64,000 nucleotides of DNA from Nitrosopumilus sp. (lineage in GTDB: Archaea > Thermoproteota > Nitrososphaeria > Nitrososphaerales > Nitrosopumilaceae). The notes beneath the pieces were generated by a model. That model was not told the origin of the DNA. It did not search any database and saw only the letters and a program-made list of their open reading frames with translations. A program made the position numbers and the translations under genes. Positions 1 through 64,000 of the stretch are shown here, piece after piece. The DNA lies in assembly GCA_965205675.1 (NCBI GenBank), contig OZ242186.1, positions 1,280,001 through 1,344,000 on the forward strand, in the 5' to 3' direction. Numbering within the stretch: the first letter of the stretch is position 1; every line of letters begins with the position of its first letter.

Positions 1-1900
1 ATGTGACATGGGACTGTCATTTGCAGAACTGTGTGTGCTCGTGTATATCGTCAGGTATTGTACCGGTACAATTTCACGCCAGATGATTCATGATTTTTTT
101 GTGGGTGTGATGCCATTGCAAAGAGTTGTAGACATACTCTCCAAACTAAAGAGTGCAAAATATGTAAACGCTGATGCGACTTCTCTGGCAGTTACAGATA
201 AAACAAAATCTTTGGTAGACTCTCACAAGATAGAGTTTCAGCAACTGCACCTGTATGTTGAGACATTAACAAAATCAAAAAAGACTAATGTTCCAATGGT
301 AAAGGATACTCCTCGCAAAAACTTTGAAGGAATAACAAACAGATCATGCATCCGCAAAAACTCCAAGGTATATCATATGCTAAAGCACGGTCCATTCCCT
401 GAGAGTTTCTCATATCTTGTAAATGATGGCAAAATAACCAAGGAAGGAAGATGGCTGCTGCTTGCATGTGACATGGGACTGTCATTTGCAGAGCTGTGTG
501 TGCTCGTGTATATCGTCAGGTATTGTACCGGTACAATTTTACGCCAGATGATTCATGATTTTTTTGTGGGTGTGATGCCATTGCAAAGAGTTGTAGACAT
601 ACTCTCCAAACTAAAGAGTGCAAAATATGTAAACGCTGATGCGACTTCTCTGGCAGTTACAGATAAAACAAAATCTTTGGTAGACTCTCACAAGATAGAG
701 TTTCAGCAACTGCACCTGTATGTTGAGACATTAACAAAATCAAAAAAGACTAATGTTCCAATGGTAAAGGACGCCCCTCGCAAAAACTTTGAAGGAATAA
801 CAAACAGATCATGCATCCGCAAAAACTCCAAGGTATATCATATGCTAAAGCACGGTCCATTCCCTGAGAGTTTCTCATATCTTGTAAATGATGGTAAAAT
901 AACCAAGGAAGGTCGGTGGCTGCTGCTTGCATGTGACATGGGACTGTCATTTGCAGAACTGTGTGTGCTTGTGTATATCGTCAGGTATTGTACCGGTACA
1001 ATTTCACGCCAGATGATTCATGATTTTTTTGTAGGCGTGATGCCCTTGCAACGTGTCGTTAATACCTTATCCAAACTAAAGAGTGCAAAATATGTAAACG
1101 CCGATGCGACTTCTCTGGCAGTTACAGATAAAACAAAATCTTTGGTAGACTCTCACAAGATAGAGTTTCAGCAACTGCACCTGTATGTTGAGACATTAAA
1201 AAAATCAAAAAAGACTAATGTTCCAATGGTAAAGGACGCCCCTCGCAAAAACTTTGAAGGAATAACAAACAGATCATGCATCCGCAAAAACTCCAAGGTA
1301 TATCATATGCTAAAGCACGGTCCATTCCCTGAGAGTTTCTCATATCTTGTAAATGATGGCAAAATAACCAAGGAAGGAAGATGGCTGATGCTTGCATGTG
1401 ACATGGGACTGTCATTTGCAGAACTGTGTGTGCTTGTGTATATCGTCAGGTATTGTACCGGTACAATTTCACGCCAGATGATTCATGATTTTTTTGTGGG
1501 TGTGATGCCATTGCAAAGAGTTGTAGACATACTCTCCAAACTAAAGAGTGCAAAATATGTAAACGCTGATGCGACTTCTCTGGCAGTTACGGGCAAAACT
1601 AGAATATTGATAGATTCACAACAATCAGATCTTCTGAAATTGTATCAGTATGTTGAGACATTAAAAAAATCAAAAAAGAATAATGTTCAAATGGTAAAGG
1701 ATACTCCTCGCAAAAACTTTGAAGGAATAACAAACAACTCGTACATCCGCAAAAACTCCAAGGTGTATCATATGCTAAAGCACGGTCCATTCCCTGAGAG
1801 TTTCTCATATCTTGTAAATGATGGCAAAATAACCAAGGAAGGAAGATGGCTGCTGCTTGCATGTGATATGGGACTGTCATTTGCAGAACTGTGTGTGCTT
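1..1900 (+). repeat. 465-bp direct tandem repeat, about 4.1 copies visible
   Basis: ATGGGACTGTCATTTGCAGA recurs at 8, 473, 938, 1403 and 1868; few SNPs between copies. Confidence 0.97.
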
Positions 1901-2185
1901 GGATACCTGGTTATGTTGCATCGCAGTTGGCTAAAAGACCCAGGTTCCATGTCGTGGATGCATAGACCATTGGTGTATACTTCGTTTGACGAGTTTCTTG
2001 GTTTTTGGTCAGTTCAAAAATTCTTTGCAAAGTTCAAAAAGATGGGATTCATCAAGGTGCACACACCGGGACTTCGCGCAGTGAAATTTAACCCGGGATT
2101 CATAGATGCATTCATCAAATCCCATACACGAGAACTTGACGAGCTTGAGGTATACGTAAAGGAACATCTTGAACTGCCTTTGTGA
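8..2185 (+). CDS. Tandem winged-HTH-like repeat protein (155-aa units), probably 5'-truncated by the window edge
   Basis: Unit MGLSFAELCVLVYIVRY...SRQMIHDFF...RVVDILSKLKSAKYV...LAVTDK resembles a MarR/wHTH fold. Four near-identical units plus a diverged fifth. Confidence 0.7.
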   Translation: MGLSFAELCVLVYIVRYCTGTISRQMIHDFFVGVMPLQRVVDILSKLKSAKYVNADATSLAVTDKTKSLVDSHKIEFQQLHLYVETLTKSKKTNVPMVKDTPRKNFEGITNRSCIRKNSKVYHMLKHGPFPESFSYLVNDGKITKEGRWLLLACDMGLSFAELCVLVYIVRYCTGTILRQMIHDFFVGVMPLQRVVDILSKLKSAKYVNADATSLAVTDKTKSLVDSHKIEFQQLHLYVETLTKSKKTNVPMVKDAPRKNFEGITNRSCIRKNSKVYHMLKHGPFPESFSYLVNDGKITKEGRWLLLACDMGLSFAELCVLVYIVRYCTGTISRQMIHDFFVGVMPLQRVVNTLSKLKSAKYVNADATSLAVTDKTKSLVDSHKIEFQQLHLYVETLKKSKKTNVPMVKDAPRKNFEGITNRSCIRKNSKVYHMLKHGPFPESFSYLVNDGKITKEGRWLMLACDMGLSFAELCVLVYIVRYCTGTISRQMIHDFFVGVMPLQRVVDILSKLKSAKYVNADATSLAVTGKTRILIDSQQSDLLKLYQYVETLKKSKKNNVQMVKDTPRKNFEGITNNSYIRKNSKVYHMLKHGPFPESFSYLVNDGKITKEGRWLLLACDMGLSFAELCVLGYLVMLHRSWLKDPGSMSWMHRPLVYTSFDEFLGFWSVQKFFAKFKKMGFIKVHTPGLRAVKFNPGFIDAFIKSHTRELDELEVYVKEHLELPL

Positions 2186-2222
2186 TAAAATCGGGTTAAA
2201 TACAATTTCTGTCGTATAATAC

Positions 2223-3089
2223 ATGAGCAAGCACTCCTTCGTATGGTATAGAATAAGGCAGTTTGCCTCAGCTGAGAAAATAGATGATGTTCCGAGCCAG
2301 GACCTGTTGGTATTATGTGGCTCCATATCTGATATTGTCATTGCAATTTTCCGTCTTGATGAGTCTGGAACATCCATATACCTACGGGTTCCTGATTTCT
2401 GCGCCAGTCAGGTCGAATCAATCATCTCCTTTGGTAAGGAAAAACAAGAGTATCCAGTATGCACAAAGATACAATCACTAGTAGAGCTCAAACTTAGAAA
2501 AAAATCCGTGTACCCACTTGTATCGAATCCTGCTGACATGCACCATAACGTCTTTTCGCTGTTCTCATCTGCACCGCAGGGAGCAATATTTCTAAAGCTA
2601 TCGCATACTGATTCCAAAAAAACGAAAAGGCAGTACGATTCCATAAAACGCAGATATGAAAAACAAAAAGATGATGCAAAAAACACAAACTGGCACGAGT
2701 CTGCATGCAAGGCAAAGGCTGATTGCCGTCGATTCTTTCATGCACAGTTATTCTTTGGAACCCTCACCCCGTCAGACATTGATGACTTTGAGCGGATTCT
2801 GCCCTGTGTCGGACGGGATATAGAGCCAAACGGATTGGTGCGAAAAAAATCAATCTTGTACAATTTAAAACATCCGAGAAGAGCACTTGATTTTTTGGAA
2901 AAGATACTGCTTGAAAAATCAAAAAAATCCGGAATGGTACTCTCCGAAAATGACATTGTACCTTTTGTTAGATTCCCTGAAAATGCAGACAGATTACAGA
3001 TGGAGCCTGCCTCGTCTGAGACATTCTCATCAGGTCTCGCTGCAAATGTTCCTGACCCTCAAAAAGAATTTGAGGATGGTCTGTCATGA
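2223..3089 (+). CDS. Hypothetical backbone protein
   Basis: 288-aa ORF; GTTAAATA 28 nt upstream; stop overlaps next start (ATGA). Confidence 0.75.
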   Translation: MSKHSFVWYRIRQFASAEKIDDVPSQDLLVLCGSISDIVIAIFRLDESGTSIYLRVPDFCASQVESIISFGKEKQEYPVCTKIQSLVELKLRKKSVYPLVSNPADMHHNVFSLFSSAPQGAIFLKLSHTDSKKTKRQYDSIKRRYEKQKDDAKNTNWHESACKAKADCRRFFHAQLFFGTLTPSDIDDFERILPCVGRDIEPNGLVRKKSILYNLKHPRRALDFLEKILLEKSKKSGMVLSENDIVPFVRFPENADRLQMEPASSETFSSGLAANVPDPQKEFEDGLS

Positions 3090-4510
3090 TTATTGCCGTC
3101 TTTGCACTGGTTATATTTGCAACGACATTTGCAACCATCATACCTGCAATGGCAGACTCTGATTACATTGTAATCAAAGAAAATGTGTTGGAAAAGGGAC
3201 ACGGTAATTTGTATGTGGACATAAGTGGACGCATCACTGGGGCATACGTTGAGATTGTGCTGTCTGCCCCCGACGGCTCGACATCTAATGCACAATCAAA
3301 GTTGGTAAATGATGTCTTGTCATATTTTATCTATCTTGAGAGATCAAGTGATGCCGGACTGTACAGAATTGATATTACAGCATATGACTATGATGATAAC
3401 AATGATGATGACGACTATGTCATTGTAAATGAATTGACGGATTATTTTATACTGCTTGATAGTGGCTCCTCAATTGATATACACATTGAAAAAAATGCGT
3501 CAGTCGAATGTGTGCCAAAAACTGATTCCTATGGCGAACCTTTGTACAAAAAAGGCGGATGTATCACTCCTGTACATGTGATAACGGCTGCAACTTTTGG
3601 TGTGAATTTTATCAATGATGATTACAAGACTCATAACCTGCAGTTTGAAAAAGACGAAACAGGTCCTATAATTCCTGGTCTTAACACAATCATATTTCCA
3701 CCACGCGGCGAACATGAATACCAATGTGCATATCATCCGTGGGTAAAAGGAACGATACATGTTGAGAGGGTAAGGCAATTACAGTATGTGGAACCCCCTC
3801 CACTTGTAATTCCTGATGCACAAGACCATGATCCTACAAACCCAAATCCCATATCCACTGATGCACAATATTCCCTTGATGATTGTGGACGGTGCTATGT
3901 CGGAAAGGTAACAAAGATAGTTGACGGTGATACCCTATTTGTAAATGGCAAATCAATCCGTCTTGCATTGGCAAATGCTCCGGAGAGAAATCAAAAAGGA
4001 TTTGCAGATGCAAAACTTTTCGTAGAGCAAACATGCAGAGTGGGGGACTCTGTGTTGGTGGACATTGATGATCTCAAACCATCTGACTCTTATGGCAAGC
4101 CTATTGCAAAAATTATTTGCGGTGAGATAAATATCAATGCAGAACTGCTTCAAAATGAAAACGCCGTACCATACGAATGGTTTTGCAAAAAGACAGAATT
4201 TGTAGATGAGCCGTGGGGCGCTGCTGCTTGTGGTGTTACAGAGTCAGGAGAACTAGAACCTGCAAGCATTCTAGATCTCGATATTCCCGAAGAGGTTGCA
4301 TCAGTTGATATAGATATTATTAACGATACTGTAGGAGTAATACAATCTGGTCTGACCCCGTATGATGCCAGTCTGGAGATTCTGATATTATTGATAATTG
4401 CAATTGTGGTGATGGCGATACTGGCACTCATCATACTGTCAAGACGCAGCACCGGCACCAGGGACAGCCTTGCATCTGATGATGCAGAGACATTCATCTA
4501 TCTGAAATAA
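3086..4510 (+). CDS. Membrane-anchored surface protein: Ig-like + cupredoxin-like + thermonuclease (SNase) domains
   Basis: Signal peptide; THNL...YQCAYHPWVKG copper-site pattern; GKVTKIVDGDTL...IRLALANAPE SNase motif; C-terminal TM helix. Confidence 0.85.
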   Translation: MIIAVFALVIFATTFATIIPAMADSDYIVIKENVLEKGHGNLYVDISGRITGAYVEIVLSAPDGSTSNAQSKLVNDVLSYFIYLERSSDAGLYRIDITAYDYDDNNDDDDYVIVNELTDYFILLDSGSSIDIHIEKNASVECVPKTDSYGEPLYKKGGCITPVHVITAATFGVNFINDDYKTHNLQFEKDETGPIIPGLNTIIFPPRGEHEYQCAYHPWVKGTIHVERVRQLQYVEPPPLVIPDAQDHDPTNPNPISTDAQYSLDDCGRCYVGKVTKIVDGDTLFVNGKSIRLALANAPERNQKGFADAKLFVEQTCRVGDSVLVDIDDLKPSDSYGKPIAKIICGEININAELLQNENAVPYEWFCKKTEFVDEPWGAAACGVTESGELEPASILDLDIPEEVASVDIDIINDTVGVIQSGLTPYDASLEILILLIIAIVVMAILALIILSRRSTGTRDSLASDDAETFIYLK

Positions 4511-4864
4511 TTGTCAGGACCACAAAAATAGAACTGTTTTTACGTGATCTGTTTTTCTTCAAGTAAACCTTTGATTTGTGTATGAAATCTCTTAAAAATT
4601 AAAATAGATCCAAGTAAGAGATAAAACGATTGGCTCAGATTATGGTTTGCAATATCATCATCTCTAAATGATAAGAGCGTCACGGCTTCATCGTTGCCAG
4701 TCATTTTTACTTGATTCATACAAAACATTGGCTTTAAATATAAGTTTGTTCTAATAATAGTAGAATGGTTTTATCTTCAAACTATGAAATCTCCAACTGG
4801 ATCTTTTTTATCAGTAAATGTGTTAATTGAACACGTTTATTAAATGCGTTTATTAGATAAGTTC

Positions 4865-4894
4865 GTAATCGGTGGCCTCCACGCCACCGATTAC
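4865..4894. promoter_or_regulatory. Perfect 12-bp-stem hairpin
   Basis: GTAATCGGTGGC-CTCCAC-GCCACCGATTAC. Confidence 0.7.
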
Positions 4895-4896
4895 AA

Positions 4897-4946
4897 ACTG
4901 ATTCTACTGACTGATTCTACTGACTGATTCTACTGACTGATTCTAC
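4897..4946 (+). repeat. 13-bp iteron-like tandem repeat, 3.8 copies
   Basis: ACTGATTCTACTG x3 + ACTGATTCTAC. Confidence 0.95.
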
Positions 4947-5015
4947 AAAATTACTTGATGGACATTCAAAATAACCCGCTTTAAATCCAAAAAATATCTC
5001 CCTTTGTGACGACAT

Positions 5016-5696
5016 ATGAGTAGTTGTATTTTATGCGGTAATGGTAATTTTGTTAAGGTTGAGACTGAGATCGTATGCTCAAAGTGCGGTGTTATCTCAC
5101 ATTATGATACGGCAGAAACGACGCCTGTTGGCTCAAAGTCGCGTATGCCAGTACATGAAGAGCAAAAAATCGGCTCAAAGAATATCATAGTAGATGGCAT
5201 CACACTGCCACACATCAACAAAAAACGTACAGAGCAAATAATCTCAAGTCGCGACAGTCATCTTGACTCTTTTTCGAAAATCTGCTCCACTCTCGGACTG
5301 CCAAAGTATGTTACAGTAAATGCATTTGTGTTATTCCAGAAATTAAAACCGGCAAAGCTGGGGTCTGGCAAGACTGCCGTGTTCTGTATTCATCAGGCGT
5401 GTATGGATGCAGGTATAACGTACGATGAGGGGAGACTGATTGCAGTTACGAGAACGCAACTTGGTTTGAAAAGACAGATATTTCTCACAAAGGCAATATA
5501 TCAGGTAAAGCGGGTCGCACTAGAGCAGAAACTCATTGTACCCTCATCTGATGATTCACATGAAAAATATTTTCTAAGAAAGATGATTCGTCCGAACCAA
5601 ATGCGTGAGGCAGTTAAGATATCTGGCATGTTTGGAGGCAAAACCACTGACCAAAAGATGCGGCGTGTAGGGAGGTATCTTGATGCATACAACTAA
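5016..5696 (+). CDS. tfb: Truncated transcription initiation factor IIB-like protein
   Basis: N-terminal Zn ribbon CILC...EIVCSKCGVI; one cyclin-like repeat (ICSTLGLP...AVFCIHQAC); only 226 aa. Confidence 0.8.
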   Translation: MSSCILCGNGNFVKVETEIVCSKCGVISHYDTAETTPVGSKSRMPVHEEQKIGSKNIIVDGITLPHINKKRTEQIISSRDSHLDSFSKICSTLGLPKYVTVNAFVLFQKLKPAKLGSGKTAVFCIHQACMDAGITYDEGRLIAVTRTQLGLKRQIFLTKAIYQVKRVALEQKLIVPSSDDSHEKYFLRKMIRPNQMREAVKISGMFGGKTTDQKMRRVGRYLDAYN

Positions 5697-6654
5697 TGAT
5701 GATAGTAGCCTCAGCATTATTGCGCTAAGCAAGATATCGCTGCCAGAACTTGTCGTGATTCCATCGCAGTACGGCATTGAGCAGATTGTTACATCCTTTG
5801 CCCCTGATGCTGGCACTGATGAGTTGTCAATCAAAGTTGTAGAATCCAAAAACGGCTATGTTCTAGTCGATGGAATCGATGTATATTATGCTGCAAAAAA
5901 GATGCGTCTCAAGGAGATAAACGCATATGTCGTAAATGACTCTGTTGATCCCCAGATAACATACATTCGATATACAAAAAAAGACCAGCAAAATCCAATC
6001 AAGATAGTACGCCAGATGCGAAGATATGTCAAGGATAATGGTCTTCCAAAGACAATGCAGATGATGCATCTAGAACCAGTATACTCCAAAGTGTATGCCC
6101 TTGAATTTGATACAAAACTTGAAGATACATTAGATGAACTCTTTGATACGGCATACTCTAACGGGGTACGCTCCACTGCACCACTGCCAATGCTGCGGTT
6201 CATATGCAATCTCGATGAGGATGCACAGCATGTAGTAATTGGGAAACTCCAAAAACATGCAAAAGAGAACAGCGGTTACCGGTGGCCGCACAACGAGTTT
6301 CTAAAGGACATGATCCCCGAGTCTGATAATCCCTCAAAATCTGAGGGAGAGAAAAAACAAGACACTGCAAGCTCAGAGGTTACAACCTTTGAATGCACAA
6401 AGTGCAAGACTCCCCATCTGGTGCACGACGGACGGGTCGCACCATACAAGGAGCAATCCGGACTGAAGATAATGGAGGGCGATATTGCAGACCCTATGAT
6501 TTCACTTGGAAAAAAGCATGCAAAACATCTGGGAATTGATCTAGGCGATGTCCCAGAGGTGATTACTTCTGAGTCGGACTGGAAGTCAGTCACATCTAAG
6601 ATGAGGGGTAGAAAGTTTGTAGTCTTGCTTGGGGCAGAATTTAACCCCTCTTAA
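5680..6654 (+). CDS. ParB/Srx-like N-terminal domain protein with C-terminal CxxC
   Basis: IKVVESKNGYVLVDGIDVYYAAKKMRLKEINAYV matches the ParB-N pattern, with the DGxxR motif degenerate; FECTKC. Confidence 0.7.
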   Translation: MMHTTNDDSSLSIIALSKISLPELVVIPSQYGIEQIVTSFAPDAGTDELSIKVVESKNGYVLVDGIDVYYAAKKMRLKEINAYVVNDSVDPQITYIRYTKKDQQNPIKIVRQMRRYVKDNGLPKTMQMMHLEPVYSKVYALEFDTKLEDTLDELFDTAYSNGVRSTAPLPMLRFICNLDEDAQHVVIGKLQKHAKENSGYRWPHNEFLKDMIPESDNPSKSEGEKKQDTASSEVTTFECTKCKTPHLVHDGRVAPYKEQSGLKIMEGDIADPMISLGKKHAKHLGIDLGDVPEVITSESDWKSVTSKMRGRKFVVLLGAEFNPS

Positions 6655-6666
6655 TACAACGGCGCA

Positions 6667-7152
6667 ATGTATAATATGATAAGGCAAATCTTTTTTGTCC
6701 TGCAACCGTCGTCGCTGCAGGATTCCTTATCTTTACCGCTTTCTGGACTCTCCTATACAAATGAGCTGCTAATAGTGTCTTCTGCTGTTCTTGTACTCGG
6801 AGGTCTGTCAATTGGAGTGTTTTACTCTGACACTGAATCCACATCTTCAATGCTTGTTGAAATTAACAGGATTAATCGTGATATTTTGAACGAAAAGATA
6901 GATGTTATCTCTGCTGATACGTCTGCAACACACGTGGTGTTTTCTCTCAGCAATTACGGAAGTAGAGATACGGAGATAACGGCAGTACTTGACTCTGATG
7001 CAAATAGCATTGACTGTACAAGCAACAATGCAGATTCTGCTAACTTTGTGGTTCTGACTGGCAAGCACATGGAGGTCTCATGTGTACTGCAAGGAGATGA
7101 CAAGTATTATGCAGTAACTGACACGGGGCAGATTCTAAAGGTGATACCATGA
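6667..7152 (+). CDS. Archaeal pilin/FlaG-like protein
   Basis: GLS followed by a hydrophobic helix, then EKIDVI...FSLSNYGSRD beta motif; true start uncertain. Confidence 0.6.
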   Translation: MYNMIRQIFFVLQPSSLQDSLSLPLSGLSYTNELLIVSSAVLVLGGLSIGVFYSDTESTSSMLVEINRINRDILNEKIDVISADTSATHVVFSLSNYGSRDTEITAVLDSDANSIDCTSNNADSANFVVLTGKHMEVSCVLQGDDKYYAVTDTGQILKVIP

Positions 7153-8534
7153 AGTATTATTTTATGCTGATGCTGTTACTTTGTGCTGCTACTTGCATTC
7201 CTTTTGCACATGCATGGGAGTTCGGAATATTTGCACCAGGAGAGTCATACCATTATACCATATGCGATAACATAACACGCGATGCATTCACTGCAACTGC
7301 ATCAAAGTGCTATGATATGCAGATGCGCGTAATTGAGAATGTGAAGATGGATTCAGGATACGTGTGGATAATGCACGTTATAATGAATGGGTCTGATCAT
7401 GACCTGGTTTTACTTGATGAGAATTTTGATGTAACCTCATTACACAACAGATACATTGAAGAGTCGCTCTCATCTACGCTTTTCTGGCTGCCTGATGATT
7501 CTCTCAGAGAGTTTGATCCAGTTATAGGAGATATCCTTGGAAGCGTGCCATCAAAATTCAAGGATGCTGAGATCATAGTTGCAGATTTTTTGGATTATGA
7601 TGAAGGACAAAAAGAATATTCGATTTTATGGACAAATGAATATGAAAACCAAATATGGATACGCGAGGGGGTTGCACTGCCAGTTAGAGCTAGCGTGTAT
7701 TCTGAGATACATGCTGGGTTTGGAGAGAATCTTGCACACTCGTATGATCTAAAGTCGTATGTTTCTTCTGAAGAGTATCTCTTTGACCTACTTTCATCTG
7801 TGAGGTATCCTGATGATGCCTTCGTCGATGATGCCTTCGTCGATGATGCCTTCGTCGATGATGCCTTCGTCGATGATGCCTTCGTCGATGATGCCTTCGT
7901 CGATGATGCCTTCGTCGATGATGCCTTCGTCGATGATGCCTTCGTCGATGATGCCTTCGTCGATGATGCCTTTGTTGATGATGCCTTTGTTGATGATACC
8001 TTTGTCGATGATACCTTTGTCGATGATACCTTTGTCGATGATACCTTTGTCGATGATACCTTTGTCGATGATACCTTTGTCGATGATACCTTTGAGAACG
8101 AGGTATTGTCTGATGAAGAGTTCTATGGTGCAGATTTCGTTGGTGATGATTTGAGTGCGGATGAACCATCTCACCATGCTGATGATGAACCATCTCACCA
8201 TGCTGATGATGTTCTATCTGAAATTCCTGAGTTTTTCCCCTCTGAGATAGTTAATTCTTCTTTGAATGATTCTGATGTTTTGTCTTTCTCAAATGCTTCA
8301 TCGGATCTCAAACCCTCTGAAACTATGCCCTCCGAGCCAGTAGATGATATTGCAAACCCACAATCTCAATTTGATATAGACCCAAAGGATGAATCAGACT
8401 ATGTAGATGATGCGCTCCCTGGAGATAATGAAACTGAAACTCTAGAACGGGACGCTCAGAAATTACAAGATGAAGATGAACCATTTGGTTTTATTTTGTC
8501 TTTCTTTGAACCTCTTCTGGAAATTTTCAAGTGA
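7149..8534 (+). CDS. Secreted protein with acidic DD(A/T)FV pentapeptide tract
   Basis: Signal peptide ending AHA; globular domain; 19 pentapeptide repeats; C-terminal amphipathic tail. Confidence 0.8.
   Translation: MKYYFMLMLLLCAATCIPFAHAWEFGIFAPGESYHYTICDNITRDAFTATASKCYDMQMRVIENVKMDSGYVWIMHVIMNGSDHDLVLLDENFDVTSLHNRYIEESLSSTLFWLPDDSLREFDPVIGDILGSVPSKFKDAEIIVADFLDYDEGQKEYSILWTNEYENQIWIREGVALPVRASVYSEIHAGFGENLAHSYDLKSYVSSEEYLFDLLSSVRYPDDAFVDDAFVDDAFVDDAFVDDAFVDDAFVDDAFVDDAFVDDAFVDDAFVDDAFVDDAFVDDTFVDDTFVDDTFVDDTFVDDTFVDDTFVDDTFENEVLSDEEFYGADFVGDDLSADEPSHHADDEPSHHADDVLSEIPEFFPSEIVNSSLNDSDVLSFSNASSDLKPSETMPSEPVDDIANPQSQFDIDPKDESDYVDDALPGDNETETLERDAQKLQDEDEPFGFILSFFEPLLEIFK
7812..8096 (+). repeat. 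15-bp coding VNTR, 19 copies
   Basis: GATGATGCCTTCGTC x10, GATGATGCCTTTGTT x2, GATGATACCTTTGTC-type x7. Confidence 0.97.
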
Positions 8535-8796
8535 CAAGTTCATCAATTAGAATCATAATAAAATAGACAACACAAGTAATATTGGAATACTGACTAATCC
8601 TATCATAAACAACGTTATAGATACTGTCAACCGTTTAGACTTGGTTTCAATTACACTTTCAGCTTGTGCTAAACATTGAATATACTCCTGACATAATACT
8701 TCATAATAATCTCTTTCAGATGCATTTATCCAACTACTTAAAGTGCCTGGATTGACGTCGCCTGATCTGTTAAGAAATTTTTTACCTAATAATGGC

Positions 8797-8835
8797 TAGT
8801 TTTTGATCTAAATTGAGTTACTTTCCCATCTACTG
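8797..8835. repeat. 39-bp dispersed repeat copy 1 (probable transposon end)
   Basis: TAGTTTTTGATCTAAATTGAGTTACTTTCCCATCTACTG; also at 38802 and 49341. Confidence 0.85.
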
Positions 8836-9010
8836 ATTCAAACCGTATTCCTACGCCATTCTCATACCTAAGATATCAAAAGATGCGAAATAACAAAAGA
8901 CGAATTCGAATATGTGAAAAAAGATTCAAAATGAGAGACTAAGAATAATTTTTACAGTTCATGGATTTTGTAAAATGCGTCTTTTTAAGTAAAAATTACT
9001 ATACATCTCA

Positions 9011-9304
9011 TTGGAGATTTACATAATCATATTTTTGGTTATACTGCTTGCCTTTTTGAGTCTGTTCCTGACACACTATGTGAAAAAATCAAGAAAGTAC
9101 GAGACAAAGGCATCATTTTATTCTGGTGCATACATGCGGCTACGCGTATGGAATATCGATGATGCCCTGAAAAGATCCACAAGATCAAAGGAGACGCGCT
9201 TTTGGGGTGATATTATACTGAGAGGCGATACAGAACTTGCAACTCGGGGAGAGCCCGGGGAGACAATACTGGATGAGCTTTTTGGTCCATCACAGAAAAC
9301 ATAA
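9011..9304 (+). CDS. Small membrane-anchored hypothetical protein
   Basis: N-terminal TM helix; TTTTTAAG 29 nt upstream. Confidence 0.6.
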   Translation: MEIYIIIFLVILLAFLSLFLTHYVKKSRKYETKASFYSGAYMRLRVWNIDDALKRSTRSKETRFWGDIILRGDTELATRGEPGETILDELFGPSQKT

Positions 9305-10088
9305 GTTCCATCTCTTCTCTGGGGTTGATGTGAATATCCGGAGAATATCCCTTAGCATATTTGTCGGCATAACAGTTCTGCTTGTAGGACAGGTCTTTGT
9401 CAATGAATTCCTTGTGAGTTTTAATGTAGAGACATCAGAGACTGCAAAGAGTGGTGGAGAGATAATCATACAAAACAACGGTGTAATTCAAGCACATGAT
9501 GTCATGGCGTACTTGAAATTTACAGACGTTCCAAAAATAACCGATCATAATTGTTTGGAGGGAATAATTGATAGCAAATACAAAACAATAACCATACACT
9601 TTGACAGATTCTCTACAAACATTGCATGCGTGATACATCTTGAGGAATTCTCAGGTGCAGATGTTACAATAACTTCCGATGATAGGACGGCGCACACCGG
9701 CAAATACCAAGAGTTGTGGGGTCTGCTTTACTTTGTATCTGCCATGTTTTTCACAGGTGCAGGACTGGTGATTTTTGCAACATACGGGTTTGCAAGGAGA
9801 TGTTACTATAAGGCGGTGTTTTACTTTGGATGTCGAGGATTTGTGCCAATGGATTGCAGTGCGGAGATGTGCTCTGATATGCAAAAAGAATTCTCAATCA
9901 AGGTCTCTGATGCTGACATATCCATATTGTATCACATCTCGAACCAAAGAAAAACACTGTACCAAATAAAAGCACATACAAAATTATCTGTATCCTATGT
10001 GGCATATCGCATCATGCGCTTGAGATGTCACGGACTGGTAGAAAAAGACAACACCCCATCAGAGTTTATTCTAAACTATTTCAGATGA
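9237..10088 (+). CDS. Two-TM protein with extracellular beta domain and C-terminal wHTH (possible membrane-bound regulator)
   Basis: Two TM segments; DISILYHI...TLYQIKAHTKLSVSYVAYRIMRLRCHGLVEK; real start probably near 9330. Confidence 0.6.
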   Translation: MQLGESPGRQYWMSFLVHHRKHKFHLFSGVDVNIRRISLSIFVGITVLLVGQVFVNEFLVSFNVETSETAKSGGEIIIQNNGVIQAHDVMAYLKFTDVPKITDHNCLEGIIDSKYKTITIHFDRFSTNIACVIHLEEFSGADVTITSDDRTAHTGKYQELWGLLYFVSAMFFTGAGLVIFATYGFARRCYYKAVFYFGCRGFVPMDCSAEMCSDMQKEFSIKVSDADISILYHISNQRKTLYQIKAHTKLSVSYVAYRIMRLRCHGLVEKDNTPSEFILNYFR

Positions 10089-10462
10089 GGTTCCTGATGA
10101 TTGTGATGCCTTGCGAGTAATTTGATTTTGTTTTTTTACTATTTTCTTTCCTCCAACATGCCTCTAATTCATTATACCAGTTATGGGGTATGATCACTTT
10201 GAAAAGTTATGCCCAAAACTTGGCATGTCTTAAAATCGATCAGATGTGTTAACAGCAACATGGGAACCGCAAACACCAAAAGGAAGATGATCCGTATGTA
10301 TCAAGCCTCATGCCTAGAATTTGTTTTTAGTTTCCATTTTTGTTCCTGATGGGGCAGATGACCTTTGCCGGTTCTGGCAAATAGCCTGAGAATGTTTCAA
10401 AAATCCCCCATCTCTTTTTCTGCGATAATTATTCCCCTTTAATACAACTCTTTCTCTACTGT

Positions 10463-11062
10463 ATGATGAGAATCCTCTCGGTTCCGACAAAAAGCCTGTT
10501 GCACGTGCCGTTTTTGAACCTCAAGGTAATCTCTGTATCACTGCGACAGATACTGTACATTGTTGTATGTGTCGTGTTACTGGCACAGGCACTTCACGGA
10601 GAAGACAATGTGCTCTTGGCAGTTCCTGCCATGCTCTTTGCAGCACTTGCCTTTGTGCCATTTAAATTCATCACACCTGAGATGCATCTGATTCATGCAC
10701 TTGCGTTTCGATTCGCCAAACCCGAACACCATTCCAGAGACAAGACAAATTCCTCAGAAATGCTCTTTGCTGGAAGACAGTCATCTCAAATACAAGAAGA
10801 GCAGCAAGAGACAGTTCAGAGATTCACGATAAGTGATCTTGGTATGCCACATACCATATCCCTTGATACTACTGAGAAGAGACAGTTCGTGCCAGTCGGA
10901 ATAGAGATTGATGGCAAAGTGCTAGTAAATACTGCGACTGAAAGACATGGCAAAGTGTGCTGTACAATAATGATTGAGAGTCTGGGACCAAAAAAGATAC
11001 GTGTGATTCGCGCAGAAGATGACTCTGTTTTGTATGATAGGAGGGTAATATTTGAGGGCTAG
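10463..11062 (+). CDS. PrgI/VirB3-like membrane protein
   Basis: VSLRQILY followed by two TMs and a TPE motif; immediately upstream of the VirB6-like gene. Confidence 0.5.
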   Translation: MMRILSVPTKSLLHVPFLNLKVISVSLRQILYIVVCVVLLAQALHGEDNVLLAVPAMLFAALAFVPFKFITPEMHLIHALAFRFAKPEHHSRDKTNSSEMLFAGRQSSQIQEEQQETVQRFTISDLGMPHTISLDTTEKRQFVPVGIEIDGKVLVNTATERHGKVCCTIMIESLGPKKIRVIRAEDDSVLYDRRVIFEG

Positions 11063-12902
11063 TCTTGATGCCGTATTGTACAGCAGCCCCATATGTAACA
11101 TAAAGAGATTTTTGCAAAGACCTCTTTCTGGAATAATTCCGGTTCCGGGCCTTGAGGCTGCCATCATACTTGCCTCTGCAATACTCACTGTGGTCTTTAT
11201 GATATCTGCCCTGAACTATATGACATCAAATGTGGAAGGAGAATTTGTCAGGCTGATCACTGACATGCCCAAATTCGACTTTCAGATAGTAGACGGGGCA
11301 GAGACTGGCAACTCTGCGTTTCTTATCTTCTCGATGCTGCGAGACTTGGCAAACTATTTCTTTGTCTTTGTTTTCATTCTTGTCGGAATACTTGTGATGT
11401 TTAAGCAAGCAGGTCTGGTCTCAAGCGAGACGATAAAAAAGATGTTTCTCGGAGCTGCTGGCGGGATAATACTATTAATGATATTTCCGTACATTTGGGA
11501 TCCGGTATCTGAAGCAGTTGAGATGTTCTCAATATCGCTTCTAAATCCAATGTACTCTTTTGACGAATCAAACCCGTGCGTCGCAGCAACTGATCCTCGT
11601 GGACTGTTGTTTGCTGAGCAGAACGCCGAGATCGGCAAGCGCTCTACGTTCTTTGGGCTGGGACTATCCACTGATGATTTGTGCAGACCTGACTTGCGAA
11701 TATCCTACATGTTTGCAAAGGTAAGGTATGGCGCAGACGTTGGAACTGCCTTTGAGACAGGCAGCGATCTTGAGGTGCTGACAAACTTTGCAAGCCAGAT
11801 ATCTGAGAGCTTTGTAACTACTATCTTTACTGGATTGACCAAAACTGTGATGCTGTTTTACATGGCTACAATGACTGCCCTGGTTGGCAATGTCCGTTAT
11901 TTGCTGGTAAATGTGATTGCAATAGCCCTGCCCTTGCTACTTGTGTTCCGCTCTCTTCCGTTTTTCTATATCGACAAGATATCAAATACGCTGCTATCGA
12001 CATGGGTTCCGCTAGTTATGGTGCCGATATTTTCCTGTCTGATAATTCTTGCAGGAACGTCAGACCTGCTTGACAGGGAAGCACAAGTATCTGACGGGGT
12101 CGACAGATATGACTTTTGGCTGCACTCCATGTCAGTAATGATGCTTGCGGTAATGATACCGATAATTGTCGCACCCATATTGGGTTCGCTCTCAAATACA
12201 ATGGGGCAGATGGTAATGTCCGGTGTGATGTCAGGAGTAATGGGTGGCGCTGCAATGGCTCAGGGCGCTGCCTCAAGGGCGGGCGGCGGAATTGCACAAA
12301 GGTTTGCAGCAGGCCGGTCTGCAATGGGACCCTCCTCGATGAGCGGCGCAATAAGTATTCCCGGAGCTGCCGGTGGATTTGCCGGCGGACTAAAGGCGGC
12401 ATTTGGCAAGGCAGGAATCGCATCAACTGCCAAGGACGTGACACATGGACTGGGAACTGGAGCCACTGGCATGATACAGTCCGATGCGTTTCAGGCTGGC
12501 CGTGCAGCTCCTGGTGTCAGCATGGGTCCTGTCAACTTTGATTCGTTTGCACGAGATGCCGGAGTGATTCCAATTAATGGCGGCATCAGACCCGGACTGG
12601 TAACACTTGCACAATCTCAAGCATCTGGTGCTGCCTCCGCAGCTCCTCCTGTTATAGTTACAGGCGGCGGCACTCTTCCGGCAGGTGAGGTCATGAGAAC
12701 AGGATCTCCGATATTTGCAGGAGGTGGCGGCACTCCGGCAGTCAGTGCACCGCAGCAAGGTGCCATGCCAAGGGGATTCTCGCATCCTCCTGCAGGTGAT
12801 GGCGGTGCGACATATACTGCTGGGGGACAAAGGGTTGGTACAAGTCCTGTTGGGAATCCAAAGGAGAAATTCAAAGGAAGTAAAGACAGGGGGAAGGTCT
12901 GA
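11052..12902 (+). CDS. VirB6/TrbL-like polytopic conjugation membrane protein
   Basis: Multiple TM helices followed by a long Gly/Ala-rich tail typical of TrbL; start uncertain. Confidence 0.65.
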   Translation: MRASLDAVLYSSPICNIKRFLQRPLSGIIPVPGLEAAIILASAILTVVFMISALNYMTSNVEGEFVRLITDMPKFDFQIVDGAETGNSAFLIFSMLRDLANYFFVFVFILVGILVMFKQAGLVSSETIKKMFLGAAGGIILLMIFPYIWDPVSEAVEMFSISLLNPMYSFDESNPCVAATDPRGLLFAEQNAEIGKRSTFFGLGLSTDDLCRPDLRISYMFAKVRYGADVGTAFETGSDLEVLTNFASQISESFVTTIFTGLTKTVMLFYMATMTALVGNVRYLLVNVIAIALPLLLVFRSLPFFYIDKISNTLLSTWVPLVMVPIFSCLIILAGTSDLLDREAQVSDGVDRYDFWLHSMSVMMLAVMIPIIVAPILGSLSNTMGQMVMSGVMSGVMGGAAMAQGAASRAGGGIAQRFAAGRSAMGPSSMSGAISIPGAAGGFAGGLKAAFGKAGIASTAKDVTHGLGTGATGMIQSDAFQAGRAAPGVSMGPVNFDSFARDAGVIPINGGIRPGLVTLAQSQASGAASAAPPVIVTGGGTLPAGEVMRTGSPIFAGGGGTPAVSAPQQGAMPRGFSHPPAGDGGATYTAGGQRVGTSPVGNPKEKFKGSKDRGKV

Positions 12903-12987
12903 CATTGCACCGCCCCATGACCACACATCATACTCGACTGTACAGGCACAAAAACCAAACAATCTTTAAAAACTCTGGTGAGATAGT

Positions 12988-14928
12988 ATGCCCATGTTAG
13001 CACTGATGCCGGGAGAAATCCAGATAATGGAGGTGCCCCTCAAGAAAAACAAGACGCTTTCTGCAAGCAACACAAGAATTGTCGTATATGGGAATGACGG
13101 CATGACGTTTGCAGCACCCATAGAAACGGTGCGTTCTGTAACTCCAATAAAAAAAGATGCCGTGCGAATTCAGCATTACTCCCAAAAGGCAGACGGCTCA
13201 GCCAAAAGGGAGTTTTCTGATTACAAGTTACATGATTCTAAATATTCAGCAGCCCAGGTATGCCACAAGATAGTCCGGGAATATGAGAAACTGGAGACCT
13301 TTGCAACAAATGCCAAGGGACTGCTAATCCTAAAGCCCCACGAACACATCATCACCACATACAGTGATGCCAAGACAAACCAAGGAAAGGGACTGCTCTA
13401 TGTGACAAACCTCGGAATCGCACTGGAGGTCCCTGACGAGGGAGTCGTATGTGATGTGCCATTTGAGAACTTTTCACTGGTTACCGCACTCAAAAAGAAA
13501 AAGATACGCATTGTATGGTATGAGGGATCCTCAAAGTTCAAGTTTGACTTTGAGATAGGTGCAGGGCGCGATGATATAATGTCAATGATGCAAAATGCAC
13601 TGGACCAGCACCGCACCAATACCGGATATCATTTTTTACAGCTGGAACAAAAATATTCCAAGCTGACACCTGACGAGTTTTATGCACTGGCCCAATCTGC
13701 AAACCCCGAATTTTTTGACTATCTGAGACGCCACGCAATTCACACCTTTGGGTTTTATGCTGTAAAGTTTACCGACGGCGATGAAAGCGTAATAATGGCC
13801 TGCAAGATGCTGGGATATCCAATAGAGATGATATCTGATATTTCAGATGAGGAGATGAATCAGAGAAAGACCACATATGACTCTGCATTAAGATACACTA
13901 ATTTCATTGCAGAGTGGAGGGGACAAAAGGCAGAGCTTGACTCACTTGAGAAGCAGTGCAGTACTGCTGATGATCTCAAAGTATTGCAAAAGACTGAAAA
14001 GTACAAAAAAATTCAAGAGTCCATGGATAGTCTCTGCAGAGAGAACAGCGAGTTTGGAGATTACGGCGCATACAAAATGGAGCTGCAGGCATCAGCTTGG
14101 GGACTCCAAGCAGATGACAGACGCTCTCAAATAATCTATGAAAAGTGGTGTGAGAGCAATCCTTTACCTGACATAAGTGATGACGTATATGATGAGTCGT
14201 GGGTGCGATATCTCTCTGAGAAACTAAACAACTCAAAGGGAAGAAATCCGCTTGTTACGTCACATCCGCACTTTGAGCACCTGCAAGACGACATTAAAAC
14301 CAAAAATCGAAACGCATCCACACTTGAGATGTTCACTGCACCTGAGGGAATCCCAGATGAGGATATTTACAACAACTGCTGGCATGACAGGCGCTCCAAG
14401 ATGTGGTATGTCCAAAATGACAATTTAAATGAGCATCTACGCAATGCCGCGGTATCTGATCCTGACCACTCACAGCACGTGTGTGGCAGACGTGTATGGG
14501 GATTCTCTGAAGATGTCGTTGAGATGTTTTGCGGACTGCCGGCAGTATCAGTGCAGTATGATGAAAAGGACTATTATTATCGTGTAAAGGTCAGCAGAAG
14601 GACAGGCCGTGAGGTTAATTATTTATCAAAGGCAATCCTTCCATTTATCCTGCCAATTCTTAGAGAGGAGGATGTTACAGAAGAGAGGGCATCACATAAT
14701 GGAAAATGGGTCCGTGAAACAAGCGCCCTTGCATACTCCGTTGACTCTACAGGTTCTGAATTAAATCGCACCCCAAAAGAGTACGAACTGTACTGCAAAA
14801 AATGGGGCTTTGTACATCTGCCAATAGCTGAGAGGGTGAGACGCGCCGTGTTTTCTGTAATGTCTGGCATTACACTAGAGGAGATAGAGACAGAGAAAGG
14901 AATGCCTGAAGAACTGACTAATCTTTGA
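12988..14928 (+). CDS. Hypothetical protein with two N-terminal PH/GRAM-like domains
   Basis: LMPGE...LSASNTRIVV and LKPHE...GLLYVTNLGIAL...VPFENFSLV patterns. Confidence 0.55.
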   Translation: MPMLALMPGEIQIMEVPLKKNKTLSASNTRIVVYGNDGMTFAAPIETVRSVTPIKKDAVRIQHYSQKADGSAKREFSDYKLHDSKYSAAQVCHKIVREYEKLETFATNAKGLLILKPHEHIITTYSDAKTNQGKGLLYVTNLGIALEVPDEGVVCDVPFENFSLVTALKKKKIRIVWYEGSSKFKFDFEIGAGRDDIMSMMQNALDQHRTNTGYHFLQLEQKYSKLTPDEFYALAQSANPEFFDYLRRHAIHTFGFYAVKFTDGDESVIMACKMLGYPIEMISDISDEEMNQRKTTYDSALRYTNFIAEWRGQKAELDSLEKQCSTADDLKVLQKTEKYKKIQESMDSLCRENSEFGDYGAYKMELQASAWGLQADDRRSQIIYEKWCESNPLPDISDDVYDESWVRYLSEKLNNSKGRNPLVTSHPHFEHLQDDIKTKNRNASTLEMFTAPEGIPDEDIYNNCWHDRRSKMWYVQNDNLNEHLRNAAVSDPDHSQHVCGRRVWGFSEDVVEMFCGLPAVSVQYDEKDYYYRVKVSRRTGREVNYLSKAILPFILPILREEDVTEERASHNGKWVRETSALAYSVDSTGSELNRTPKEYELYCKKWGFVHLPIAERVRRAVFSVMSGITLEEIETEKGMPEELTNL

Positions 14929-15171
14929 GAGTCATTGTATCTTGTAGGAGAGAGTGTTTTGTCTGAATTTTCGAGTCGGTGTAAAAAGATGTGCAGGAGA
15001 TAAAGACCATCGAAGGCGGCGTGTCGGAAGTGTGATATTTGATGTGTACAGTCAATCTCTGATTAATCATTGCCAATACCGTTTCCTGGAATTAAAATAT
15101 GCTGAGAGTCTCACCTGCCCTTTATCAAAATACAAAAATGCCCACTTAATACAAAAAACCCAGTATCATAT

Positions 15172-17907
15172 ATGCTGTATGTAGTGATTCTTGCCACGCT
15201 CCTCATTGCAGGAATTGTAGGCGTGAGCGTGATTGCAGTTGATAACGTAACTAGTGTCTCAAATACTGCAACTGATTCTGCAAAAATCGACAACCTCAGA
15301 AATTCAGAATACATTGATGCATATTTTGATGGTGCAGATATCCACCTGGAGAACCGCGGTCGAGATACCTCGGAGATTGCAATGATACGTTTCTATGATG
15401 ATAAAGGAGATGAGGTGAGAATAATCCACCTTCCTGATGGGACTGACCGTGTATTTGGTGGCGACATGCCTTCTACTGCATCAACTGATCTGACATATGA
15501 TGATTCGCAGCTCTTGCCACACGACCCGCAAATCATTACTGTTCCAATTCACAACTCTACTGTATCGGGGGAAATAATAACAAAATATGGCAACGTGATC
15601 CCGATAAGAAACATGCATCCTGATAGCCTTGGTGATGAAACCGGTGATGGCAGTAACACAAACGGTACTGCCACTGTAAATGGACTCGGATTAAACTCAA
15701 GGATTGCCCAAAAAGATTTTGATGGCGTCATTGTTACAGGTAGTTCTAATTCTGTCGGAGATGCTCATGACGTTGTGCCGTATCTGTCGATTCCCCGCAC
15801 AACAGCGGATTCCCGCCCATACGTTGCAATTATTGGAGATACCGATCCGGTGACGGTACATAACATTCCCACTCTTGATTCTCGTTATGAATTACGTGAT
15901 GGTTACCTACACGATAGAAATGCCCAGAATCTGCTGTTGTTTTCAAATAACACTGTTGTTGGTGGTCAAAATAGTTTTAGCATCCGTAGCGGCTACTATG
16001 AAGTTACAGGAAACGGCACAACCATTTTCAAAATAGACGAGTCGCTTTACGGTAGAATACTTGATCTTAGCGGTTCTGTTCCATCAGGCAGCTCTTTGAA
16101 AATTGTAACATCGGAGAAAAACCTCAATGACGGTGACATATATCAGTCTCTGCTTGGCCGGGATGACCCACCTCAGCATGAATATGGGTATTATATTGGA
16201 GACATGACGTGTACTGATCTAGTTCGTGAAGGATCTTATGATTTCAATTACCGGCGTGATCTGTTTCGGTCTATAGACCAATATGATTTGAAATGCCTTA
16301 TGGATGAAGTACCGATTTCACACCCGTCCAATGTTTATGTCTATCATGAAGAGACATTTGTTAAAAGAGAATATGGTTCTAATTGTGGATCTAATCCTAG
16401 CCTCCCGGGCTGTTTTATCGGGGTTAACCCCCGCTGGCAGCATGGTACAATTACTCTGAGCACAATAACAGCTACACCATCTCACAGCGATGTTCCAAAT
16501 GCATTATACATAGATCTGATTTCAGAGAAAAACCAAACTGGGGTTCACATGCTAAGTGGAATGGTCGTCAATATGGACGATGCTTTTTCGCAAAAGTGTT
16601 ACCCATGTACCAAATATGATATATGGAACATTGATAATCGCCCTGAGACACCATCATATCACGTATTTGATGATGCGGTCCTAGCAGACAGGACTTGGGA
16701 ATTTGGTCCTGCAATCAATGAAGAATTTGTGTTTCCAATTACTAATTCTTATATCATAATTGAGCCAAACGGCCAGACAGTTAGGATTCGTGCATCAAAT
16801 GATTCTCATTCCAATGGTGACTTTGACTCCTCCGTTCTTTCGATAACTAATATTGATCCTTCTACGCCGTTTCGCATAATGAAGGACGACAAGGTTATGG
16901 CTACAGGGGTATCGAATCGTAACGGTGGCATTTATACCGTCTCGCTGAATCTTGATACTGATATAGGCGATAAGACAGACGAGGGATGGAAATTGCATCT
17001 GTATCCTGAATCATCTGTTCATCGCGATCTCTTTGACTTTGTGATCTTTGACCCCATAAACGATCAGAAAATACAGAAAACACACACTGATGATGATGAG
17101 CGCACGGTGTATGTCACTCATACATACGTGCGTCTACCATTGGTCGGGGGGATAAATGTTACTGATATGAGGCTTCTTGAAGATGATGGTGGGAATTTAA
17201 TGCCACTGAATCTGGACTATCTGAATAAATACTATGACGGAAACACTATCGAGGTTCCTATCATTCCGGGATATGATTCCATTGACTTTTATGCAAACGG
17301 CATACATGCAAATATCAAATATGTTGACGTTTTGGGCCGCCCTGAAATTATGATTGCCGAACCCGACTCATCGCATGTCAGTTACATACATCCTTCCCGC
17401 GACATACGTTCAGTTGAAACTCGAGTTGGTACTACTGCATATGCCATCGCAACATCTGCTGGTACCATGCATGCCATTGTGTCTGAGACACTGTCAGGCA
17501 GTGCAACAATCACAAACAAATATGATTTACAAAAGATTCCACCTCCTCCTCCGCCCCCAAGGAGATATGATCCTCTTACCGGCTGGGTCGAAGTCTATGT
17601 AAATGGAGATCTTCAGAAAAGGACGGAGTTGGGTATAGACGCATTTCCTGACTTTACTAACTCCCATGATCGAAGCGGCCGGACTGTAACGGTTGGTGTG
17701 GAATACGCGTATCCGACCACTTTCATGCAGGCAACAGTGTCAGTTGATGTAGAACCGGGAGATTTTGTAGAGTTTTATCTGTATGGTCACATACAAGGAG
17801 ACATTGAAGAGTATGTGGCGCCACGTGGATGGCGAATTGTCTCTGAATCAGGAGAATCAAGTGCCCATGTGACCCTTCACAGCGCATCAATTCTAACCGG
17901 CCAGTAG
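15172..17907 (+). CDS. Large pilin-like adhesin (911 aa)
   Basis: N-terminal hydrophobic helix + IHLENRGRD pilin-like domain; beta-rich body; poly-Pro linker. Confidence 0.65.
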   Translation: MLYVVILATLLIAGIVGVSVIAVDNVTSVSNTATDSAKIDNLRNSEYIDAYFDGADIHLENRGRDTSEIAMIRFYDDKGDEVRIIHLPDGTDRVFGGDMPSTASTDLTYDDSQLLPHDPQIITVPIHNSTVSGEIITKYGNVIPIRNMHPDSLGDETGDGSNTNGTATVNGLGLNSRIAQKDFDGVIVTGSSNSVGDAHDVVPYLSIPRTTADSRPYVAIIGDTDPVTVHNIPTLDSRYELRDGYLHDRNAQNLLLFSNNTVVGGQNSFSIRSGYYEVTGNGTTIFKIDESLYGRILDLSGSVPSGSSLKIVTSEKNLNDGDIYQSLLGRDDPPQHEYGYYIGDMTCTDLVREGSYDFNYRRDLFRSIDQYDLKCLMDEVPISHPSNVYVYHEETFVKREYGSNCGSNPSLPGCFIGVNPRWQHGTITLSTITATPSHSDVPNALYIDLISEKNQTGVHMLSGMVVNMDDAFSQKCYPCTKYDIWNIDNRPETPSYHVFDDAVLADRTWEFGPAINEEFVFPITNSYIIIEPNGQTVRIRASNDSHSNGDFDSSVLSITNIDPSTPFRIMKDDKVMATGVSNRNGGIYTVSLNLDTDIGDKTDEGWKLHLYPESSVHRDLFDFVIFDPINDQKIQKTHTDDDERTVYVTHTYVRLPLVGGINVTDMRLLEDDGGNLMPLNLDYLNKYYDGNTIEVPIIPGYDSIDFYANGIHANIKYVDVLGRPEIMIAEPDSSHVSYIHPSRDIRSVETRVGTTAYAIATSAGTMHAIVSETLSGSATITNKYDLQKIPPPPPPPRRYDPLTGWVEVYVNGDLQKRTELGIDAFPDFTNSHDRSGRTVTVGVEYAYPTTFMQATVSVDVEPGDFVEFYLYGHIQGDIEEYVAPRGWRIVSESGESSAHVTLHSASILTGQ

Positions 17908-17947
17908 CGATAAATAATGCAGACGCTGCACTCTGATGATTTTATCG

Positions 17948-18328
17948 TTATTTTGCATCAGAGGAACCGGCAGGTTCGCGATGCCTCGTTAACTTGCCAG
18001 TTCCAAATCCAATCTTGATTATTGTAGTGGAACTGCATTTAGAGCATATTTGAGGTTGCTCAGTTTTCTCAATTTTGTTCTGAATTGAGATATTTTCTTT
18101 TAGCATGATACAGCTCCGAATGTGCTTACAGTGTTTGTTGTCTTTAGTTCTCAACCTAAAATGAAAATCATCACATTGGCAAACCCATACATCTGTATCT
18201 CTTAGCTTCTCAACACTGTATCTCTTATCTGAGTTTTGAGATTCTACAATAAAATGATTGTTTGTAACTTTTCTAATTGAGTTTGTCTTTGAATAGATCT
18301 GAGTTGCTTTTTGCTCTCTTTGATTCAT
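17948..18328 (-). pseudogene. N-terminal fragment of a SWIM Zn-finger / IS6-like DDE transposase
   Basis: WVCQCDDF...CKHI SWIM motif, then ICSKCSSTTIIKIG Zn ribbon, cut at the IR scar. Confidence 0.7.
17963..18004. mobile_element. 42-bp IR-IR scar (abutted IS6-like ends)
   Basis: GGAACCGGCAGGTTCGCGA-TGCC-TCGTTAACTTGCCAGTTCC; truncates the adjacent transposase. Confidence 0.55.
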
Positions 18329-18411
18329 ACATAATATTATCCGTATGCTTATTTATTGCTTACTGTTAACCGATCGCTTATTATAGATGAGATATAATTA
18401 AAAAACATAAT

Positions 18412-18585
18412 TTGACACGTTGGAAAAAAGATGAGAGTGATTTTTTAGTAAGATTATCAGATGATGGAAGACACAGTACAATTTGCAGAATACCAAAACC
18501 GATCTTGCAATTCCTAAATAATCCAGAAGCTATTAGGTTTGTAATTGAGGGTAAGAAGATCACAGTCAAAAGAGGTTTGAAATAG
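18412..18585 (+). CDS. Small AbrB-like protein (57 aa, not in the ORF track)
   Basis: TTG start; MTRWKKDESDFLVRLSDDGRHSTICRIPKPILQFLNNPEAIRFVIEGKKITVKRGLK; stop overlaps the MTase start. Confidence 0.65.
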   Translation: MTRWKKDESDFLVRLSDDGRHSTICRIPKPILQFLNNPEAIRFVIEGKKITVKRGLK

Positions 18586-20168
18586 TGCTTACAAAATGTG
18601 CTGAAGAAATTCCAAAATCATATACTGGTATCTATTCTATGCACAAGTATTGGTCAAAAAAACCATTTAATGTAATTGACAGGTATATTCAAACATACAC
18701 AAAACCAGATGATATAGTATTAGACCCATTTCTAGGATCTGGAATTAGCAGTATAGAATCTATTTTTTCGAATAGACGAACAGTTGGTATTGATATTAAT
18801 CCCATGTCCACATTCATAACAAAGCAAATGCTGGAAAATATTGATCCTAAAGTCATAGATGAGGAATTCCTAAAACTACAAGATGTCCTACGTAAGCAAA
18901 TCGATAGCCTATACGAAATACAAGTAGATGATATGTCATTTACAGGCTCACATTTTATTTACAAAAATGAACAACTAGTGGAGATATGGTACAAAGATAA
19001 CAAAACAAAAAAAATAGTCGATATGACAAAACCGACCAATGTCAAAACAATGAAAGATTTTACTTATGAAAACATCAAGACTGTTTTGCCTACAAAAAAA
19101 TTAGTCAAGAACTCAAGAATAAATGCCAAGGAAGGAATGTCAGTTTATGATTTGTTTACTCCTAGAAACGCATTGGCATTGTCTATGTTGTTAGAGGAAA
19201 TAAACAAGATTCAAGATATCAAATTGAGGGATTTTTTCAGATTTTGTTTTACAGCCTGTTCTGGTCAGGCTAGCAAAATGGTATTTGTCATTAATAAGCG
19301 TAAAAAAATGAAAGGTGAGCATACTGTATCAGACAGAAAGGAAGTTGGAAGCTGGGTAATAGGATATTGGATTCCTAAGGAACATTTTGAAATAAATGCC
19401 TGGAATTGTTTTGAAAACAGATACAAGAGAATTCTAAAAGCTAAAAAAGAATTTTTTCAATCAAATCCAAATGTGAGATATGTAAGAAATTTCAAAAGTC
19501 TGGAAAATAATCAAGGTAACATATTATTAATTAATGACAGTTGTTACACAGCACTAAAGACAATACCTGATAATTCAGTTGACTATGTCATAACAGATCC
19601 GCCTCATGGTGATAGATTGCCATATTTAGAATTGAGTATGATGTGGAATGATTGGCTAGATTTTGATGTAAACATGGATAAGGAGCTTGTTGTAAGTGAT
19701 GCAAAAGCGAGAGATAAGACAGTTACAGAATACATGATATTGTTAGAAAAAATACTAGTTGAGATTAACAGGGTTTTAAAAAATGGCAAATATTTTACAT
19801 TGATGTTTAATAACTATGATCAACAAGTGTGGGGGAAACTACAAGAAATTCTGTTTGGTTTGGATTTGGAATTATCAGATGTTAGTACGATAGGTTATTC
19901 TGCATCATCAGTGATTCAAGATAGCAGAAAAGGTGGATTGAAAACAGATTTTATATTTACTTTTAAGAAAAATACCTCAATCAGAAATAAGAAATTCGGC
20001 ATTGCAGATCAAAATATGGTTGATAGTCTGATCTCTGATTATCTAAACAAAAACAAAGATCATTCTTTATATAAAATACTAAATTATGTCATAATCTATC
20101 TCATTTCCAATAGATTAATTTTTGACATAAAATCAGTTATATCATCAATATCATTGAAATTTCAATGA
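18585..20168 (+). CDS. Amino (N6A/N4C) DNA methyltransferase
   Basis: HKYWSKKP, VLDPFLGSG (motif I), ITDPPH (motif IV); AT-rich island. Confidence 0.9.
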   Translation: MLTKCAEEIPKSYTGIYSMHKYWSKKPFNVIDRYIQTYTKPDDIVLDPFLGSGISSIESIFSNRRTVGIDINPMSTFITKQMLENIDPKVIDEEFLKLQDVLRKQIDSLYEIQVDDMSFTGSHFIYKNEQLVEIWYKDNKTKKIVDMTKPTNVKTMKDFTYENIKTVLPTKKLVKNSRINAKEGMSVYDLFTPRNALALSMLLEEINKIQDIKLRDFFRFCFTACSGQASKMVFVINKRKKMKGEHTVSDRKEVGSWVIGYWIPKEHFEINAWNCFENRYKRILKAKKEFFQSNPNVRYVRNFKSLENNQGNILLINDSCYTALKTIPDNSVDYVITDPPHGDRLPYLELSMMWNDWLDFDVNMDKELVVSDAKARDKTVTEYMILLEKILVEINRVLKNGKYFTLMFNNYDQQVWGKLQEILFGLDLELSDVSTIGYSASSVIQDSRKGGLKTDFIFTFKKNTSIRNKKFGIADQNMVDSLISDYLNKNKDHSLYKILNYVIIYLISNRLIFDIKSVISSISLKFQ

Positions 20169-21257
20169 TTGACATCAAAAGGTGATTTTAAGGAATTGCA
20201 GAATCTTTATGATTCTGGTGATTTTACAAAGATATTGGATTATTCCAATGGGATGTATTTTCTAAAACTACGTTCAATGTCAAGACCCACTCTTCTTAAA
20301 AAACTGGCAGAACAACAAGCCATAACAATTTTTCCCAAACCAAAACTTTTTGATATTTTTAATCAAAATATTCCATTAACAGCATTAGACAAATTCATCA
20401 GAAAAGAAGCTGTTGACGAACTAAAAAACATAGCAGATGAAAAAGAAATTCTATACACAGAATTATTCAAGCTTGATGTTTTGGATTGGGGAGGATTATA
20501 TCAGAATGGACTAGAAAAAACCATAGTCAACAACTATGTCAAGAAAATCAAAAATTATGACGAGCTTAATCAAAAAATCACTAATGAATTACATGATAGT
20601 ATGTCGGGATATGTGAAAAGTTCTTGGTATAATCATTGGTCAACCATCTTAATTGAGAATATGTTTCAAGAACACAAAAATATAATTCCTGCAATAGGAA
20701 AAGTGAAAAATTTGGATTTCTTTTGGAATGACATTCCACTTGATCTGAAAGTAACATACTTTCCAAAAGAATTCTTAAACGATAAAAGAAAGGAACTTGG
20801 TTTGAGAACTGAGTTATCATCCCTGAAGAAATTTGCCAAAGAAAGTAAAATATGTTATGACAAAAATGGAAATGACCGACAAATTTTTACAGAGATATAT
20901 AGGAAATTAAGTGAATCATCAAAACCAGAATATCTGAAATTCATAAAGGAATTAAAACAGAAAAGCACAGAGATAATCAATAATACAATAAAAGATCCTG
21001 TATCATTAGCACAATGGCTGTATGAAAAACAAAGTGAAAGGAGATTTGACAGGGTTTATCGATTTTATCTTATTTTGATAGATTCAACTAATTTAGAAGA
21101 TAGTTGGAAATTGAAGCGTAACAGAGATTTGGTTCCAAACGGAATCAAGTCATTTCTCTCTAAAGATCCTAAAAAAGAAATTAAAGATATTAAGTTTGGA
21201 TGGAAAGATAAAGAATATGACACAAAATGCTTTGTGTTGTTTATCGTTAAATCATAA
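20169..21257 (+). CDS. Putative type II restriction endonuclease
   Basis: Abuts the MTase; LDFFWNDIPLDLKVT PD-(D/E)xK-like motif. Confidence 0.7.
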   Translation: MTSKGDFKELQNLYDSGDFTKILDYSNGMYFLKLRSMSRPTLLKKLAEQQAITIFPKPKLFDIFNQNIPLTALDKFIRKEAVDELKNIADEKEILYTELFKLDVLDWGGLYQNGLEKTIVNNYVKKIKNYDELNQKITNELHDSMSGYVKSSWYNHWSTILIENMFQEHKNIIPAIGKVKNLDFFWNDIPLDLKVTYFPKEFLNDKRKELGLRTELSSLKKFAKESKICYDKNGNDRQIFTEIYRKLSESSKPEYLKFIKELKQKSTEIINNTIKDPVSLAQWLYEKQSERRFDRVYRFYLILIDSTNLEDSWKLKRNRDLVPNGIKSFLSKDPKKEIKDIKFGWKDKEYDTKCFVLFIVKS

Positions 21258-21547
21258 CTCCCTAACGTAACAGCTCAAACCCCTAATGTAACACCACTTT
21301 GAAAAACCCCTAAGATGGAACAGTGTAAAAATTCACTTTCTACACTCATACAAAATCACCTGAATTGCACCGTACATACCCTTTATAATACATTTTCAAA
21401 ATTTAAGTCAATCTATAATTTCAGGTATAATTAATATCGAATATTTGGCAAAGGAATTTGATGTCATCTCTGCATCTGTAAGTGGGAGAAGAGATCTGAT
21501 TTCTGATAATTTTCTGCCTTTAAATTTGATTTTACCTGAATGGTTCA

Positions 21548-22189
21548 TTGTATCTGGAACTTGCCCTGCTTGCACTGCTCGTATTTTATGCATTTTTGGA
21601 TATTCGCACAAGGCATGTGCGCACCTATTTTTTCGTGTTTCCGTTTGTAGCCCTACTTGCATTGAAAATAATTACCGGTTCAATTGATGCGACAATGCTG
21701 ATAATGTTTGCAATGCAGGCAGGATTTGTCATGGCAGCATACCTCCTCCGGCTTTTTGCCTCAGCTGACCTGCTGGGTCTGTTAGTTGTGACCTTTGCAG
21801 TTCCCTTTGTAGGACCATTTCCTGCAGTACTTGTACTGGCGCTGACAATAATATTCCAGTCAAACGGAATCATGCTGTCAAATCTGTCATACAATCTGGC
21901 GGACTTGTACAATAACCGACAACTGTTCTCCGATGTCCCACAGATGCGCACAAAAAAGACTGCAAGGAGAATCTACTGGTCGTTTCTTGCACGCCGTCTG
22001 CGAGATGCTGACAAACACGTCCTCCCTGCACAAAGAATCCACAAAGGTTCACTTGAGCTTGCAGTCTCTAGGAAAAATACCGACACACTCTCAAATGCAC
22101 AATATGTGTATTCTGCACATCCGGGTCTTGCATACATTGCATGCGCATACGCATTTTTGCTTTTGGTGGCAAGCCCGTTTCTGATATGA
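21548..22189 (+). CDS. Prepilin/preflagellin peptidase (A24, FlaK/PibD-like)
   Basis: AFLDIRTR first Asp; second motif FASADL (variant of GxGD); multiple TMs. Confidence 0.75.
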   Translation: MYLELALLALLVFYAFLDIRTRHVRTYFFVFPFVALLALKIITGSIDATMLIMFAMQAGFVMAAYLLRLFASADLLGLLVVTFAVPFVGPFPAVLVLALTIIFQSNGIMLSNLSYNLADLYNNRQLFSDVPQMRTKKTARRIYWSFLARRLRDADKHVLPAQRIHKGSLELAVSRKNTDTLSNAQYVYSAHPGLAYIACAYAFLLLVASPFLI

Positions 22190-22193
22190 TGGT

Positions 22194-23861
22194 GTGTTGA
22201 TGATGCAATTCTCCAAGGTATTCAAAAATTTGAGTCAAAAAATCGCAAGTACTCTAAAAAAAGATGCAAAGAAAAAAAACATTCCAGAAAAAAACATTCC
22301 AGAAAAAAACATTCCAGAGAAGAGCATTCCAGAGAAGAGCATTCCAGAGAAGAAGAACTCAAAAAAAGATACAAAAAAAGATACACCGCAAGAAAAATCC
22401 CTCTCGTATTCCTCTGTTAGACCTGCAAAGTACCTTATACAATACAAGGTAGGTGATGATGTAGTAGTTACAATATCTGAGGACATGCAGTACTGCGTAT
22501 ATGAGCCACAGTTCTCAGATGCTGCATCAAAATCCGCATATGACAGTATAATGTCATACAAGAGATTTACAAGGTATGATGGCAACGCGGTCTTTTCTGA
22601 GTTGTCCGTAGAGGAGATAATGAGTGAGGCAGAATCCGCTGCAACAGAACTTGGTCTTCTCGAAGAGTTTCTGAAAAATTACCGAACGTTTCAATACTAT
22701 ATCCGGCGCGATATCTTCGGGTTTGATGTTCTAAATGTACTGCTGCAAGACGAATCAAATCTTGAGGACATCACATGTTCAAATTACAATGATACGGTAG
22801 GTGTGGTTCACCGCAAATATCTCAGCTGGGGAGTCATGAGAACCACGATAAAATTTGACTCAAAAAAGCATATGGAGTCGCTGATGGAGAAGATGGCAAA
22901 CCGCGCTTACAAACATCTCTCTGATGCCACACCCATGGTTGACCTGCAGCTGGATAAAAAATACAGAATGTCGCTTGTAAAATCTGACGTGATATCGCCG
23001 CTGTCCCCTGCGCTATCCATACGAATAAAATCCCCTGACCCGATCACGATAAAAAATCTGCTTGACTCAAACACCATATCTCACAATACAGTTGCTGCAA
23101 TCTGGACTCTTTTGGATGTACGTGGTACGGGGCTTATTATTGGCGGCACAGGTTCAGGCAAAACCTCTACCCTTGGCGCCTTACTGCTGCTGATAAAAAA
23201 GACTGAGAAGATAATAACAATCGAGGACACTGGGGAAATTCAGATACCTCACACAGACTGGCTGCCATTAATGATTGATGCCCCCGTATCAACTGCCGGT
23301 TATTTTAAAAAATTTCAGGCAATTCTCAACACTTCGCTGCGACAGAGACCATACATGATCTCAGTGGGAGAGGTGCGAGGCGAATCAACAAAGATGCTCT
23401 TTGATGCAATATCTACAGGCCACTCCTCGATGTCATCCTTTCATGCATATGGTGCGTCAGGTGCAATCAATCGTATCATAGGGGAAATCGGTGTACCTGC
23501 CGGTTCTTTTACTGATCTTGGATTCATTTTATCAATGGGGGAAATAATAACAAAGCAGGGAATACTTGAGAGGCGATGCCTCTCCTTTGATGAGATAAGC
23601 TCAGATGGTCATGAGGTCTTTCTCAACAACCTTGGAGTGTACAATGCAGATACTGATTCTTTTGATAACAACTCGATTCCTTTTCTGTGTGAGAATTCCA
23701 AGAGGCTGCAGGCAGCAGTAGCCCGAGACGCATCAACTGAGATGGCATCAGACTTTGCACTACGAGTTGACCTGTTGCGGGAATGTCAAAAGCGGGCAGT
23801 CACCCAACACGAGACAGCAGAGATTCTATCCAAATATTATGAAAAGAAATATCAGCGATAG
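22194..23861 (+). CDS. Type IV pilus assembly ATPase (FlaI/TadA/VirB11 family)
   Basis: GGTGSGKTS, TIEDTGEI, LRQRP...VGEVRG, TGHSSMSSFHA. Confidence 0.95.
   Translation: MLMMQFSKVFKNLSQKIASTLKKDAKKKNIPEKNIPEKNIPEKSIPEKSIPEKKNSKKDTKKDTPQEKSLSYSSVRPAKYLIQYKVGDDVVVTISEDMQYCVYEPQFSDAASKSAYDSIMSYKRFTRYDGNAVFSELSVEEIMSEAESAATELGLLEEFLKNYRTFQYYIRRDIFGFDVLNVLLQDESNLEDITCSNYNDTVGVVHRKYLSWGVMRTTIKFDSKKHMESLMEKMANRAYKHLSDATPMVDLQLDKKYRMSLVKSDVISPLSPALSIRIKSPDPITIKNLLDSNTISHNTVAAIWTLLDVRGTGLIIGGTGSGKTSTLGALLLLIKKTEKIITIEDTGEIQIPHTDWLPLMIDAPVSTAGYFKKFQAILNTSLRQRPYMISVGEVRGESTKMLFDAISTGHSSMSSFHAYGASGAINRIIGEIGVPAGSFTDLGFILSMGEIITKQGILERRCLSFDEISSDGHEVFLNNLGVYNADTDSFDNNSIPFLCENSKRLQAAVARDASTEMASDFALRVDLLRECQKRAVTQHETAEILSKYYEKKYQR
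22275..22349 (+). repeat. 15-bp coding repeat x5 (K[NS]IPE)
   Basis: AAAAACATTCCAGAA / AAGAGCATTCCAGAG units. Confidence 0.9.
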
Positions 23862-25743
23862 GACCATCATATGTGTAGTTCTGTTTTTTGCAGGCATTGT
23901 ACTTGGAATATCCGGACACATCGCACTGCTGTTTCTCTGCTGTATCTCTGCACTGTCAATATACACGATACGTCTTTCTGATGTTGCAAAACTCAAAAGA
24001 CTTGGAAAAAAACCTGCAATCAGAAAAAAAGAGATTCCAAACTCTGAAAAGTTTCTAAAGAGACTGATAAAATACAGAATGTTCTCCCTGCTGTATGATT
24101 CTGCAAGAAATACTGCCCACGCAAGCGTGCCCAGGACTGGTCAGACTGCAACTCCTGGCATTCATGCAAAAAACGCAGTCATTATATTTTTTGCATCTCT
24201 TTTTGTAGCGGCGGCTGTTGCCCTCTTTGGGATACTTTCAGGAATTTACTATCTTGCAGCGTCTCTTGCTGTTCCGTTAGTCGTGTATCTCTTCCCGAAA
24301 CTATCTGTATCTGTGCGGGTATCTGAGCGCACAACACTCTTTGATGAAGAGATTGCATATTTTCTGTCATACCTGCAGATAGTCCATTCTGGCACCATGA
24401 TGATATACAGAAGCATCGCAATGCTTGACGGAAAAAATATATTTCCAGGACTAGAGTCTGACGGATTGTTACTGAAAAAATGGGTAGAGTATGATGCGAC
24501 AGTACAGATTGATGCGATAAATGAACTGGCACAGAACCATCCGCACAAGACATTCAAGCAGTTTTTAATCCAGTACTGTAGCATAGCCAAATCAAGCGTT
24601 GATAACATTCCCTCGTTTATTGCAGAATCTGCCAAAACAGAGTTTGCAAGAATTGTCCAGAGTGCCGAGAATGCGATAGGCAAGGCTGCAATGGTATTCA
24701 TCATGGGTGCACTCATGATGGTGATGGCGCCGGTCCTGCTGGTCATGATGAGTTTCATTGGTGGCGTTGATGACTCTACAACACATCATCTCATAAATTT
24801 CCTAACTGTAATGCCTGTAATTTACACTGTGATGGTTTTCTTTATGTTCAAAACAAGACAGGACAGTGAACTGTATCCGAAAAAAATCGCATTTGTTGCA
24901 CTTCCAGTCATTTTTGTATTATGCTATCTTATCACTAGGGATGCAATGGCATCCTTTGCACTTGCATGTGCAGTGCCATGTGTGATTAATGGCAGAGCCA
25001 TCGCAAGTCAGATGAGATACATCAGACAGATTAATGACAACTTTCCAATCTTTTTGCGTGATTTGATAGAGTCTCGCAAGATAGATGCAAACTTTATCGT
25101 GTCATTAAAAAAACTGGCATCTGGAGACGACATGGAATCAAGGTATGGCGCATATGCTGGCATATTGCGACAGATGCGAATGCGGTTAGAGGATGGCAAT
25201 TACCATGACCGACCTCTGATTTATGACAGAGGAATCCCATCATGGCGTCTGAGGATGCTGACGTTTATCTTTCAGACAATATATGATGCAGACAGAGGTG
25301 ACATTGCCACGCTTGAGCGGATGCACAAGTTTACCGTCTCAATTAACGAGATCAAAAACAAGCTCTCAGATTCAGTCTCTCTCTCGTCGTTGATGCTGTA
25401 TGCATCATCACCACTGTTCTTTGTGGTGCTAGTTGCAATGTCTGTCTTTATGGGGTCTTTCTCAAGTGTGATTCCTGATCTTCCAGACAGCATACGCGGT
25501 TCTGCTGATGCCAGTCTCTTCTTTGAAAAGCCTGACTTTGCATCTCTGCTCTCATCGCTAAAGCCTGCATTTTTAGTCATGTCTATGTGTTCTGGACTGG
25601 TCATATCTCGTGTTGTATATTCTACGTTTTCTGCGACCCTGCCTGTGGGTATATGTGCATCTGTGGCATTTGTAATAGTGGCATTCTGGGATCGTCTCTT
25701 TGAGGTCTTATCCGGACTGCTCTTGCCTCTTTTTTCGTTTTAA
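23755..25743 (+). CDS. Type IV pilus membrane platform protein (FlaJ/TadC-like)
   Basis: Two T2SSF-like halves (FDEEIAYFLSYL; INDNFPIFLRDL); many TMs; follows the ATPase; likely start ATG 23839. Confidence 0.85.
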   Translation: MHYELTCCGNVKSGQSPNTRQQRFYPNIMKRNISDRTIICVVLFFAGIVLGISGHIALLFLCCISALSIYTIRLSDVAKLKRLGKKPAIRKKEIPNSEKFLKRLIKYRMFSLLYDSARNTAHASVPRTGQTATPGIHAKNAVIIFFASLFVAAAVALFGILSGIYYLAASLAVPLVVYLFPKLSVSVRVSERTTLFDEEIAYFLSYLQIVHSGTMMIYRSIAMLDGKNIFPGLESDGLLLKKWVEYDATVQIDAINELAQNHPHKTFKQFLIQYCSIAKSSVDNIPSFIAESAKTEFARIVQSAENAIGKAAMVFIMGALMMVMAPVLLVMMSFIGGVDDSTTHHLINFLTVMPVIYTVMVFFMFKTRQDSELYPKKIAFVALPVIFVLCYLITRDAMASFALACAVPCVINGRAIASQMRYIRQINDNFPIFLRDLIESRKIDANFIVSLKKLASGDDMESRYGAYAGILRQMRMRLEDGNYHDRPLIYDRGIPSWRLRMLTFIFQTIYDADRGDIATLERMHKFTVSINEIKNKLSDSVSLSSLMLYASSPLFFVVLVAMSVFMGSFSSVIPDLPDSIRGSADASLFFEKPDFASLLSSLKPAFLVMSMCSGLVISRVVYSTFSATLPVGICASVAFVIVAFWDRLFEVLSGLLLPLFSF

Positions 25744-25767
25744 ATAGTATTTTTTATCCCCAGTATA

Positions 25768-26310
25768 ATGCAAATTACAAAGGACACACTCATCTGGGTC
25801 GGAATAACAGCACTTGTTGCCACGACTGCCGCTTCATTACTAAGTTCTGGCATCATCAATGATGCCCAAAACGACGGCAGTTTTGATATTGTCTCAGCTG
25901 AGATAAAACGAGGTTCTACAGGCAGTGCCATCCTTGAGATAAATGTTCGCAACAGTGGCTCTGATACAGTCGTTGTCCAGACTGCTGCATTGGGATATCC
26001 AATAGAGGATGCAACTGTTGCAGTCTCCATTGGCTCTGGAAAAAATCAATGCGAAGCTGATGCAACTGATGCTGATTCGGAATCTGTATCACTGATATTT
26101 GGCGATACATCTGGGAACGGCGAGGATGCTGTAAGTTTGGATAGAGGAGGCGTTACAACGCTTATCTGTACAATTCCAGAATCTGATGACATGAAGTATG
26201 GAGAATCATATACGCTGTCAATATCTGGTACAGTTGATGATGGTGATGATTCCACCGACGGCAGAACAGTATCTGATACGTCTGTAGTATACGTTACAAC
26301 TGGATTCTAA
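25768..26310 (+). CDS. Pilin-like protein (MxxTK[DE] family)
   Basis: N-terminal TM helix; IVSAEI...LEINVRNSGSD; GESYTLSI. Confidence 0.7.
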   Translation: MQITKDTLIWVGITALVATTAASLLSSGIINDAQNDGSFDIVSAEIKRGSTGSAILEINVRNSGSDTVVVQTAALGYPIEDATVAVSIGSGKNQCEADATDADSESVSLIFGDTSGNGEDAVSLDRGGVTTLICTIPESDDMKYGESYTLSISGTVDDGDDSTDGRTVSDTSVVYVTTGF

Positions 26311-26360
26311 ATCCACTTTTTTTATTTTTTTTACAGGTCTGCAAAACTGAAAAATTAATC

Positions 26361-26708
26361 TTATTTTAAATCAACTTTGTTATATTCCAAATTAGATAAA
26401 TTCTCATCTAATACAGCTCTATAATATTGAAATAACCCTATAGTTTTTGGGGAATGGAAATTTGCAAAATAGATTAATTCATTCTCTTCTTCCTTCGAAA
26501 GAACAATTTTTTCACTGACTAGATCTTCTAGAGATCTCTGTATACTTTCACTATCTAAATCTGTAAAGCCCTGTATCTCTTCAATTGTTTGAGGTAATTC
26601 ATAGTTTGATAACAAACAATCTAAAACTTGCAAAGATTTTGAATGTGAATCAATTCTTTGAAATGGTAATCTGTATTCTGCTGTTTTTTCTATTTCTTCT
26701 AATGTCAT
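26361..26708 (-). CDS. wHTH protein (AT-rich cargo)
   Basis: VLDCLL...TIEEIQGFTDLDSESIQRSLEDLVSEKIV. Confidence 0.7.
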   Translation of the reverse strand: MTLEEIEKTAEYRLPFQRIDSHSKSLQVLDCLLSNYELPQTIEEIQGFTDLDSESIQRSLEDLVSEKIVLSKEEENELIYFANFHSPKTIGLFQYYRAVLDENLSNLEYNKVDLK

Positions 26709-26904
26709 GTTTTATGTGATTCCTGAAAAATATTTAAAGATAGCCCCACATTTTAAGCTTGGAAATGTATTTTAGCGATTAATTGTGAATCAAAGGGTGA
26801 CTAGAATTACATCATAAAGTACAGAGTTTTGGGAGAAGAGACTAATTGAGAGATTTATTGAAAGATCAGATCACGAAACATTTGAATTAAAAAATAAACT
26901 AGAT

Positions 26905-27318
26905 TTGTTCCAAAGTTTTGGCAGGTTTGTATCCGATCCAAATCTAGCCACAGCATTTGATAATCTGGTCACTAGAAAATTGATTTTGCAAATCAATCTT
27001 GGAAATTATATATTAAACAGTCATACATCTATCGAAGAAATTAGACGTATACTTCAGATGGAACCAATTCATTTTATGTCGGAACGAATGATGCCTGTTG
27101 AAAGTTATTTCAAGAATCATAAATTACAATTTAATTTTACTACTGATAAAAATAGTTGGCCTCATAGAGGAACGTATTATTGTTGCACACAGGAAGACGA
27201 CCCGTCTGTTTGGAAAATTATTGTTAGAACAAATCCTGCCAAATCCCCCACATTTTATAGTTTTGGGAGTTTTGATTCCGTGAAGTTATCGGGATCTAAC
27301 GCAGAGAGAGGGATTTGA
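26905..27318 (+). CDS. Hypothetical protein whose 3' end overlaps the tRNA
   Basis: 137-aa ORF in an AT-rich island. Confidence 0.4.
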   Translation: MFQSFGRFVSDPNLATAFDNLVTRKLILQINLGNYILNSHTSIEEIRRILQMEPIHFMSERMMPVESYFKNHKLQFNFTTDKNSWPHRGTYYCCTQEDDPSVWKIIVRTNPAKSPTFYSFGSFDSVKLSGSNAERGI

Positions 27319-27385
27319 ACCCCCGAGACCTATGACAGTCATCCACTCTTAAGGCGGACGCCCGACCAGACTAGGCGATCTCTGC
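27300..27385 (-). tRNA. Class II tRNA with anticodon TAA (nominally Leu) and Ser-like body
   Basis: GCAGAGA/TCTCTGC acceptor; GCCTAGTCTGGTCGGGC D arm; TCCGC-CTTAAGA-GTGGA anticodon arm; long variable arm; GGGGG-TTCAAAT-CCCTC T arm; discriminator G. Confidence 0.9.
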
Positions 27386-27666
27386 ACAAACTATAAAAAT
27401 AACGAAGATAGTAAAACGTTGGTTACTAATCCACCATGCAAAAACATGAGCGGAATAAATCCTATGACAGTCAAGTAACCATTTTTTAATTATTAATTTG
27501 GTTCAAACTGGCATTTTGTATGATTGTTTTCCATTTGTTATTGCCATCAACAATTATTCCCGCTATTTCTGCCGGAGTCTTTCCATTTAGAGATTGGTCT
27601 GGTCCCCTCTAGAGTAGGACCGGTAGCATACATACACTTTTCAGATAACTTGGGAGGCTTACCCTC

Positions 27667-27957
27667 ATGGTAAAGAGCAAATTCACATCAGCAGAAAAGT
27701 CAAGAGTGGTTTTAGAGTCACTAAACACAAACATTGCAACTGCAGAGTTGTGCAGAAAGTACAATATTCATCCACAGACATTCTACCAATGGAGGGAACG
27801 ATTTGTAGAAGGTGGCAAGGCATCATTAAATGGCACACCAAACGGAGATGTCTGCAAGAATCTGCAAAAGGAAAATGATTCCCTCAAAAAACTAATCGGC
27901 GAGATCACAATTGCCAATGACATTTTAAAAAAAACGTTGGAGAACCAGAAAAGATGA
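27667..27957 (+). CDS. IS3 transposase OrfA (HTH)
   Basis: AELCRKYNIHPQTFYQWR; slippery A8 run near 27927. Confidence 0.9.
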   Translation: MVKSKFTSAEKSRVVLESLNTNIATAELCRKYNIHPQTFYQWRERFVEGGKASLNGTPNGDVCKNLQKENDSLKKLIGEITIANDILKKTLENQKR

Positions 27958-28776
27958 CTGCAGTGAATCAACTGAACAAACACATCAGTTTGAACAAGTC
28001 ATTGTTATTAATTGGAGTCTCAAAATCCAAATGGTATTACTCAAAGTCACCAAGAAGGATTCAGACAGATCCTGCAGTAACTGATGTAGTTCAAAAGATT
28101 GGAAAACAAAGGCCAACTTATGGAACCAGACGCATGGCATCCCAAGTCTCAAGGGAACTGAACAAGCCTGTAAACAGAAAACAAATCAGAAGAATATTTC
28201 ACAAATTGGGCTGGATTGAGCCTAAAAAGACCAAAAATGACATCATCAAATCTGCCAGAACATTATTCAAGCCTGATGCACCAAACCAGTTGTGGCAGAC
28301 AGACATCACATATGTCTGGTGTGGGGTTGACAGATGGTGCTACTGCTTTAACGTGATTGATGCATTTAGCAGGAAATGGATTTGGCATTCATTTGATGTG
28401 GCAGCTCCAAAGAGCACTGCAATTGACAGCATCATTAATGCAGTAGCTACTGCAAAGCCTGATTGCACAAAACTGATTCTCAGAACTGACAACGGTTCGC
28501 AATACAACAGCCGAGATTTCAGACAAGCAGTTATTCTACTTGGAATAAGACATGAATTCATCTGGGCACCACACGCCAGAACAAAACGGACATGTCGAAT
28601 CATTCCACAAGACACTCAAGAAGGAATACTTGTGGAGGTACGAGTTTGCAAACTATCAGGAAGCCGAAGTTGCTCTAGAGAAAGCACGAATCGATTACAA
28701 TGGTTCCAGGATTCATTCAGCGTTAGGATACCTTACTCCTGATGAATTCATGGAGTTATGGGAGATGAAAACATAA
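27954..28776 (+). pseudogene. IS3 transposase OrfB (DDE), frameshifted near 28565
   Basis: WQTDITY, TDNGSQY; HTPEQNGHVESFHKTLK continues in another frame. Confidence 0.85.
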
Positions 28777-29454
28777 ATGAATCAGACTGTATGTAAAATA
28801 ATGCAAAAAGTGGTACTAAAAACAGGGGTCCACTCCAAGATCCATGCTTCTTTGAGAAATTGTAAAATGTCTGAAAGCCATCAAATAGAGGACTGTTCAT
28901 CTTTTTTATTCCCCTATATGCTACCTCACGATCCCTGATAGTACCGTTTAGTCTTTCCATTCTGTTGTTATTTTTATCTCCCTTTAGATGAATATGGCGT
29001 ATGTGTTCTGTCTTTTTTTGTAAATAATTTTTTTGACTGTATATTTAAAAAACAAATTGAAGACGTTAATCAAAAAGATTACCATAATAATCGACAACCC
29101 GGAATAGCTGCTTTTACTTTATTTGTCAAATTTGGTTGGATTCATGAAGTTAGCAGAAAAGGAAGACAGATTTTTTATCAAATTGATAAACCTGATGAAT
29201 ATTTGGATATAATAAATAAGAAAATTTTACTTTGTTCAATGTGTGGATTACCTACACCGGATAAATTTTGTAATCAGTGCAATACTCACATTTAGAAAAA
29301 GAAAATATTCTGACGACGGAATACACAGCAGAAGGGAATCGAGAGGAACCGGTCAGGCGGTTTGCAGATCTTCAAGTGCAATGACTGTAAAAGAAAATTT
29401 ACAACAAACCTTGAATTTTTCTTGCTTTAAATCCGTCTCACATCATATCTTTTA

Positions 29455-29928
29455 ATGAATCTGACAAAAGAGAATGTTATCTTGCTTTTGGCAGTCGGAC
29501 TTGGAGCAGCCGCCGTCATGGGGATTTTATCTGGCAGTCTCTTTGATGCTGCAAGTACTGTTAATTCAAAGACATTGCAAATAACATCAGCTCAGGTTGT
29601 AGGGGATTCTGAAGGAAACCACATACTAAGTTTTACTGTAAAGAATTTCAGTAGAGATGATATCTATGACATCAACGCATCATGCAGCACCACTACTCCA
29701 GATGAGATAGAGACAGACGGAGGAGACGAACTGCGCCTGAGCAAATGGAGTGGCGGATATTTTTTTAGAGTTGGCGAGTTTGAGGACTTGGCACCAGGAC
29801 AGAGCAAATCTGCAAACCATTCTTTTAGAATGTCTGGCTCAGATGATAATGTATGCATTCTTACAGTTAACGGACTTTTAGGCGATGTCAAACAGATACA
29901 CAGAGTGCCAGTAGATATAGTCCCTTGA
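29455..29928 (+). CDS. Pilin-like protein (MxxTK[DE] family)
   Basis: N-terminal TM helix; LQITSAQV...SFTVKN; LAPGQSKS. Confidence 0.7.
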   Translation: MNLTKENVILLLAVGLGAAAVMGILSGSLFDAASTVNSKTLQITSAQVVGDSEGNHILSFTVKNFSRDDIYDINASCSTTTPDEIETDGGDELRLSKWSGGYFFRVGEFEDLAPGQSKSANHSFRMSGSDDNVCILTVNGLLGDVKQIHRVPVDIVP

Positions 29929-29929
29929 T

Positions 29930-29976
29930 GGTTCTGGTGCATTTTGGTGATCTGATCACTAGAATCCACCAGAACC
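29930..29976. mobile_element. 47-bp IS6-type micro-element with 8-bp TSD
   Basis: GGTTCTGGTG...CACCAGAACC flanked by CCCTTGAT at 29922-29929 and 29977-29984. Confidence 0.85.
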
Positions 29977-30049
29977 CCCTTGATTATGACATCGTCTCTG
30001 ATCCTTTCGCTTTAAACTGTGTTTTTAAGCTACTTTTACTTGCCTTATT

Positions 30050-32992
30050 GTGCGTCTCTTACTGATTATTCTTTTTACAATTGGAATTATAATTCCAGTT
30101 GCATATGGACAGACAGATGATGTTGATGATAATGCATCTGCAGAGTCTGATCCACTGACTTTGGTAGTTCCCGAACGCCTGCTTATTGGTTCGCACAAAA
30201 ATTACGGACTGTTGGTACGGGATGATGCAGAGCGTTCCTCAATTGTAACACTTGCCGCAAGTTCTGATATTTTGGATCTCCCAAAGACCATATTTTTGGA
30301 CTCGGGAAAAAACCACGGACTGTTTCCAATTACAATACACGGTACGGGAGACGTGCAAGTCACGGCAGTATCTGATGGCAAGTCATATACGGCACAGACT
30401 GCGGTTTACAACCAAATCAACAGTGATTATAAGATAGTTCTCTCTGCGCCAAATGCCACTGCTGTATCGGATGTAAAGATAGGCATACATCTAATTGATC
30501 ATTTTGGAAATCCGGTTCGCGCAAAGGCAGATACTGATATTCGTTTCACTGCCATCAACTTTGATACTGTAACTGATGTCATCACCATCCCAGAATCCGA
30601 AAGCAGTGCGTTTGTGTCAGGTCATGTGTACGGCGATGCCAAAATCTCTGCATACTCTGACAGTACAGTTTCAGATAGTGTAGAGATATCCCGGGTCTGG
30701 AACACTGCAAATGTGCAGTTGGGAATTGCCCCGAAGATCATACTGAATAATTCTTTCGCATATCTTTTCATCTGGCTTGCAGATGAGGAGGGGACACAAG
30801 TCATTCCACATCTGCCACTGTCTGCTACAATCCAGACATCAAATCCGGACGCTGTCGGATTCTCCGGTCTGTACCAGTCAAACCACGAGTCGCATCAAAA
30901 GATACACATATCAGATGGGTTTCACATGATGAAAATTTACACATATAATTCTGGCGTATCTACGATATCAGTCTCAGTGCCGGGATATGGGGCAGTATCT
31001 GAGCACGTCATAGTCGGCGCATTCTGTCCCCATGAAAAAGATGACTGCCCGGATACAGCAGTCTCAAATGATGAGATACCAGAGTCTGCTGATATTACCG
31101 ATAGCATGTTTTGCAGCACTTTATCCGTAGAGGATGATGATGTAGTCATCGAGGATCCCGATGAGAATTCAGATGAGAATTCAGACGGTGGTGCAGATGC
31201 AGATAAGAACACAAAAGATACAGCCCAGAAAAAGAGATCCGGAAACAGCAGCATGTGTGCATCCGTATTTCCCGATTCAAGCATATCTGATGCATATCTT
31301 GTGTGGTCCTTGTATGATGTCTCCTCTTATGATGGAACCCTGGATTTATCATCATCTAGTAGCAATGTGACGATGTACCCCAAGCATTCTTTTTTACAGG
31401 ACTTTTTGATATCCTCTGATGACTCTGTGAATTACAAAAAACAACATGTCTTTGAATCTCAGAGCAGATACACCCAGTCTGCAATCATGCCAATATCAAG
31501 CCGAGACATGGGAGAACATATCATGACCATTACATCTCCCCATTATCCCGCACTCCAAGTGCCATTTGAGATAACATCACAAAAACAGTACTCCCTTAAG
31601 ATACACGCACTGCCGTTTCTAAAGTCCGGAGATGTGGAGCCTCTTTACACAGTATCCATAGTAGATGATGATTCGGAGGGAGGCGCAGTCATCGACCCTC
31701 ATGAGATATTTGGCGATGTAACTGTGAATATTATTACAAATGACATCACATTGGAACACGACTCTATCACACTGCGAGACCCTGTATCCGTAATTTATGG
31801 AATACCTAAAATAAAGCAGCCATCAGTCATGCTAGTCTCTGATCATAACATTGTGGGGAATCACTATTCTGAGATTGGCAGTGACTTGCAGCTCTTAATT
31901 GATGCCCCAGACAGAGTCCATGCAGGAGAGCCGTTTGCAGCGTATGGATACGTTGCTGATTCCTCAGATAATACTCCACTTGCACTGTCTCACTCTCTTA
32001 GCTCTAACTGTGCCACAATTGATGGAATTCTCTTTACATGTGATCGTGACGCAGAGTTTGTCCTAATTGAGGACTCTGTAGGCGTTACCCATCACTCCGT
32101 AGAGGTCTTTGTCAATTCGATAAATAATGACGGCTCAATATCAGTTGACTGGGGTGACATATCAGAAATCATACTCTATGAGGATCACCGCATATCTGTG
32201 AATTCAAATGGTGCTGAGTGGAGCGTCAATACTTCGATACCGCACAGCATAGATGATGGCATAGTGCTGCGCCCCGATGTTGATGGCACGTATGAGGTAT
32301 CAGTGGTATTCTCGCGCCCCGGATATGATACATTTGTACAGTCGCAGGACATAACAATACACAACAAGGTCTCACTGCACCTGAGGGCTACAACTACAGA
32401 TGATGCAGACCTTGCAACGCAGGTAAGCATAGTCAATCTTGACGGAGAACACACGAGAATGACTCCTGGTCATTCCCAGATACTTCGCGGAGAAAACACG
32501 ATTACGTTTCCAAAAAACATCCTGACAGAAGAGTCCGTAGGATATATCCTTGAACACATCGTGTGGAATTCGATATCGTACAATGATAATCATCTAAGCG
32601 GTGTGATGTATGATTCTGCAAAGGTAACGGGCTTGTATCGGGAGGTCGTCAACATTGGTGTCACAAACGCGCTGGGTTCTGGAGTCTACGATGTGGGCGA
32701 CACAGTCACACTGCGTGCTCCGGCACAGGACGTCGTATCATTTCTGATTCGTGATGTGTTAGATTACTGGACATTTGTTCCAGGGAATCACGACATACAC
32801 TCTGATACCATATCATTTGCAGTATCAGAATCATTTCAGACGTCTGCGGTGTACAAGCAGGATTTCACAGGTCTCGTCATAGTTGTGGTGGGAGCATCAC
32901 TTGTGATAATTGCATTAAAGCGCAGAAATGATTTGTTGGCGCTGATACGCCTAAAAAAGGATACAGATGGGGAGGGTGGGCTGAATGTATAG
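30050..32992 (+). CDS. Large surface protein with Ig-like domains and C-terminal TM anchor
   Basis: Signal peptide; beta-rich; GSGVYDVGDTVTLRAP repeat-type motif; TM + basic tail. Confidence 0.75.
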   Translation: MRLLLIILFTIGIIIPVAYGQTDDVDDNASAESDPLTLVVPERLLIGSHKNYGLLVRDDAERSSIVTLAASSDILDLPKTIFLDSGKNHGLFPITIHGTGDVQVTAVSDGKSYTAQTAVYNQINSDYKIVLSAPNATAVSDVKIGIHLIDHFGNPVRAKADTDIRFTAINFDTVTDVITIPESESSAFVSGHVYGDAKISAYSDSTVSDSVEISRVWNTANVQLGIAPKIILNNSFAYLFIWLADEEGTQVIPHLPLSATIQTSNPDAVGFSGLYQSNHESHQKIHISDGFHMMKIYTYNSGVSTISVSVPGYGAVSEHVIVGAFCPHEKDDCPDTAVSNDEIPESADITDSMFCSTLSVEDDDVVIEDPDENSDENSDGGADADKNTKDTAQKKRSGNSSMCASVFPDSSISDAYLVWSLYDVSSYDGTLDLSSSSSNVTMYPKHSFLQDFLISSDDSVNYKKQHVFESQSRYTQSAIMPISSRDMGEHIMTITSPHYPALQVPFEITSQKQYSLKIHALPFLKSGDVEPLYTVSIVDDDSEGGAVIDPHEIFGDVTVNIITNDITLEHDSITLRDPVSVIYGIPKIKQPSVMLVSDHNIVGNHYSEIGSDLQLLIDAPDRVHAGEPFAAYGYVADSSDNTPLALSHSLSSNCATIDGILFTCDRDAEFVLIEDSVGVTHHSVEVFVNSINNDGSISVDWGDISEIILYEDHRISVNSNGAEWSVNTSIPHSIDDGIVLRPDVDGTYEVSVVFSRPGYDTFVQSQDITIHNKVSLHLRATTTDDADLATQVSIVNLDGEHTRMTPGHSQILRGENTITFPKNILTEESVGYILEHIVWNSISYNDNHLSGVMYDSAKVTGLYREVVNIGVTNALGSGVYDVGDTVTLRAPAQDVVSFLIRDVLDYWTFVPGNHDIHSDTISFAVSESFQTSAVYKQDFTGLVIVVVGASLVIIALKRRNDLLALIRLKKDTDGEGGLNV

Positions 32993-35900
32993 ACGACCCT
33001 CAAAGGACTATCTTACAATATCTGTAATGGTACTGGCAGCGTCAGTACTTGTGCTGACACATACATCTGGCAGTGCAGGGGCTTGGAGTTCACATAGCTG
33101 CCATCTCGGCATACAGCAGAAGGTATTTCCGGCATACTATGACGGAGAGATTAGGGAAAATCCTGATGGCACGTATTATCCAGGGGATGCATTTTATTTT
33201 TTATTTGTGTATCGTGAGGGGTCTCACTGCTCCGGGCACAGTCTAACGCTGAACCAGTACGGAAATGCAATGATTGTAGAGTCAAAACATACAATTCCTC
33301 TGACGAGGGAAGACCCTGGATTTAATTCTAAGCTGACTCGTACAGGCAAAGACATTCGCTTTAACTCGTATGACTGGCGTCTTGACTACACTGACTCTGA
33401 TAATGATCTCATAATACCTGAACATGTGCGCTTTAGAACGCCGTCCCTGTTTGGCTCTTTAGACAAGGAGCGACAGGAACTAATTCTGGAGAGGGGAAAT
33501 CATTCCGGCGGTGTCATGGAGCAGATACAACAATACTGTGAGAGCGGCAATAAAAAATGCGTATATGGACGTGTAGAGATTCTGGCAACAGATGATGTCA
33601 GCTCTTGTGACGAGTTCTTATTTGAGAACATCTCCCTTGAAGGTAAACGCATCATTGAAGAATATTCAAGGCAAGCCTCCCCCAACAGATCCACGGGCTG
33701 GAATTTTAATGACTGGGTCAACCCCCTCTTGCCCGGTCGACAGGAACCTGCATTTTATGATGGGCGGTATTCCGATGTAGAACTTTTCCAGGTTTATAGA
33801 TATCTTTCAGCATTTGACCTAATTAATAACACGTCATCAGAAGACTTTGATGAAGACGACGATACAAAGTTTGTCAGCATGCGCAAGCCAACTCACCGCG
33901 CCTCTGAGGAGTACAAGAAATTATACAACAGATACATCACCATCGACTCCATTGTAACACCTAATGTCATAACTTCAAAGTTTGCAGATAATTACAAGGC
34001 ATTTTTGGATACTGAACTTTCTGACGAGAAGATATTCTGTGTTGACAATCCTACGAAAATTGAACTTAAGCTTTCTGCGACATATCAACGGCACGACACC
34101 GACAAATACGGCGAGAGGATACACGTATCATTTCAGAAAATAAAGACATCTACTATTCTACCAGATGTCCTTGATCCTAAATTTGACATACTCTTCAAGT
34201 ATCCTGCACTGCTTGATTCTGATGCATTGCCTGCAAAGAACAACGACGGCACATATTACACAGATGATCCCGCAGCAGTGGTAAGATATCCTGATGTGTT
34301 GTGGGCAGAAGAACGCTGGCCGCTTATTACATTTACAGAACATGACCTGAGTCTCTCAAGATTCATTCAGAATCATTTTTCACATGATTGCGACGATGCA
34401 AGATGTCTGGTCAATATGACATATCCCGGGATATATCACCAGAACCCGATTTCATATGTAAACGGGTACGGGTCAGATGTCTTCTCCATACATAACACTG
34501 CAAGGATTGGAGAGTATATCCCGACATATAATATGAGCATGTATAACCTGGGAGATGAGGTAGCCTCTGATGTCTCATCGGGGTATCTGTTGTTTGTGAA
34601 ATATCTGCCCGTGCTTTCTGCAATTCATAGCTGGTCCAATCTCGACGATGGGGGAAATACGTCCCTTGAGAACAGGAATGCCCTGGGGATACAATACGAC
34701 GGATCTATCGGTGGCGGTCCTAATGATGGCACAGAATCCCTGCATCCGCAAAGAAGGGCAAAACTAAATCACATCTCATATAATGCAAGCCTCTCAGATG
34801 GCTTTCAGACAGTTATAGCAGAGTCGTATAACGGTACAATCACAAATGTGAATGACATTCAGAATATGAGCATCTATCCATCAGTGTCCCAGCTCATACC
34901 CGCACATCTTGCACTCTCCGGAGAGTCATATCAGGGGGAATCGCTGATGAGTCCTTTGTACAACAACACTGCCATCGTATTTTACAGCCAAGGACACTCT
35001 AGAATTCTGATTGCATCTGATCTGCCAGAAGAACTCGTAGATGACGGCTTTGTGGGTGTGGCAGTAAACCATACTCTCTCAAGCGTGGACTTTGCCGGAA
35101 TCCCCACGACCCATCTGGGCAACCACACATACCAGTATCCGTTTGGGTATTTTTCAACGCCGTTGAATCTTACCGCATATGTAGTATCATCAGAGACCGG
35201 CTCTACTGCACACTGTGATGAACAATCGGATTTTATCTGCGTGCCAAAAGACATCATACACAATGACATTGATTATGAGACTCAGATAGGCGATGTCTCA
35301 TTTGCAACGAATCGGGAAAAATCCTTTCTTGGCTTTCCGGAATTTTTAATTCACAGTCACAGGGCAAACGACATTCCCGAGCCCTTTTCGATAATGATAC
35401 TATCTGATGTATACAAGTTTAACACTCCGCAGAATCTTGATGCGTCAACTGGCGTGGTGCTGCTCAACAAGACTGGGATTCACTATGACCTGAAATATGC
35501 AAATGACTGGATAGACTTTGAGCTTGATGGGGTACAAAGAGACATCACAGATGCTGCAAACCATGTGCCCTTTAATTCCACAATAGGTGAGGCTATTAAT
35601 TATACCAGCACCGTATCTGATGAGGATCTTTTGCAGCAGAGTTATGAGGATTTTTTTACATCGTATATGGTTCATGATGTAACCATATCTGCCAAGCGCA
35701 ATGAACTTGAGAAAACAAATGTGGTGGAGATGAATCCCGCAGGTAAACAAATAGTACACTATAGAATAAACATGCATCCTGAGAATCATCTGGAGCATAC
35801 CCGAACATCAATGATGCTTGGAACATCGGCAACAGAGTATTTTGGAGACGGTTATGAGGTGTATGTCGACGGGCAGCATTTCCCAAAACAGGGCCAGTTT

Positions 35901-36161
35901 AGCAGATATGACAATAACGTATGTTCCGGCAATGAATGTGCGGTGAGGTTGGGACATGAAGACCCCGTAGATGTCACAGCAGAGAACATCTGGGGCGGAC
36001 GGGCACAAGGCAAGGGAGTCGCGCCTCCTGATATTCCGGACTTTGAGATGGACTGGGATTTGGCGTCTTTCAGATTCTTGTACATTGGAGCAGGCATTAT
36101 TGCAGTAATGCTTGGATATGTCTTTGTGAAAAAATTTGCAAAGTCATTTTCGAGTAAATGA
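32985..36161 (+). CDS. Large surface protein (1058 aa) with C-terminal TM anchor
   Basis: Signal peptide; NxDGTYYxxD motif twice; coupled to the upstream gene. Confidence 0.75.
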   Translation: MYRRPSKDYLTISVMVLAASVLVLTHTSGSAGAWSSHSCHLGIQQKVFPAYYDGEIRENPDGTYYPGDAFYFLFVYREGSHCSGHSLTLNQYGNAMIVESKHTIPLTREDPGFNSKLTRTGKDIRFNSYDWRLDYTDSDNDLIIPEHVRFRTPSLFGSLDKERQELILERGNHSGGVMEQIQQYCESGNKKCVYGRVEILATDDVSSCDEFLFENISLEGKRIIEEYSRQASPNRSTGWNFNDWVNPLLPGRQEPAFYDGRYSDVELFQVYRYLSAFDLINNTSSEDFDEDDDTKFVSMRKPTHRASEEYKKLYNRYITIDSIVTPNVITSKFADNYKAFLDTELSDEKIFCVDNPTKIELKLSATYQRHDTDKYGERIHVSFQKIKTSTILPDVLDPKFDILFKYPALLDSDALPAKNNDGTYYTDDPAAVVRYPDVLWAEERWPLITFTEHDLSLSRFIQNHFSHDCDDARCLVNMTYPGIYHQNPISYVNGYGSDVFSIHNTARIGEYIPTYNMSMYNLGDEVASDVSSGYLLFVKYLPVLSAIHSWSNLDDGGNTSLENRNALGIQYDGSIGGGPNDGTESLHPQRRAKLNHISYNASLSDGFQTVIAESYNGTITNVNDIQNMSIYPSVSQLIPAHLALSGESYQGESLMSPLYNNTAIVFYSQGHSRILIASDLPEELVDDGFVGVAVNHTLSSVDFAGIPTTHLGNHTYQYPFGYFSTPLNLTAYVVSSETGSTAHCDEQSDFICVPKDIIHNDIDYETQIGDVSFATNREKSFLGFPEFLIHSHRANDIPEPFSIMILSDVYKFNTPQNLDASTGVVLLNKTGIHYDLKYANDWIDFELDGVQRDITDAANHVPFNSTIGEAINYTSTVSDEDLLQQSYEDFFTSYMVHDVTISAKRNELEKTNVVEMNPAGKQIVHYRINMHPENHLEHTRTSMMLGTSATEYFGDGYEVYVDGQHFPKQGQFSRYDNNVCSGNECAVRLGHEDPVDVTAENIWGGRAQGKGVAPPDIPDFEMDWDLASFRFLYIGAGIIAVMLGYVFVKKFAKSFSSK

Positions 36162-36270
36162 TTTGGTGATAACTGGAATGGACGTTGGGATTGGTCATAG
36201 ATGAGTTCAAAACGGTTTGAGGATCTGGTTTTTGAAAACCATTAAACGTAACGCGATATAAAAAGTAAAA

Positions 36271-38739
36271 ATGAGTGCGATAGTTGAGAACATCTCAAGT
36301 TATACTGATATTGTGCGGCTGCAAATAGGTAAAAAACTAGATGTGGATAAATCCGAACTGGAACAATATTTCTCAAGTGCTTCACTTTCCAGACTGATGG
36401 CATCCATGATGAGTTATAGCGGCAAGGAGATCAGTATCTTGGATCCCGGAGCTGGTGTGGGTTCTCTGTTTGTTGCATGTGTCGACGAGATGATTCGTCT
36501 GGGCTTGCGGCCAAAAAAGATTTCAATCACTGCATATGAGATTGACAAATCCCTGTGCAATCACATCGGGGATTCTCTAAAGCGATGCAGGATGTTGTGT
36601 GAAAGAAATGGCATCGAATTTGCGTCAGAGCTGATAAAGAGGGATTTTATCGCAGACTCGGCTATTAATTTAAAAAACAATAATGCCGGAGAGTTTAGCC
36701 ACATCATCCTAAATCCTCCCTACAAAAAAATAAACACATTTTCTAAAACGTATCACATTCTAAATGAATTAAACCTGCAATCCCCAAATTTGTATACTGC
36801 GTTTGTAGCATTATCAGAAAAGATGCTGCAAGATGGCGGGGAACTGGTGTTTATCACTCCACGAAGTTTTTGCAATGGTGCATACTTTCAGTCATTTAGG
36901 AAAAAATTCCTAGCGTCAATGAACATAAAAAGAATCCATCTGTTTGATTCTAGAACCAAACCGTTTCAGGATGATGATATATTGCAAGAGAACATAATTG
37001 TCCATGCGATAAAAAATAAAACCGTCAGGAATATTCTTATTTCATCTAATTCCAGTTCAAGTGATGAGAACACTGTCGTAAAACACCTCAAAAAAGAACA
37101 TGTTCTTCATCCTGATGATCCACAACATTTTATTCACATAGTGTTTGATGAGATGGGTATCATTATTTCTGATAAAATCAGACAGTTAAAATCAACTTTG
37201 AAAGACCTTGGCATTGACGTATCTACTGGCAAGGTAGTTGATTTTAGAATTTCAGATGCGTTAAGATATGAGAAAAATCCCAATACCGTTCCACTGCTTC
37301 GTCCGTTTAATCTCTCAAACGGACATATAAAATTTCCAGTAAAAAATAAAAAAGAAAATCATATCGAGAACACAAAGCAATCGCACGGTCTTTTGGTAAA
37401 AAATGGCAACTATGTTCTTGTAAAACGATTCAGTGCAAAAGAAGAAAGGCGGAGAATAATCGCATCGGTGTTGGGCGTGACTGACTTTGATTATGCTGTG
37501 TTGGGATTTGAAAATAGAATTAATTATTTTCACAGTAATGGGAAAAGTTTGGATGTAAAAATTGCAAAAGGGCTGTCATTGTTTCTCAATTCAACCGCTG
37601 TAGATTTGTATTTCAGGCAGTTTAATGGAAATACACAGGTTAATGCAACTGATCTGAGGTACATCAGATATCCTACACACAATCAGCTAAGAAACCTGGC
37701 AAGTGAGAATACTCATAAATATCTGACACAAAAGCAAATTGATGATCTAGTTGAAAAGGTGTTATTTGGTGTGGATAAAAAATTAGATGATCCCCTAGCT
37801 GGCAAACAAAAGATTGATGAGGCAATTGACATTTTAAAGCAGATGGGCTTTCCCAAACAGCAACAAAATGACAGATCAGCCCTGACACTATTGGCATTGC
37901 TGAATCTAAAGCCCGAGGATTCGTGGAAAAAATCAAAAGCATCTTTAGTTGGCATCACTCCGATGATGAACTCTTTTGAAAAAAATTACGGCAAAAAATA
38001 TGCTCCAAACAGCAGAGAGACAGTCCGAAGATATACAATTCATCAATTTTTACAGGCAGGGTTGGTCGTTGAAAATCCTGACAAACCAGACAGACCTACA
38101 AACAGTGGAAAAACGGTATATGAAATTAATGAAGAATCCCTAAGACTGATTCAAAAGTATGGTTCGCCAAAATGGCAAGAATCCCTGACACGATACAAAA
38201 AAGCAACGCCTTCATTAAAAGAGCAACATTCAAAGCAACGCCAGATGCAATTAATTCCACTTCAGATACCTGATGGAAAATCTTTAAAGTTGTCTGCAGG
38301 CGGTCAGAATATTTTAGTCAAAAAGATATATGATGACTTTTGTTCACGTTTCACTCCTGGTGGAATTCCATTATACATCGGAGATACACGAAAAAAGTTC
38401 ATCTATTATGACAAAGATTGGCTAAAAAAACTCAATATAGTAATTGATCCTCATGGAAAAATACCTGATGCTGTAATTTTTTATCCTGAAAAAAAATGGC
38501 TGGTTCTAATTGAAGCCGTTACCACCCATGGACCTATAGATCCCACACGCAGAAAGGAGTTGGAAAAACTATTTTCCAAATCCAAAGTCGGATTAGTCTA
38601 TGTTACAGCATTTTTGGATTTTCATACGTTCAAAAAATATTTTGAATGTATTTCTTGGGAATCTGAGGTGTGGATTGCAGAACACCCCTCACACATGATT
38701 CATTTTAACGGTTCGAGATTTTTAGGTCCATACAACTAA
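36271..38739 (+). CDS. Fused Eco57I-type N6-adenine MTase + BsuBI/PstI-family restriction endonuclease
   Basis: LDPGAGVG, ILNPPY, FRQFNGNTQVNATDLR; then YAPNSRETVRR, HGKIPD, LIEAVTTHGP, HFNGSRFLGPY. Confidence 0.92.
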   Translation: MSAIVENISSYTDIVRLQIGKKLDVDKSELEQYFSSASLSRLMASMMSYSGKEISILDPGAGVGSLFVACVDEMIRLGLRPKKISITAYEIDKSLCNHIGDSLKRCRMLCERNGIEFASELIKRDFIADSAINLKNNNAGEFSHIILNPPYKKINTFSKTYHILNELNLQSPNLYTAFVALSEKMLQDGGELVFITPRSFCNGAYFQSFRKKFLASMNIKRIHLFDSRTKPFQDDDILQENIIVHAIKNKTVRNILISSNSSSSDENTVVKHLKKEHVLHPDDPQHFIHIVFDEMGIIISDKIRQLKSTLKDLGIDVSTGKVVDFRISDALRYEKNPNTVPLLRPFNLSNGHIKFPVKNKKENHIENTKQSHGLLVKNGNYVLVKRFSAKEERRRIIASVLGVTDFDYAVLGFENRINYFHSNGKSLDVKIAKGLSLFLNSTAVDLYFRQFNGNTQVNATDLRYIRYPTHNQLRNLASENTHKYLTQKQIDDLVEKVLFGVDKKLDDPLAGKQKIDEAIDILKQMGFPKQQQNDRSALTLLALLNLKPEDSWKKSKASLVGITPMMNSFEKNYGKKYAPNSRETVRRYTIHQFLQAGLVVENPDKPDRPTNSGKTVYEINEESLRLIQKYGSPKWQESLTRYKKATPSLKEQHSKQRQMQLIPLQIPDGKSLKLSAGGQNILVKKIYDDFCSRFTPGGIPLYIGDTRKKFIYYDKDWLKKLNIVIDPHGKIPDAVIFYPEKKWLVLIEAVTTHGPIDPTRRKELEKLFSKSKVGLVYVTAFLDFHTFKKYFECISWESEVWIAEHPSHMIHFNGSRFLGPYN

Positions 38740-38801
38740 AACTCGTATTTTTTACATCTGGGTTCTATCCAAATTTGTGGTGTTGTTGATTAAATGATTG
38801 T

Positions 38802-38840
38802 TAGTTTGTGATCTGAGTTGAGTTACTTTCCCATCTACTG
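38802..38840. repeat. 39-bp dispersed repeat copy 2
   Basis: TAGTTTGTGATCTGAGTTGAGTTACTTTCCCATCTACTG, just after the RM gene. Confidence 0.85.
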
Positions 38841-38926
38841 TAAATCTTTGTTTGCAATCTTTTATGAGAATGATGACACTGTATCACAAAAAACGGGCTT
38901 TAACTAGAACCGCTCCATGACATCCC

Positions 38927-39151
38927 ATGAAACATCATGATGCATTTTTAAAAATATGTGACAGGGCAGGTCACTCCCCAGAAAACATCGCAGGGAAGAT
39001 AAAAAACCTTGGTGACGGAGAGTCATTACAATACGGCATATGTCAAATAACCAGACATCATACCAAAAGACACAAGGGAAGAACCCTCTACATGCTCTCA
39101 CTGCACTCTCAGGGCAAGATGATCACAAAAGCCCTGATGGACATACGATAA
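38927..39151 (+). CDS. Small hypothetical protein
   Basis: GGCTTTAAC 28 nt upstream; stop overlaps the ATG at 39151. Confidence 0.55.
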   Translation: MKHHDAFLKICDRAGHSPENIAGKIKNLGDGESLQYGICQITRHHTKRHKGRTLYMLSLHSQGKMITKALMDIR

Positions 39152-39552
39152 TGATTCTGACAAAAGAACACCTGATAATTTTCGGTTCAGTTGGAATAAT
39201 TGGTGCGGCAGTTGTTGCATTACTGATATCTGATTTTGTCGAGTCAACTGATACGTTTGGAACTGATGTCTCAGTTGCAGCAGACATTGCAGATGATCTC
39301 ATAGTGTTACAGTATACAATATTTAACACAGGGCAGACAGAGATTGAATCAGTCTCAGTCAGTGCCATCTGCTGTGGCTTCTCAAAGGGATATGATGATT
39401 TGATTGCACCAGGGAACCGTATCGCAGATACCGTATACCTAAAGGCAGCAGACTATTCTCCTGCACGTGGCGATGTGATACTAGTAGAGTTTCTCATATC
39501 TGATATCGAATCAAACTCTGATGCATTTGTAAGGAAGATAATACTTCGATGA
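39151..39552 (+). CDS. Pilin-like protein (MxxTK[DE] family); start re-called from 39040
   Basis: MILTKEHLII + TM helix; YTIFNTGQTEI; LIAPGN. Confidence 0.7.
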   Translation: MILTKEHLIIFGSVGIIGAAVVALLISDFVESTDTFGTDVSVAADIADDLIVLQYTIFNTGQTEIESVSVSAICCGFSKGYDDLIAPGNRIADTVYLKAADYSPARGDVILVEFLISDIESNSDAFVRKIILR

Positions 39553-39596
39553 CGACAAATTATGCCCTTTAAATTCAATATGCACTGGCATGGTCA

Positions 39597-41438
39597 GTGT
39601 CTGCGAAATCAAAAAAGCCTGCAAAGTCATGGTCCCTTGATGCGCTAAACATACTGTATGCATCAGACAAGAACATAAACGGCACAACTGAGCTTGACTC
39701 GATTCTATCGCGGTACTGTGATGTGATAAACGGCGTCTCAGAACCATTAGTGATTGATATGGTCGCAGATACTGAACTGATGATGTTTCACAAGACCCAG
39801 AAACTGTGCAAATTCGACAAGGTAATATTTACCACGACACAGGACATGACGAGTCTCTTCACTGGGGCATCGTTTGGATACTCTCAAACAGATTCCCGGA
39901 AATGGGATATCCTCAAAGAGTATCCTGATTCATTGCTTCTTGCAGACGGGATGCACTGTAAAATGTATACCCTAACTAACATGCATTCCTCATTGCCTCC
40001 CGGCTGGGCATATGGTTTGTACTCTGATGCGGATTTTCTGCGAATTTTCATAAACCCCATTTCTGCTGCAAAACACCAAAATGTTATTAATTCACACAAG
40101 TCAGTCCAGAGAACAAAGAGCTCGGCTGAGGAGATGTATCAGGTAGATGATATTACAGAGATAAGAGACCGCGTGATGAGTCAAAAGACGGACAATCTGT
40201 TTTCAGTGACAATCAATGCCGGAATTCTCGGAGTTGACATGCAGACTCTTAGAAAAAAATGTGCTGCCTTTGAGATGATAGATGCCAAGAACAGAAACGG
40301 AATGTACTCTATGAAGTATGGTCAGTCAAAGTTTCTCAACGGCATGGGACAAAGAATGTTGATGTGCAAAAGCTCAATGCCTGCACTCGTGCCATTTCAT
40401 ACGTCGGAGCTAAACGAGGAAGGTGGAGTACTGATTGGAGAAAACACAAAGACTGCAAACCCAGTACAATGGAACATAAATCATAGGCTGAATCGTAATA
40501 CGGTAATTGCTGCTACTTCAGGCTCTGGAAAGACAACGCTTGCAATGCTTATCATTCACGCATTTGAAAGGATGTATCCTGATACGTTTATCTTTGTAAT
40601 TGATCCAGAGTCCGAATACAAGGCGTTATCAGATAATATGGGATTTCAATACATTAGCTATTCAAGCGGCACCAAGCTCGGATTTGATGTTTTTAAGATG
40701 GTTGCAGACCCGGTATCTGCTGCTGAGACACTCTGTGACGTACTAAATGTGCCACAGATAAACCGTGCAATGGTTTTACATGCCGCATCAAAGATTGCAA
40801 CAGATGAGGACCGAGACTTTTTCAAATTCTATGATGAGTTAAAGAATCTTGAATCAGGCAAGACAGATAATCTTGCATCAGAGTATTTTGGCATACTGGC
40901 ACATCCTCCATTTGATGAGCTGATTCGAGGCAGTCCCCCAAAAAACAACAAGATAGTACTGTCATTAAAAAACATCGGAAGTGCAGCCGGTTCTGTCCAG
41001 AGAATAATTACACAGATAGCACTAGCGTATGCGCTTGGCAAGTCTCTCTCGATGCCGAAGATGACACCAAAACTCTTCATGTTAGATGAGGTGTGGATGC
41101 TCTTACAGCATGATACTCTTGGCAACTACATCCAAAATCTCTCGCGTCGTGGACGAAAATACAACATCAACCTGATGCTTGCAAGCCAAAACATTGAGGA
41201 CATGACTGATAATCCCTCTGCAAGAAACGTGCTTGTAAATAGCGACACTGTCATGTTTTTGAGACAGTCTGAGGCTACACTGAAGGCACTTGTGGAGAAC
41301 TTTACCCTCTCATCTACTGCTGCAACTGATCTGATGAACCTCAAGCGCGGACAGGCAATCATAAAGTATGGCAGTCATATGGTGCCAGTGGATATTCTTC
41401 CCGACAAGGAGCAGCTAGAGATGTTTAGGGCACGATAA
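39597..41438 (+). CDS. virB4: VirB4-like conjugation ATPase
   Basis: NRNTVIAATSGSGKT, FVIDPESEY, FMLDEVW, SRRGRKY, ASQNIED. Confidence 0.88.
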   Translation: MSAKSKKPAKSWSLDALNILYASDKNINGTTELDSILSRYCDVINGVSEPLVIDMVADTELMMFHKTQKLCKFDKVIFTTTQDMTSLFTGASFGYSQTDSRKWDILKEYPDSLLLADGMHCKMYTLTNMHSSLPPGWAYGLYSDADFLRIFINPISAAKHQNVINSHKSVQRTKSSAEEMYQVDDITEIRDRVMSQKTDNLFSVTINAGILGVDMQTLRKKCAAFEMIDAKNRNGMYSMKYGQSKFLNGMGQRMLMCKSSMPALVPFHTSELNEEGGVLIGENTKTANPVQWNINHRLNRNTVIAATSGSGKTTLAMLIIHAFERMYPDTFIFVIDPESEYKALSDNMGFQYISYSSGTKLGFDVFKMVADPVSAAETLCDVLNVPQINRAMVLHAASKIATDEDRDFFKFYDELKNLESGKTDNLASEYFGILAHPPFDELIRGSPPKNNKIVLSLKNIGSAAGSVQRIITQIALAYALGKSLSMPKMTPKLFMLDEVWMLLQHDTLGNYIQNLSRRGRKYNINLMLASQNIEDMTDNPSARNVLVNSDTVMFLRQSEATLKALVENFTLSSTAATDLMNLKRGQAIIKYGSHMVPVDILPDKEQLEMFRAR

Positions 41439-43991
41439 ATGAACAATGCATGGGGTAACACGGTACTTGGGTATCTTCAGGACGGCAAGCTCTTATCGAT
41501 ACCAAATAAGATACGACAAAACTTTGCAATCTTTGGTGAGATAGGATCCGGAAAATCCTCCATACTGCGCATGATGATTTTACAAGACATTCAGGCTGGG
41601 CGCGGGTTTTTGATTGCAGAAAACCACGGTGAGCTCTCAAAGGAGATACTCTCAATGATTCCCCCAAAGGATTATCACAAAATAGTATACATCAGCCTCT
41701 CCTCACTGCGATTATGGGAGAAGACACTGAGATTCAATCCATTACGATGCGATAACATGTATGATTCGGGAATGGTTGCACTGACATTCACTGAATGTCT
41801 TGCGCGTGCGTTCAGTGACTCGTGGGGTGCAAGAGTTGATACGTGTGCCCGAAACGGTGCACTTGCAACAATTGGAACCGCATCGCCTACGATAGGCGTC
41901 ATGATGAATCTGCTTACAAACAAGGATTTCAGAGACGCGTTTGTTCCAAATATCATCAACAAGCATGCAAAGGACTTTTTCGTAGATGTCTATGACGTGC
42001 AGTATCCAAAGGAGGCAGGCGGTGTTGTCTTTAACAAGCTCAACAAGATGATGACGATTCCTGAGATGGATGCAATGTTTAACACTTCCGAATCCTCCGT
42101 TGACTTTGAGAAGATAATTGATGATGGAATGTATGTAGTCTTGGATTTTGGAGGAGGACTGCCAAATGACATGGTAAAGTTTTTGGGCAATGTGTTTATG
42201 CATCTCTTTTACACATCATATAAAAAAAGAGTCAAAAAACCCGATGGCACATATGACAGATTCAACCTGTATCTGGATGAGGTCCAGACATTCTCTCCAA
42301 ACATGGTACGGGAACTCTTCAACACGGTTCGAAAGTACGGCATCACAATGACTGTTGCAACGCAGTCCGTATCTGCACTAGATAAGGAGCTGGCAGACGA
42401 GATTGCAACCTTGTGTCGGGCCATTGCGTGCTTCAAGTGCGACACAAAGACTGCGACGCATCTAAAGTCCATACTGCCAACTACAGTAGAGCAGCAGCAG
42501 AAACTCTCATGGCATACATTTGCGTTTTACACCGGGGGAGACAAACCAAAAAACGCTGTTGCCTCTACAAGACACATGAGCATACCTCCAAGATGGGAGC
42601 AGGCGGCACGACACAGCGTTGATGAGCTTGGAAAATTCGTATCCCTTGAGAGATATTATAACCAGTCAGGTGCAGCAGCAGAGGTGCTGCTATCTCCGCT
42701 GGAGTTTGGAATACTAAACTATCTGAGAATGGAGAATCGAGACGTCTCTCGCCAGGAGATAACTGATGTCATGACTCGAAGGTATGCCACAGATGCAAGG
42801 ACTGTCGCATCTGCATTAAATGATACGCTAATCTCATCATACCAGTTTGTACGCAAAAATGACATTACAGCAGATGACGGGGATGAAAAGTTTGAGTCAA
42901 GATATGCCATTACTAAAACTGCCATAAAGATGGTCTTCTCAAAGGCCGCCGCCGGACGCCGTGCAGGAGGAGACCTCCATCTGTCTGTAATATTTATGAT
43001 AATGGATATTCAGATGAATCTCGGATGCTACTGCGTTCCAGACAACGGTGCAGGCGCTGCAAAGCATGCAGACCTGCTTGTATTTGAACCTGAAAAGATA
43101 AAAAATGAAAAGGGTCTGGATGTTGCGTATAATCCAGGCAAGTGGTCTGAGAAAACCATTGCACTTGAAGTCGAGACTGCTCCCGGCAAACACTGGGATC
43201 AAGTGATTACAAACTTTGAGAAGAACAAAAAGCAGGGATTCTTTGTGTGGTTTGTAGTGTTTACATCAGAGGAGAAACGGGCATTAATCAACACCTTTTC
43301 AGATGCAGATATTTCACCTGATGAGTATTCTGTAACTGTGATGAATGAGGGAGTCGTACTGGCAGCAGATACTGACTCTGAGAGTGTCAGGGGGTTTAGC
43401 AAAATACAGAGTGCAATATTTTCTGCCCTTTTTAATGCAGGCGGTTCCGCAAAGGAGCAATACCTCATAGATAACACCTGGAAGTATGAGCCAAAAAAAG
43501 TCATTGAGGAGTTGCACAAATTTGAGGTCAAGGGAGAACTGTTGTGCCACCAGCAGATGATGCAAGACCCATCAAATCCCGATGAACCAGATGAGAAAAA
43601 GATGATCAAGGTGTGGAGACTCAAAGGGTATGATGAGTCAAAGGCAAAGTCTGAGAAGACAGGCCCTAAGGGACTGCCAGCAGCTAGCGATATATTCTCA
43701 GTTGCCACACCGCAACCCGAACCACTACAGCACCAGGTATCACAAGAAGAAAAGGAACAAGAGAACAATAACAATTCGGAATCCTCTCACTCTGAGAAGA
43801 AGGAGAAGGCAAAGGATGAGGGTGAATATGCGGGTCTAACTGAGGCTATGATGCTATCAATATTCCAAGATTGCCAAAAAAACGACAGAGAAGAAGAGAT
43901 GGACAGAATCCGAGACGTGTTAAAATCCCGCGGGTTCTGCATCAGGAAACGCAACGGTGAGTTCTTTGTAGCAAGGCTGCCAAAGGCATGA
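41439..43991 (+). CDS. VirD4/TraG-like coupling ATPase with C-terminal wHTH and nuclease-like domains
   Basis: GEIGSGKS, FNPL, LYLDEVQ, VRKYGI...ATQS; later GGDLH...ADLLV...IALEVET. Confidence 0.82.
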   Translation: MNNAWGNTVLGYLQDGKLLSIPNKIRQNFAIFGEIGSGKSSILRMMILQDIQAGRGFLIAENHGELSKEILSMIPPKDYHKIVYISLSSLRLWEKTLRFNPLRCDNMYDSGMVALTFTECLARAFSDSWGARVDTCARNGALATIGTASPTIGVMMNLLTNKDFRDAFVPNIINKHAKDFFVDVYDVQYPKEAGGVVFNKLNKMMTIPEMDAMFNTSESSVDFEKIIDDGMYVVLDFGGGLPNDMVKFLGNVFMHLFYTSYKKRVKKPDGTYDRFNLYLDEVQTFSPNMVRELFNTVRKYGITMTVATQSVSALDKELADEIATLCRAIACFKCDTKTATHLKSILPTTVEQQQKLSWHTFAFYTGGDKPKNAVASTRHMSIPPRWEQAARHSVDELGKFVSLERYYNQSGAAAEVLLSPLEFGILNYLRMENRDVSRQEITDVMTRRYATDARTVASALNDTLISSYQFVRKNDITADDGDEKFESRYAITKTAIKMVFSKAAAGRRAGGDLHLSVIFMIMDIQMNLGCYCVPDNGAGAAKHADLLVFEPEKIKNEKGLDVAYNPGKWSEKTIALEVETAPGKHWDQVITNFEKNKKQGFFVWFVVFTSEEKRALINTFSDADISPDEYSVTVMNEGVVLAADTDSESVRGFSKIQSAIFSALFNAGGSAKEQYLIDNTWKYEPKKVIEELHKFEVKGELLCHQQMMQDPSNPDEPDEKKMIKVWRLKGYDESKAKSEKTGPKGLPAASDIFSVATPQPEPLQHQVSQEEKEQENNNNSESSHSEKKEKAKDEGEYAGLTEAMMLSIFQDCQKNDREEEMDRIRDVLKSRGFCIRKRNGEFFVARLPKA

Positions 43992-44103
43992 TGAATACGA
44001 ATACGCAAAATGCCACCGGCATCAGCATAAGATCCCGACTATATGCACCCCGGACTCTTTTCATGATTTTTGCCTTTAAATTCAAACCATACTATCCATT
44101 GCA

Positions 44104-44403
44104 ATGATTTCCAAAAGAAAAGGCGACGATTTATCCGAAGTCATAAGCGGTCCTCTGGGCTATTTTGTAATCGGCATCGTCGTCATAGGAATAGGTATTG
44201 GGGGATACGGGTATGTCATTCCGGATTCAGAAGATGATGAAAGTGATGACGCTATAGCACTCTTTTCCTTTGTTACAAATGTTGCAGGGCAGCTCAAGAT
44301 ACTGCTCTTTACCATTGCAGGACTTGTGATAATAGGGGGAAGTATAATGACTGGTCTCATACTGATACTCATCCCAGTTCAAAGACGCTGCAATACACGG
44401 TAA
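44104..44403 (+). CDS. Small two-TM protein, VirB2/pilin-like
   Basis: Two hydrophobic helices; own TTTAAA promoter. Confidence 0.45.
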   Translation: MISKRKGDDLSEVISGPLGYFVIGIVVIGIGIGGYGYVIPDSEDDESDDAIALFSFVTNVAGQLKILLFTIAGLVIIGGSIMTGLILILIPVQRRCNTR

Positions 44404-44409
44404 TGGGAA

Positions 44410-44802
44410 ATGCAGTTCCTGCTACCTTTTTTTATCTCTTTTTTGGCATCAATTAATGCCGTAATGCTAAATACCGTACTTGGAGGATATGGAGTGTACG
44501 TTGCACTAGGGATTTTTCTTGCAGCATTTGCATGTGATTTTGCATCCACGGTATCTGTAAAAAATGCAAAGTCTCTTGAAGCAAATCCTGTCGTGCGAAG
44601 ACTGGGAAACCATTTCAAATTTCATACCTCGCTGGCTATCATAGGTGTGATTAGTATGACTATTCAGGTCCTAGTGTATGTTATTTTTGATACTGCAATA
44701 GTGTCTTATTTTATTGCATCCCTGCATCTTTATGCAATACTCTCAAACCTTCACGTCAGAAAATATTCTTCCTTAAAATCAAAAGGAATACAGAACATGT
44801 GA
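44410..44802 (+). CDS. Small polytopic membrane protein (DUF5658-like)
   Basis: DFAST...EANPVV motif, four TMs. Confidence 0.55.
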   Translation: MQFLLPFFISFLASINAVMLNTVLGGYGVYVALGIFLAAFACDFASTVSVKNAKSLEANPVVRRLGNHFKFHTSLAIIGVISMTIQVLVYVIFDTAIVSYFIASLHLYAILSNLHVRKYSSLKSKGIQNM

Positions 44803-45305
44803 TGATAATAAGTATACAAAACGTTGTTGCAAATGCACAAATTACAAGATGTGACGAAGATACCGTTCTCAAAAAAATACCAGAGTCAGAATACCATCCA
44901 AACGGATTTCCGGCAATTGGAATCCGGAAGAAACGTGTGAAAATCTGGCTTTACAAATCAGGCAAGATAGTCAGCGCAGGCGCCAAATCAAGAGAGATTG
45001 CAATAGGTGTAATAATGGATACAATACAGAGGCTCTCAAGTCTTGGATTTGCAATCAAGGTAAGGTCTGCTCCCAGAATATCACTAGTTGTGGCAAACAT
45101 CAAACTTGACGGGTATCTGCAACGCTCAAAACTGCAAAGCATGACTGGAGTCTATTCCAACGAAAAGTTTCAGGCAGACACATTTCATTTTAAGGAGTAT
45201 AAGACAAACGTGCGCATATTCAAAAACAAAAAGATTGGGATGAGTGCACCCTCAGTTGAGGCAATAGTCTTTATGGTAAAAAAACTGCAAGAATGCACGG
45301 TATGA
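44799..45305 (+). CDS. tbp: Divergent TATA-box-binding protein
   Basis: ISIQNVVA...EYHPNGFPAI...LYKSGKIVSAGAKS repeat 1; degenerate repeat 2 (SLVVA...YSNEKF...IFKNKKI). Confidence 0.88.
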   Translation: MMIISIQNVVANAQITRCDEDTVLKKIPESEYHPNGFPAIGIRKKRVKIWLYKSGKIVSAGAKSREIAIGVIMDTIQRLSSLGFAIKVRSAPRISLVVANIKLDGYLQRSKLQSMTGVYSNEKFQADTFHFKEYKTNVRIFKNKKIGMSAPSVEAIVFMVKKLQECTV

Positions 45306-45329
45306 TTTTATTTGAGAGAAAAATTCATC

Positions 45330-46340
45330 CTATAAATGATTGCGGATTTCCAGAATCCTGTGTCTAAATAGTACAACTGAGATGACCATGCCTGCAAATA
45401 CAATACCTGTCACGTATCTGAATTCCGGAATTTTTGCAATTCCACTAAAACATGCAAACTCTTCTTCTGGAAAATCCGCAGAGACTATGGAGCATCTTGT
45501 TCCATCTGTCTGAATTATGATACTGCCCATGCTAGTCTGCACAACCGGGATGCCGTTTGCGACATATCGCATCACTGCCTGCTCATGCGGATGTCCATAC
45601 ATGTTGCCATCATTTGCAGAAAATATGACCAGTCTTGGAGTGACACTATCAATGAATGCATCTGTACTTGAATGCTTTGAGCCGTGATGCGGTGCATTGA
45701 TAATATCTGCATCAATCGTATCTCCATAGTTTTGTATCAGCCATTTTTCAGTGGTATGTGTCGCATCGCCGGTAAACAGAAACACAAAGTCGCCATATTC
45801 TAAAATGGTAACTATAGAGTTAGAGTTTTCCAAAGACGCATTGCTCCCGCTTGGGATTAGTTGTTTTGGCGGACTGATAACAGATACGCTCACTGTATCA
45901 TCAAGGACGATTTTGTCTCCGGCATACACCGTTGATTCATCCCCTGCCAGTTCCAAAAAGGTCTGGTATGTGGCAGTATCCTTTGATGTAGGTCCTATGA
46001 GGATTTTTTTTACATCAAATGAATCATCTCGTAATATGGTGCCAAGACCTCCAACATGGTCCTGGTCTGGATGCGTTGCAATCATTACATCAATTGTACT
46101 GATATGAAAATTCTGCAAGGTCTCTTTGATGGAGTGATACGCTAATGGCATCCCACCATCAATTAGCATTACACTGTCATTGGGAAATATAATGAGAGTA
46201 GAGTCGCCCTTTGTTCCAAGGTCGATAAATGCCACAGTTAAGGCATCTGAGGAGTAAATGTCATGCTCTGCATGCACTGAGAACTCCCAAGGAATTATTA
46301 TCGTTACTAGTAGAATCAAAAGATATTTTGCCATACCCAT
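45330..46340 (-). CDS. Surface ComEC/Rec2-type metallo-beta-lactamase hydrolase with PEF-CTERM-like anchor
   Basis: LIDGG, THPDQDHVGG, FTGDA, PHHGS, YGHPH; IPEF + TM + basic tail. Confidence 0.9.
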   Translation of the reverse strand: MGMAKYLLILLVTIIIPWEFSVHAEHDIYSSDALTVAFIDLGTKGDSTLIIFPNDSVMLIDGGMPLAYHSIKETLQNFHISTIDVMIATHPDQDHVGGLGTILRDDSFDVKKILIGPTSKDTATYQTFLELAGDESTVYAGDKIVLDDTVSVSVISPPKQLIPSGSNASLENSNSIVTILEYGDFVFLFTGDATHTTEKWLIQNYGDTIDADIINAPHHGSKHSSTDAFIDSVTPRLVIFSANDGNMYGHPHEQAVMRYVANGIPVVQTSMGSIIIQTDGTRCSIVSADFPEEEFACFSGIAKIPEFRYVTGIVFAGMVISVVLFRHRILEIRNHL

Positions 46341-46470
46341 CAGATGTGTAATTAATTAAAAGGCGCCAAATCCTGCAATTGTTTGGTTTTGGGCACAAAG
46401 TTTCTACTTTGCCATATTTGTCGTAGAATTCTTGTTTATTTTTAAATGAAACAGTTGTCACCTTAGTTCA

Positions 46471-47385
46471 ATGTTGAAATCAGTTATTATCATACTAGTA
46501 TTCTCTGCAGGCTTTGGATATGCATTGTATGCCGATTTGTTACATTTTGGTACTGGGACTGAAACCAGCTTATCTTCTTTTGTTGAAAATCGCCAACAAA
46601 TTTCTAATGCTATGACCTTTGAGGAACGTCAAATCATTTACTATTCTTTTGGAGATGTTCCAGATGTACCGGATAAACAGATTCCAATCAACGCATTAAA
46701 AAAAGCGATTAGTATTTGGGAACAACACAATATTAATTTGGAATTTATTGAATCAGATAACTCAAACGTTGAAATTAAATGGCAAAAATATGCCTCTTCT
46801 ACCCACACTGGACTTGCTACATGTGATACAGCCTTATTTGGAATTCTAAATCACTGTGTTTTAGACATATCCGTTGGTGCCAAAGATTGTAATTCTAATT
46901 TTATCCAAAATGATGAAAACATGGTTGCAAATATCCTAATGCATGAAATTGGTCATGTATTAGGATTGGGTCATACTAGTAAAGAAAATCATTTAATGTA
47001 TTCTACTGAATCGCCTGAAACTGCATTTGATACAAAAAAATATGTTATTCCTTCAAGATTTGAAGAACTTTATGTTGGACAAAAGGCATTACTTTCTCAA
47101 GAAAAACAAATCTTATCCCAAATTGAGGTTTTGGATACTAAAATTGCTCGTGAACAATCTCAATATGAATCACATTATAAACAATATGAACAATATAAAG
47201 GCAAAACTCTCCCTCTAAAAGAACATACAGAAGCACAAAAAGCTTTTGACAAAATGAATTCACAAGCAAAAAAAATTAATGATTTAATTCATCAACAAAA
47301 TGAACTAATCATACAAATCAATGATGTGTTAAATGAACTGAGTTGTAGTCCTAACTTTGAAATCATCTCAAAGTCATCCAAATAA
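46471..47385 (+). CDS. Matrixin-family (M10) zinc metalloprotease
   Basis: HEIGHVLGLGH and Met-turn LMY; coiled-coil C-terminus. Confidence 0.9.
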   Translation: MLKSVIIILVFSAGFGYALYADLLHFGTGTETSLSSFVENRQQISNAMTFEERQIIYYSFGDVPDVPDKQIPINALKKAISIWEQHNINLEFIESDNSNVEIKWQKYASSTHTGLATCDTALFGILNHCVLDISVGAKDCNSNFIQNDENMVANILMHEIGHVLGLGHTSKENHLMYSTESPETAFDTKKYVIPSRFEELYVGQKALLSQEKQILSQIEVLDTKIAREQSQYESHYKQYEQYKGKTLPLKEHTEAQKAFDKMNSQAKKINDLIHQQNELIIQINDVLNELSCSPNFEIISKSSK

Positions 47386-47605
47386 TAAAACCGACCTTGA
47401 TGTTAAGATCTGGATCATTACAGGAAGGGCAGAATAGTCGGTTCTGGTGTATTTTGATGATGTATGAATCCAATTCTAATCTAAATTAAAATATTATCCA
47501 AACTTACAGAGTCAATCAATTCTCCAAGTTCAAGTAACAATTCAATATCAAGAGTAAATGGAAATCATGGACAAAACAGGGTTCTGTTAAGTAATCAATA
47601 TTTGT

Positions 47606-47821
47606 ATGAAACACGATTTGTCATTTCACATACGTAAAGAATCCAAAGGGTACAGTGCACAATGCATTGAATTTCCTTCGATTATTACCCAAGCAGATAC
47701 AAAAAAAGAATTACAAGAAAATATGACAGATGCTGCAAATGGATATTTTAAAGCGTTTCCAGAAGAATATCAAAAACTACATAACCAAAATTCAGGTAAT
47801 GTGATTAAAGTTACCATCTAA
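47606..47821 (+). CDS. hicB: HicB-family antitoxin
   Basis: GYSAQCIEFPSIITQADTKKELQENMTDA. Confidence 0.85.
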   Translation: MKHDLSFHIRKESKGYSAQCIEFPSIITQADTKKELQENMTDAANGYFKAFPEEYQKLHNQNSGNVIKVTI

Positions 47822-48023
47822 ACTACCTGTACTATCTTGGAGAGTCATCTTGAAAATTTTAAGGAAAAATGGGTTTATTCAATCAGGTCAAACTGGAAGC
47901 CATATTTTTATGAGAAAAAATAATCTCAGAGTTACAATTCCTAGACATAAAGAAATCAAAAAAGGAACATTGCTATCAATAATTTATCAATCAGGATTAT
48001 CCCGAGAATATTTTATAAAATAA
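47811..48023 (+). pseudogene. hicA: HicA-family toxin frame lacking a canonical start codon (not in the ORF track)
   Basis: LPSKLPVLSWRVILKILRKNGF...GSHIFM...VTIPRHKEIKKGTLLSII; upstream in-frame TGA at 47802, no ATG/GTG/TTG at the expected start. Confidence 0.75.
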
Positions 48024-48160
48024 TTTGAGTTCTTTTCAATAACTCTATTAATTCTTCTAACTCGTCAATCTCTTTTTGAATTATTTTCTCAATTATTGGT
48101 TCTAAATTAATTGAAGATGATTACACAAATGATCTCATTCTAGATTAAACCAAAGTCTCA

Positions 48161-48415
48161 TTAAAACCTGTGTAACAGTAAACCACACACCAACATGAAT
48201 AATCCTAAAACCCCAACAATCGCATAATTGTTTTGAGTTTGTATTATGCCGTCCATGCATTTTACAAATTCTGATTCTACGTATTTATCCAACTGTAAAA
48301 TTATACACGCATCAATTGTATGCTGAGAATATAACACACCAATTACACATATCATTATTGCAAAAATTCCAAATATGATTAAAAGATTTGATGTTAGAAT
48401 TGTTTTGCCACCCAA
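48161..48415 (-). CDS. Small two-TM hypothetical protein
   Basis: Two TMs flanking a Cys-containing loop. Confidence 0.5.
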   Translation of the reverse strand: MGGKTILTSNLLIIFGIFAIMICVIGVLYSQHTIDACIILQLDKYVESEFVKCMDGIIQTQNNYAIVGVLGLFMLVCGLLLHRF

Positions 48416-48466
48416 TATGTTTAATCGTGTAAAATATGATATTTAGATGATCATTTTGTAGTTTAA

Positions 48467-48721
48467 ATGCGAATTTACATGTATGTTGTATTGAGTCTGA
48501 TTAAAAAAGAATCAATTCGAATAATCATTATTTTTATATCTGTAAATACACTTGTATCTGTTGGATTTTATCATTTATGGCTTGATTTTCACAATACTGT
48601 AAAGTTTGATTTGTATCATTTTCATGTAATTCTATTTGTTGCATATGCTTGTATGAACTCTTTATGTTTTATCCTGATGTATCAACAAAAAAATATTAAA
48701 CCAAAAAAAATTTTCACATGA
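48467..48721 (+). CDS. Small membrane protein
   Basis: Hydrophobic 84-aa ORF. Confidence 0.4.
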   Translation: MRIYMYVVLSLIKKESIRIIIIFISVNTLVSVGFYHLWLDFHNTVKFDLYHFHVILFVAYACMNSLCFILMYQQKNIKPKKIFT

Positions 48722-48924
48722 CAAACAATCTATGATCATATTTTATTTTAATTCCATTCTTTGTTAGGAACTGGTAACTTATAGAGGCATGACTACAAAT
48801 CCTATGATGTATAATCTATTAAAAAATTAGGTGATTGTAAACCCATTACTACCAACTATTTTTGAGTAGTTATTGGAAAAGACAATCAATCTAACTGAGC
48901 TATCCAAAATAATTCGCAACAAAT

Positions 48925-49121
48925 CAAACTGCATTGCAACTCACTGCTGTTACCCCGATTTGGAAATAGCCAGTACTGTGTGAACATGTGACATTTGCAG
49001 TGCCATCCATACTGTCAGTTGCAGTTACATCAAACTCTGCATAATATCCAAGGGAATGGATTCGAGGAACTCCGGTAATGTCTGCCGGCATCATAATTAC
49101 TGGTGGTGCGATGCCATCTGC
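48925..49121 (-). pseudogene. HYR-domain fragment
   Basis: Minus strand reads DGIAPPVIMMPADIT...FDVTATDSMDGTANVTCSHSTGYFQIGVTAVSCNAV; cut by the 47-bp element. Confidence 0.65.
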
Positions 49122-49122
49122 A

Positions 49123-49169
49123 GGTTCTGGTGCAAAATGGTGATCAGATCATCAAAATCCACCAGAACC
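49123..49169. mobile_element. 47-bp IS6-type micro-element, second copy (no TSD)
   Basis: GGTTCTGGTGCAAAATGGTGATCAGATCATCAAAATCCACCAGAACC. Confidence 0.8.
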
Positions 49170-49340
49170 TTAATTCAAAATACCAGTAAAAAATAATCTA
49201 ATAGTTTACTTGTGTTTTACAATCTTTTTGACGACCAATACTTTGTGATGATTGTTTTTAACTTGATAAACTACAGTGTATTTAGTATTGGAACTTTTAC
49301 TTTAATTCTTGTTGTTTCAATAGATTGATTGAATAATTGA

Positions 49341-49379
49341 TAGTTTTTGAACTAAATTGAGTTACTTTCCCATCTACTG
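49341..49379. repeat. 39-bp dispersed repeat copy 3
   Basis: TAGTTTTTGAACTAAATTGAGTTACTTTCCCATCTACTG. Confidence 0.85.
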
Positions 49380-49583
49380 ATATCTGTTCGGTGGGTGCAG
49401 AAACTCTACTCACGGTATCGCCGTACTGGTGCAATTCCTTAGAATTGGGCTTTTTCCACTTGCGGCAAGCTTGATGTGAAATGCTGGGAAAAATACCTTG
49501 AAAAATATATGAAATTGTCAAAAGTGGACAACGCCTTTCTTCTAGCATTACTTTCAATATTAACAGGATTTGCAATTACTTGT

Positions 49584-50150
49584 CTATAGGTGCTTCCAAG
49601 ATATCATATTTGATAGTGTATCATCTGCATCGCCCAAAGTATCTGACTTGTAGCCAAATTCTTCCATATCTTTCGGATATATTGCCCACTGATGAGATTC
49701 ATGTTGATTTCCATATTCTGCACCCTGCGCATAGTGACCGTGCGGCATTCCTAGCACGACTAGTTTCTTTGTGATTCCTTCAAGCGTCTCAAGTACCTTC
49801 CCTGTCTCATCTTTTTGCAGATGTTCTGGTCCATGATAGAAAAAACACACATCAAATCTTTCATTCACCACTTTTGCTGCGTTGCGAACATCCCCCTGTA
49901 TTATCTGAACATCCGTGCCTGAAAATTTATCTGCCAAATATTTTACATTTTTTTCAAAGATCTCCAAGATCACTACTCTATCATAATCCCTTACAAAGTC
50001 ATCCAAAAAATGCTGTCTTAGGTAGTTTGCTCCAATGTACAGGACATTTTTGTATGCTCCGGAAAACAAATCAGGCAAGGCACTCCTTACCTGTTTATCA
50101 ATCTCTTCAGGCAGACTATAATCAAGTTTCTCTGGAATTTTTTGACTCAT
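49584..50150 (-). CDS. Class I SAM-dependent methyltransferase-like protein
   Basis: VLYIGA, ILEIF, IIQGDVR, FDVCFFYHGPEHL. Confidence 0.75.
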   Translation of the reverse strand: MSQKIPEKLDYSLPEEIDKQVRSALPDLFSGAYKNVLYIGANYLRQHFLDDFVRDYDRVVILEIFEKNVKYLADKFSGTDVQIIQGDVRNAAKVVNERFDVCFFYHGPEHLQKDETGKVLETLEGITKKLVVLGMPHGHYAQGAEYGNQHESHQWAIYPKDMEEFGYKSDTLGDADDTLSNMISWKHL

Positions 50151-50176
50151 TTACACTTGTTCGACTCTAAAAATAA

Positions 50177-51121
50177 TTAAAATGTTCTGAAATTAATCAT
50201 CATCCATACTATGAACCAAGAGGTAAACGCTACTGCGTTTAACGCAAGTACTATGTGATACAGCCCTATCCACCTCTTCATGATGTATTTTTCTTGAATC
50301 ACAAGTATTCTTGATCCGATCAGTACAGCAATCACACCACCAAGAATCTCCAATGTTGGTAAGAACAGATCTCCTATCGCAATTTGTCCGAATACAAGTA
50401 GTATGGGCACTAAAATACCTGCAACTGATATCGCTGCCGCTGTATTTGCTGTTGAATCGGCAATTCCAATAATGACATTTCCTACAACATCACTTTCAAA
50501 GTCCATATCAGTTACATGAAATTTTACGAGATTCGGAGTCTTTTTGGACGGTGTAACTATTTTTGAGTTTTCTTGTGGCTTTACTTCAATATTGTAATTA
50601 CTCTGAATTTTGTAATCATCACCTACACTAAACGTGATATGTAGATCGTACGGTTTTTTCTCTATTACATATTTTTGAGAATCTATGGTAAATTCGCTAG
50701 GACTTATTCTCAATCCAAAACTCATCTTCATGTTTAATGATTTGTTTGACGTAGAATATCTCTCTGGGTCAAGTGGGGAGACAAACGTGATTGTCAGTAT
50801 TTCAAACTCTGAATCAGATGGTAGAAGAAGTACCGCAATACGTATGAAGTCATCTTTATGAAAGATATTTGTCTTGGATGATACATCAGTCATACTGATG
50901 TTAAATCGCTCCTCTAGTTCTTGTGGTGACAGTTGAGTCAGTTGTCTGCCCTTGGAATCGTGTACCTCAATATCAGTTAATCTGTCTTCTACTGGAATGA
51001 AAAATATCCCTTCCCTCGTATTATCATATTTTATTCCTAATTTCATGGTGGTCTTGTATTGTTGAGACGTGATGAATTCATATTTTCGCTGATCTGATAT
51101 TATTGATATATTCAAGTTCAT
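50177..51121 (-). CDS. Hypothetical protein with three C-terminal TMs
   Basis: 314-aa ORF, beta-rich N-terminus. Confidence 0.7.
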   Translation of the reverse strand: MNLNISIISDQRKYEFITSQQYKTTMKLGIKYDNTREGIFFIPVEDRLTDIEVHDSKGRQLTQLSPQELEERFNISMTDVSSKTNIFHKDDFIRIAVLLLPSDSEFEILTITFVSPLDPERYSTSNKSLNMKMSFGLRISPSEFTIDSQKYVIEKKPYDLHITFSVGDDYKIQSNYNIEVKPQENSKIVTPSKKTPNLVKFHVTDMDFESDVVGNVIIGIADSTANTAAAISVAGILVPILLVFGQIAIGDLFLPTLEILGGVIAVLIGSRILVIQEKYIMKRWIGLYHIVLALNAVAFTSWFIVWMMINFRTF

Positions 51122-51368
51122 GAAATGGTTATTTTGATGATTAATTAAATTAAACAGAATTTAAGATTTTTTTAATATGTGTCTGCTAATTATGTCTTGA
51201 AAATTATAATTCTTTAATGATCATATAATTTTAAATGAGATCTGATCTAGCCCCTTGAAATAATACTAATTTAAATGATTTTACGTGAAGTCATATGGGT
51301 GATAATCAGACTCCAAAAGGAGCCTGTGATGGAATGGTACAATCTAAAAACAAAGAAAAAAAGGTGTG

Positions 51369-51842
51369 TTATCTGACACGAACAGTGACATGTTCTATTA
51401 TCTTGATACCATCTGCAGTTATAGCATTTACAATTACTGCGATCTCTTTTCCTGAAACAAAAGAGATTGCATCGCCGTCAGTATCTACTATTTTTTCATA
51501 GGCAGAACCAGACATGCCAGGCTTGAGGGGTGATGAAGACGGTGATATGATGAACGGTTGAATCCCCGGTGTTACAGAATCGGTATCCTGCATTAACTGC
51601 GCTTCAAGTTCAGTAATGTCACTGTTTCCGGTATTTTTGATGTTAATTAAGACAAACGTCTCGTCATCTACCTGCTGGACAAAGATCTTTTGCAAAGAGA
51701 CGGAACCTGCTATCGTCTGTACGTCAAATATGTCTCCTGCAAAGGTAAACAATGTTCCCGAAAAGATGAGCACAATCCCTGCGATCATTGCAACTTGCAT
51801 CAGACCGCTGATTCCTAGTCTTTTTCTGGCATTGATGTTCAT
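51369..51842 (-). CDS. Archaeal type IV pilin with class III signal peptide
   Basis: RKRLG|ISGLMQVAMIAG; INIKNTGNSDI; LKPGMS. Confidence 0.85.
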   Translation of the reverse strand: MNINARKRLGISGLMQVAMIAGIVLIFSGTLFTFAGDIFDVQTIAGSVSLQKIFVQQVDDETFVLINIKNTGNSDITELEAQLMQDTDSVTPGIQPFIISPSSSPLKPGMSGSAYEKIVDTDGDAISFVSGKEIAVIVNAITADGIKIIEHVTVRVR

Positions 51843-51879
51843 GGAGATTATAAGATATATTGTTTAAAAAGACAAAAAT

Positions 51880-52321
51880 ACAGGACAGGATGCGGTTTTT
51901 CCACTTGCGGCATGTATCCTTGGATGCGGCACGTACATGTACCTTTTGTGGAACCTTTGGTTTTAGATTCCATTTGTGCATCAAAGGACGCACATGAGTG
52001 ATATGATATGTAATGCGTGTTCTGTAAAATATGAATTGTATCAGTTTCTTTGGAGTCATGCCGTCTGAAATTTTCTTAAATGCACGCTCTATTTTTTGTA
52101 ATTTTTTGTGTGAAATTAATGGCAGACGGCCAGAACGAGGGGGGGTCCTCCAGGCCCTCCAATCCATATTTTTCAAATGAATCAAGCCAATTCCTTACAG
52201 AATTATATAGACCACTTGCGTAATTATAGAAATTTTTTCTCAAATTTTGTATTTTAACAGAATTCATACCTGAAAATTCAAATTTCTCAACCAATTTTAA
52301 AAATCCTGCAACAAAATTCAT
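51880..52321 (-). pseudogene. IS630-family transposase remnant (HTH part, frameshifted)
   Basis: VRNWLDSFEKYGLEGLEDPP; YHITHVRPLMHKWNLKPKVPQKVHVRAAS. Confidence 0.7.
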
Positions 52322-52366
52322 GCCTAGAAATAATTACGCAAGACGTCTTATGTACAAAACATTTGG

Positions 52367-52987
52367 TTGGCAGAAGCTCAGCCAAAGAAGAGGAGAAGGC
52401 GAAAGTGGGTTAGATATGAAAGGACATATTCAAACTCCATGTGGCATACTGACTGGAAGCAGTTAGACGATGGCAGATGGTTTCTGTGTTACCAGGATGA
52501 CGCATCAAGGTTTATCGTTTCTCATGGAGTGTTTGCAGAGGCAACAACAGATAACGCACTTGTAGTATTACATGAGGCAATTGCAAAGCACGGTAGGCCT
52601 GCATCAATTCTAACTGATCATGGCTCCCAGTTTTATGCAAACCAATCAGAATACAAGAGAAAAGGAGCATCACAGTTTGAGCAAGAACTGGTTAGATTTG
52701 GAATAAAACACATCATGGCAAGAGTGAATCATCCCCAGACAAATGGAAAGTTAGAAAGATTTCACGGCGAGATTCAGAGAAAGCAGAAATGGTTTGGCAC
52801 CATTGATGAGCTGGTCCACTGGTACAACCACATAAAGCCACACATGTCACTTGACTGGGATAATCTTGAGACCCCTGCAAAGGCATATGCAAGAAAGATG
52901 CCCGAGAAAGGAACAAGAGTTATTGATGAGCAGACAGGAGAAGAATACGATGTCAAATAAGGGACGAACTGATTTTGGGATACAACA
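52367..52987 (+). mobile_element. IS481-family transposase, 5'-truncated, with right end
   Basis: WHTDWK, DDASR, TDHGSQF, HPQTNGKLERFH; terminus ...GGGATACAACA. Confidence 0.85.
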
Positions 52988-53255
52988 ATGGATTCAGTAG
53001 TGGGTATCTAAGATCCAATACTTGTTTAAAAACAAAATTAAAAATTAATCAAAAACTCAATATTTTATGATCATATAAATAGACGTAAAATCAAAGGCTT
53101 TTGAAAATACAATGACTGAAGAAATGGATTTTACAACTGCTCCATGTGATTGGACTGAAAAAGATGCAGAAATTATAGCTGACTATGAAATCACAAAAGA
53201 GTTAGGACTATGTAATGTCAAAACTTTAGACATCAAATAAACCTCTTTTACTATC

Positions 53256-53540
53256 ATGTCTAGATGGCCTTTTGAATACGCACCAAAATTTAACAAGAAG
53301 ATTGCGAATCTAAAAAATCCTTTAGCATCTAACCGAATTAGAAAACTTTGTGAATGGATTGCAGAACAACAAGATCCTGAATGTATTGCAAACATTACAA
53401 CCTGTGAGGAAACCATCAACAAGAAACTCTTTTTCCCCCAATATGGATGGCATATTATCTACAAGTTTGAGAATCAAGAGATAGTGTTTGTGTTGTTTTA
53501 CAGTAATTCCGATTCACCATTACCACCTACAACTCTTTAA
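53256..53540 (+). CDS. RelE/ParE-like small protein, preceded by a 42-aa acidic ORF at 53112-53240
   Basis: FEYAPKFNKKIANL...WHIIYKFENQEIVFV pattern. Confidence 0.45.
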   Translation: MSRWPFEYAPKFNKKIANLKNPLASNRIRKLCEWIAEQQDPECIANITTCEETINKKLFFPQYGWHIIYKFENQEIVFVLFYSNSDSPLPPTTL

Positions 53541-53820
53541 AACAGAATATCTTCACTGTTATATCAATGAATTAGGAGAAATGGAACAAAACGATATTTC
53601 ACCAGGTACTATTAGATGCATTATGCGAAACAATCCAAAAAAATAACCAAGATGTTGTAGTTATACGTAGGGCATATGAAGATGCCAAACATGACCTCAA
53701 AGAAGGAGACAATATAGCAGAATTAAACATAATTGTTTTTCACCTGACAGAAATTAATGAAATTATACACAGTCTTGATCGTATTGAAAAAATACTTTTC
53801 TCATATCCACCTTCTAAAGG

Positions 53821-54594
53821 TTAAATCATACATTCACTGCCGCAGGGACTATCTACATCAATCATTGGCAGTTTCTTTTTCTGCTTCATCATTTTATCAA
53901 TATCTCGAAGTGAATATCCTTTGGGTGCCAATCTCTGAGTTTCAAAATGCTTTCCTTGTTCTTCAATCTTCATAGAATATTTGAATAATTTTGGATGCTT
54001 CTCATGAATTTCTCCCCATCTTTGCATGTTGTTATATGGACAGAAATAACAACCACTTTTTTCAGGGGTAGGTAATCTTGCACTTTTGATCAAATCAATG
54101 CATCCTTCACGATTAATCTTGAAATCAATTAGCGGATACAAATTAGTTACATAATCTTCTCTAGCAGGTTTCATTCTGTGAACCTCGCCATAGTCAATTC
54201 CCATGTATTGGTACACATGTGATTGTAGTTTACGATAAAATGCATGAATTGGAATTACTTTGAAATCTCTTGTACACCATCTCCACACTTGAGATGGAAT
54301 AACTTCACGTCTTAAACACTTGTCTTATAATGCTTCTTTTTTTCTATTCATTACAATTTCAAATGGAATGTTTCTTCTTTTGAGATATCTCTCCATTACA
54401 TCAAGATACTGGTATGTTTCAGGCATTTCATCGCCTGTATCTGAAAACACAACATAATCTAACGGGAATTTATTTTTGACCAAAAAAACAATTAGTGCAG
54501 TAGAGTTTACTCTGCCACCATAACTTACAATATGCTTTGCATCTTTTTGGCGCTTGATATTTCTTGAGTCCAATATTCTTTCTTGTACTAACAT
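53821..54594 (-). pseudogene. PAPS-reductase-family protein split by an in-frame TAA at 54325
   Basis: VSYGGRVNS, FSDTGDEMPETY | RWCTRDFKV, YPLID, KSGCYFCP; both ORFs share a frame. Confidence 0.85.
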
Positions 54595-54771
54595 CCATTC
54601 TGCATTCTCCTGTATGTTAACAAGTCCTGTAATCTAATAGAACATAAACTCCCCATTTCCTGCATGGATAGTAAAAACAATTTAATCTCTTCTGCATTTG
54701 GTATATGTATACAACTTGAATATAAAAATTAAAGAAATCTAAATATAGAAAAATAATCTTTTTCTTATTCC

Positions 54772-55071
54772 TCAAAGAAGGTCCGGATCCTCTTGTGACT
54801 CAGATGAATCCTTGATGCCCTGTGTATTTTTTTGATATGATGTGATTAATTCTTTTGGAGCAATAATGTCATGTCTTGGAATTTTCACATCCTCTGCAAC
54901 ATTGATTCCAAACTCGTCACAAATTGCTTTCTGATGCATCATCACAAACTCTACATCCTGCAGCAGTCTCTGGATCTTTATCCTTGCTCTGTACCTTGCA
55001 TCCTTTCTTTGCAATACAGAAAACGAGAGGGGTGTCTGAATTACTCTCTTGTCCTTTTCAGTCAGGCACAT
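54772..55071 (-). CDS. Putative ParR-like adaptor
   Basis: 99 aa; coupled downstream of the actin-like gene; basic N-terminal half, acidic tail. Confidence 0.5.
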   Translation of the reverse strand: MCLTEKDKRVIQTPLSFSVLQRKDARYRARIKIQRLLQDVEFVMMHQKAICDEFGINVAEDVKIPRHDIIAPKELITSYQKNTQGIKDSSESQEDPDLL

Positions 55072-55916
55072 TTTTCCTGAGCCTTTTTGAGCATTCCAAG
55101 CGCGTTTGAGAATACGGGGTTTTTTGCAATTCTCACATTTTGGATAATGTCGTTTTTTATCTCAGAGACTAGTTTTGGAATCAGTGCCCCTCCTCCTGCA
55201 CAGATTACGGGAATCTTGGGATAGTCAATTACTACCTTTTCTAAAGAATCTGAAATGTTTGCTGCAAGTATCTTTCTTGCCTCTGCAAGCTGTGGGGTGT
55301 TCTTTGAGAATATCTCAGGATTCATGTATTCTGATCTTGACTCTGTGATGGCACTTGTTATCTCCCCGACCCCACACGGTACGGTCTTGGCGTAACTTAT
55401 GCTCTGATGAGTTACAGCCATTATCTCCGTGGTCCCATGTCCTATATGGCACACTATCCCGTCTACTACTCCCTCGTTATCCAACGTAGCCTTTGCCTGA
55501 TACATCAGACCAAAGAACTTTGGCGCAAATCTATGGTTTACAGAATCCTTTATTTTCTGGGTGTGCCCCCTTGCGTCATATGGAATTCCTGCAACAATCA
55601 TACACTCTGAATAGCTTTGAGGTCCCTCATATACCGCATCTCTTTTGTGCAATATGACCCGGTCTAGCGCATACCTTACCAGTTCCATGTAATCAGAAAT
55701 AGATGTTGGAGTTCCCCTATACACCGGAGTCTTTAGCACCATTGACTTTACATGCTCTTGTCTTACTGCATCCTCTCCAACCAAAATAATATCTTCTGAT
55801 TCCAAATCCATGCCCTTGCCTTGTGCAATGATTGATGGGAACACAAATGTGCCATGTGCTGTGGCAACTTTTACTGAACCGGTTCCAATGTCCAGCCCTA
55901 CACAATTCTTATTCAT
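55062..55916 (-). CDS. parM: Actin-like ATPase, ParM/StbA family
   Basis: GLDIGTGSVK phosphate-1, HIGHGTTE phosphate-2, CAGGGA adenosine motif, NPVFSNALG. Confidence 0.88.
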   Translation of the reverse strand: MNKNCVGLDIGTGSVKVATAHGTFVFPSIIAQGKGMDLESEDIILVGEDAVRQEHVKSMVLKTPVYRGTPTSISDYMELVRYALDRVILHKRDAVYEGPQSYSECMIVAGIPYDARGHTQKIKDSVNHRFAPKFFGLMYQAKATLDNEGVVDGIVCHIGHGTTEIMAVTHQSISYAKTVPCGVGEITSAITESRSEYMNPEIFSKNTPQLAEARKILAANISDSLEKVVIDYPKIPVICAGGGALIPKLVSEIKNDIIQNVRIAKNPVFSNALGMLKKAQEKCA

Positions 55917-55955
55917 GATATCATCAGAACATTTTGAATTTAAAGCGGTATTTTG

Positions 55956-56207
55956 GTATCGCGTAATTACGCGATATCAAAATCAAAGTATCGCGTAATA
56001 TGACGACATCAAAAATCCGTGAAAAAAATATCGATAAAAAAAGGCACTTAATACAACGAGTCCTTACTATATTAAACAAAACCCAAAAAACATCAAAAAC
56101 ACAACTTCTAGCATAGATAAGGAAAAATCCCTATCTTTGAAACCAAATTTCTAAAACACCAATTTTTGAGCAAAATCAGCCAAAGTATCGCGTAATTACA
56201 CGATATC
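55956..56207. promoter_or_regulatory. parC/operator-like palindromes upstream of parM
   Basis: TATCGCGTAATTACGCGATA perfect palindrome 55957-55976; half-site 55988-55999; near-perfect copy 56186-56205. Confidence 0.7.
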
Positions 56208-56604
56208 AAAAGCATGCAATTTTTAGCAAAAATGAATTAGAGGGCAATGATGAGTTTCTGGCACGTCTGAACATCTAAATGATGACAGCAACAATCTGAG
56301 CCCTCTAACAATCTTTTGCAGCAATGCTGTTAAAAATGTTGGTGTCATTTCCAAGGTTTTGTCAAACTGAGACATCATCTCTGCTACCCTACAAAAGAAT
56401 CGACTCAGCGAGTAGGTATGAGGGATTTGAAAAGAATTTTTCTCAAATGCAACAACTACAAAGTACAAACACGTCCGCATAGCAATATCATTTGGTTTAT
56501 TGTAAAAAGAATAAATCAACAGGAGTATTCACCCGACATTGAATGATGAGGTGGGTATTTGCACCCAGAAACTATTTTTTTAAATTTAGCGCAAGCTATT
56601 CTGA

Positions 56605-57696
56605 GTGACGACATCGCCACACTACGGACTAGGACCAGAGACAATCTGCATACTTGCAGCATCTGAGAGAAGCACCGCCCTCAGTTATAGGGCGAAGTAT
56701 ATCATGACGCGAAAAATACAAAGCAAAAATATTCAAAACAATGCACAAAATCAAAAACTGCTCTTGGCAAAAAACTATGTCGAACAAGAACTAGAAACCC
56801 AAGGGTATAGAGGTCGCATCAAGTATGATATGACCAACAAAGCTCTGGTCCAATACAGGACCAAGGAGGGAACAATAGCCGTCATCAAAGAAGGCAAACT
56901 GCACATCTTTGAGATGCCAGTCAAAAAGTTCAAGGGGGCACTTCCATTGGAGACAAATCCAGTGGATATGGATTCCATCAGGACAGAAAAGGCAACATGC
57001 TGTAAAAGATGCCATCAATGGAAAAAGACTGCAAACATAACCCGCTGTCCTTGCGGAGGATATCTGGTTCCAAGAAAGAGATTCTCAGTAGATGCTGTAG
57101 AGTCCTGGGATGAGGAAGTCCTCGAGATAGAGTTTGCCAAAAAAGACATCATCCTAGCAAAGAAGACTGATAGGGTACTAGCTCACAAACCAAAGAGATC
57201 AACCCCTAAAGGAATCACCGCAAACCTATCTGGAATGTATGCAGTAGATACTCCGCTAGATACCCACAAGGAAGAGTTGTTGCTAGTTACAGACGGTGAG
57301 GATGTAAGAACCATTCGAGTCAGACCCATATCATCATGCAGTCTGATATTTGTAGCGGCGATAGATTCTGGAATATCTGATGAACAAAAATTTGAGATAC
57401 TCTCAGAATGCAGAAAGGATGATTCTGAGGACAGACAGTTCCTATCTGAGACAGATAGATTTGTCAGAGAACACATCCCACAAAAGGCAAAGAACATGGT
57501 GGATTCATGGAATGAACCATCATATCCTTTCAAACTTGGCAGAAAAGGCAAGACATCAAAGAGAGCCACAAGATCACTCAAGAGAATGGACAAGAGTCAT
57601 GCCTCAGAGAAAACAAGTCTCAAAAACGGAAAAAAGCCACAGTTCTTTGCAAGCTCAGTACCAGCAGCACAGACTCTCAAGAATGAGTCAAAGTAA
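56605..57696 (+). CDS. Array gene A copy 1: basic Zn-finger hypothetical protein with variant N-terminus (likely ATG 56704)
   Basis: CKRC...RCPCGG. Confidence 0.75.
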   Translation: MTTSPHYGLGPETICILAASERSTALSYRAKYIMTRKIQSKNIQNNAQNQKLLLAKNYVEQELETQGYRGRIKYDMTNKALVQYRTKEGTIAVIKEGKLHIFEMPVKKFKGALPLETNPVDMDSIRTEKATCCKRCHQWKKTANITRCPCGGYLVPRKRFSVDAVESWDEEVLEIEFAKKDIILAKKTDRVLAHKPKRSTPKGITANLSGMYAVDTPLDTHKEELLLVTDGEDVRTIRVRPISSCSLIFVAAIDSGISDEQKFEILSECRKDDSEDRQFLSETDRFVREHIPQKAKNMVDSWNEPSYPFKLGRKGKTSKRATRSLKRMDKSHASEKTSLKNGKKPQFFASSVPAAQTLKNESK

Positions 57697-57836
57697 ATGT
57701 CACTACAAGAAGAGTTTGTGACAGAAAAACATCTTTAAGAAAATAAAAACCACAGCACACCCCCAACTTTTTTTTATGTGACCTGACAATCCTCTCAAAT
57801 CCAATATCATACTATGACACCTGACAGGCAGATTGG

Positions 57837-58304
57837 ATGTGGAGATGGTACAGATGCTTGCAGCATCATACAGAAACAATGAACAAAAAAACAACAAACA
57901 AAGTAAGAACCAGTCTAGTACGAAAACAAAACGTGATATTTGTAGCAATGGTAGCAGTTGGGTTATCCCTAACTGTCATGAGCCAGCTTACAGATTCGCG
58001 ACTGCTAAGTGAAGGCATAGCCTTTATTATAGTTGGATTCGTAGGAATGTTAATGTCTTGGACTACGATGGATGTTGGTGCCAGTATCAAAGAAGCAATA
58101 CATGATGTTGGCAGAAAAAACCTAGCCGCATTGGAATCCATTGCATCTTCTCAAAAAGAGATGGGCAAATCTCTCAAAGAGATGGACACGTCTCTCAAAG
58201 AGATGGACACGTCTCTCAAAGAGATAGCATCCTCTCAGAAGGAGATCAAAGACATTCTAGGTACACATACTACAATTCTAAAGAACCTAGAGAAAAAAGA
58301 CTGA
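57837..58304 (+). CDS. Array gene B copy 1: two-TM + heptad coiled coil
   Basis: 5 variable heptads; real start probably the second Met. Confidence 0.75.
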   Translation: MWRWYRCLQHHTETMNKKTTNKVRTSLVRKQNVIFVAMVAVGLSLTVMSQLTDSRLLSEGIAFIIVGFVGMLMSWTTMDVGASIKEAIHDVGRKNLAALESIASSQKEMGKSLKEMDTSLKEMDTSLKEIASSQKEIKDILGTHTTILKNLEKKD

Positions 58305-58550
58305 GTTTTCAAAAACCCACAATATTTTTTTGACTGAGTCATGCACTCCAAACCGACATTATTTGTAGCAATACAAATCGACTCAGCGAGTTGGTGTGAG
58401 ATGTGTAAAGAAAATCAAAATGATTTTTGAAATTATTCCCACAGAGTTGTAACGAATTATTTCCAAAAGGGAATAGCTCAACCCAACTCTCATGACGGGA
58501 ATCGTTCTACTGGAAACGTTATTTCAGAATAACAGGAGGTTGAACCATTT

Positions 58551-59543
58551 ATGGTCCAACAAAATATTACAAGTGCAAGTATCAAAAATGCACAAAATCA
58601 AAAACTGCTCTTGGCAAAAAACTATGTCGAACAAGAACTAGAAACCCAAGGGTATAGAGGTCGCATCAAGTATGATATGACCAACAAAGCTCTGGTCCAA
58701 TACAGGACCAAGGAGGGAACAATAGCCGTCATCAAAGAAGGCAAACTGCACATCTTTGAGATGCCAGTCAAAAAGTTCAAGGGGGCACTTCCATTGGAGA
58801 CAAATCCAGTGGATATGGATTCCATCAGGACAGAAAAGGCAACATGCTGTAAAAGATGCCATCAATGGAAAAAGACTGCAAACATAACCCGCTGTCCTTG
58901 CGGAGGATATCTGGTTCCAAGAAAGAGATTCTCAGTAGATGCTGTAGAGTCTTGGGATGAAGAGGTCCTCGAGATAGAGTTTGCCAAAAAAGACATCATC
59001 CTAGCAAAGAAGACTGATAGGGTACTATCTCACAAACCAAAGAGATCAACCCCTAAAGGAATCACCGCAAACCTATCTGGAATGTATGCAGTAGATACTC
59101 CGCTAGATACCCACAAGGAAGAGTTGTTGCTAGTTACAGACGGTGAGGATGTAAGAACCATTCGAGTCAGACCCATATCATCATGCAGTCTGATATTTGT
59201 AGCGGCGATAGATTCTGGAATATCTGATGAACAAAAATTTGAGATACTCTCAGAATGCAGAAAGGATGATTCTGAGGACAGACAGTTCCTATCTGAGACA
59301 GATAGATTTGTCAGAGAACACATCCCACAAAAGGCAAAGAACATGGTGGATTCATGGAATGAACCATCATATCCTTTCAAACTTGGCAGAAAAGGCAAGA
59401 CATCAAAGAGAGCCACAAGATCACTCAAGAGAATGGACAAGAGTCATGCCTCAGAGAAAACAAGTCTCAAAAACGGAAAAAAGCCACAGTTCTTTGCAAG
59501 CTCAGTACCAGCAGCACAGACTCTCAAGAATGAGTCAAAGTAA
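58551..59543 (+). CDS. Array gene A copy 2
   Basis: 330 aa; AGGAGGT SD upstream. Confidence 0.8.
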   Translation: MVQQNITSASIKNAQNQKLLLAKNYVEQELETQGYRGRIKYDMTNKALVQYRTKEGTIAVIKEGKLHIFEMPVKKFKGALPLETNPVDMDSIRTEKATCCKRCHQWKKTANITRCPCGGYLVPRKRFSVDAVESWDEEVLEIEFAKKDIILAKKTDRVLSHKPKRSTPKGITANLSGMYAVDTPLDTHKEELLLVTDGEDVRTIRVRPISSCSLIFVAAIDSGISDEQKFEILSECRKDDSEDRQFLSETDRFVREHIPQKAKNMVDSWNEPSYPFKLGRKGKTSKRATRSLKRMDKSHASEKTSLKNGKKPQFFASSVPAAQTLKNESK

Positions 59544-59683
59544 ATGTCACTGCAAGAAGAGTTTGTGACAGAAAAACATCTTTAAGAAAATAAAAACCAC
59601 AGCACACCCCCAACTTTTTTTTATGTGACCTGACAATCCTCTCAAATCCAATATCATACTATGACACCTGACAGGCAGATTGG

Positions 59684-60214
59684 ATGTGGAGATGGTACAG
59701 ATGCTTGCAGCATCATACAAAAATCATGAAAGAGGAAACCACAAACAAAGTAAAAACCAGTCTAGTACGAAAACAAAACGTGATATTTGTAGCAATGGTA
59801 GCAGTTGGGTTATCCCTAACTGTCATGAGCCAGCTTACAGATTCGCGACTGCTAAGTGAAGGCATAGCCTTTATTATAGTTGGATTCGTAGGAATGTTAA
59901 TGTCTTGGACTACGATGGATGTTGGTGCCAGTATCAAAGAAGCAATACATGATGTTGGCAGAAAAAACCTAGCCGCATTGGAATCCATTGCAAAATCTCA
60001 GAAGGAGATAGCATCTTCTCAAAAAGAGATAGCATCATCTCAAAAAGAGATAGCATCATCTCAAAAAGAGATAGCATCATCTCAAAAAGAGATAGCATCA
60101 TCTCAAAAAGAGATGGACACGTCTCTCAAGGAGATAGCATCCTCTCAGAATGAGATCAAAGACATTCTAGGTACACATACTACAATTCTAAAGAACCTAG
60201 AGAAAAAAGACTGA
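59684..60214 (+). CDS. Array gene B copy 2
   Basis: 8 variable heptads. Confidence 0.75.
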   Translation: MWRWYRCLQHHTKIMKEETTNKVKTSLVRKQNVIFVAMVAVGLSLTVMSQLTDSRLLSEGIAFIIVGFVGMLMSWTTMDVGASIKEAIHDVGRKNLAALESIAKSQKEIASSQKEIASSQKEIASSQKEIASSQKEIASSQKEMDTSLKEIASSQNEIKDILGTHTTILKNLEKKD

Positions 60215-60460
60215 GTTTTCAAAAACCCACAATATTTTTTTGACTGAGTCATGCACTCCAAACCGACATTATTTGTAGCAATACAAATCGACTCAGCGAG
60301 TTGGTGTGAGATGTGTAAAGAAAATCAAAATGATTTTTGAAATTATTCCCACAGAGTTGTAACGAATTATTTCCAAAAGGGAATAGCTCAACCCAACTCT
60401 CATGACGGGAATCGTTCTACTGGAAACGTTATTTCAGAATAAAAGGAGGTTGAACCATTT

Positions 60461-61453
60461 ATGGTCCAACAAAATATTACAAGTGCAAGTATCAAAAATG
60501 CACAAAATCAAAAACTGCTCTTGGCAAAAAACTATGTCGAACAAGAACTAGAAACCCAAGGGTACAGAGGTCGCATCAAGTATGATATGACCAACAAAGC
60601 TCTGGTCCAATACAGGACCAAGGAGGGAACAATAGCCGTCATCAAAGAAGGCAAACTGCACATCTTTGAGATGCCAGTCAAAAAGTTCAAGGGGGCACTT
60701 CCATTGGAGACAAATCCAGTGGATATGGATTCCATCAGGACAGAAAAGGCAACATGCTGTAAAAGATGCCATCAATGGAAAAAGACTGCAAACATAACCC
60801 GCTGTCCTTGCGGAGGATATCTGGTTCCAAGAAAGAGATTCTCAGTAGATGCTGTAGAGTCTTGGGATGAAGAGGTCCTCGAGATAGAGTTTGCCAAAAA
60901 AGACATCATCCTAGCAAAGAAGACTGATAGGGTACTATCTCACAAACCAAAGAGATCAACCCCTAAAGGAATCACCGCAAACCTATCTGGAATGTATGCA
61001 GTAGATACTCCGCTAGATACCCACAAGGAAGAGTTGTTGCTAGTTACAGACGGTGAGGATGTAAGAACCATTCGAGTCAGACCCATATCATCATGCAGTC
61101 TGATATTTGTAGCGGCGATAGATTCTGGAATATCTGATGAACAAAAATTTGAGATACTCTCAGAATGCAGAAAGGATGATTCTGAGGACAGACAGTTCCT
61201 ATCTGAGACAGATAGATTTGTCAGAGAACACATCCCACAAAAGGCAAAGAACATGGTGGATTCATGGAATGAACCATCATATCCTTTCAAACTTGGCAGA
61301 AAAGGCAAGACATCAAAGAGAGCCACAAGATCACTCAAGAGAATGGACAAGAGTCATGCCTCAGAGAAAACAAGTCTCAAAAACGGAAAAAAGCCACAGT
61401 TCTTTGCAAGCTCAGTACCAGCAGCACAGACTCTCAAGAATGAGTCAAAGTAA
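60461..61453 (+). CDS. Array gene A copy 3
   Basis: Protein identical to copy 2. Confidence 0.8.
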   Translation: MVQQNITSASIKNAQNQKLLLAKNYVEQELETQGYRGRIKYDMTNKALVQYRTKEGTIAVIKEGKLHIFEMPVKKFKGALPLETNPVDMDSIRTEKATCCKRCHQWKKTANITRCPCGGYLVPRKRFSVDAVESWDEEVLEIEFAKKDIILAKKTDRVLSHKPKRSTPKGITANLSGMYAVDTPLDTHKEELLLVTDGEDVRTIRVRPISSCSLIFVAAIDSGISDEQKFEILSECRKDDSEDRQFLSETDRFVREHIPQKAKNMVDSWNEPSYPFKLGRKGKTSKRATRSLKRMDKSHASEKTSLKNGKKPQFFASSVPAAQTLKNESK

Positions 61454-61593
61454 ATGTCACTGCAAGAAGAGTTTGTGACAGAAAAACATCTTTAAGAAAA
61501 TAAAAACCACAGCACACCCCCAACTTTTTTTTATGTGACCTGACAATCCTCTCAAATCCAATATCATACTATGACACCTGACAGGCAGATTGG

Positions 61594-62082
61594 ATGTGGA
61601 GATGGTACAGATGCTTGCAGCATCATACAAAAATCATGAAAGAGGAAACCACAAACAAAGTAAAAACCAGTCTAGTACGAAAACAAAACGTGATATTTGT
61701 AGCAATGGTAGCAGTTGGGTTATCCCTAACTGTCATGAGCCAGCTTACAGATTCGCGACTGCTAAGTGAAGGCATAGCCTTTATTATAGTTGGATTCGTA
61801 GGAATGTTAATGTCTTGGACTACGATGGATGTTGGTGCCAGTATCAAAGAAGCAATACATGATGTTGGCAGAAAAAACCTAGCCGCATTGGAATCCATTG
61901 CAAAATCTCAGAAGGAGATAGCATCTTCTCAAAAAGAGATGGGCAAATCTCTCAAAGAGATGGACACGTCTCTCAAAGAGATGGACACGTCTCTCAAGGA
62001 GATAGCATCCTCTCAGAATGAGATCAAAGACATTCTAGGTACACATACTACAATTCTAAAGAACCTAGAGAAAAAAGACTGA
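61594..62082 (+). CDS. Array gene B copy 3
   Basis: 6 variable heptads. Confidence 0.75.
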   Translation: MWRWYRCLQHHTKIMKEETTNKVKTSLVRKQNVIFVAMVAVGLSLTVMSQLTDSRLLSEGIAFIIVGFVGMLMSWTTMDVGASIKEAIHDVGRKNLAALESIAKSQKEIASSQKEMGKSLKEMDTSLKEMDTSLKEIASSQNEIKDILGTHTTILKNLEKKD

Positions 62083-62328
62083 GTTTTCAAAAACCCACAA
62101 TATTTTTTTGACTGAGTCATGCACTCCAAACCGACATTATTTGTAGCAATACAAATCGACTCAGCGAGTTGGTGTGAGATGTGTAAAGAAAATCAAAATG
62201 ATTTTTGAAATTATTCCCACAGAGTTGTAACGAATTATTTCCAAAAGGGAATAGCTCAACCCAACTCTCATGACGGGAATCGTTCTACTGGAAACGTTAT
62301 TTCAGAATAAAAGGAGGTTGAACCATTT

Positions 62329-63321
62329 ATGGTCCAACAAAATATTACAAGTGCAAGTATCAAAAATGCACAAAATCAAAAACTGCTCTTGGCAAAAAAC
62401 TATGTCGAACAAGAACTAGAAACCCAAGGGTACAGAGGTCGCATCAAGTATGATATGACCAACAAAGCTCTGGTTCAATACAGGACCAAGGAGGGAACAA
62501 TAGCCGTCATCAAAGAAGGCAAACTGCACATCTTTGAGATGCCGGTCAAAAAGTTCAAGGGGGCACTTCCATTGGAGACAAATCCAGTGGATATGGATTC
62601 CATCAGGACAGAAAAGGCAACATGCTGTAAAAGATGCCATCAATGGAAAAAGACTGCAAACATAACCCGCTGTCCTTGCGGAGGATATCTGGTTCCAAGA
62701 AAGAGATTCTCAGTAGATGCTGTAGAGTCCTGGGATGAGGAAGTCCTCGAGATAGAGTTTGCCAAAAAAGACATCATCCTAGCAAAGAAGACTGATAGGG
62801 TACTATCTCACAAACCAAAGAGATCAACCCCTAAAGGAATCACCGCAAACCTATCTGGAATGTATGCAGTAGATACTCCGCTAGATACCCACAAGGAAGA
62901 GTTGTTGCTAGTTACAGACGGTGAGGATGTAAGAACCATTCGAGTCAGACCCATATCATCATGCAGTCTGATATTTGTAGCGGCGATAGATTCTGGAATA
63001 TCTGATGAACAAAAATTTGAGATACTCTCAGAATGCAGAAAGGATGATTCTGAGGACAGACAGTTCCTATCTGAGACAGATAGATTTGTCAGAGAACACA
63101 TCCCACAAAAGGCAAAGAACATGGTGGATTCATGGAATGAACCATCATATCCTTTCAAACTTGGCAGAAAAGGCAAGACATCAAAGAGAGCCACAAGATC
63201 ACTCAAGAGAATGGACAAGAGTCATGCCTCAGAGAAAACAAGTCTCAAAAACGGAAAAAAGCCACAGTTCTTTGCAAGCTCAGTACCAGCAGCACAGACT
63301 CTCAAGAATGAGTCAAAGTAA
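62329..63321 (+). CDS. Array gene A copy 4
   Basis: Protein identical to copy 2; synonymous SNPs. Confidence 0.8.
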   Translation: MVQQNITSASIKNAQNQKLLLAKNYVEQELETQGYRGRIKYDMTNKALVQYRTKEGTIAVIKEGKLHIFEMPVKKFKGALPLETNPVDMDSIRTEKATCCKRCHQWKKTANITRCPCGGYLVPRKRFSVDAVESWDEEVLEIEFAKKDIILAKKTDRVLSHKPKRSTPKGITANLSGMYAVDTPLDTHKEELLLVTDGEDVRTIRVRPISSCSLIFVAAIDSGISDEQKFEILSECRKDDSEDRQFLSETDRFVREHIPQKAKNMVDSWNEPSYPFKLGRKGKTSKRATRSLKRMDKSHASEKTSLKNGKKPQFFASSVPAAQTLKNESK

Positions 63322-63461
63322 ATGTCACTACAAGAAGAGTTTGTGACAGAAAAACATCTTTAAGAAAATAAAAACCACAGCACACCCCCAACTTTTTTTT
63401 ATGTGACCTGACAATCCTCTCAAATCCAATATCATACTATGACACCTGACAGGCAGATTGG

Positions 63462-63992
63462 ATGTGGAGATGGTACAGATGCTTGCAGCATCATACAGAA
63501 ACAATGAACAAAAAAACAACAAACAAAGTAAGAACCAGTCTAGTACGAAAACAAAACGTGATATTTGTAGCAATGGTAGCAGTTGGGTTATCCCTAACTG
63601 TCATGAGCCAGCTTACAGATTCGCGACTGCTAAGTGAAGGCATAGCCTTTATTATAGTTGGATTCGTAGGAATGTTAATGTCTTGGACTACGATGGATGT
63701 TGGTGCCAGTATCAAAGAAGCAATACATGATGTTGGCAGAAAAAACCTAGCCGCATTGGAATCCATTGCAAAATCTCAGAAGGAGATAGCATCATCTCAA
63801 AAAGAGATAGCATCATCTCAAAAAGAGATAGCATCATCTCAAAAAGAGATAGCATCATCTCAAAAAGAGATGGACACGTCTCTCAAGGAGATAGCATCCT
63901 CTCAGAATGAGATCAAAGACATTCTAGGTACACATACTACAATTCTAGAAAAGCATACTACAATTCTAAAGAACCTAGAGAAAAAAGACTGA
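63462..63992 (+). CDS. Array gene B copy 4
   Basis: 7 variable heptads plus a duplicated HTTIL heptad. Confidence 0.75.
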   Translation: MWRWYRCLQHHTETMNKKTTNKVRTSLVRKQNVIFVAMVAVGLSLTVMSQLTDSRLLSEGIAFIIVGFVGMLMSWTTMDVGASIKEAIHDVGRKNLAALESIAKSQKEIASSQKEIASSQKEIASSQKEIASSQKEMDTSLKEIASSQNEIKDILGTHTTILEKHTTILKNLEKKD

Positions 63993-64000
63993 GTTTTCAA

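What the first reader, a model, noticed from the sequence alone, without database searches (positions are those of the whole stretch)
4975..55950. Conjugative element with its own TBP + TFB and an apparently private promoter class
Seen: a divergent TBP (44799) and a truncated TFB (5016) in the backbone. Backbone genes have TTTAAA at a fixed 28-29 nt before the start codon, preceded by C/pyrimidine-rich bases: CTGCC-TTTAAA 21519, TTCGT-TTTAAA 25739, CTTGC-TTTAAA 29426, TGCCC-TTTAAA 39568, TTGCC-TTTAAA 44075, ACCGC-TTTAAA 55944(-), CGGGC-TTTAAC 38899. Related sites: ACCCGC-TTTAAA 4980 (36 nt) and CCCC-TTTAATA 10438 (25 nt). Known: the canonical archaeal BRE is purine-rich (compare GAAAACC-ATTAAA before the cargo RM gene), and truncated TFB3 activates the ups pilus/ced DNA-transfer genes in Sulfolobales. 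Inference: the element carries an orthogonal basal-transcription module, a sigma-factor analogue, that switches on a dispersed pilus/T4SS regulon the host TFBs read poorly.
Basis: partly seen in the sequence, partly recalled or inferred. Interest (0 to 1): 0.85.

Follow-up and report, generated by a model that had tools for sequence, protein, structure and literature searches.

The report
Conjugative element with own TBP, TFBs, promoters
A large conjugative element integrated in an ammonia-oxidising archaeon carries its own TATA-binding protein and two TFB-type factors, and its DNA-transfer genes share a conserved promoter unlike the host's, which suggests but does not prove that the element runs its own transcription switch.

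Summary
Window 44799-45305 encodes a complete, very divergent two-repeat TBP. Window 5016-5696 encodes a TFB-like protein with a Zn ribbon, cyclin repeat 1 and about half of repeat 2, but no C-terminal HTH. It is recognisable only by fold.

The element is a thaumarchaeal ICE much larger than the given coordinates, with conserved genes from about genome 1.263 Mb to at least 1.385 Mb. Outside the window it also carries the published hallmark, a full-length TFIIB-ParB pair, next to an MCM gene.

The transfer-module genes share a promoter: an A/T run, 3-4 G/C (mostly C), TTTAAW, then (T/R)CAAA. I found it in 36 sites of 11 orthologous groups across 5 related Nitrosopumilus elements. A matrix trained only on other genomes gives 9 hits in this ICE, against 0.10 expected.

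Host promoters carry a purine/A-rich BRE instead. The 28-29 nt spacing is ordinary leaderless geometry for this host.

Not shown: that the element's factors read these promoters. The short TFB lacks the canonical BRE reader.

TFIIB in thaumarchaeal ICEs, and the idea that it changes promoter specificity, are already published. The TBP, the second truncated TFB and the promoter class were not found in the literature searched.

The parts
2186..2209 (+). ICE-class promoter (AAAATCGGG-TTAAAT-ACAA), 27 nt before gene 2223-3089
   Evidence: TTAAAT-ACAAT is conserved in G283 and G384. Held-out PWM score 9.7.
4970..4993 (+). ICE-class promoter (AACCCGC-TTTAAA-TCCAAA), 36 nt before the short TFB gene
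   Evidence: 'GC-TTTAAA' is conserved upstream of the orthologs in G283, G384 and G337. Held-out PWM 18.3 bits.
5016..5696 (+). Short TFB paralog (sTFB, 226 aa): Zn ribbon, linker, cyclin repeat 1 and a partial repeat 2; no C-terminal HTH
   Evidence: Homologs at 38-57% identity in G283, G384 and G337. 12 cluster representatives in 5.8 billion, none with a Pfam domain.
5680..8534 (+). Three conserved genes of unknown function downstream of sTFB (5680-6654, 6667-7152, 7149-8534)
   Evidence: Syntenic in G283, G384 and G337. No Pfam family. No similarity to the ICE ParB.
10428..10451 (+). ICE-class promoter (TTCCCC-TTTAAT-ACAAC), 25 nt before gene 10463
   Evidence: Conserved in G283, G384, G337 and L127. 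Held-out PWM 17.5.
10463..17907 (+). Conserved membrane and large backbone genes (10463-11062, 11052-12902, 12988-14928, 15172-17907)
   Evidence: Synteny, TM predictions, no Pfam family. The promoter-like site before 15172 (GCCCAC-TTAATA, d=26) is conserved in G283.
18585..21257 (+). Low-GC cargo: DNA methyltransferase (18585-20168) and an adjacent gene
   Evidence: Pfam N6_N4_Mtase 5e-14. GC 31-33%. 88-90% identical in G283 but at another position. No ICE-class promoter.
21509..21532 (+). ICE-class promoter (TTTTCTGCC-TTTAAA-TTTGA), 29 nt before the pilus-type operon
   Evidence: Conserved in G283 and G337.
21548..25743 (+). Pilus-type operon: 6-TM protein (21548-22189), T2SSE/FlaI-type ATPase (22194-23861), 9-TM platform-like protein (23755-25743)
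   Evidence: Pfam T2SSE 6.5e-29. TM counts. Orthologs in G283 and G337. The roles of the two membrane proteins are inferred.
25729..25752 (+). ICE-class promoter (TTTTTTCGT-TTTAAA-TAGTA), 29 nt before pilin-like gene 25768-26310
   Evidence: Nearly identical in G283 while the spacer differs.
29416..29439 (+). ICE-class promoter (TTTTTCTTGC-TTTAAA-TCC), 29 nt before pilin-like gene 29455-29928
   Evidence: Conserved in G283. A paralogous copy with its promoter lies at genome 1036022-1036275.
36271..38739 (+). Cargo: fused methylase and BsuBI/PstI-type restriction enzyme with a host-like promoter (GAAAACC-ATTAAA, d=30)
   Evidence: Pfam, upstream sequence. Inverted and relocated in G283.
38889..38912 (+). 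ICE-class promoter (AAAAAACGGGC-TTTAAC), 28 nt before the ATG at 38927
   Evidence: The G283 ortholog has AAAAATGGGC-TTTAAT at d=29.
39558..39581 (+). ICE-class promoter (TTATGCCC-TTTAAA-TTCAA), 29 nt before VirB4
   Evidence: Conserved upstream of VirB4 in G283, G384, G337 and G265 and in L127 (22.2 bits). Held-out PWM 17.1.
39597..43991 (+). VirB4-like ATPase (39597-41438) and VirD4/TraG-like coupling ATPase (41439-43991)
   Evidence: Pfam P-loop_TraG 3.9e-15 and TraG-D_C 5.4e-5. Orthologs at 46-79% and 50-73% identity.
44065..44088 (+). ICE-class promoter (TTTTTGCC-TTTAAA-TTCAAA), 29 nt before the operon 44104-44403 / 44410-44802 / TBP
   Evidence: Conserved in G283 and G337. Held-out PWM 17.2.
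44763..44786 (+). Possible internal promoter of the TBP gene (TTCTTCC-TTAAAA-TCAAAA), 26 nt before the GTG at 44799
   Evidence: 13.2 bits. G283 has ACGCC-TTAAAA-TAAAAA at the same place. L124 has GCCCGC-TTAAAA-GCAAAA before its TBP.
44799..45305 (+). ICE TBP (168 aa): repeat 1 conserved, repeat 2 strongly diverged
   Evidence: Forms a clade with 4 other ICE TBPs (SH-aLRT 100), separated by a long branch from 26 cellular TBPs.
55931..55954 (-). ICE-class promoter (AAAATACCGC-TTTAAA-TTCAAAA), 28 nt before the ParM-like gene
   Evidence: Conserved in G283 and G337. Held-out PWM 19.0.
54772..55916 (-). ParM/actin-like gene (55062-55916) and a downstream small gene (54772-55071)
   Evidence: Pfam MreB_Mbl 9e-8. 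60-76% identical in G283, G337 and L127.
56605..64000 (+). Start of a tandem array of a repeated gene pair that belongs to the same element and runs on past the window end
   Evidence: Homologous arrays follow ParM in G283, G337 and L127. ICE-class promoters recur at genome 1357746, 1363591, 1382798 and 1384570.

Best explanation
The window lies inside a large integrated conjugative element (ICE) of a Nitrosopumilus-type ammonia-oxidising archaeon.

Shown: the ICE carries three basal-factor genes.
- A full-length divergent TFB fused in an operon with ParB. This is the published hallmark and lies outside the window.
- A second, truncated TFB (sTFB) that keeps the RNA-polymerase-docking Zn ribbon, the linker and the TBP-contacting first cyclin repeat. 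It has lost the BRE-reading HTH.
- A fast-evolving TBP whose second repeat is remodelled.

Also shown: the pilus, T4SS, partition and repeat-array genes, and the sTFB and TBP genes themselves, are headed by one conserved asymmetric promoter type. It consists of an A/T run, 3-4 G/C (mostly C), TTTAAW and then (T/R)CAAA, placed for leaderless mRNAs. It replaces the host's A-rich BRE with a C-rich one.

Inferred: the ICE TBP together with one or both ICE TFBs forms a dedicated initiation complex on these promoters, so the transfer regulon is switched as a unit and reinforces itself. This would be an archaeal counterpart of a phage or plasmid sigma factor. In this reading the remodelled second TBP repeat and the retained cyclin 1 of sTFB would be a matched pair. 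The C-rich upstream and CAAA downstream flanks would be the contacts that replace the canonical BRE.
For: Identity of the factors.

Conservation as backbone. sTFB and TBP homologs are present in all 4 related elements with enough sequence (G283, G384, G337 and G000). G265 holds the TBP on a fragment. Two more TBP loci come from a scan of 185,579 species genomes; all 6 loci found are in Nitrosopumilus MAGs. The 5 ICE TBPs form one clade (SH-aLRT 100), separated by branches of 0.94 + 2.64 from 26 cellular TBPs.

Promoter class.
- 36 sites in 11 orthologous groups over 5 elements keep the TATA flanks while the spacers diverge.
- 31 of 36 have at least 2 G/C in the 3 nt before the TATA, and 25 of 36 have C at -1.
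- A PWM trained on 24 sites from other genomes gives 14 hits of 16 bits or more in this genome. Nine of them lie in the island, which is 7.1% of the genome.
- Composition-matched second-order Markov simulations of the 103-kb ICE part give a mean of 0.10 and a maximum of 2 in 300 runs.
- Only 1 of the 5 outside hits has an ORF start 20-44 nt downstream.
- The untrained locus L127 has the motif before its 10463 and VirB4 homologs, at 17.9 and 22.2 bits.

Host contrast.
- The EM consensus of 1062 host upstream regions is mAAArA-TTTTWAA.
- Purines at -6..-1: 4.2 of 6 for 25 host tRNA promoters, 3.3 for 328 host genes, 1.7 for ICE sites.
- In a TATA-anchored count not chosen by eye, 3/3 G/C before the TATA occurs in 5 of 17 ICE-region heads against 9 of 328 host heads (Fisher p 2.4e-4).

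Module specificity. The replication module (TFB-ParB, MCM) and the cargo genes lack the motif.

Autoregulatory layout. The motif precedes the sTFB gene, the TBP operon and the TBP gene itself.

Asymmetry. The consensus is not a dyad (matrix), as expected for a directional core promoter.
Against: - There is no expression, TSS or binding data.
- sTFB lacks the HTH that reads the BRE. The full-length ICE TFB keeps an HTH close to the host's (GVTDVSVRN against host GVTEVTIRN), so no factor with an obviously altered BRE reader was identified.
- Only 5 of 11 held-out G000 sites reach 16 bits. Four score 8-10 and two score 1-7, so the class is heterogeneous, with A-run and T-run subtypes.
- A more distant ICE (G358, VirB4 29% identical) has 4 motif-like sites but no TBP or TFB hit within 20 kb either side. 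Its nearest divergent TBP-like ORF is 107 kb away.
- A few host promoters (9 of 328) also carry a G/C triplet, and C at -1 is not rare in host tRNA promoters.
- The curated ICE site set was chosen by eye, so its p-values are inflated.
- The TFB assignment of sTFB rests on a medium-confidence model and a weak hhalign match.
Confidence: 0.5

Rival explanations
1. The motif is a real ICE promoter class, but it is transcribed by host TBP and one of the five host TFB paralogs. The conserved C-rich and CAAA flanks would then be the site of an ICE-encoded repressor or activator that gates transfer. The ICE TBP and TFBs would act elsewhere, for example on the replication module, or by titrating or redirecting host factors.
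For: The host has 3 TBPs and 5 full-length TFBs that could supply alternative specificities. Archaeal regulators commonly bind over the BRE and TATA (established knowledge, recalled). The ICE carries candidate DNA binders: a weak winged-helix hit in 9237-10088 and an AbrB-like gene that itself has the motif. G358 has the motif without a nearby TBP or TFB. sTFB has no HTH.
Against: The consensus is asymmetric, without dyad symmetry. The conserved bases directly abut the TATA, where TFB and TBP touch DNA. TBP and sTFB are conserved together with the motif in every close relative, and both genes sit behind the motif.
Confidence: 0.3
2. The promoter type is simply the ordinary strong promoter of this ICE lineage, inherited from a higher-GC former host or drifting with the element's 40-45% GC. 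It would have no special reader. The extra TBP and TFB genes would be selfish or accessory paralogs like those on haloarchaeal megaplasmids.
For: The ICE is 40-45% GC against 33.7% for the genome. Plasmid-borne tbp and tfb genes without private promoters are known in Halobacterium NRC-1 (PMC2121645, passage). The spacing equals the host's.
Against: Composition-matched simulations do not give the motif: 9 observed against 0.10 expected. The flanks next to the C tract are AT-rich, so this is not general GC drift. The ICE's own replication module at similar GC lacks the motif. Conservation persists down to 27-40% protein identity.
Confidence: 0.15
3. Chance pattern: TTTAAA boxes near start codons in an AT-rich genome, picked out by eye.
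For: TTTAAA as such is not enriched in the window: 33 found against 35.9 expected.
Against: See, and the cross-genome conservation.
Confidence: 0.02

Closest known systems
Thaumarchaeal integrative-conjugative elements (Krupovic et al. 2019, PMC6563490; Abby et al. 2018, PMC5797428)
   Same: VirB4 plus VirD4 pair, FlaI/PilT-type ATPase, pilin-like genes, a TFIIB homolog directly upstream of ParB, an integrase, and RM cargo. The host carries archaeal amoA. Abby et al. already wrote that the ICE TFIIB 'could alter the promoter specificity' (passage).
   Different: Neither paper's main text contains 'TBP' or 'TATA'. Krupovic 2019 has no occurrence of 'promoter'. Here there is in addition a TBP, a second truncated TFB and a defined promoter class. 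The supplementary annotation tables were not readable and may list a TBP.
Sulfolobales TFB3 (PMC6101591, PMC6101594; search listing and abstracts only)
   Same: A truncated TFB paralog that keeps the Zn ribbon and activates a DNA-exchange regulon (ups pili, Ced). Its target promoters carry a conserved extra motif (PMC5817253, abstract).
   Different: By recall, TFB3 lacks the cyclin core and acts together with TFB1/TBP. sTFB keeps cyclin repeat 1 and part of repeat 2. It is MGE-encoded, comes with its own TBP, and is not detectably related in sequence. TFB3 is chromosomal and UV-induced.
Multiple TBP/TFB pairs of Halobacterium NRC-1, several of them on pNRC100/pNRC200 (PMC2121645, passage)
   Same: Replicon-borne tbp and tfb genes, and the hypothesis that specific TBP-TFB combinations read different promoter classes.
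   Different: The haloarchaeal factors are close paralogs acting genome-wide, mostly on the chromosome. Here the TBPs form a long-branch ICE-only clade, and the candidate promoter class is almost confined to the element.
Phage- and plasmid-encoded alternative sigma factors in bacteria (recalled, no call)
   Same: A mobile element brings its own promoter-recognition subunit together with matching promoters on its own genes.
   Different: A different protein family and domain of life. The functional analogy is inferred, not tested.
Eukaryotic BREu/BREd elements flanking the TATA box (recalled, no call)
   Same: A G/C-rich element ending in C immediately upstream of the TATA, and a second element just downstream. 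These are the positions contacted by TFIIB cyclin repeats.
   Different: The resemblance is recalled from memory only. No alignment or test was done.

Membership tests
TATA-binding protein (PF00352) | Two tandem TBP repeats forming the saddle fold | tested here: met
   Pfam reports repeat 1 only (E 4e-12). Both repeats align to a host TBP. AF2 pLDDT is 89 with S1-H1-S2-5-H2 twice. Foldseek TM is 0.76-0.83 over about 168 columns, and the top 44 hits are all TBP.
TATA-binding protein (PF00352) | Paired DNA-kinking aromatic residues in each repeat (positions recalled from memory) | tested here: inconclusive
   Alignment. The FP(A/G) Phe of repeat 1 and F124 of repeat 2 are invariant. The second position is Y in repeat 1 and F/T/Y in repeat 2. 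The SGK..TGAK motif is lost in repeat 2.
TATA-binding protein (PF00352) | Binds TATA DNA and TFB | not testable with these tools
TFB/TFIIB | N-terminal Zn ribbon (CxxC-n-CxxC) | tested here: met
   C4, C7, C21 and C24 are invariant in 6 homologs. Three-strand ribbon in the model. Only a weak hit to the 1pft ribbon, E 1.9.
TFB/TFIIB | First cyclin repeat | tested here: met
   Five helices at 81-170 with pLDDT 76-89. TFIIB/Brf1/TFB are the top 26 Foldseek hits, best E 2e-4. hhalign to host TFB 123-215 is weak, E 0.005. The Pfam TFIIB threshold is not reached.
TFB/TFIIB | Second cyclin repeat ending in the BRE-reading HTH | tested here: not met
   The alignment stops at host residue about 272 of 305, before the GVTEVTIRN helix. 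The C-terminal 181-226 has three short helices at pLDDT about 43.
Thaumarchaeal ICE (Krupovic 2019) | VirB4/TrbE plus VirD4/TraG ATPase pair | tested here: met
   Relatives are listed.
Thaumarchaeal ICE (Krupovic 2019) | TFIIB homolog immediately upstream of a ParB-like gene | tested here: met
   Genome 1263147-1263941 (PF00382, 1.3e-17) overlaps the start of 1263911-1264780 (ParB_N, 2e-11). This lies outside the window. sTFB's downstream gene is not ParB-like.
Thaumarchaeal ICE (Krupovic 2019) | Integrase and defined attachment sites | tested here: inconclusive
   A tyrosine-recombinase ORF lies at 1248359-1250032. No flanking direct repeats were found. tRNA-Phe and tRNA-Leu genes lie inside the island.
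Thaumarchaeal ICE (Krupovic 2019) | Host is a thaumarchaeon | tested here: met
   Archaeal amoA, E 1.9e-116. Same-genus relatives are titled Nitrosopumilus sp..
Sulfolobales TFB3-type co-activator | Ribbon-containing TFB lacking the whole cyclin core (recalled definition) | tested here: not met
   sTFB keeps cyclin repeat 1.
Orthogonal factor/promoter pair (sigma-like) | A promoter class distinct from the host's and confined to the element | tested here: met
Orthogonal factor/promoter pair (sigma-like) | The element's factor is required and sufficient for recognising that class | not testable with these tools
   No RNA runs were listed and no complex prediction was possible.

The most novel reading that the evidence does not exclude
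A family of Nitrosopumilus ICEs encodes a near-complete private initiation kit. It comprises a TBP with a remodelled second repeat, an HTH-less TFB that still docks RNA polymerase and contacts that repeat, and a full-length TFB. The kit would recognise a non-canonical core promoter (C-rich upstream flank, TTTAAW, CAAA downstream flank) found almost only on the element's transfer genes and on the factor genes themselves. It would form a self-reinforcing on/off switch for archaeal conjugation. If so, it would be the first defined archaeal analogue of a mobile-element sigma factor with its cognate promoter.
Probability: 0.4. Interest if true: 0.85.

Novelty: new variant of a known kind. Interest (0 to 1): 0.7.

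Why it matters
How archaeal conjugative elements control transfer is essentially unknown. Whether multiple TBP/TFB paralogs define separate promoter classes has been an open question since the haloarchaeal genomes.

This case offers a compact, testable system:
- three factor genes;
- about a dozen conserved promoters with a clear consensus that differs from the host's at defined bases;
- natural variants in at least five elements.

If the link holds, it gives orthogonal promoter/factor parts for archaeal genetics. It would also be an example of a mobile element that brings TBP itself, not only TFB.

Tried and rejected
- Exact TTTAAA enrichment in the window: none, 33 found against 35.9 expected. 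The signal lies in the flanks and the position.
- A host peak of exact TTTAAA 30 nt before starts turned out to be about 17 copies of one IS. It was dropped by de-duplication.
- The first EM run gave a blurred motif. It was replaced by the wider run.
- Sequence-level proof that 5016-5696 is a TFB failed: Pfam, PDB profile and own-genome paralog search. hhalign was weak. The assignment rests on fold.
- The gene after sTFB is not detectably ParB.
- Attachment sites: none found from tRNA-based or flank-to-flank repeat searches. Only IS copies turned up. The borders remain open.
- Distant ICE families (10 loci of 40 kb each). The TBP profile hit 3 of 10 loci and the sTFB profile hit 2 of 10. The family PWM gave 4 hits in G358 and 0-1 in each of the others. 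A whole-genome TBP-profile search in 5 of those genomes found extra divergent TBP-like ORFs, none near the VirB4 genes. Whether TBP presence tracks the motif beyond the close clade is unresolved.
- RNA evidence: no RNA holder was listed for window 38800-46400.
- Supplementary files of PMC6563490 could not be read. They hold the detailed ICE annotations and might list a TBP, which limits the claim that this is not in print.
- The literature searches for ICE or MGE TBP found no such report.

Full report
**Setting.** The window is G000:C1:1280001-1344000 of a single-contig 2.01-Mb genome. The genome is 33.7% G+C and the window about 40%. The genome encodes archaeal AmoA (E 1.9e-116), and its same-genus relatives are titled Nitrosopumilus sp.. 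The raised G+C runs from about 1.25 to 1.41 Mb, far beyond the window.

**Gene content of the window.**
- 22194-23861: T2SSE/FlaI-type ATPase.
- 39597-41438: VirB4-like ATPase.
- 41439-43991: VirD4/TraG-like ATPase.
- 55062-55916 (minus strand): ParM/actin-like protein.
- 44799-45305: TBP.
- Cargo: a methyltransferase, a fused methylase/BsuBI-PstI restriction enzyme, and IS copies.
- Several small proteins with one N-terminal hydrophobic helix, two polytopic membrane proteins and large secreted-type proteins. These fit a pilus/T4SS module, but that reading is inferred.

**The TBP.** Pfam sees only repeat 1 (E 4e-12). PDB TBPs match at 7e-17. BLASTP to a host TBP aligns 161 residues at 29% identity, including repeat 2. 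The AF2 model has pLDDT 89 and pTM 0.81, and both repeats are complete. The top 44 Foldseek hits are TBP chains with TM 0.76-0.83. Repeat 2 has lost the SGK..TGAK motif but shares its own conserved pattern among the ICE homologs.

The host has three canonical TBP genes. In a tree of 31 rows, the five ICE TBPs form one group (SH-aLRT 100). They are separated from 26 cellular TBPs by branches of 0.94 and 2.64 substitutions per site and are themselves very divergent. I left out one row from an unpublished genome.

**The short TFB (sTFB).** 5016-5696 has no Pfam TFIIB hit, no paralog in its own genome, and only an insignificant hit to a TFIIB Zn-ribbon structure. Four cysteines in a CxxC-n-CxxC arrangement are invariant in six homologs.

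The AF2 model has mean pLDDT 65. The ribbon and five helices at 81-170 are confident, and the last 45 residues are poor. Its top 26 Foldseek hits are TFIIB, Brf1 or archaeal TFB, best E 2e-4, with low TM because the domains are loosely placed. hhalign aligns residues 83-226 collinearly with host TFB 123-272. That span covers cyclin 1 plus the first helices of cyclin 2 and stops before the C-terminal HTH. The match is weak: E 0.005, probability 7%.

I therefore accept 'truncated TFB' at fold level. The canonical BRE reader is missing. The family is small: 12 cluster representatives among 5.8 billion, none with a Pfam domain.

Seventeen kb upstream of the window, genome 1263147-1263941 encodes a full-length divergent TFB (PF00382, 1.3e-17, two repeats, with a ribbon). 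It overlaps the start of a ParB gene and is followed by an NT5C-like gene and an MCM helicase. That TFIIB-ParB operon is exactly the hallmark reported for all thaumarchaeal ICEs (PMC6563490, passages). A tyrosine-recombinase ORF lies at 1248359-1250032. These genes, and window genes 8-4510, are syntenic in related elements. The element therefore extends left of 4975.

To the right, the ParM gene and the tandem gene array are also conserved. Motif-bearing promoters continue to genome 1384570. I could not find attachment sites.

**Relatives.** Among 401 genomes of the order, 62 have a VirB4 match at E <= 1e-15. Four are close: G283 (79%), G384 (55%), G265 (53%) and G337 (46%). G283, G384 and G337 carry homologs of sTFB (38-57% identity) and of the TBP (27-56%) in the same relative positions. 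The fragmented G265 has the TBP on a 2.8-kb contig. A pattern scan of 185,579 species genomes found 6 ICE-type TBP loci, all in Nitrosopumilus MAGs, two of them new.

**The promoters.** The orthologous genes in G283, at 52-79% protein identity, keep the same boxes while the spacer to the start codon diverges. The same holds in G384, G337 and G265 at 27-55% identity.

I collected 36 sites in 11 orthologous groups over 5 elements, plus a twelfth group at 38899. The consensus is an A- or T-run, then 3-4 G/C (mostly C), then TTTAAW, then (T/R)CAAA. Of the 36 sites:
- 31 have at least 2 G/C in the three bases before the box;
- 16 have 3 of 3;
- 25 have C at -1;
- 19 lie 28-29 nt from the start.

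*Statistics.* A matrix built from the 24 sites of the other genomes gives 14 hits of 16 bits or more in the whole G000 genome. Nine of them fall in the island, which is 7.1% of the genome. Simulated sequences with the ICE's own second-order composition give a mean of 0.10 and at most 2 hits in 300 runs.

Five of the 11 held-out G000 sites reach 16 bits. Four score 8-10 and two score lower, so the class has subtypes. Of the five strong hits outside the island, one has an ORF start at the right distance. An untrained locus (L127) has the motif before its 10463 and VirB4 homologs. L124 has a related box before its TBP gene.

*Host promoters.* Anchored on 627 non-redundant ATG starts, the host shows an A-rich tract at -35..-32 and a T/A box at -29..-24. 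EM on 1062 upstream regions gives mAAArA-TTTTWAA, with its mode at -38..-35. Host mRNAs are thus largely leaderless, and the 28-29 nt spacing is ordinary.

Host tRNA promoters provide a set independent of start-codon calls: 25 of 40 have a TATA-like box. They show GAAAAAC/GGAAAGA-type BREs.

| Promoter set | Purines at -6..-1 | C count at -4..-1 |
|---|---|---|
| Host tRNA genes (n=25) | 4.2 | 0.8 |
| Host protein genes (n=328) | 3.3 | 0.6 |
| ICE sites (n=36) | 1.7 | 2.25 |

The ICE set was chosen by eye, so those p-values overstate the difference.

In a count that applies one rule to every gene head, 3/3 G/C before the box is found in 5 of 17 ICE-region heads against 9 of 328 host heads (p 2.4e-4). 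That caller missed genes shorter than 100 aa.

*Where the motif is and is not.* It heads genes 2223, sTFB, 10463, 15172, the pilus operon at 21548, pilin-like 25768 and 29455, 38927, VirB4-VirD4, the 44104-TBP operon, probably the TBP gene itself, ParM, a repeated gene in the array, and an AbrB-like gene. It is absent from the TFB-ParB-MCM module and from cargo genes such as the RM gene, which has GAAAACC-ATTAAA.

**Interpretation.**

*Shown:* an ICE family with three basal-factor genes, and a conserved, directional, element-restricted core-promoter type that differs from the host's at the BRE position.

*Inferred:* the factors read that type. Three points favour this. The factors and the motif co-occur in every close relative. 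The factor genes sit behind the motif. And what sTFB retains is the ribbon, the linker and the TBP-facing cyclin repeat (by recall of TFB-TBP structures), while the TBP repeat that changed is the one TFB touches.

Several points count against it. sTFB has no HTH. The full-length ICE TFB has a host-like recognition helix. G358 shows motif-like sites with no nearby factor gene. No expression or binding data exist.

I put the private-reader model at about 0.5, a host-read promoter with an ICE regulator at about 0.3, and an ordinary lineage promoter with unrelated accessory factors at about 0.15.

**Comparison with what is known.** TFIIB in thaumarchaeal ICEs, and the suggestion that it alters promoter specificity, are published. 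Plasmid-borne tbp and tfb genes, and the promoter-class hypothesis, are known from Halobacterium. TFB3 is a truncated TFB that drives DNA-exchange genes (abstracts only). My searches and the two main texts did not turn up an ICE-encoded TBP, a second HTH-less TFB, or a defined ICE promoter consensus. Supplements were closed and may bear on the TBP.

**Verdict.** This is a new variant of a known kind: a real and conserved feature, with a plausible but untested mechanism.

Noticed in passing
window 56605-64000, continuing to about genome 1382000: A long tandem array of a repeated gene pair of about 1.9 kb (330-aa and about 160-176-aa ORFs, no Pfam family). It is conserved after ParM in G283, G337 and L127. 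A third repeated gene (about 140-149 aa, starting MEQ.EH) in the array carries ICE-class promoters at genome 1357746 and 1363591. Function unknown.
   Followed up: partly
window 1-1901 (and genome 1279418-1280000): The 725-aa ORF at the window start contains internal tandem repeats with a period of about 465 nt at 92-98% identity.
   Followed up: no
window 51889-52208: A repeat of about 320 bp with more than 30 copies across the genome at 92-97% identity, MITE-like.
   Followed up: no
window 27667-28742: An IS with an rve transposase. About 17 copies in the genome share an identical TTTAAA 30 nt before ORF B, which created a false 'host' peak.
   Followed up: partly
window 27299-27386 (-) and genome 1261574-1261656 (-): tRNA-Leu(taa) and tRNA-Phe(gaa) genes lie inside the island. 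The genome has five tRNA-Phe calls in all. They may be integration targets or element-borne tRNAs.
   Followed up: partly
window 38841-38952 and genome 197106-197217: A 112-bp copy (95.5% identical) of the 38899 promoter and gene start lies elsewhere in the chromosome. A short dispersed repeat of 55-80 bp lies just upstream (window about 38763-38840).
   Followed up: partly
genome 1384600-1384995, 201754 (-), 1588347 (-): A small gene family beginning MPKLQ. The 131-aa copy looks AbrB/SpoVT-like by eye. Each copy sits behind an ICE-class promoter, and two copies lie outside the island.
   Followed up: partly
window 38927-39151 and 39040-39552: Two overlapping ORFs in different frames, both conserved in G283. 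This could be a frameshift or two genes.
   Followed up: no
L111-L116, L121-L122 (G313, G310, G232): VirB4 loci of other ICE families have 56-68% G+C over 40 kb. G313, G310 and G355 have weak to good TBP-profile hits within 20 kb of VirB4. Extra divergent TBP-like ORFs occur in G358, G325 and G292.
   Followed up: partly
genome 1274176-1278701: A type III-like RM pair (methylase and Res helicase-endonuclease) sits in a low-GC segment between the replication module and the window.
   Followed up: no

Follow-up and report, generated by a model that had tools for sequence, protein, structure and literature searches.

A Ser-type tRNA with a leucine anticodon on a defunct IS6-type element within a conjugative island of a Nitrosopumilus-type genome

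Why should a mobile island in the Nitrosopumilus-type genome of an ammonia-oxidising archaeon carry a tRNA with the anticodon of one amino acid on the body of another? The gene in question, here called tRNA X, lies in a window (the whole stretch of 64,000 nucleotides that was analysed, G000:C1:1280001-1344000) of a single-contig genome of 2.01 Mb (Table 1). ARAGORN makes a sole tRNA call in this window, Leu(taa), at 27299-27386 on the minus strand. Rfam RF00005 agrees, with an alignment of a class II tRNA over the full model (positions 1-71) at 27385-27300 (-), scoring 49.3 bits (gathering score 29, E 1.6e-07), and this is the only Rfam match within the 64 kb. The acceptor stem GCAGAGA/UCUCUGC is followed by discriminator G73, the D arm has a 4-bp stem and a 9-nt loop, AGUCUGGUC, without the CAAAGG-type loop of tRNA-Leu, and the anticodon stem UCCGC/GUGGA (including C31-G39 and G30.U40) closes the loop CUUAAGA, with the anticodon at window positions 27351-27349. 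The variable arm is long, with its own 4-bp stem and 6-nt loop, and when aligned to a CM of tRNA-Ser its sole extra is a 2-nt insert in the loop. Read by eye, the conserved positions are all present (T loop UUCAAAU, U8, A14, G18G19 and G53-C61), and despite an IS3 insertion and a truncation nearby I find no defect at any stem or conserved position. ARAGORN, Rfam and direct reading thus confirm the original prediction of an intact cloverleaf with anticodon TAA, G73, a short non-Leu D-loop, C31-G39 and a long variable arm. That prediction also called for a check for TGA at the anticodon. Contigs of three public runs span the gene with zero differing letters and keep TAA throughout, so at the contig level TAA is not an assembly slip, the three runs being from two samples of one study and possibly the source of the assembly itself.

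Table 1. Positions, strands and supporting evidence of tRNA X, its carrier element and selected island genes, in coordinates of the window.
Feature	Position	Strand	Evidence
Pilus/secretion ATPase (T2SSE)	22194..23861	plus	Pfam PF00437, E 6.5e-29
N-terminal part of interrupted island gene	26818..27270	plus	residues 1-153 align to 234-aa paralogue, E 6.5e-16
Right inverted repeat of IS6-type element, sense TAGATCCCGATAACTTCACGGAATC, outer tip 27272	27272..27298	minus	dispersed repeat
tRNA X, class II, anticodon UAA, G73, Ser(UGA)-type body	27300..27385	minus	ARAGORN, Rfam, CMs, contigs
Leader, transposase stop to tRNA X	27386..27485	minus	unit alignment, RNAalifold, leader-only copies
Last 36 codons and stop of IS6-family (IS240-type) transposase	27486..27594	minus	translation ...KTPAEIAGIIVDGNNKWKTIIQNASLNQINN* matches G410 copy
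IS3-family insertion splitting the IS6-type transposase gene (ends approximate)	27595..28838	plus	Pfam, contig depth
IS3-family orfA; orfB	27667-27957; 27954-28742	plus	Pfam HTH_Tnp_1 and rve
Upstream remnant of IS6-type transposase, 5'-truncated	28839..29040	minus	translation ...TEHIRHIHLKGDKNNNRMERLNGTIRDREVAYRGIKKMNSPLFDGFQTFYNFSKKHGS matches G410 copy
C-terminal part of the same interrupted island gene	29047..29205	plus	tblastn, paralogue residues 182-234: 36% identity, E 3.3e-06
VirB4-like conjugation ATPase	39597..41438	plus	Pfam P-loop_TraG E 3.9e-15, also DUF87, AAA_10
VirD4/TraG-like coupling protein	41439..43991	plus	Pfam TraG-D_C E 5.4e-05, T4SS-DNA_transf E 4e-04
TBP homologue, last co-directional island gene seen	44799..45305	plus	Pfam TBP, E 4e-12

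To which family does this body belong? The genome's own tRNA-Ser(UGA), at 1773058-1773143, has the loop CUUGAGA, from which the loop of tRNA X differs only at position 35, as had been predicted. Their acceptor stems are the same except at position 7 (A-U in tRNA X vs G.U), and they have in common the start of the D arm, the entire T arm and the discriminator. A comparison by eye shows a single difference within the first 15 nt, and by BLAST the 3' 28 nt of tRNA X (including 2 nt beyond the discriminator) are identical to the end of tRNA-Ser(UGA), 1773117-1773144. The anticodon stem and the variable arm, on the other hand, are unlike those of tRNA-Ser(UGA) throughout. A BLAST search with tRNA X across 301 genomes of the family returned, as its best 30 loci, tRNA X itself, one UAA homologue (in genome G299), 26 tRNA-Ser(UGA) and two tRNA-Ser(GCU), with no tRNA-Leu among these 30; genomes flagged as unpublished (G093, G092, G258, G077, G206, G228 and G260) are counted only in the 286/301 tally of that search.

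In place of the tRNAscan-SE isotype models originally proposed for this comparison, I used two CMs built from the family, one from 21 tRNA-Ser(UGA/GCU) and one from 25 tRNA-Leu(UAG/CAG); the training sequences are untrimmed ARAGORN coordinates, whose 0-3 extra flank bases fall into insert or terminal columns. tRNA X scores 85.7 bits with the Ser CM and 53.5 bits with the Leu CM. As controls, the true tRNA-Ser(UGA) scores 108.9 and 56.9 bits, respectively, and the genome's tRNA-Leu(UAG) 69.2 and 113.4 bits. The resulting margin of 32 bits for Ser over Leu is generous, because the Ser CM leans on the UGA isoacceptor, the evident source of tRNA X; the direction of the margin is clear. Single positions give the same picture. 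G73 is found in 21/21 aligned family tRNA-Ser and in tRNA X, whereas 25/25 aligned family tRNA-Leu have A73, and the 13-nt CAAA-type D loop of those same 25/25 tRNA-Leu is absent from tRNA X, as are the Leu-type D arm as a whole (3-bp stem, 13-nt CAAA loop) and the variable-arm geometry of tRNA-Leu. Two serine features are missing as well: the weaker determinant G30-C40, which is found in tRNA-Ser(UGA) and in a relative called Y (see below), is G30.U40 in tRNA X, and the anticodon UAA is not a serine anticodon (NGA or GCU).

G73 is reported to be a strong determinant for SerRS of the bacterial type and of archaea, with G30-C40 next in strength, and serine identity to be independent of the anticodon; in Haloferax volcanii (H. 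volcanii) the G73 of tRNA-Ser is an antideterminant against LeuRS (PMC9976931). The prediction of a Ser-type body bearing a Leu anticodon is therefore borne out by the best 30 loci, the 32-bit margin and G73, and, judged by its sequence, tRNA X evidently descends from the tRNA-Ser(UGA) lineage, with UAA as its anticodon. Because it combines G73 with a Ser-type variable arm and D arm and a tRNA-Ser(UGA)-like acceptor, it would be expected to be charged with serine. An alternative proposed at the outset, that tRNA X replaces a tRNA-Leu and so escapes an anticodon nuclease, is not supported, as G73 speaks against charging with leucine.

A canonical tRNA-Leu(UAA) exists elsewhere in the genome, at 305310-305431, so tRNA X is an extra copy. 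This gene was missed by ARAGORN and found by a T-arm scan (~305.4 kb). I placed two introns by eye, at 305336-305357 (D arm) and 305372-305386 (after position 37), and then tested the cloverleaf: without these two inferred introns it is 85 nt long with 23/23 pairs standard, and has the loop CUUAAGA, A73 and a Leu-type D loop. Its 3' exon recurs in many genomes of the family. TTA codons are read in the standard way. A comparison of this genome with 80 kb of G299 gave 36 orthologue pairs with 290 aligned TTA codons, of which 175 have another codon as partner, and at these 175 sites the partner encodes Leu 147 times and Ser six times. When island genes are aligned with their paralogues outside the island, 47 TTA codons are matched by L 29, I nine, V three and S zero times. 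Bulk UUA decoding is leucine in both core and island genes, although such orthologue and paralogue alignments are blind to low-level ambiguity; the original prediction had proposed such alignments as a test for serine at TTA codons. Bulk recoding of UUA to serine is thus refuted by the TTA alignments together with the canonical tRNA-Leu(UAA). TTA occurs 12.0 times per 1000 codons in island ORFs and 29.3 times in ORFs elsewhere (about 2.4x for the host). SerRS is represented in the genome by a single Seryl_tRNA_N match, which lies well away from the island at 285759-286079.

What, then, carries tRNA X? Directly 3' of the gene, at window positions 27272-27298, lies a 25-nt motif that has 16 matches in 4/5 genomes, and none when reversed as a control. 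In G410, several element copies end in this same motif, which is 38 nt past the stop of a transposase ORF matching Pfam DDE_Tnp_IS240 (PF13610, E 4.8e-14), and the sequences of the copies diverge straight after it. The window holds the last ~100 codons of such a transposase in two pieces (36 and ~65 residues) whose translation is near-identical to the G410 copy. Between the pieces sits the IS3-family insertion; its left end is marked by a jump in contig depth at 27595 and by loose contig ends at 27594/27595, and the right end was set by eye. All of this interrupts an island gene with a 234-aa paralogue at 1061610-1062311 of the genome: its N-terminal part ends two bases from the tip of the motif and its C-terminal part restarts beyond the transposase remnant. 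The order is thus island gene, inverted repeat, tRNA X, a ~100-nt leader and the 3' end of the transposase, which places tRNA X within the insertion sequence, flanked by the transposase gene on one side and by the right end on the other. The tip of the right repeat reads GGTTCTGTAAAGTT in the copy bearing Y and GATTCCGTGAAGTT in that bearing tRNA X; I compared both by eye with a published review, which gives IS6 inverted repeats as 15-20 bp long with GG tips and cTGTt/caaa motifs (PMC7986276). An inverted left copy of the repeat is seen in locus L377. In the window the right repeat is present and the left end is missing, lost by truncation at ~29040. With a transposase both 5'-truncated and split by IS3, this IS copy is dead, and among the 151 genus genomes searched I found no copy with an intact transposase and a tRNA.

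The element resembles the IS6 family in its IS240-type DDE transposase and, as far as its right end shows, in a short terminal repeat (GGTTCTGT..AAGTT); its passenger follows the transposase gene and precedes the right end. It differs in that this passenger is a tRNA, which is not mentioned in the available part of the IS6 review (PMC7986276), and in that its left end and, with it, the 8-bp target duplication of the family are lost. According to the same part of that review, the transposase is generally the only gene of IS6 elements, and one ISfinder member (ISDsp3) has a passenger, a hypothetical protein. A literature search found no paper on an insertion sequence with a tRNA passenger, which is not proof of absence. 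I also considered the proposal that the gene is a drifting relic of an integration site. When tRNA X with 200 nt on each side was compared with the genome by BLAST, its 3' end recurred as a direct repeat only in distant tRNA-Ser genes, and 57 kb separate it from the nearest integrase, which lies at the far end of the island. The proposal is not supported, tRNA X being inside an IS6-type element and beside its inverted repeat.

The surroundings form a block of co-directional plus-strand genes of ~77 kb, with borders inferred from gene content and strand only (aEF-2/IS66 on the left, past the TBP gene on the right), and tRNA X lies in its interior on the opposite strand. On the left side, aEF-2 is followed by an IS66 transposase and then a tyrosine-recombinase ORF (genome positions 1248359-1250032). 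The interior encodes a ParE toxin, a ParB/MT-A70 methylase, TFIIB and MCM homologues, a methylase with a Type III restriction enzyme, the T2SSE pilus ATPase and a BsuBI/Eco57I-type restriction-modification fusion. With its VirB4 and VirD4 pair and its integrase, the island has the hallmarks of a thaumarchaeal ICE, for which a gene set and a median size of 64 kb have been reported (PMC6563490); the integrase, VirB4/VirD4 and pilus ATPase within a co-directional block of ~77 kb match that description. In the part of that report available, tRNA genes are described as integration targets of thaumarchaeal ICEs and not as cargo (PMC6563490), whereas here a tRNA sits in the island interior, on an insertion sequence. 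In sum, the locus holds a Ser-type tRNA gene that is intact, has a Leu anticodon, is additional to the canonical tRNA-Leu(UAA) and is borne by a dead IS6-type element within an ICE.

The leader, which fills the ~100 nt that separate the tRNA from the transposase stop, is closed by GGTTAC...GTAACC. In four lineages it holds a same-sense copy, 10-14 nt long, of the tRNA's own variable arm, as well as both strands of the tRNA's anticodon stem around an AT-rich loop. The copy of the variable arm varies by lineage and tracks the tRNA beside it: GACTGTCATAGG in the genome studied here, GACTGTCATGAG in G401, GATCGTGAATGG with the X-like copy of G299 and GTCGAGTAGG with Y, each matching its own tRNA. 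Leader-only copies occur at two loci (L376 and L377), beside which ARAGORN finds no tRNA. RNAalifold on three leaders shows little covariation beyond the invariant outer stem, and the copy may have arisen by gene conversion, or it may act as a tRNA mimic or in the manner of a guide. By eye, TATA-like runs precede tRNA X at about -31..-23 and -14..-7; the best run is just 7-14 nt before the mature 5' end, and the run at the usual distance is weak.

Relatives of tRNA X are few. An unbiased search, by BLAST with a 361-nt stretch spanning the gene against 151 genus genomes, found X-like sequence in G299, G401 and G403 besides the genome studied here (4/151), all other hits in the tRNA region being ordinary tRNA-Ser. 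A 17-mer scan of genome contigs found X-like sequences in three Nitrosopumilus sp. records, and is biased because the UAA loop was required. The X-like copy of G299 is ~190 bp from aEF-2, has an A2.G71 mismatch and has lost G19; that of G401, which adjoins an M1 aminopeptidase gene, is cut off within the D arm (5'-truncated); and G403 has two copies, of which the first bears an insertion in the T/acceptor region and the second is a 5'-truncated 3' fragment. UAA is found in every copy that keeps the loop. A search for the T loop and then the motif turned up Y, a second and intact member in G299, with acceptor GUAGUGG/CCACUAC, anticodon stem CUUGU/ACGGG, loop UUUAAAA and G73. Y shares with tRNA X the upstream TTTATAGTTT and the inverted repeat, and scores 66.0 bits with the Ser CM vs 51.1 with the Leu CM. 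The proposed check for homologues in related elements thus gave X-like relatives in 3/150 other genus genomes and Y beside the same inverted repeat. Besides tRNA X there are thus one intact (Y), two decayed and two 5'-truncated copies and, as most are decayed or truncated, the gene is often not maintained.

The differences between the copies are nonetheless those of a tRNA. In an alignment of tRNA X, Y and tRNA-Ser(UGA) with two X-like copies, pairing holds in 94.4% of cells and 10/25 pairs have changed on both sides, which 0/500 shuffles reach (slid controls give 1-4). Because so many changes between X and Y are compensatory, their lineage must have been under tRNA-type constraint for long; retention of UAA between the two is, taken alone, not statistically compelling. 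Outside cellular genomes, a 17-mer with N at position 35 gathered 13 viral and at least 117 metagenome stretches, with DNA for 80 loci. In BLAST with the 361-nt stretch against the 130 viral and metagenome loci so gathered, X homologues were sought and only two hits of 25-35 nt were found. A D-arm and loop pattern run over viral contigs gave 83 stretches holding one tRNA (A73) and no X homologue.

The same genome also has three clear and one diverged class II tRNAs with the phenylalanine anticodon GAA and G73, one of them within the same island. This Ser-like GAA family is found in 14/151 genus genomes, in up to four tandem copies and in contexts that look like mobile elements. Its loop is that of Ser(GGA) with G35A, the loop positions UGAAAA are invariant in 20/20 aligned members, and its stems covary (as RNAalifold gave an implausible consensus for the variable region, only acceptor and D-stem pair counts were used). 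Its members score 9-17 bits higher with the Ser CM than with the Leu CM. That two independent Ser-like families have A35 makes pure accident less likely.

How might tRNA X act? An IS6-type element bearing it landed in a gene of the ~77-kb ICE of a Nitrosopumilus-type genome. The tRNA could be transcribed from its own TATA-like elements, or together with the transposase mRNA, and then processed. The single SerRS, which ignores the anticodon, would charge it with serine, and G73 should bar LeuRS from it. At UUA, and perhaps at UUG, serylated tRNA X would then be a competitor of the true tRNA-Leu(UAA), giving low-level substitution of serine for leucine. I put it at an even chance that tRNA X is such a mobile Ser-type tRNA, which would mistranslate UUA if expressed; that it is, or recently was, functional and Ser-accepting is a claim whose chances I likewise judge to be about evenly balanced. 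Against this reading stand the defective carrier, the decay of most relatives, G30.U40 and the awkward distances of the promoter-like runs.

Several of these points favour a serious rival, namely that tRNA X is a decaying relic, a silent or uncharged leftover of an IS-carried tRNA-Ser that is still intact and without present function. Truncation and splitting of the carrier fit such a relic, as do the X-like copy of G299, that of G401 and both copies of G403, all defective or 5'-truncated, and the rarity of a family that is absent from the 13 viral and at least 117 metagenome stretches. It explains less well why tRNA X is without defects in surroundings hit by both insertion and truncation, or why X and Y are separated by so many compensatory changes, and on the whole I think it rather unlikely. 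The position of the tRNA ~100 nt past the transposase stop on the same strand, the leaders of four lineages that copy their own variable arm and anticodon stem, and the existence of leader-only copies would instead suit an RNA that serves the insertion sequence as a processing or punctuation signal of the transposase transcript, a tRNA mimic or a guide-like RNA, its anticodon being incidental. However, no RNA-using IS6 mechanism is known from the available part of the IS6 review, where the transposase is generally the only gene (PMC7986276), most copies of this IS type are without both leader and tRNA, and the three leaders covary little. I consider a role of this kind improbable.

The two remaining alternatives concern the meaning of the codon. 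With UAA, a loop identical to that of the canonical tRNA-Leu(UAA) and a class II shape common to tRNA-Leu, tRNA X could be an additional true acceptor of leucine, which would strengthen the decoding of UUA or stand in for a host tRNA that has been cleaved. Its G73 in place of the A73 of all 25 family tRNA-Leu, the reported action of G73 as an antideterminant against an archaeal LeuRS (PMC9976931), its Ser-type D arm and a Leu CM score 32 bits below that of the Ser CM make this highly improbable. A change of the genetic code, with UUA read as serine in the organism or the island, has in its favour the existence of a Ser-type tRNA with UAA and nothing else. Because TTA reads as leucine in core and island genes alike, there is no such change; the canonical tRNA-Leu(UAA) speaks against it too, and its probability is negligible.

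The mistranslating reading has precedents. A human tRNA-Ser variant, tRNA-Ser-AGA-2-3 G35A (anticodon AAA), is a SerRS substrate and inserts serine at UUN-box (Phe) codons (PMC12993449, PMC9956149), and G35A is likewise what sets the loop of tRNA X apart from that of Ser(UGA). In humans the gene is chromosomal, the variant occurs in the population and its mistranslation has been measured, whereas tRNA X is archaeal, would read a leucine codon, is borne by an insertion sequence, has a diverged anticodon stem and variable arm, and is known from sequence alone. Anticodon mutants of yeast tRNA-Ser also mistranslate (PMC9976931). Among natural cases, the closest parallels are nematode nev-tRNAs and bacterial tRNA-ProX. 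The nev-tRNAs are conserved class II tRNAs with Gly or Ile anticodons that are charged with leucine and can decode in vitro (PMC3333845); here, too, the anticodon disagrees with the body, and the charging of nev-tRNAs follows the body. They are, however, Leu-derived, eukaryotic and chromosomal, with expression and charging demonstrated, whereas tRNA X is Ser-derived, archaeal and mobile. Bacterial tRNA-ProX families, a case of deliberate mistranslation with Ala, Asn or Thr anticodons and proline identity, are toxic or conditionally useful when expressed in Escherichia coli (E. coli) (PMC10404621), and are a prokaryotic example of natural tRNAs with an anticodon mismatching identity. They lie in operons with a dedicated synthetase isoform, ProRSx, unlike tRNA X, for which no extra cognate synthetase is encoded with the tRNA in a genome with one SerRS N-domain match. 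Since SerRS ignores the anticodon, none would be needed.

Natural tRNAs whose anticodon contradicts their charging identity are rare and are raw material for codon reassignment and for regulated mistranslation. The documented cases cited here are eukaryotic (human G35A and nev-tRNAs) or bacterial (tRNA-ProX), and tRNA X would be archaeal. As it lies on a transposable element within a conjugative island, a mistranslating tRNA could spread horizontally. The organism also offers a testable system, with one SerRS, two tRNA families (of which the GAA family is the better conserved) and codons that abound in its AT-rich genome. Should these tRNAs be silent, the locus would still be an IS6-type element with an RNA gene as passenger and a leader that tracks the tRNA sequence. 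A wider and decidedly speculative reading, which I consider unlikely, is that mobile elements of Nitrosopumilus carry G35A serine-accepting tRNAs for the UUN box (UAA on an IS6-type transporter IS, GAA on ICE-like elements) that are expressed and charged and impose Leu/Phe-to-Ser mistranslation, the matched leader controlling or targeting the module as a tRNA mimic or guide. If so, the AT-rich proteome of the host would be burdened more than the GC-richer elements, and this would be the first archaeal mobile mistranslation module and the first insertion sequence with a tRNA passenger.

The leader lying 5' of X, the class II tRNA with anticodon UAA, carries copies of the variable arm and anticodon stem of its own tRNA in the same sense, and these copies co-vary with the respective tRNA in four lineages. 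The leader is also found alone, as leader-only copies. The ~77-kb integrative-conjugative element of the source genome (G000) encodes its own TFIIB, TBP and MCM homologs, together with ParE, ParB/MT-A70, a VirB4/VirD4 pair, two restriction-modification systems and a pilus ATPase.

Features of the window and of the source genome (G000)
Feature	Location	Strand	Remarks
Leader 5' of tRNA X	window 27386-27485		related leaders at loci L047, L245, L376, L377
IS3-family element	window 27595-28838
Integrative-conjugative element, ~77 kb	G000 about 1248359 to window 45305
Tandem gene-pair array	window 56605-63992		continues to about G000 1380000
GAA-family tRNA	G000 1261574-1261656	(-)
GAA-family tRNA	G000 1794331-1794418	(+)
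GAA-family tRNA	G000 1858414-1858502	(+)
GAA-family tRNA, diverged	G000 533584-533670	(-)
ARAGORN 'Leu(aag)' call	G000 419548-419619	(-)	tRNA-like piece
ARAGORN 'Phe(gaa)' call	G000 541136-541279	(-)	tRNA-like piece
Canonical tRNA-Leu(UAA)	G000 305310-305431	(+)	two introns

Summed contig depth over the IS3-family element reached thousands in three runs, with the flanks at about 6-13, and part of the contigs covering it carry many mismatches to the window. This element, or others closely related to it, is therefore very abundant in the samples of those runs.

The Phe anticodon GAA is combined with G73 in an accessory class II tRNA family (loci L215-L241 and the G000 copies), present in 14 of the 151 genus genomes and occurring in tandem with a maximum of four copies. 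The loop UGAAAA is identical in all 20 members aligned, the stems covary, and G73 could pair with base -1 (C) in 18 of the 20. Members score 9-17 bits higher with the covariance model built from tRNA-Ser than with that built from tRNA-Leu. The surroundings of these genes resemble mobile elements, and one copy shares the G000 island with X.

At the ARAGORN calls 'Leu(aag)' and 'Phe(gaa)' lie tRNA-like pieces of 72 nt, almost identical to each other and beginning GGGCCTGTAGC, one of them present as a tandem duplicate; partial duplication at element borders may account for them. ARAGORN, intron mode included, did not call the canonical tRNA-Leu(UAA), which has one intron in the D arm and the other after position 37. 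A second Leu-like match, at G000 1936027-1936101(-), was likewise uncalled.

The tandem gene-pair array has a period of about 1.9 kb, each pair consisting of ORFs of about 330 and 160 aa, and AT skew is strong across it (about 0.26). Pieces related to this array occur near the X-like tRNA in G299, another genome of the genus. Elsewhere among the G299 loci, a 9-nt inverted repeat (CATATTCAG / CTGAATATG) flanks the inverted-repeat motif of Y, the intact diverged relative of X (L245/L260). ORFs neighbouring Y match DUF5678, and a weak match to PrgI (E 0.0014) falls short of the cut-off; these matches hint at another conjugative element.
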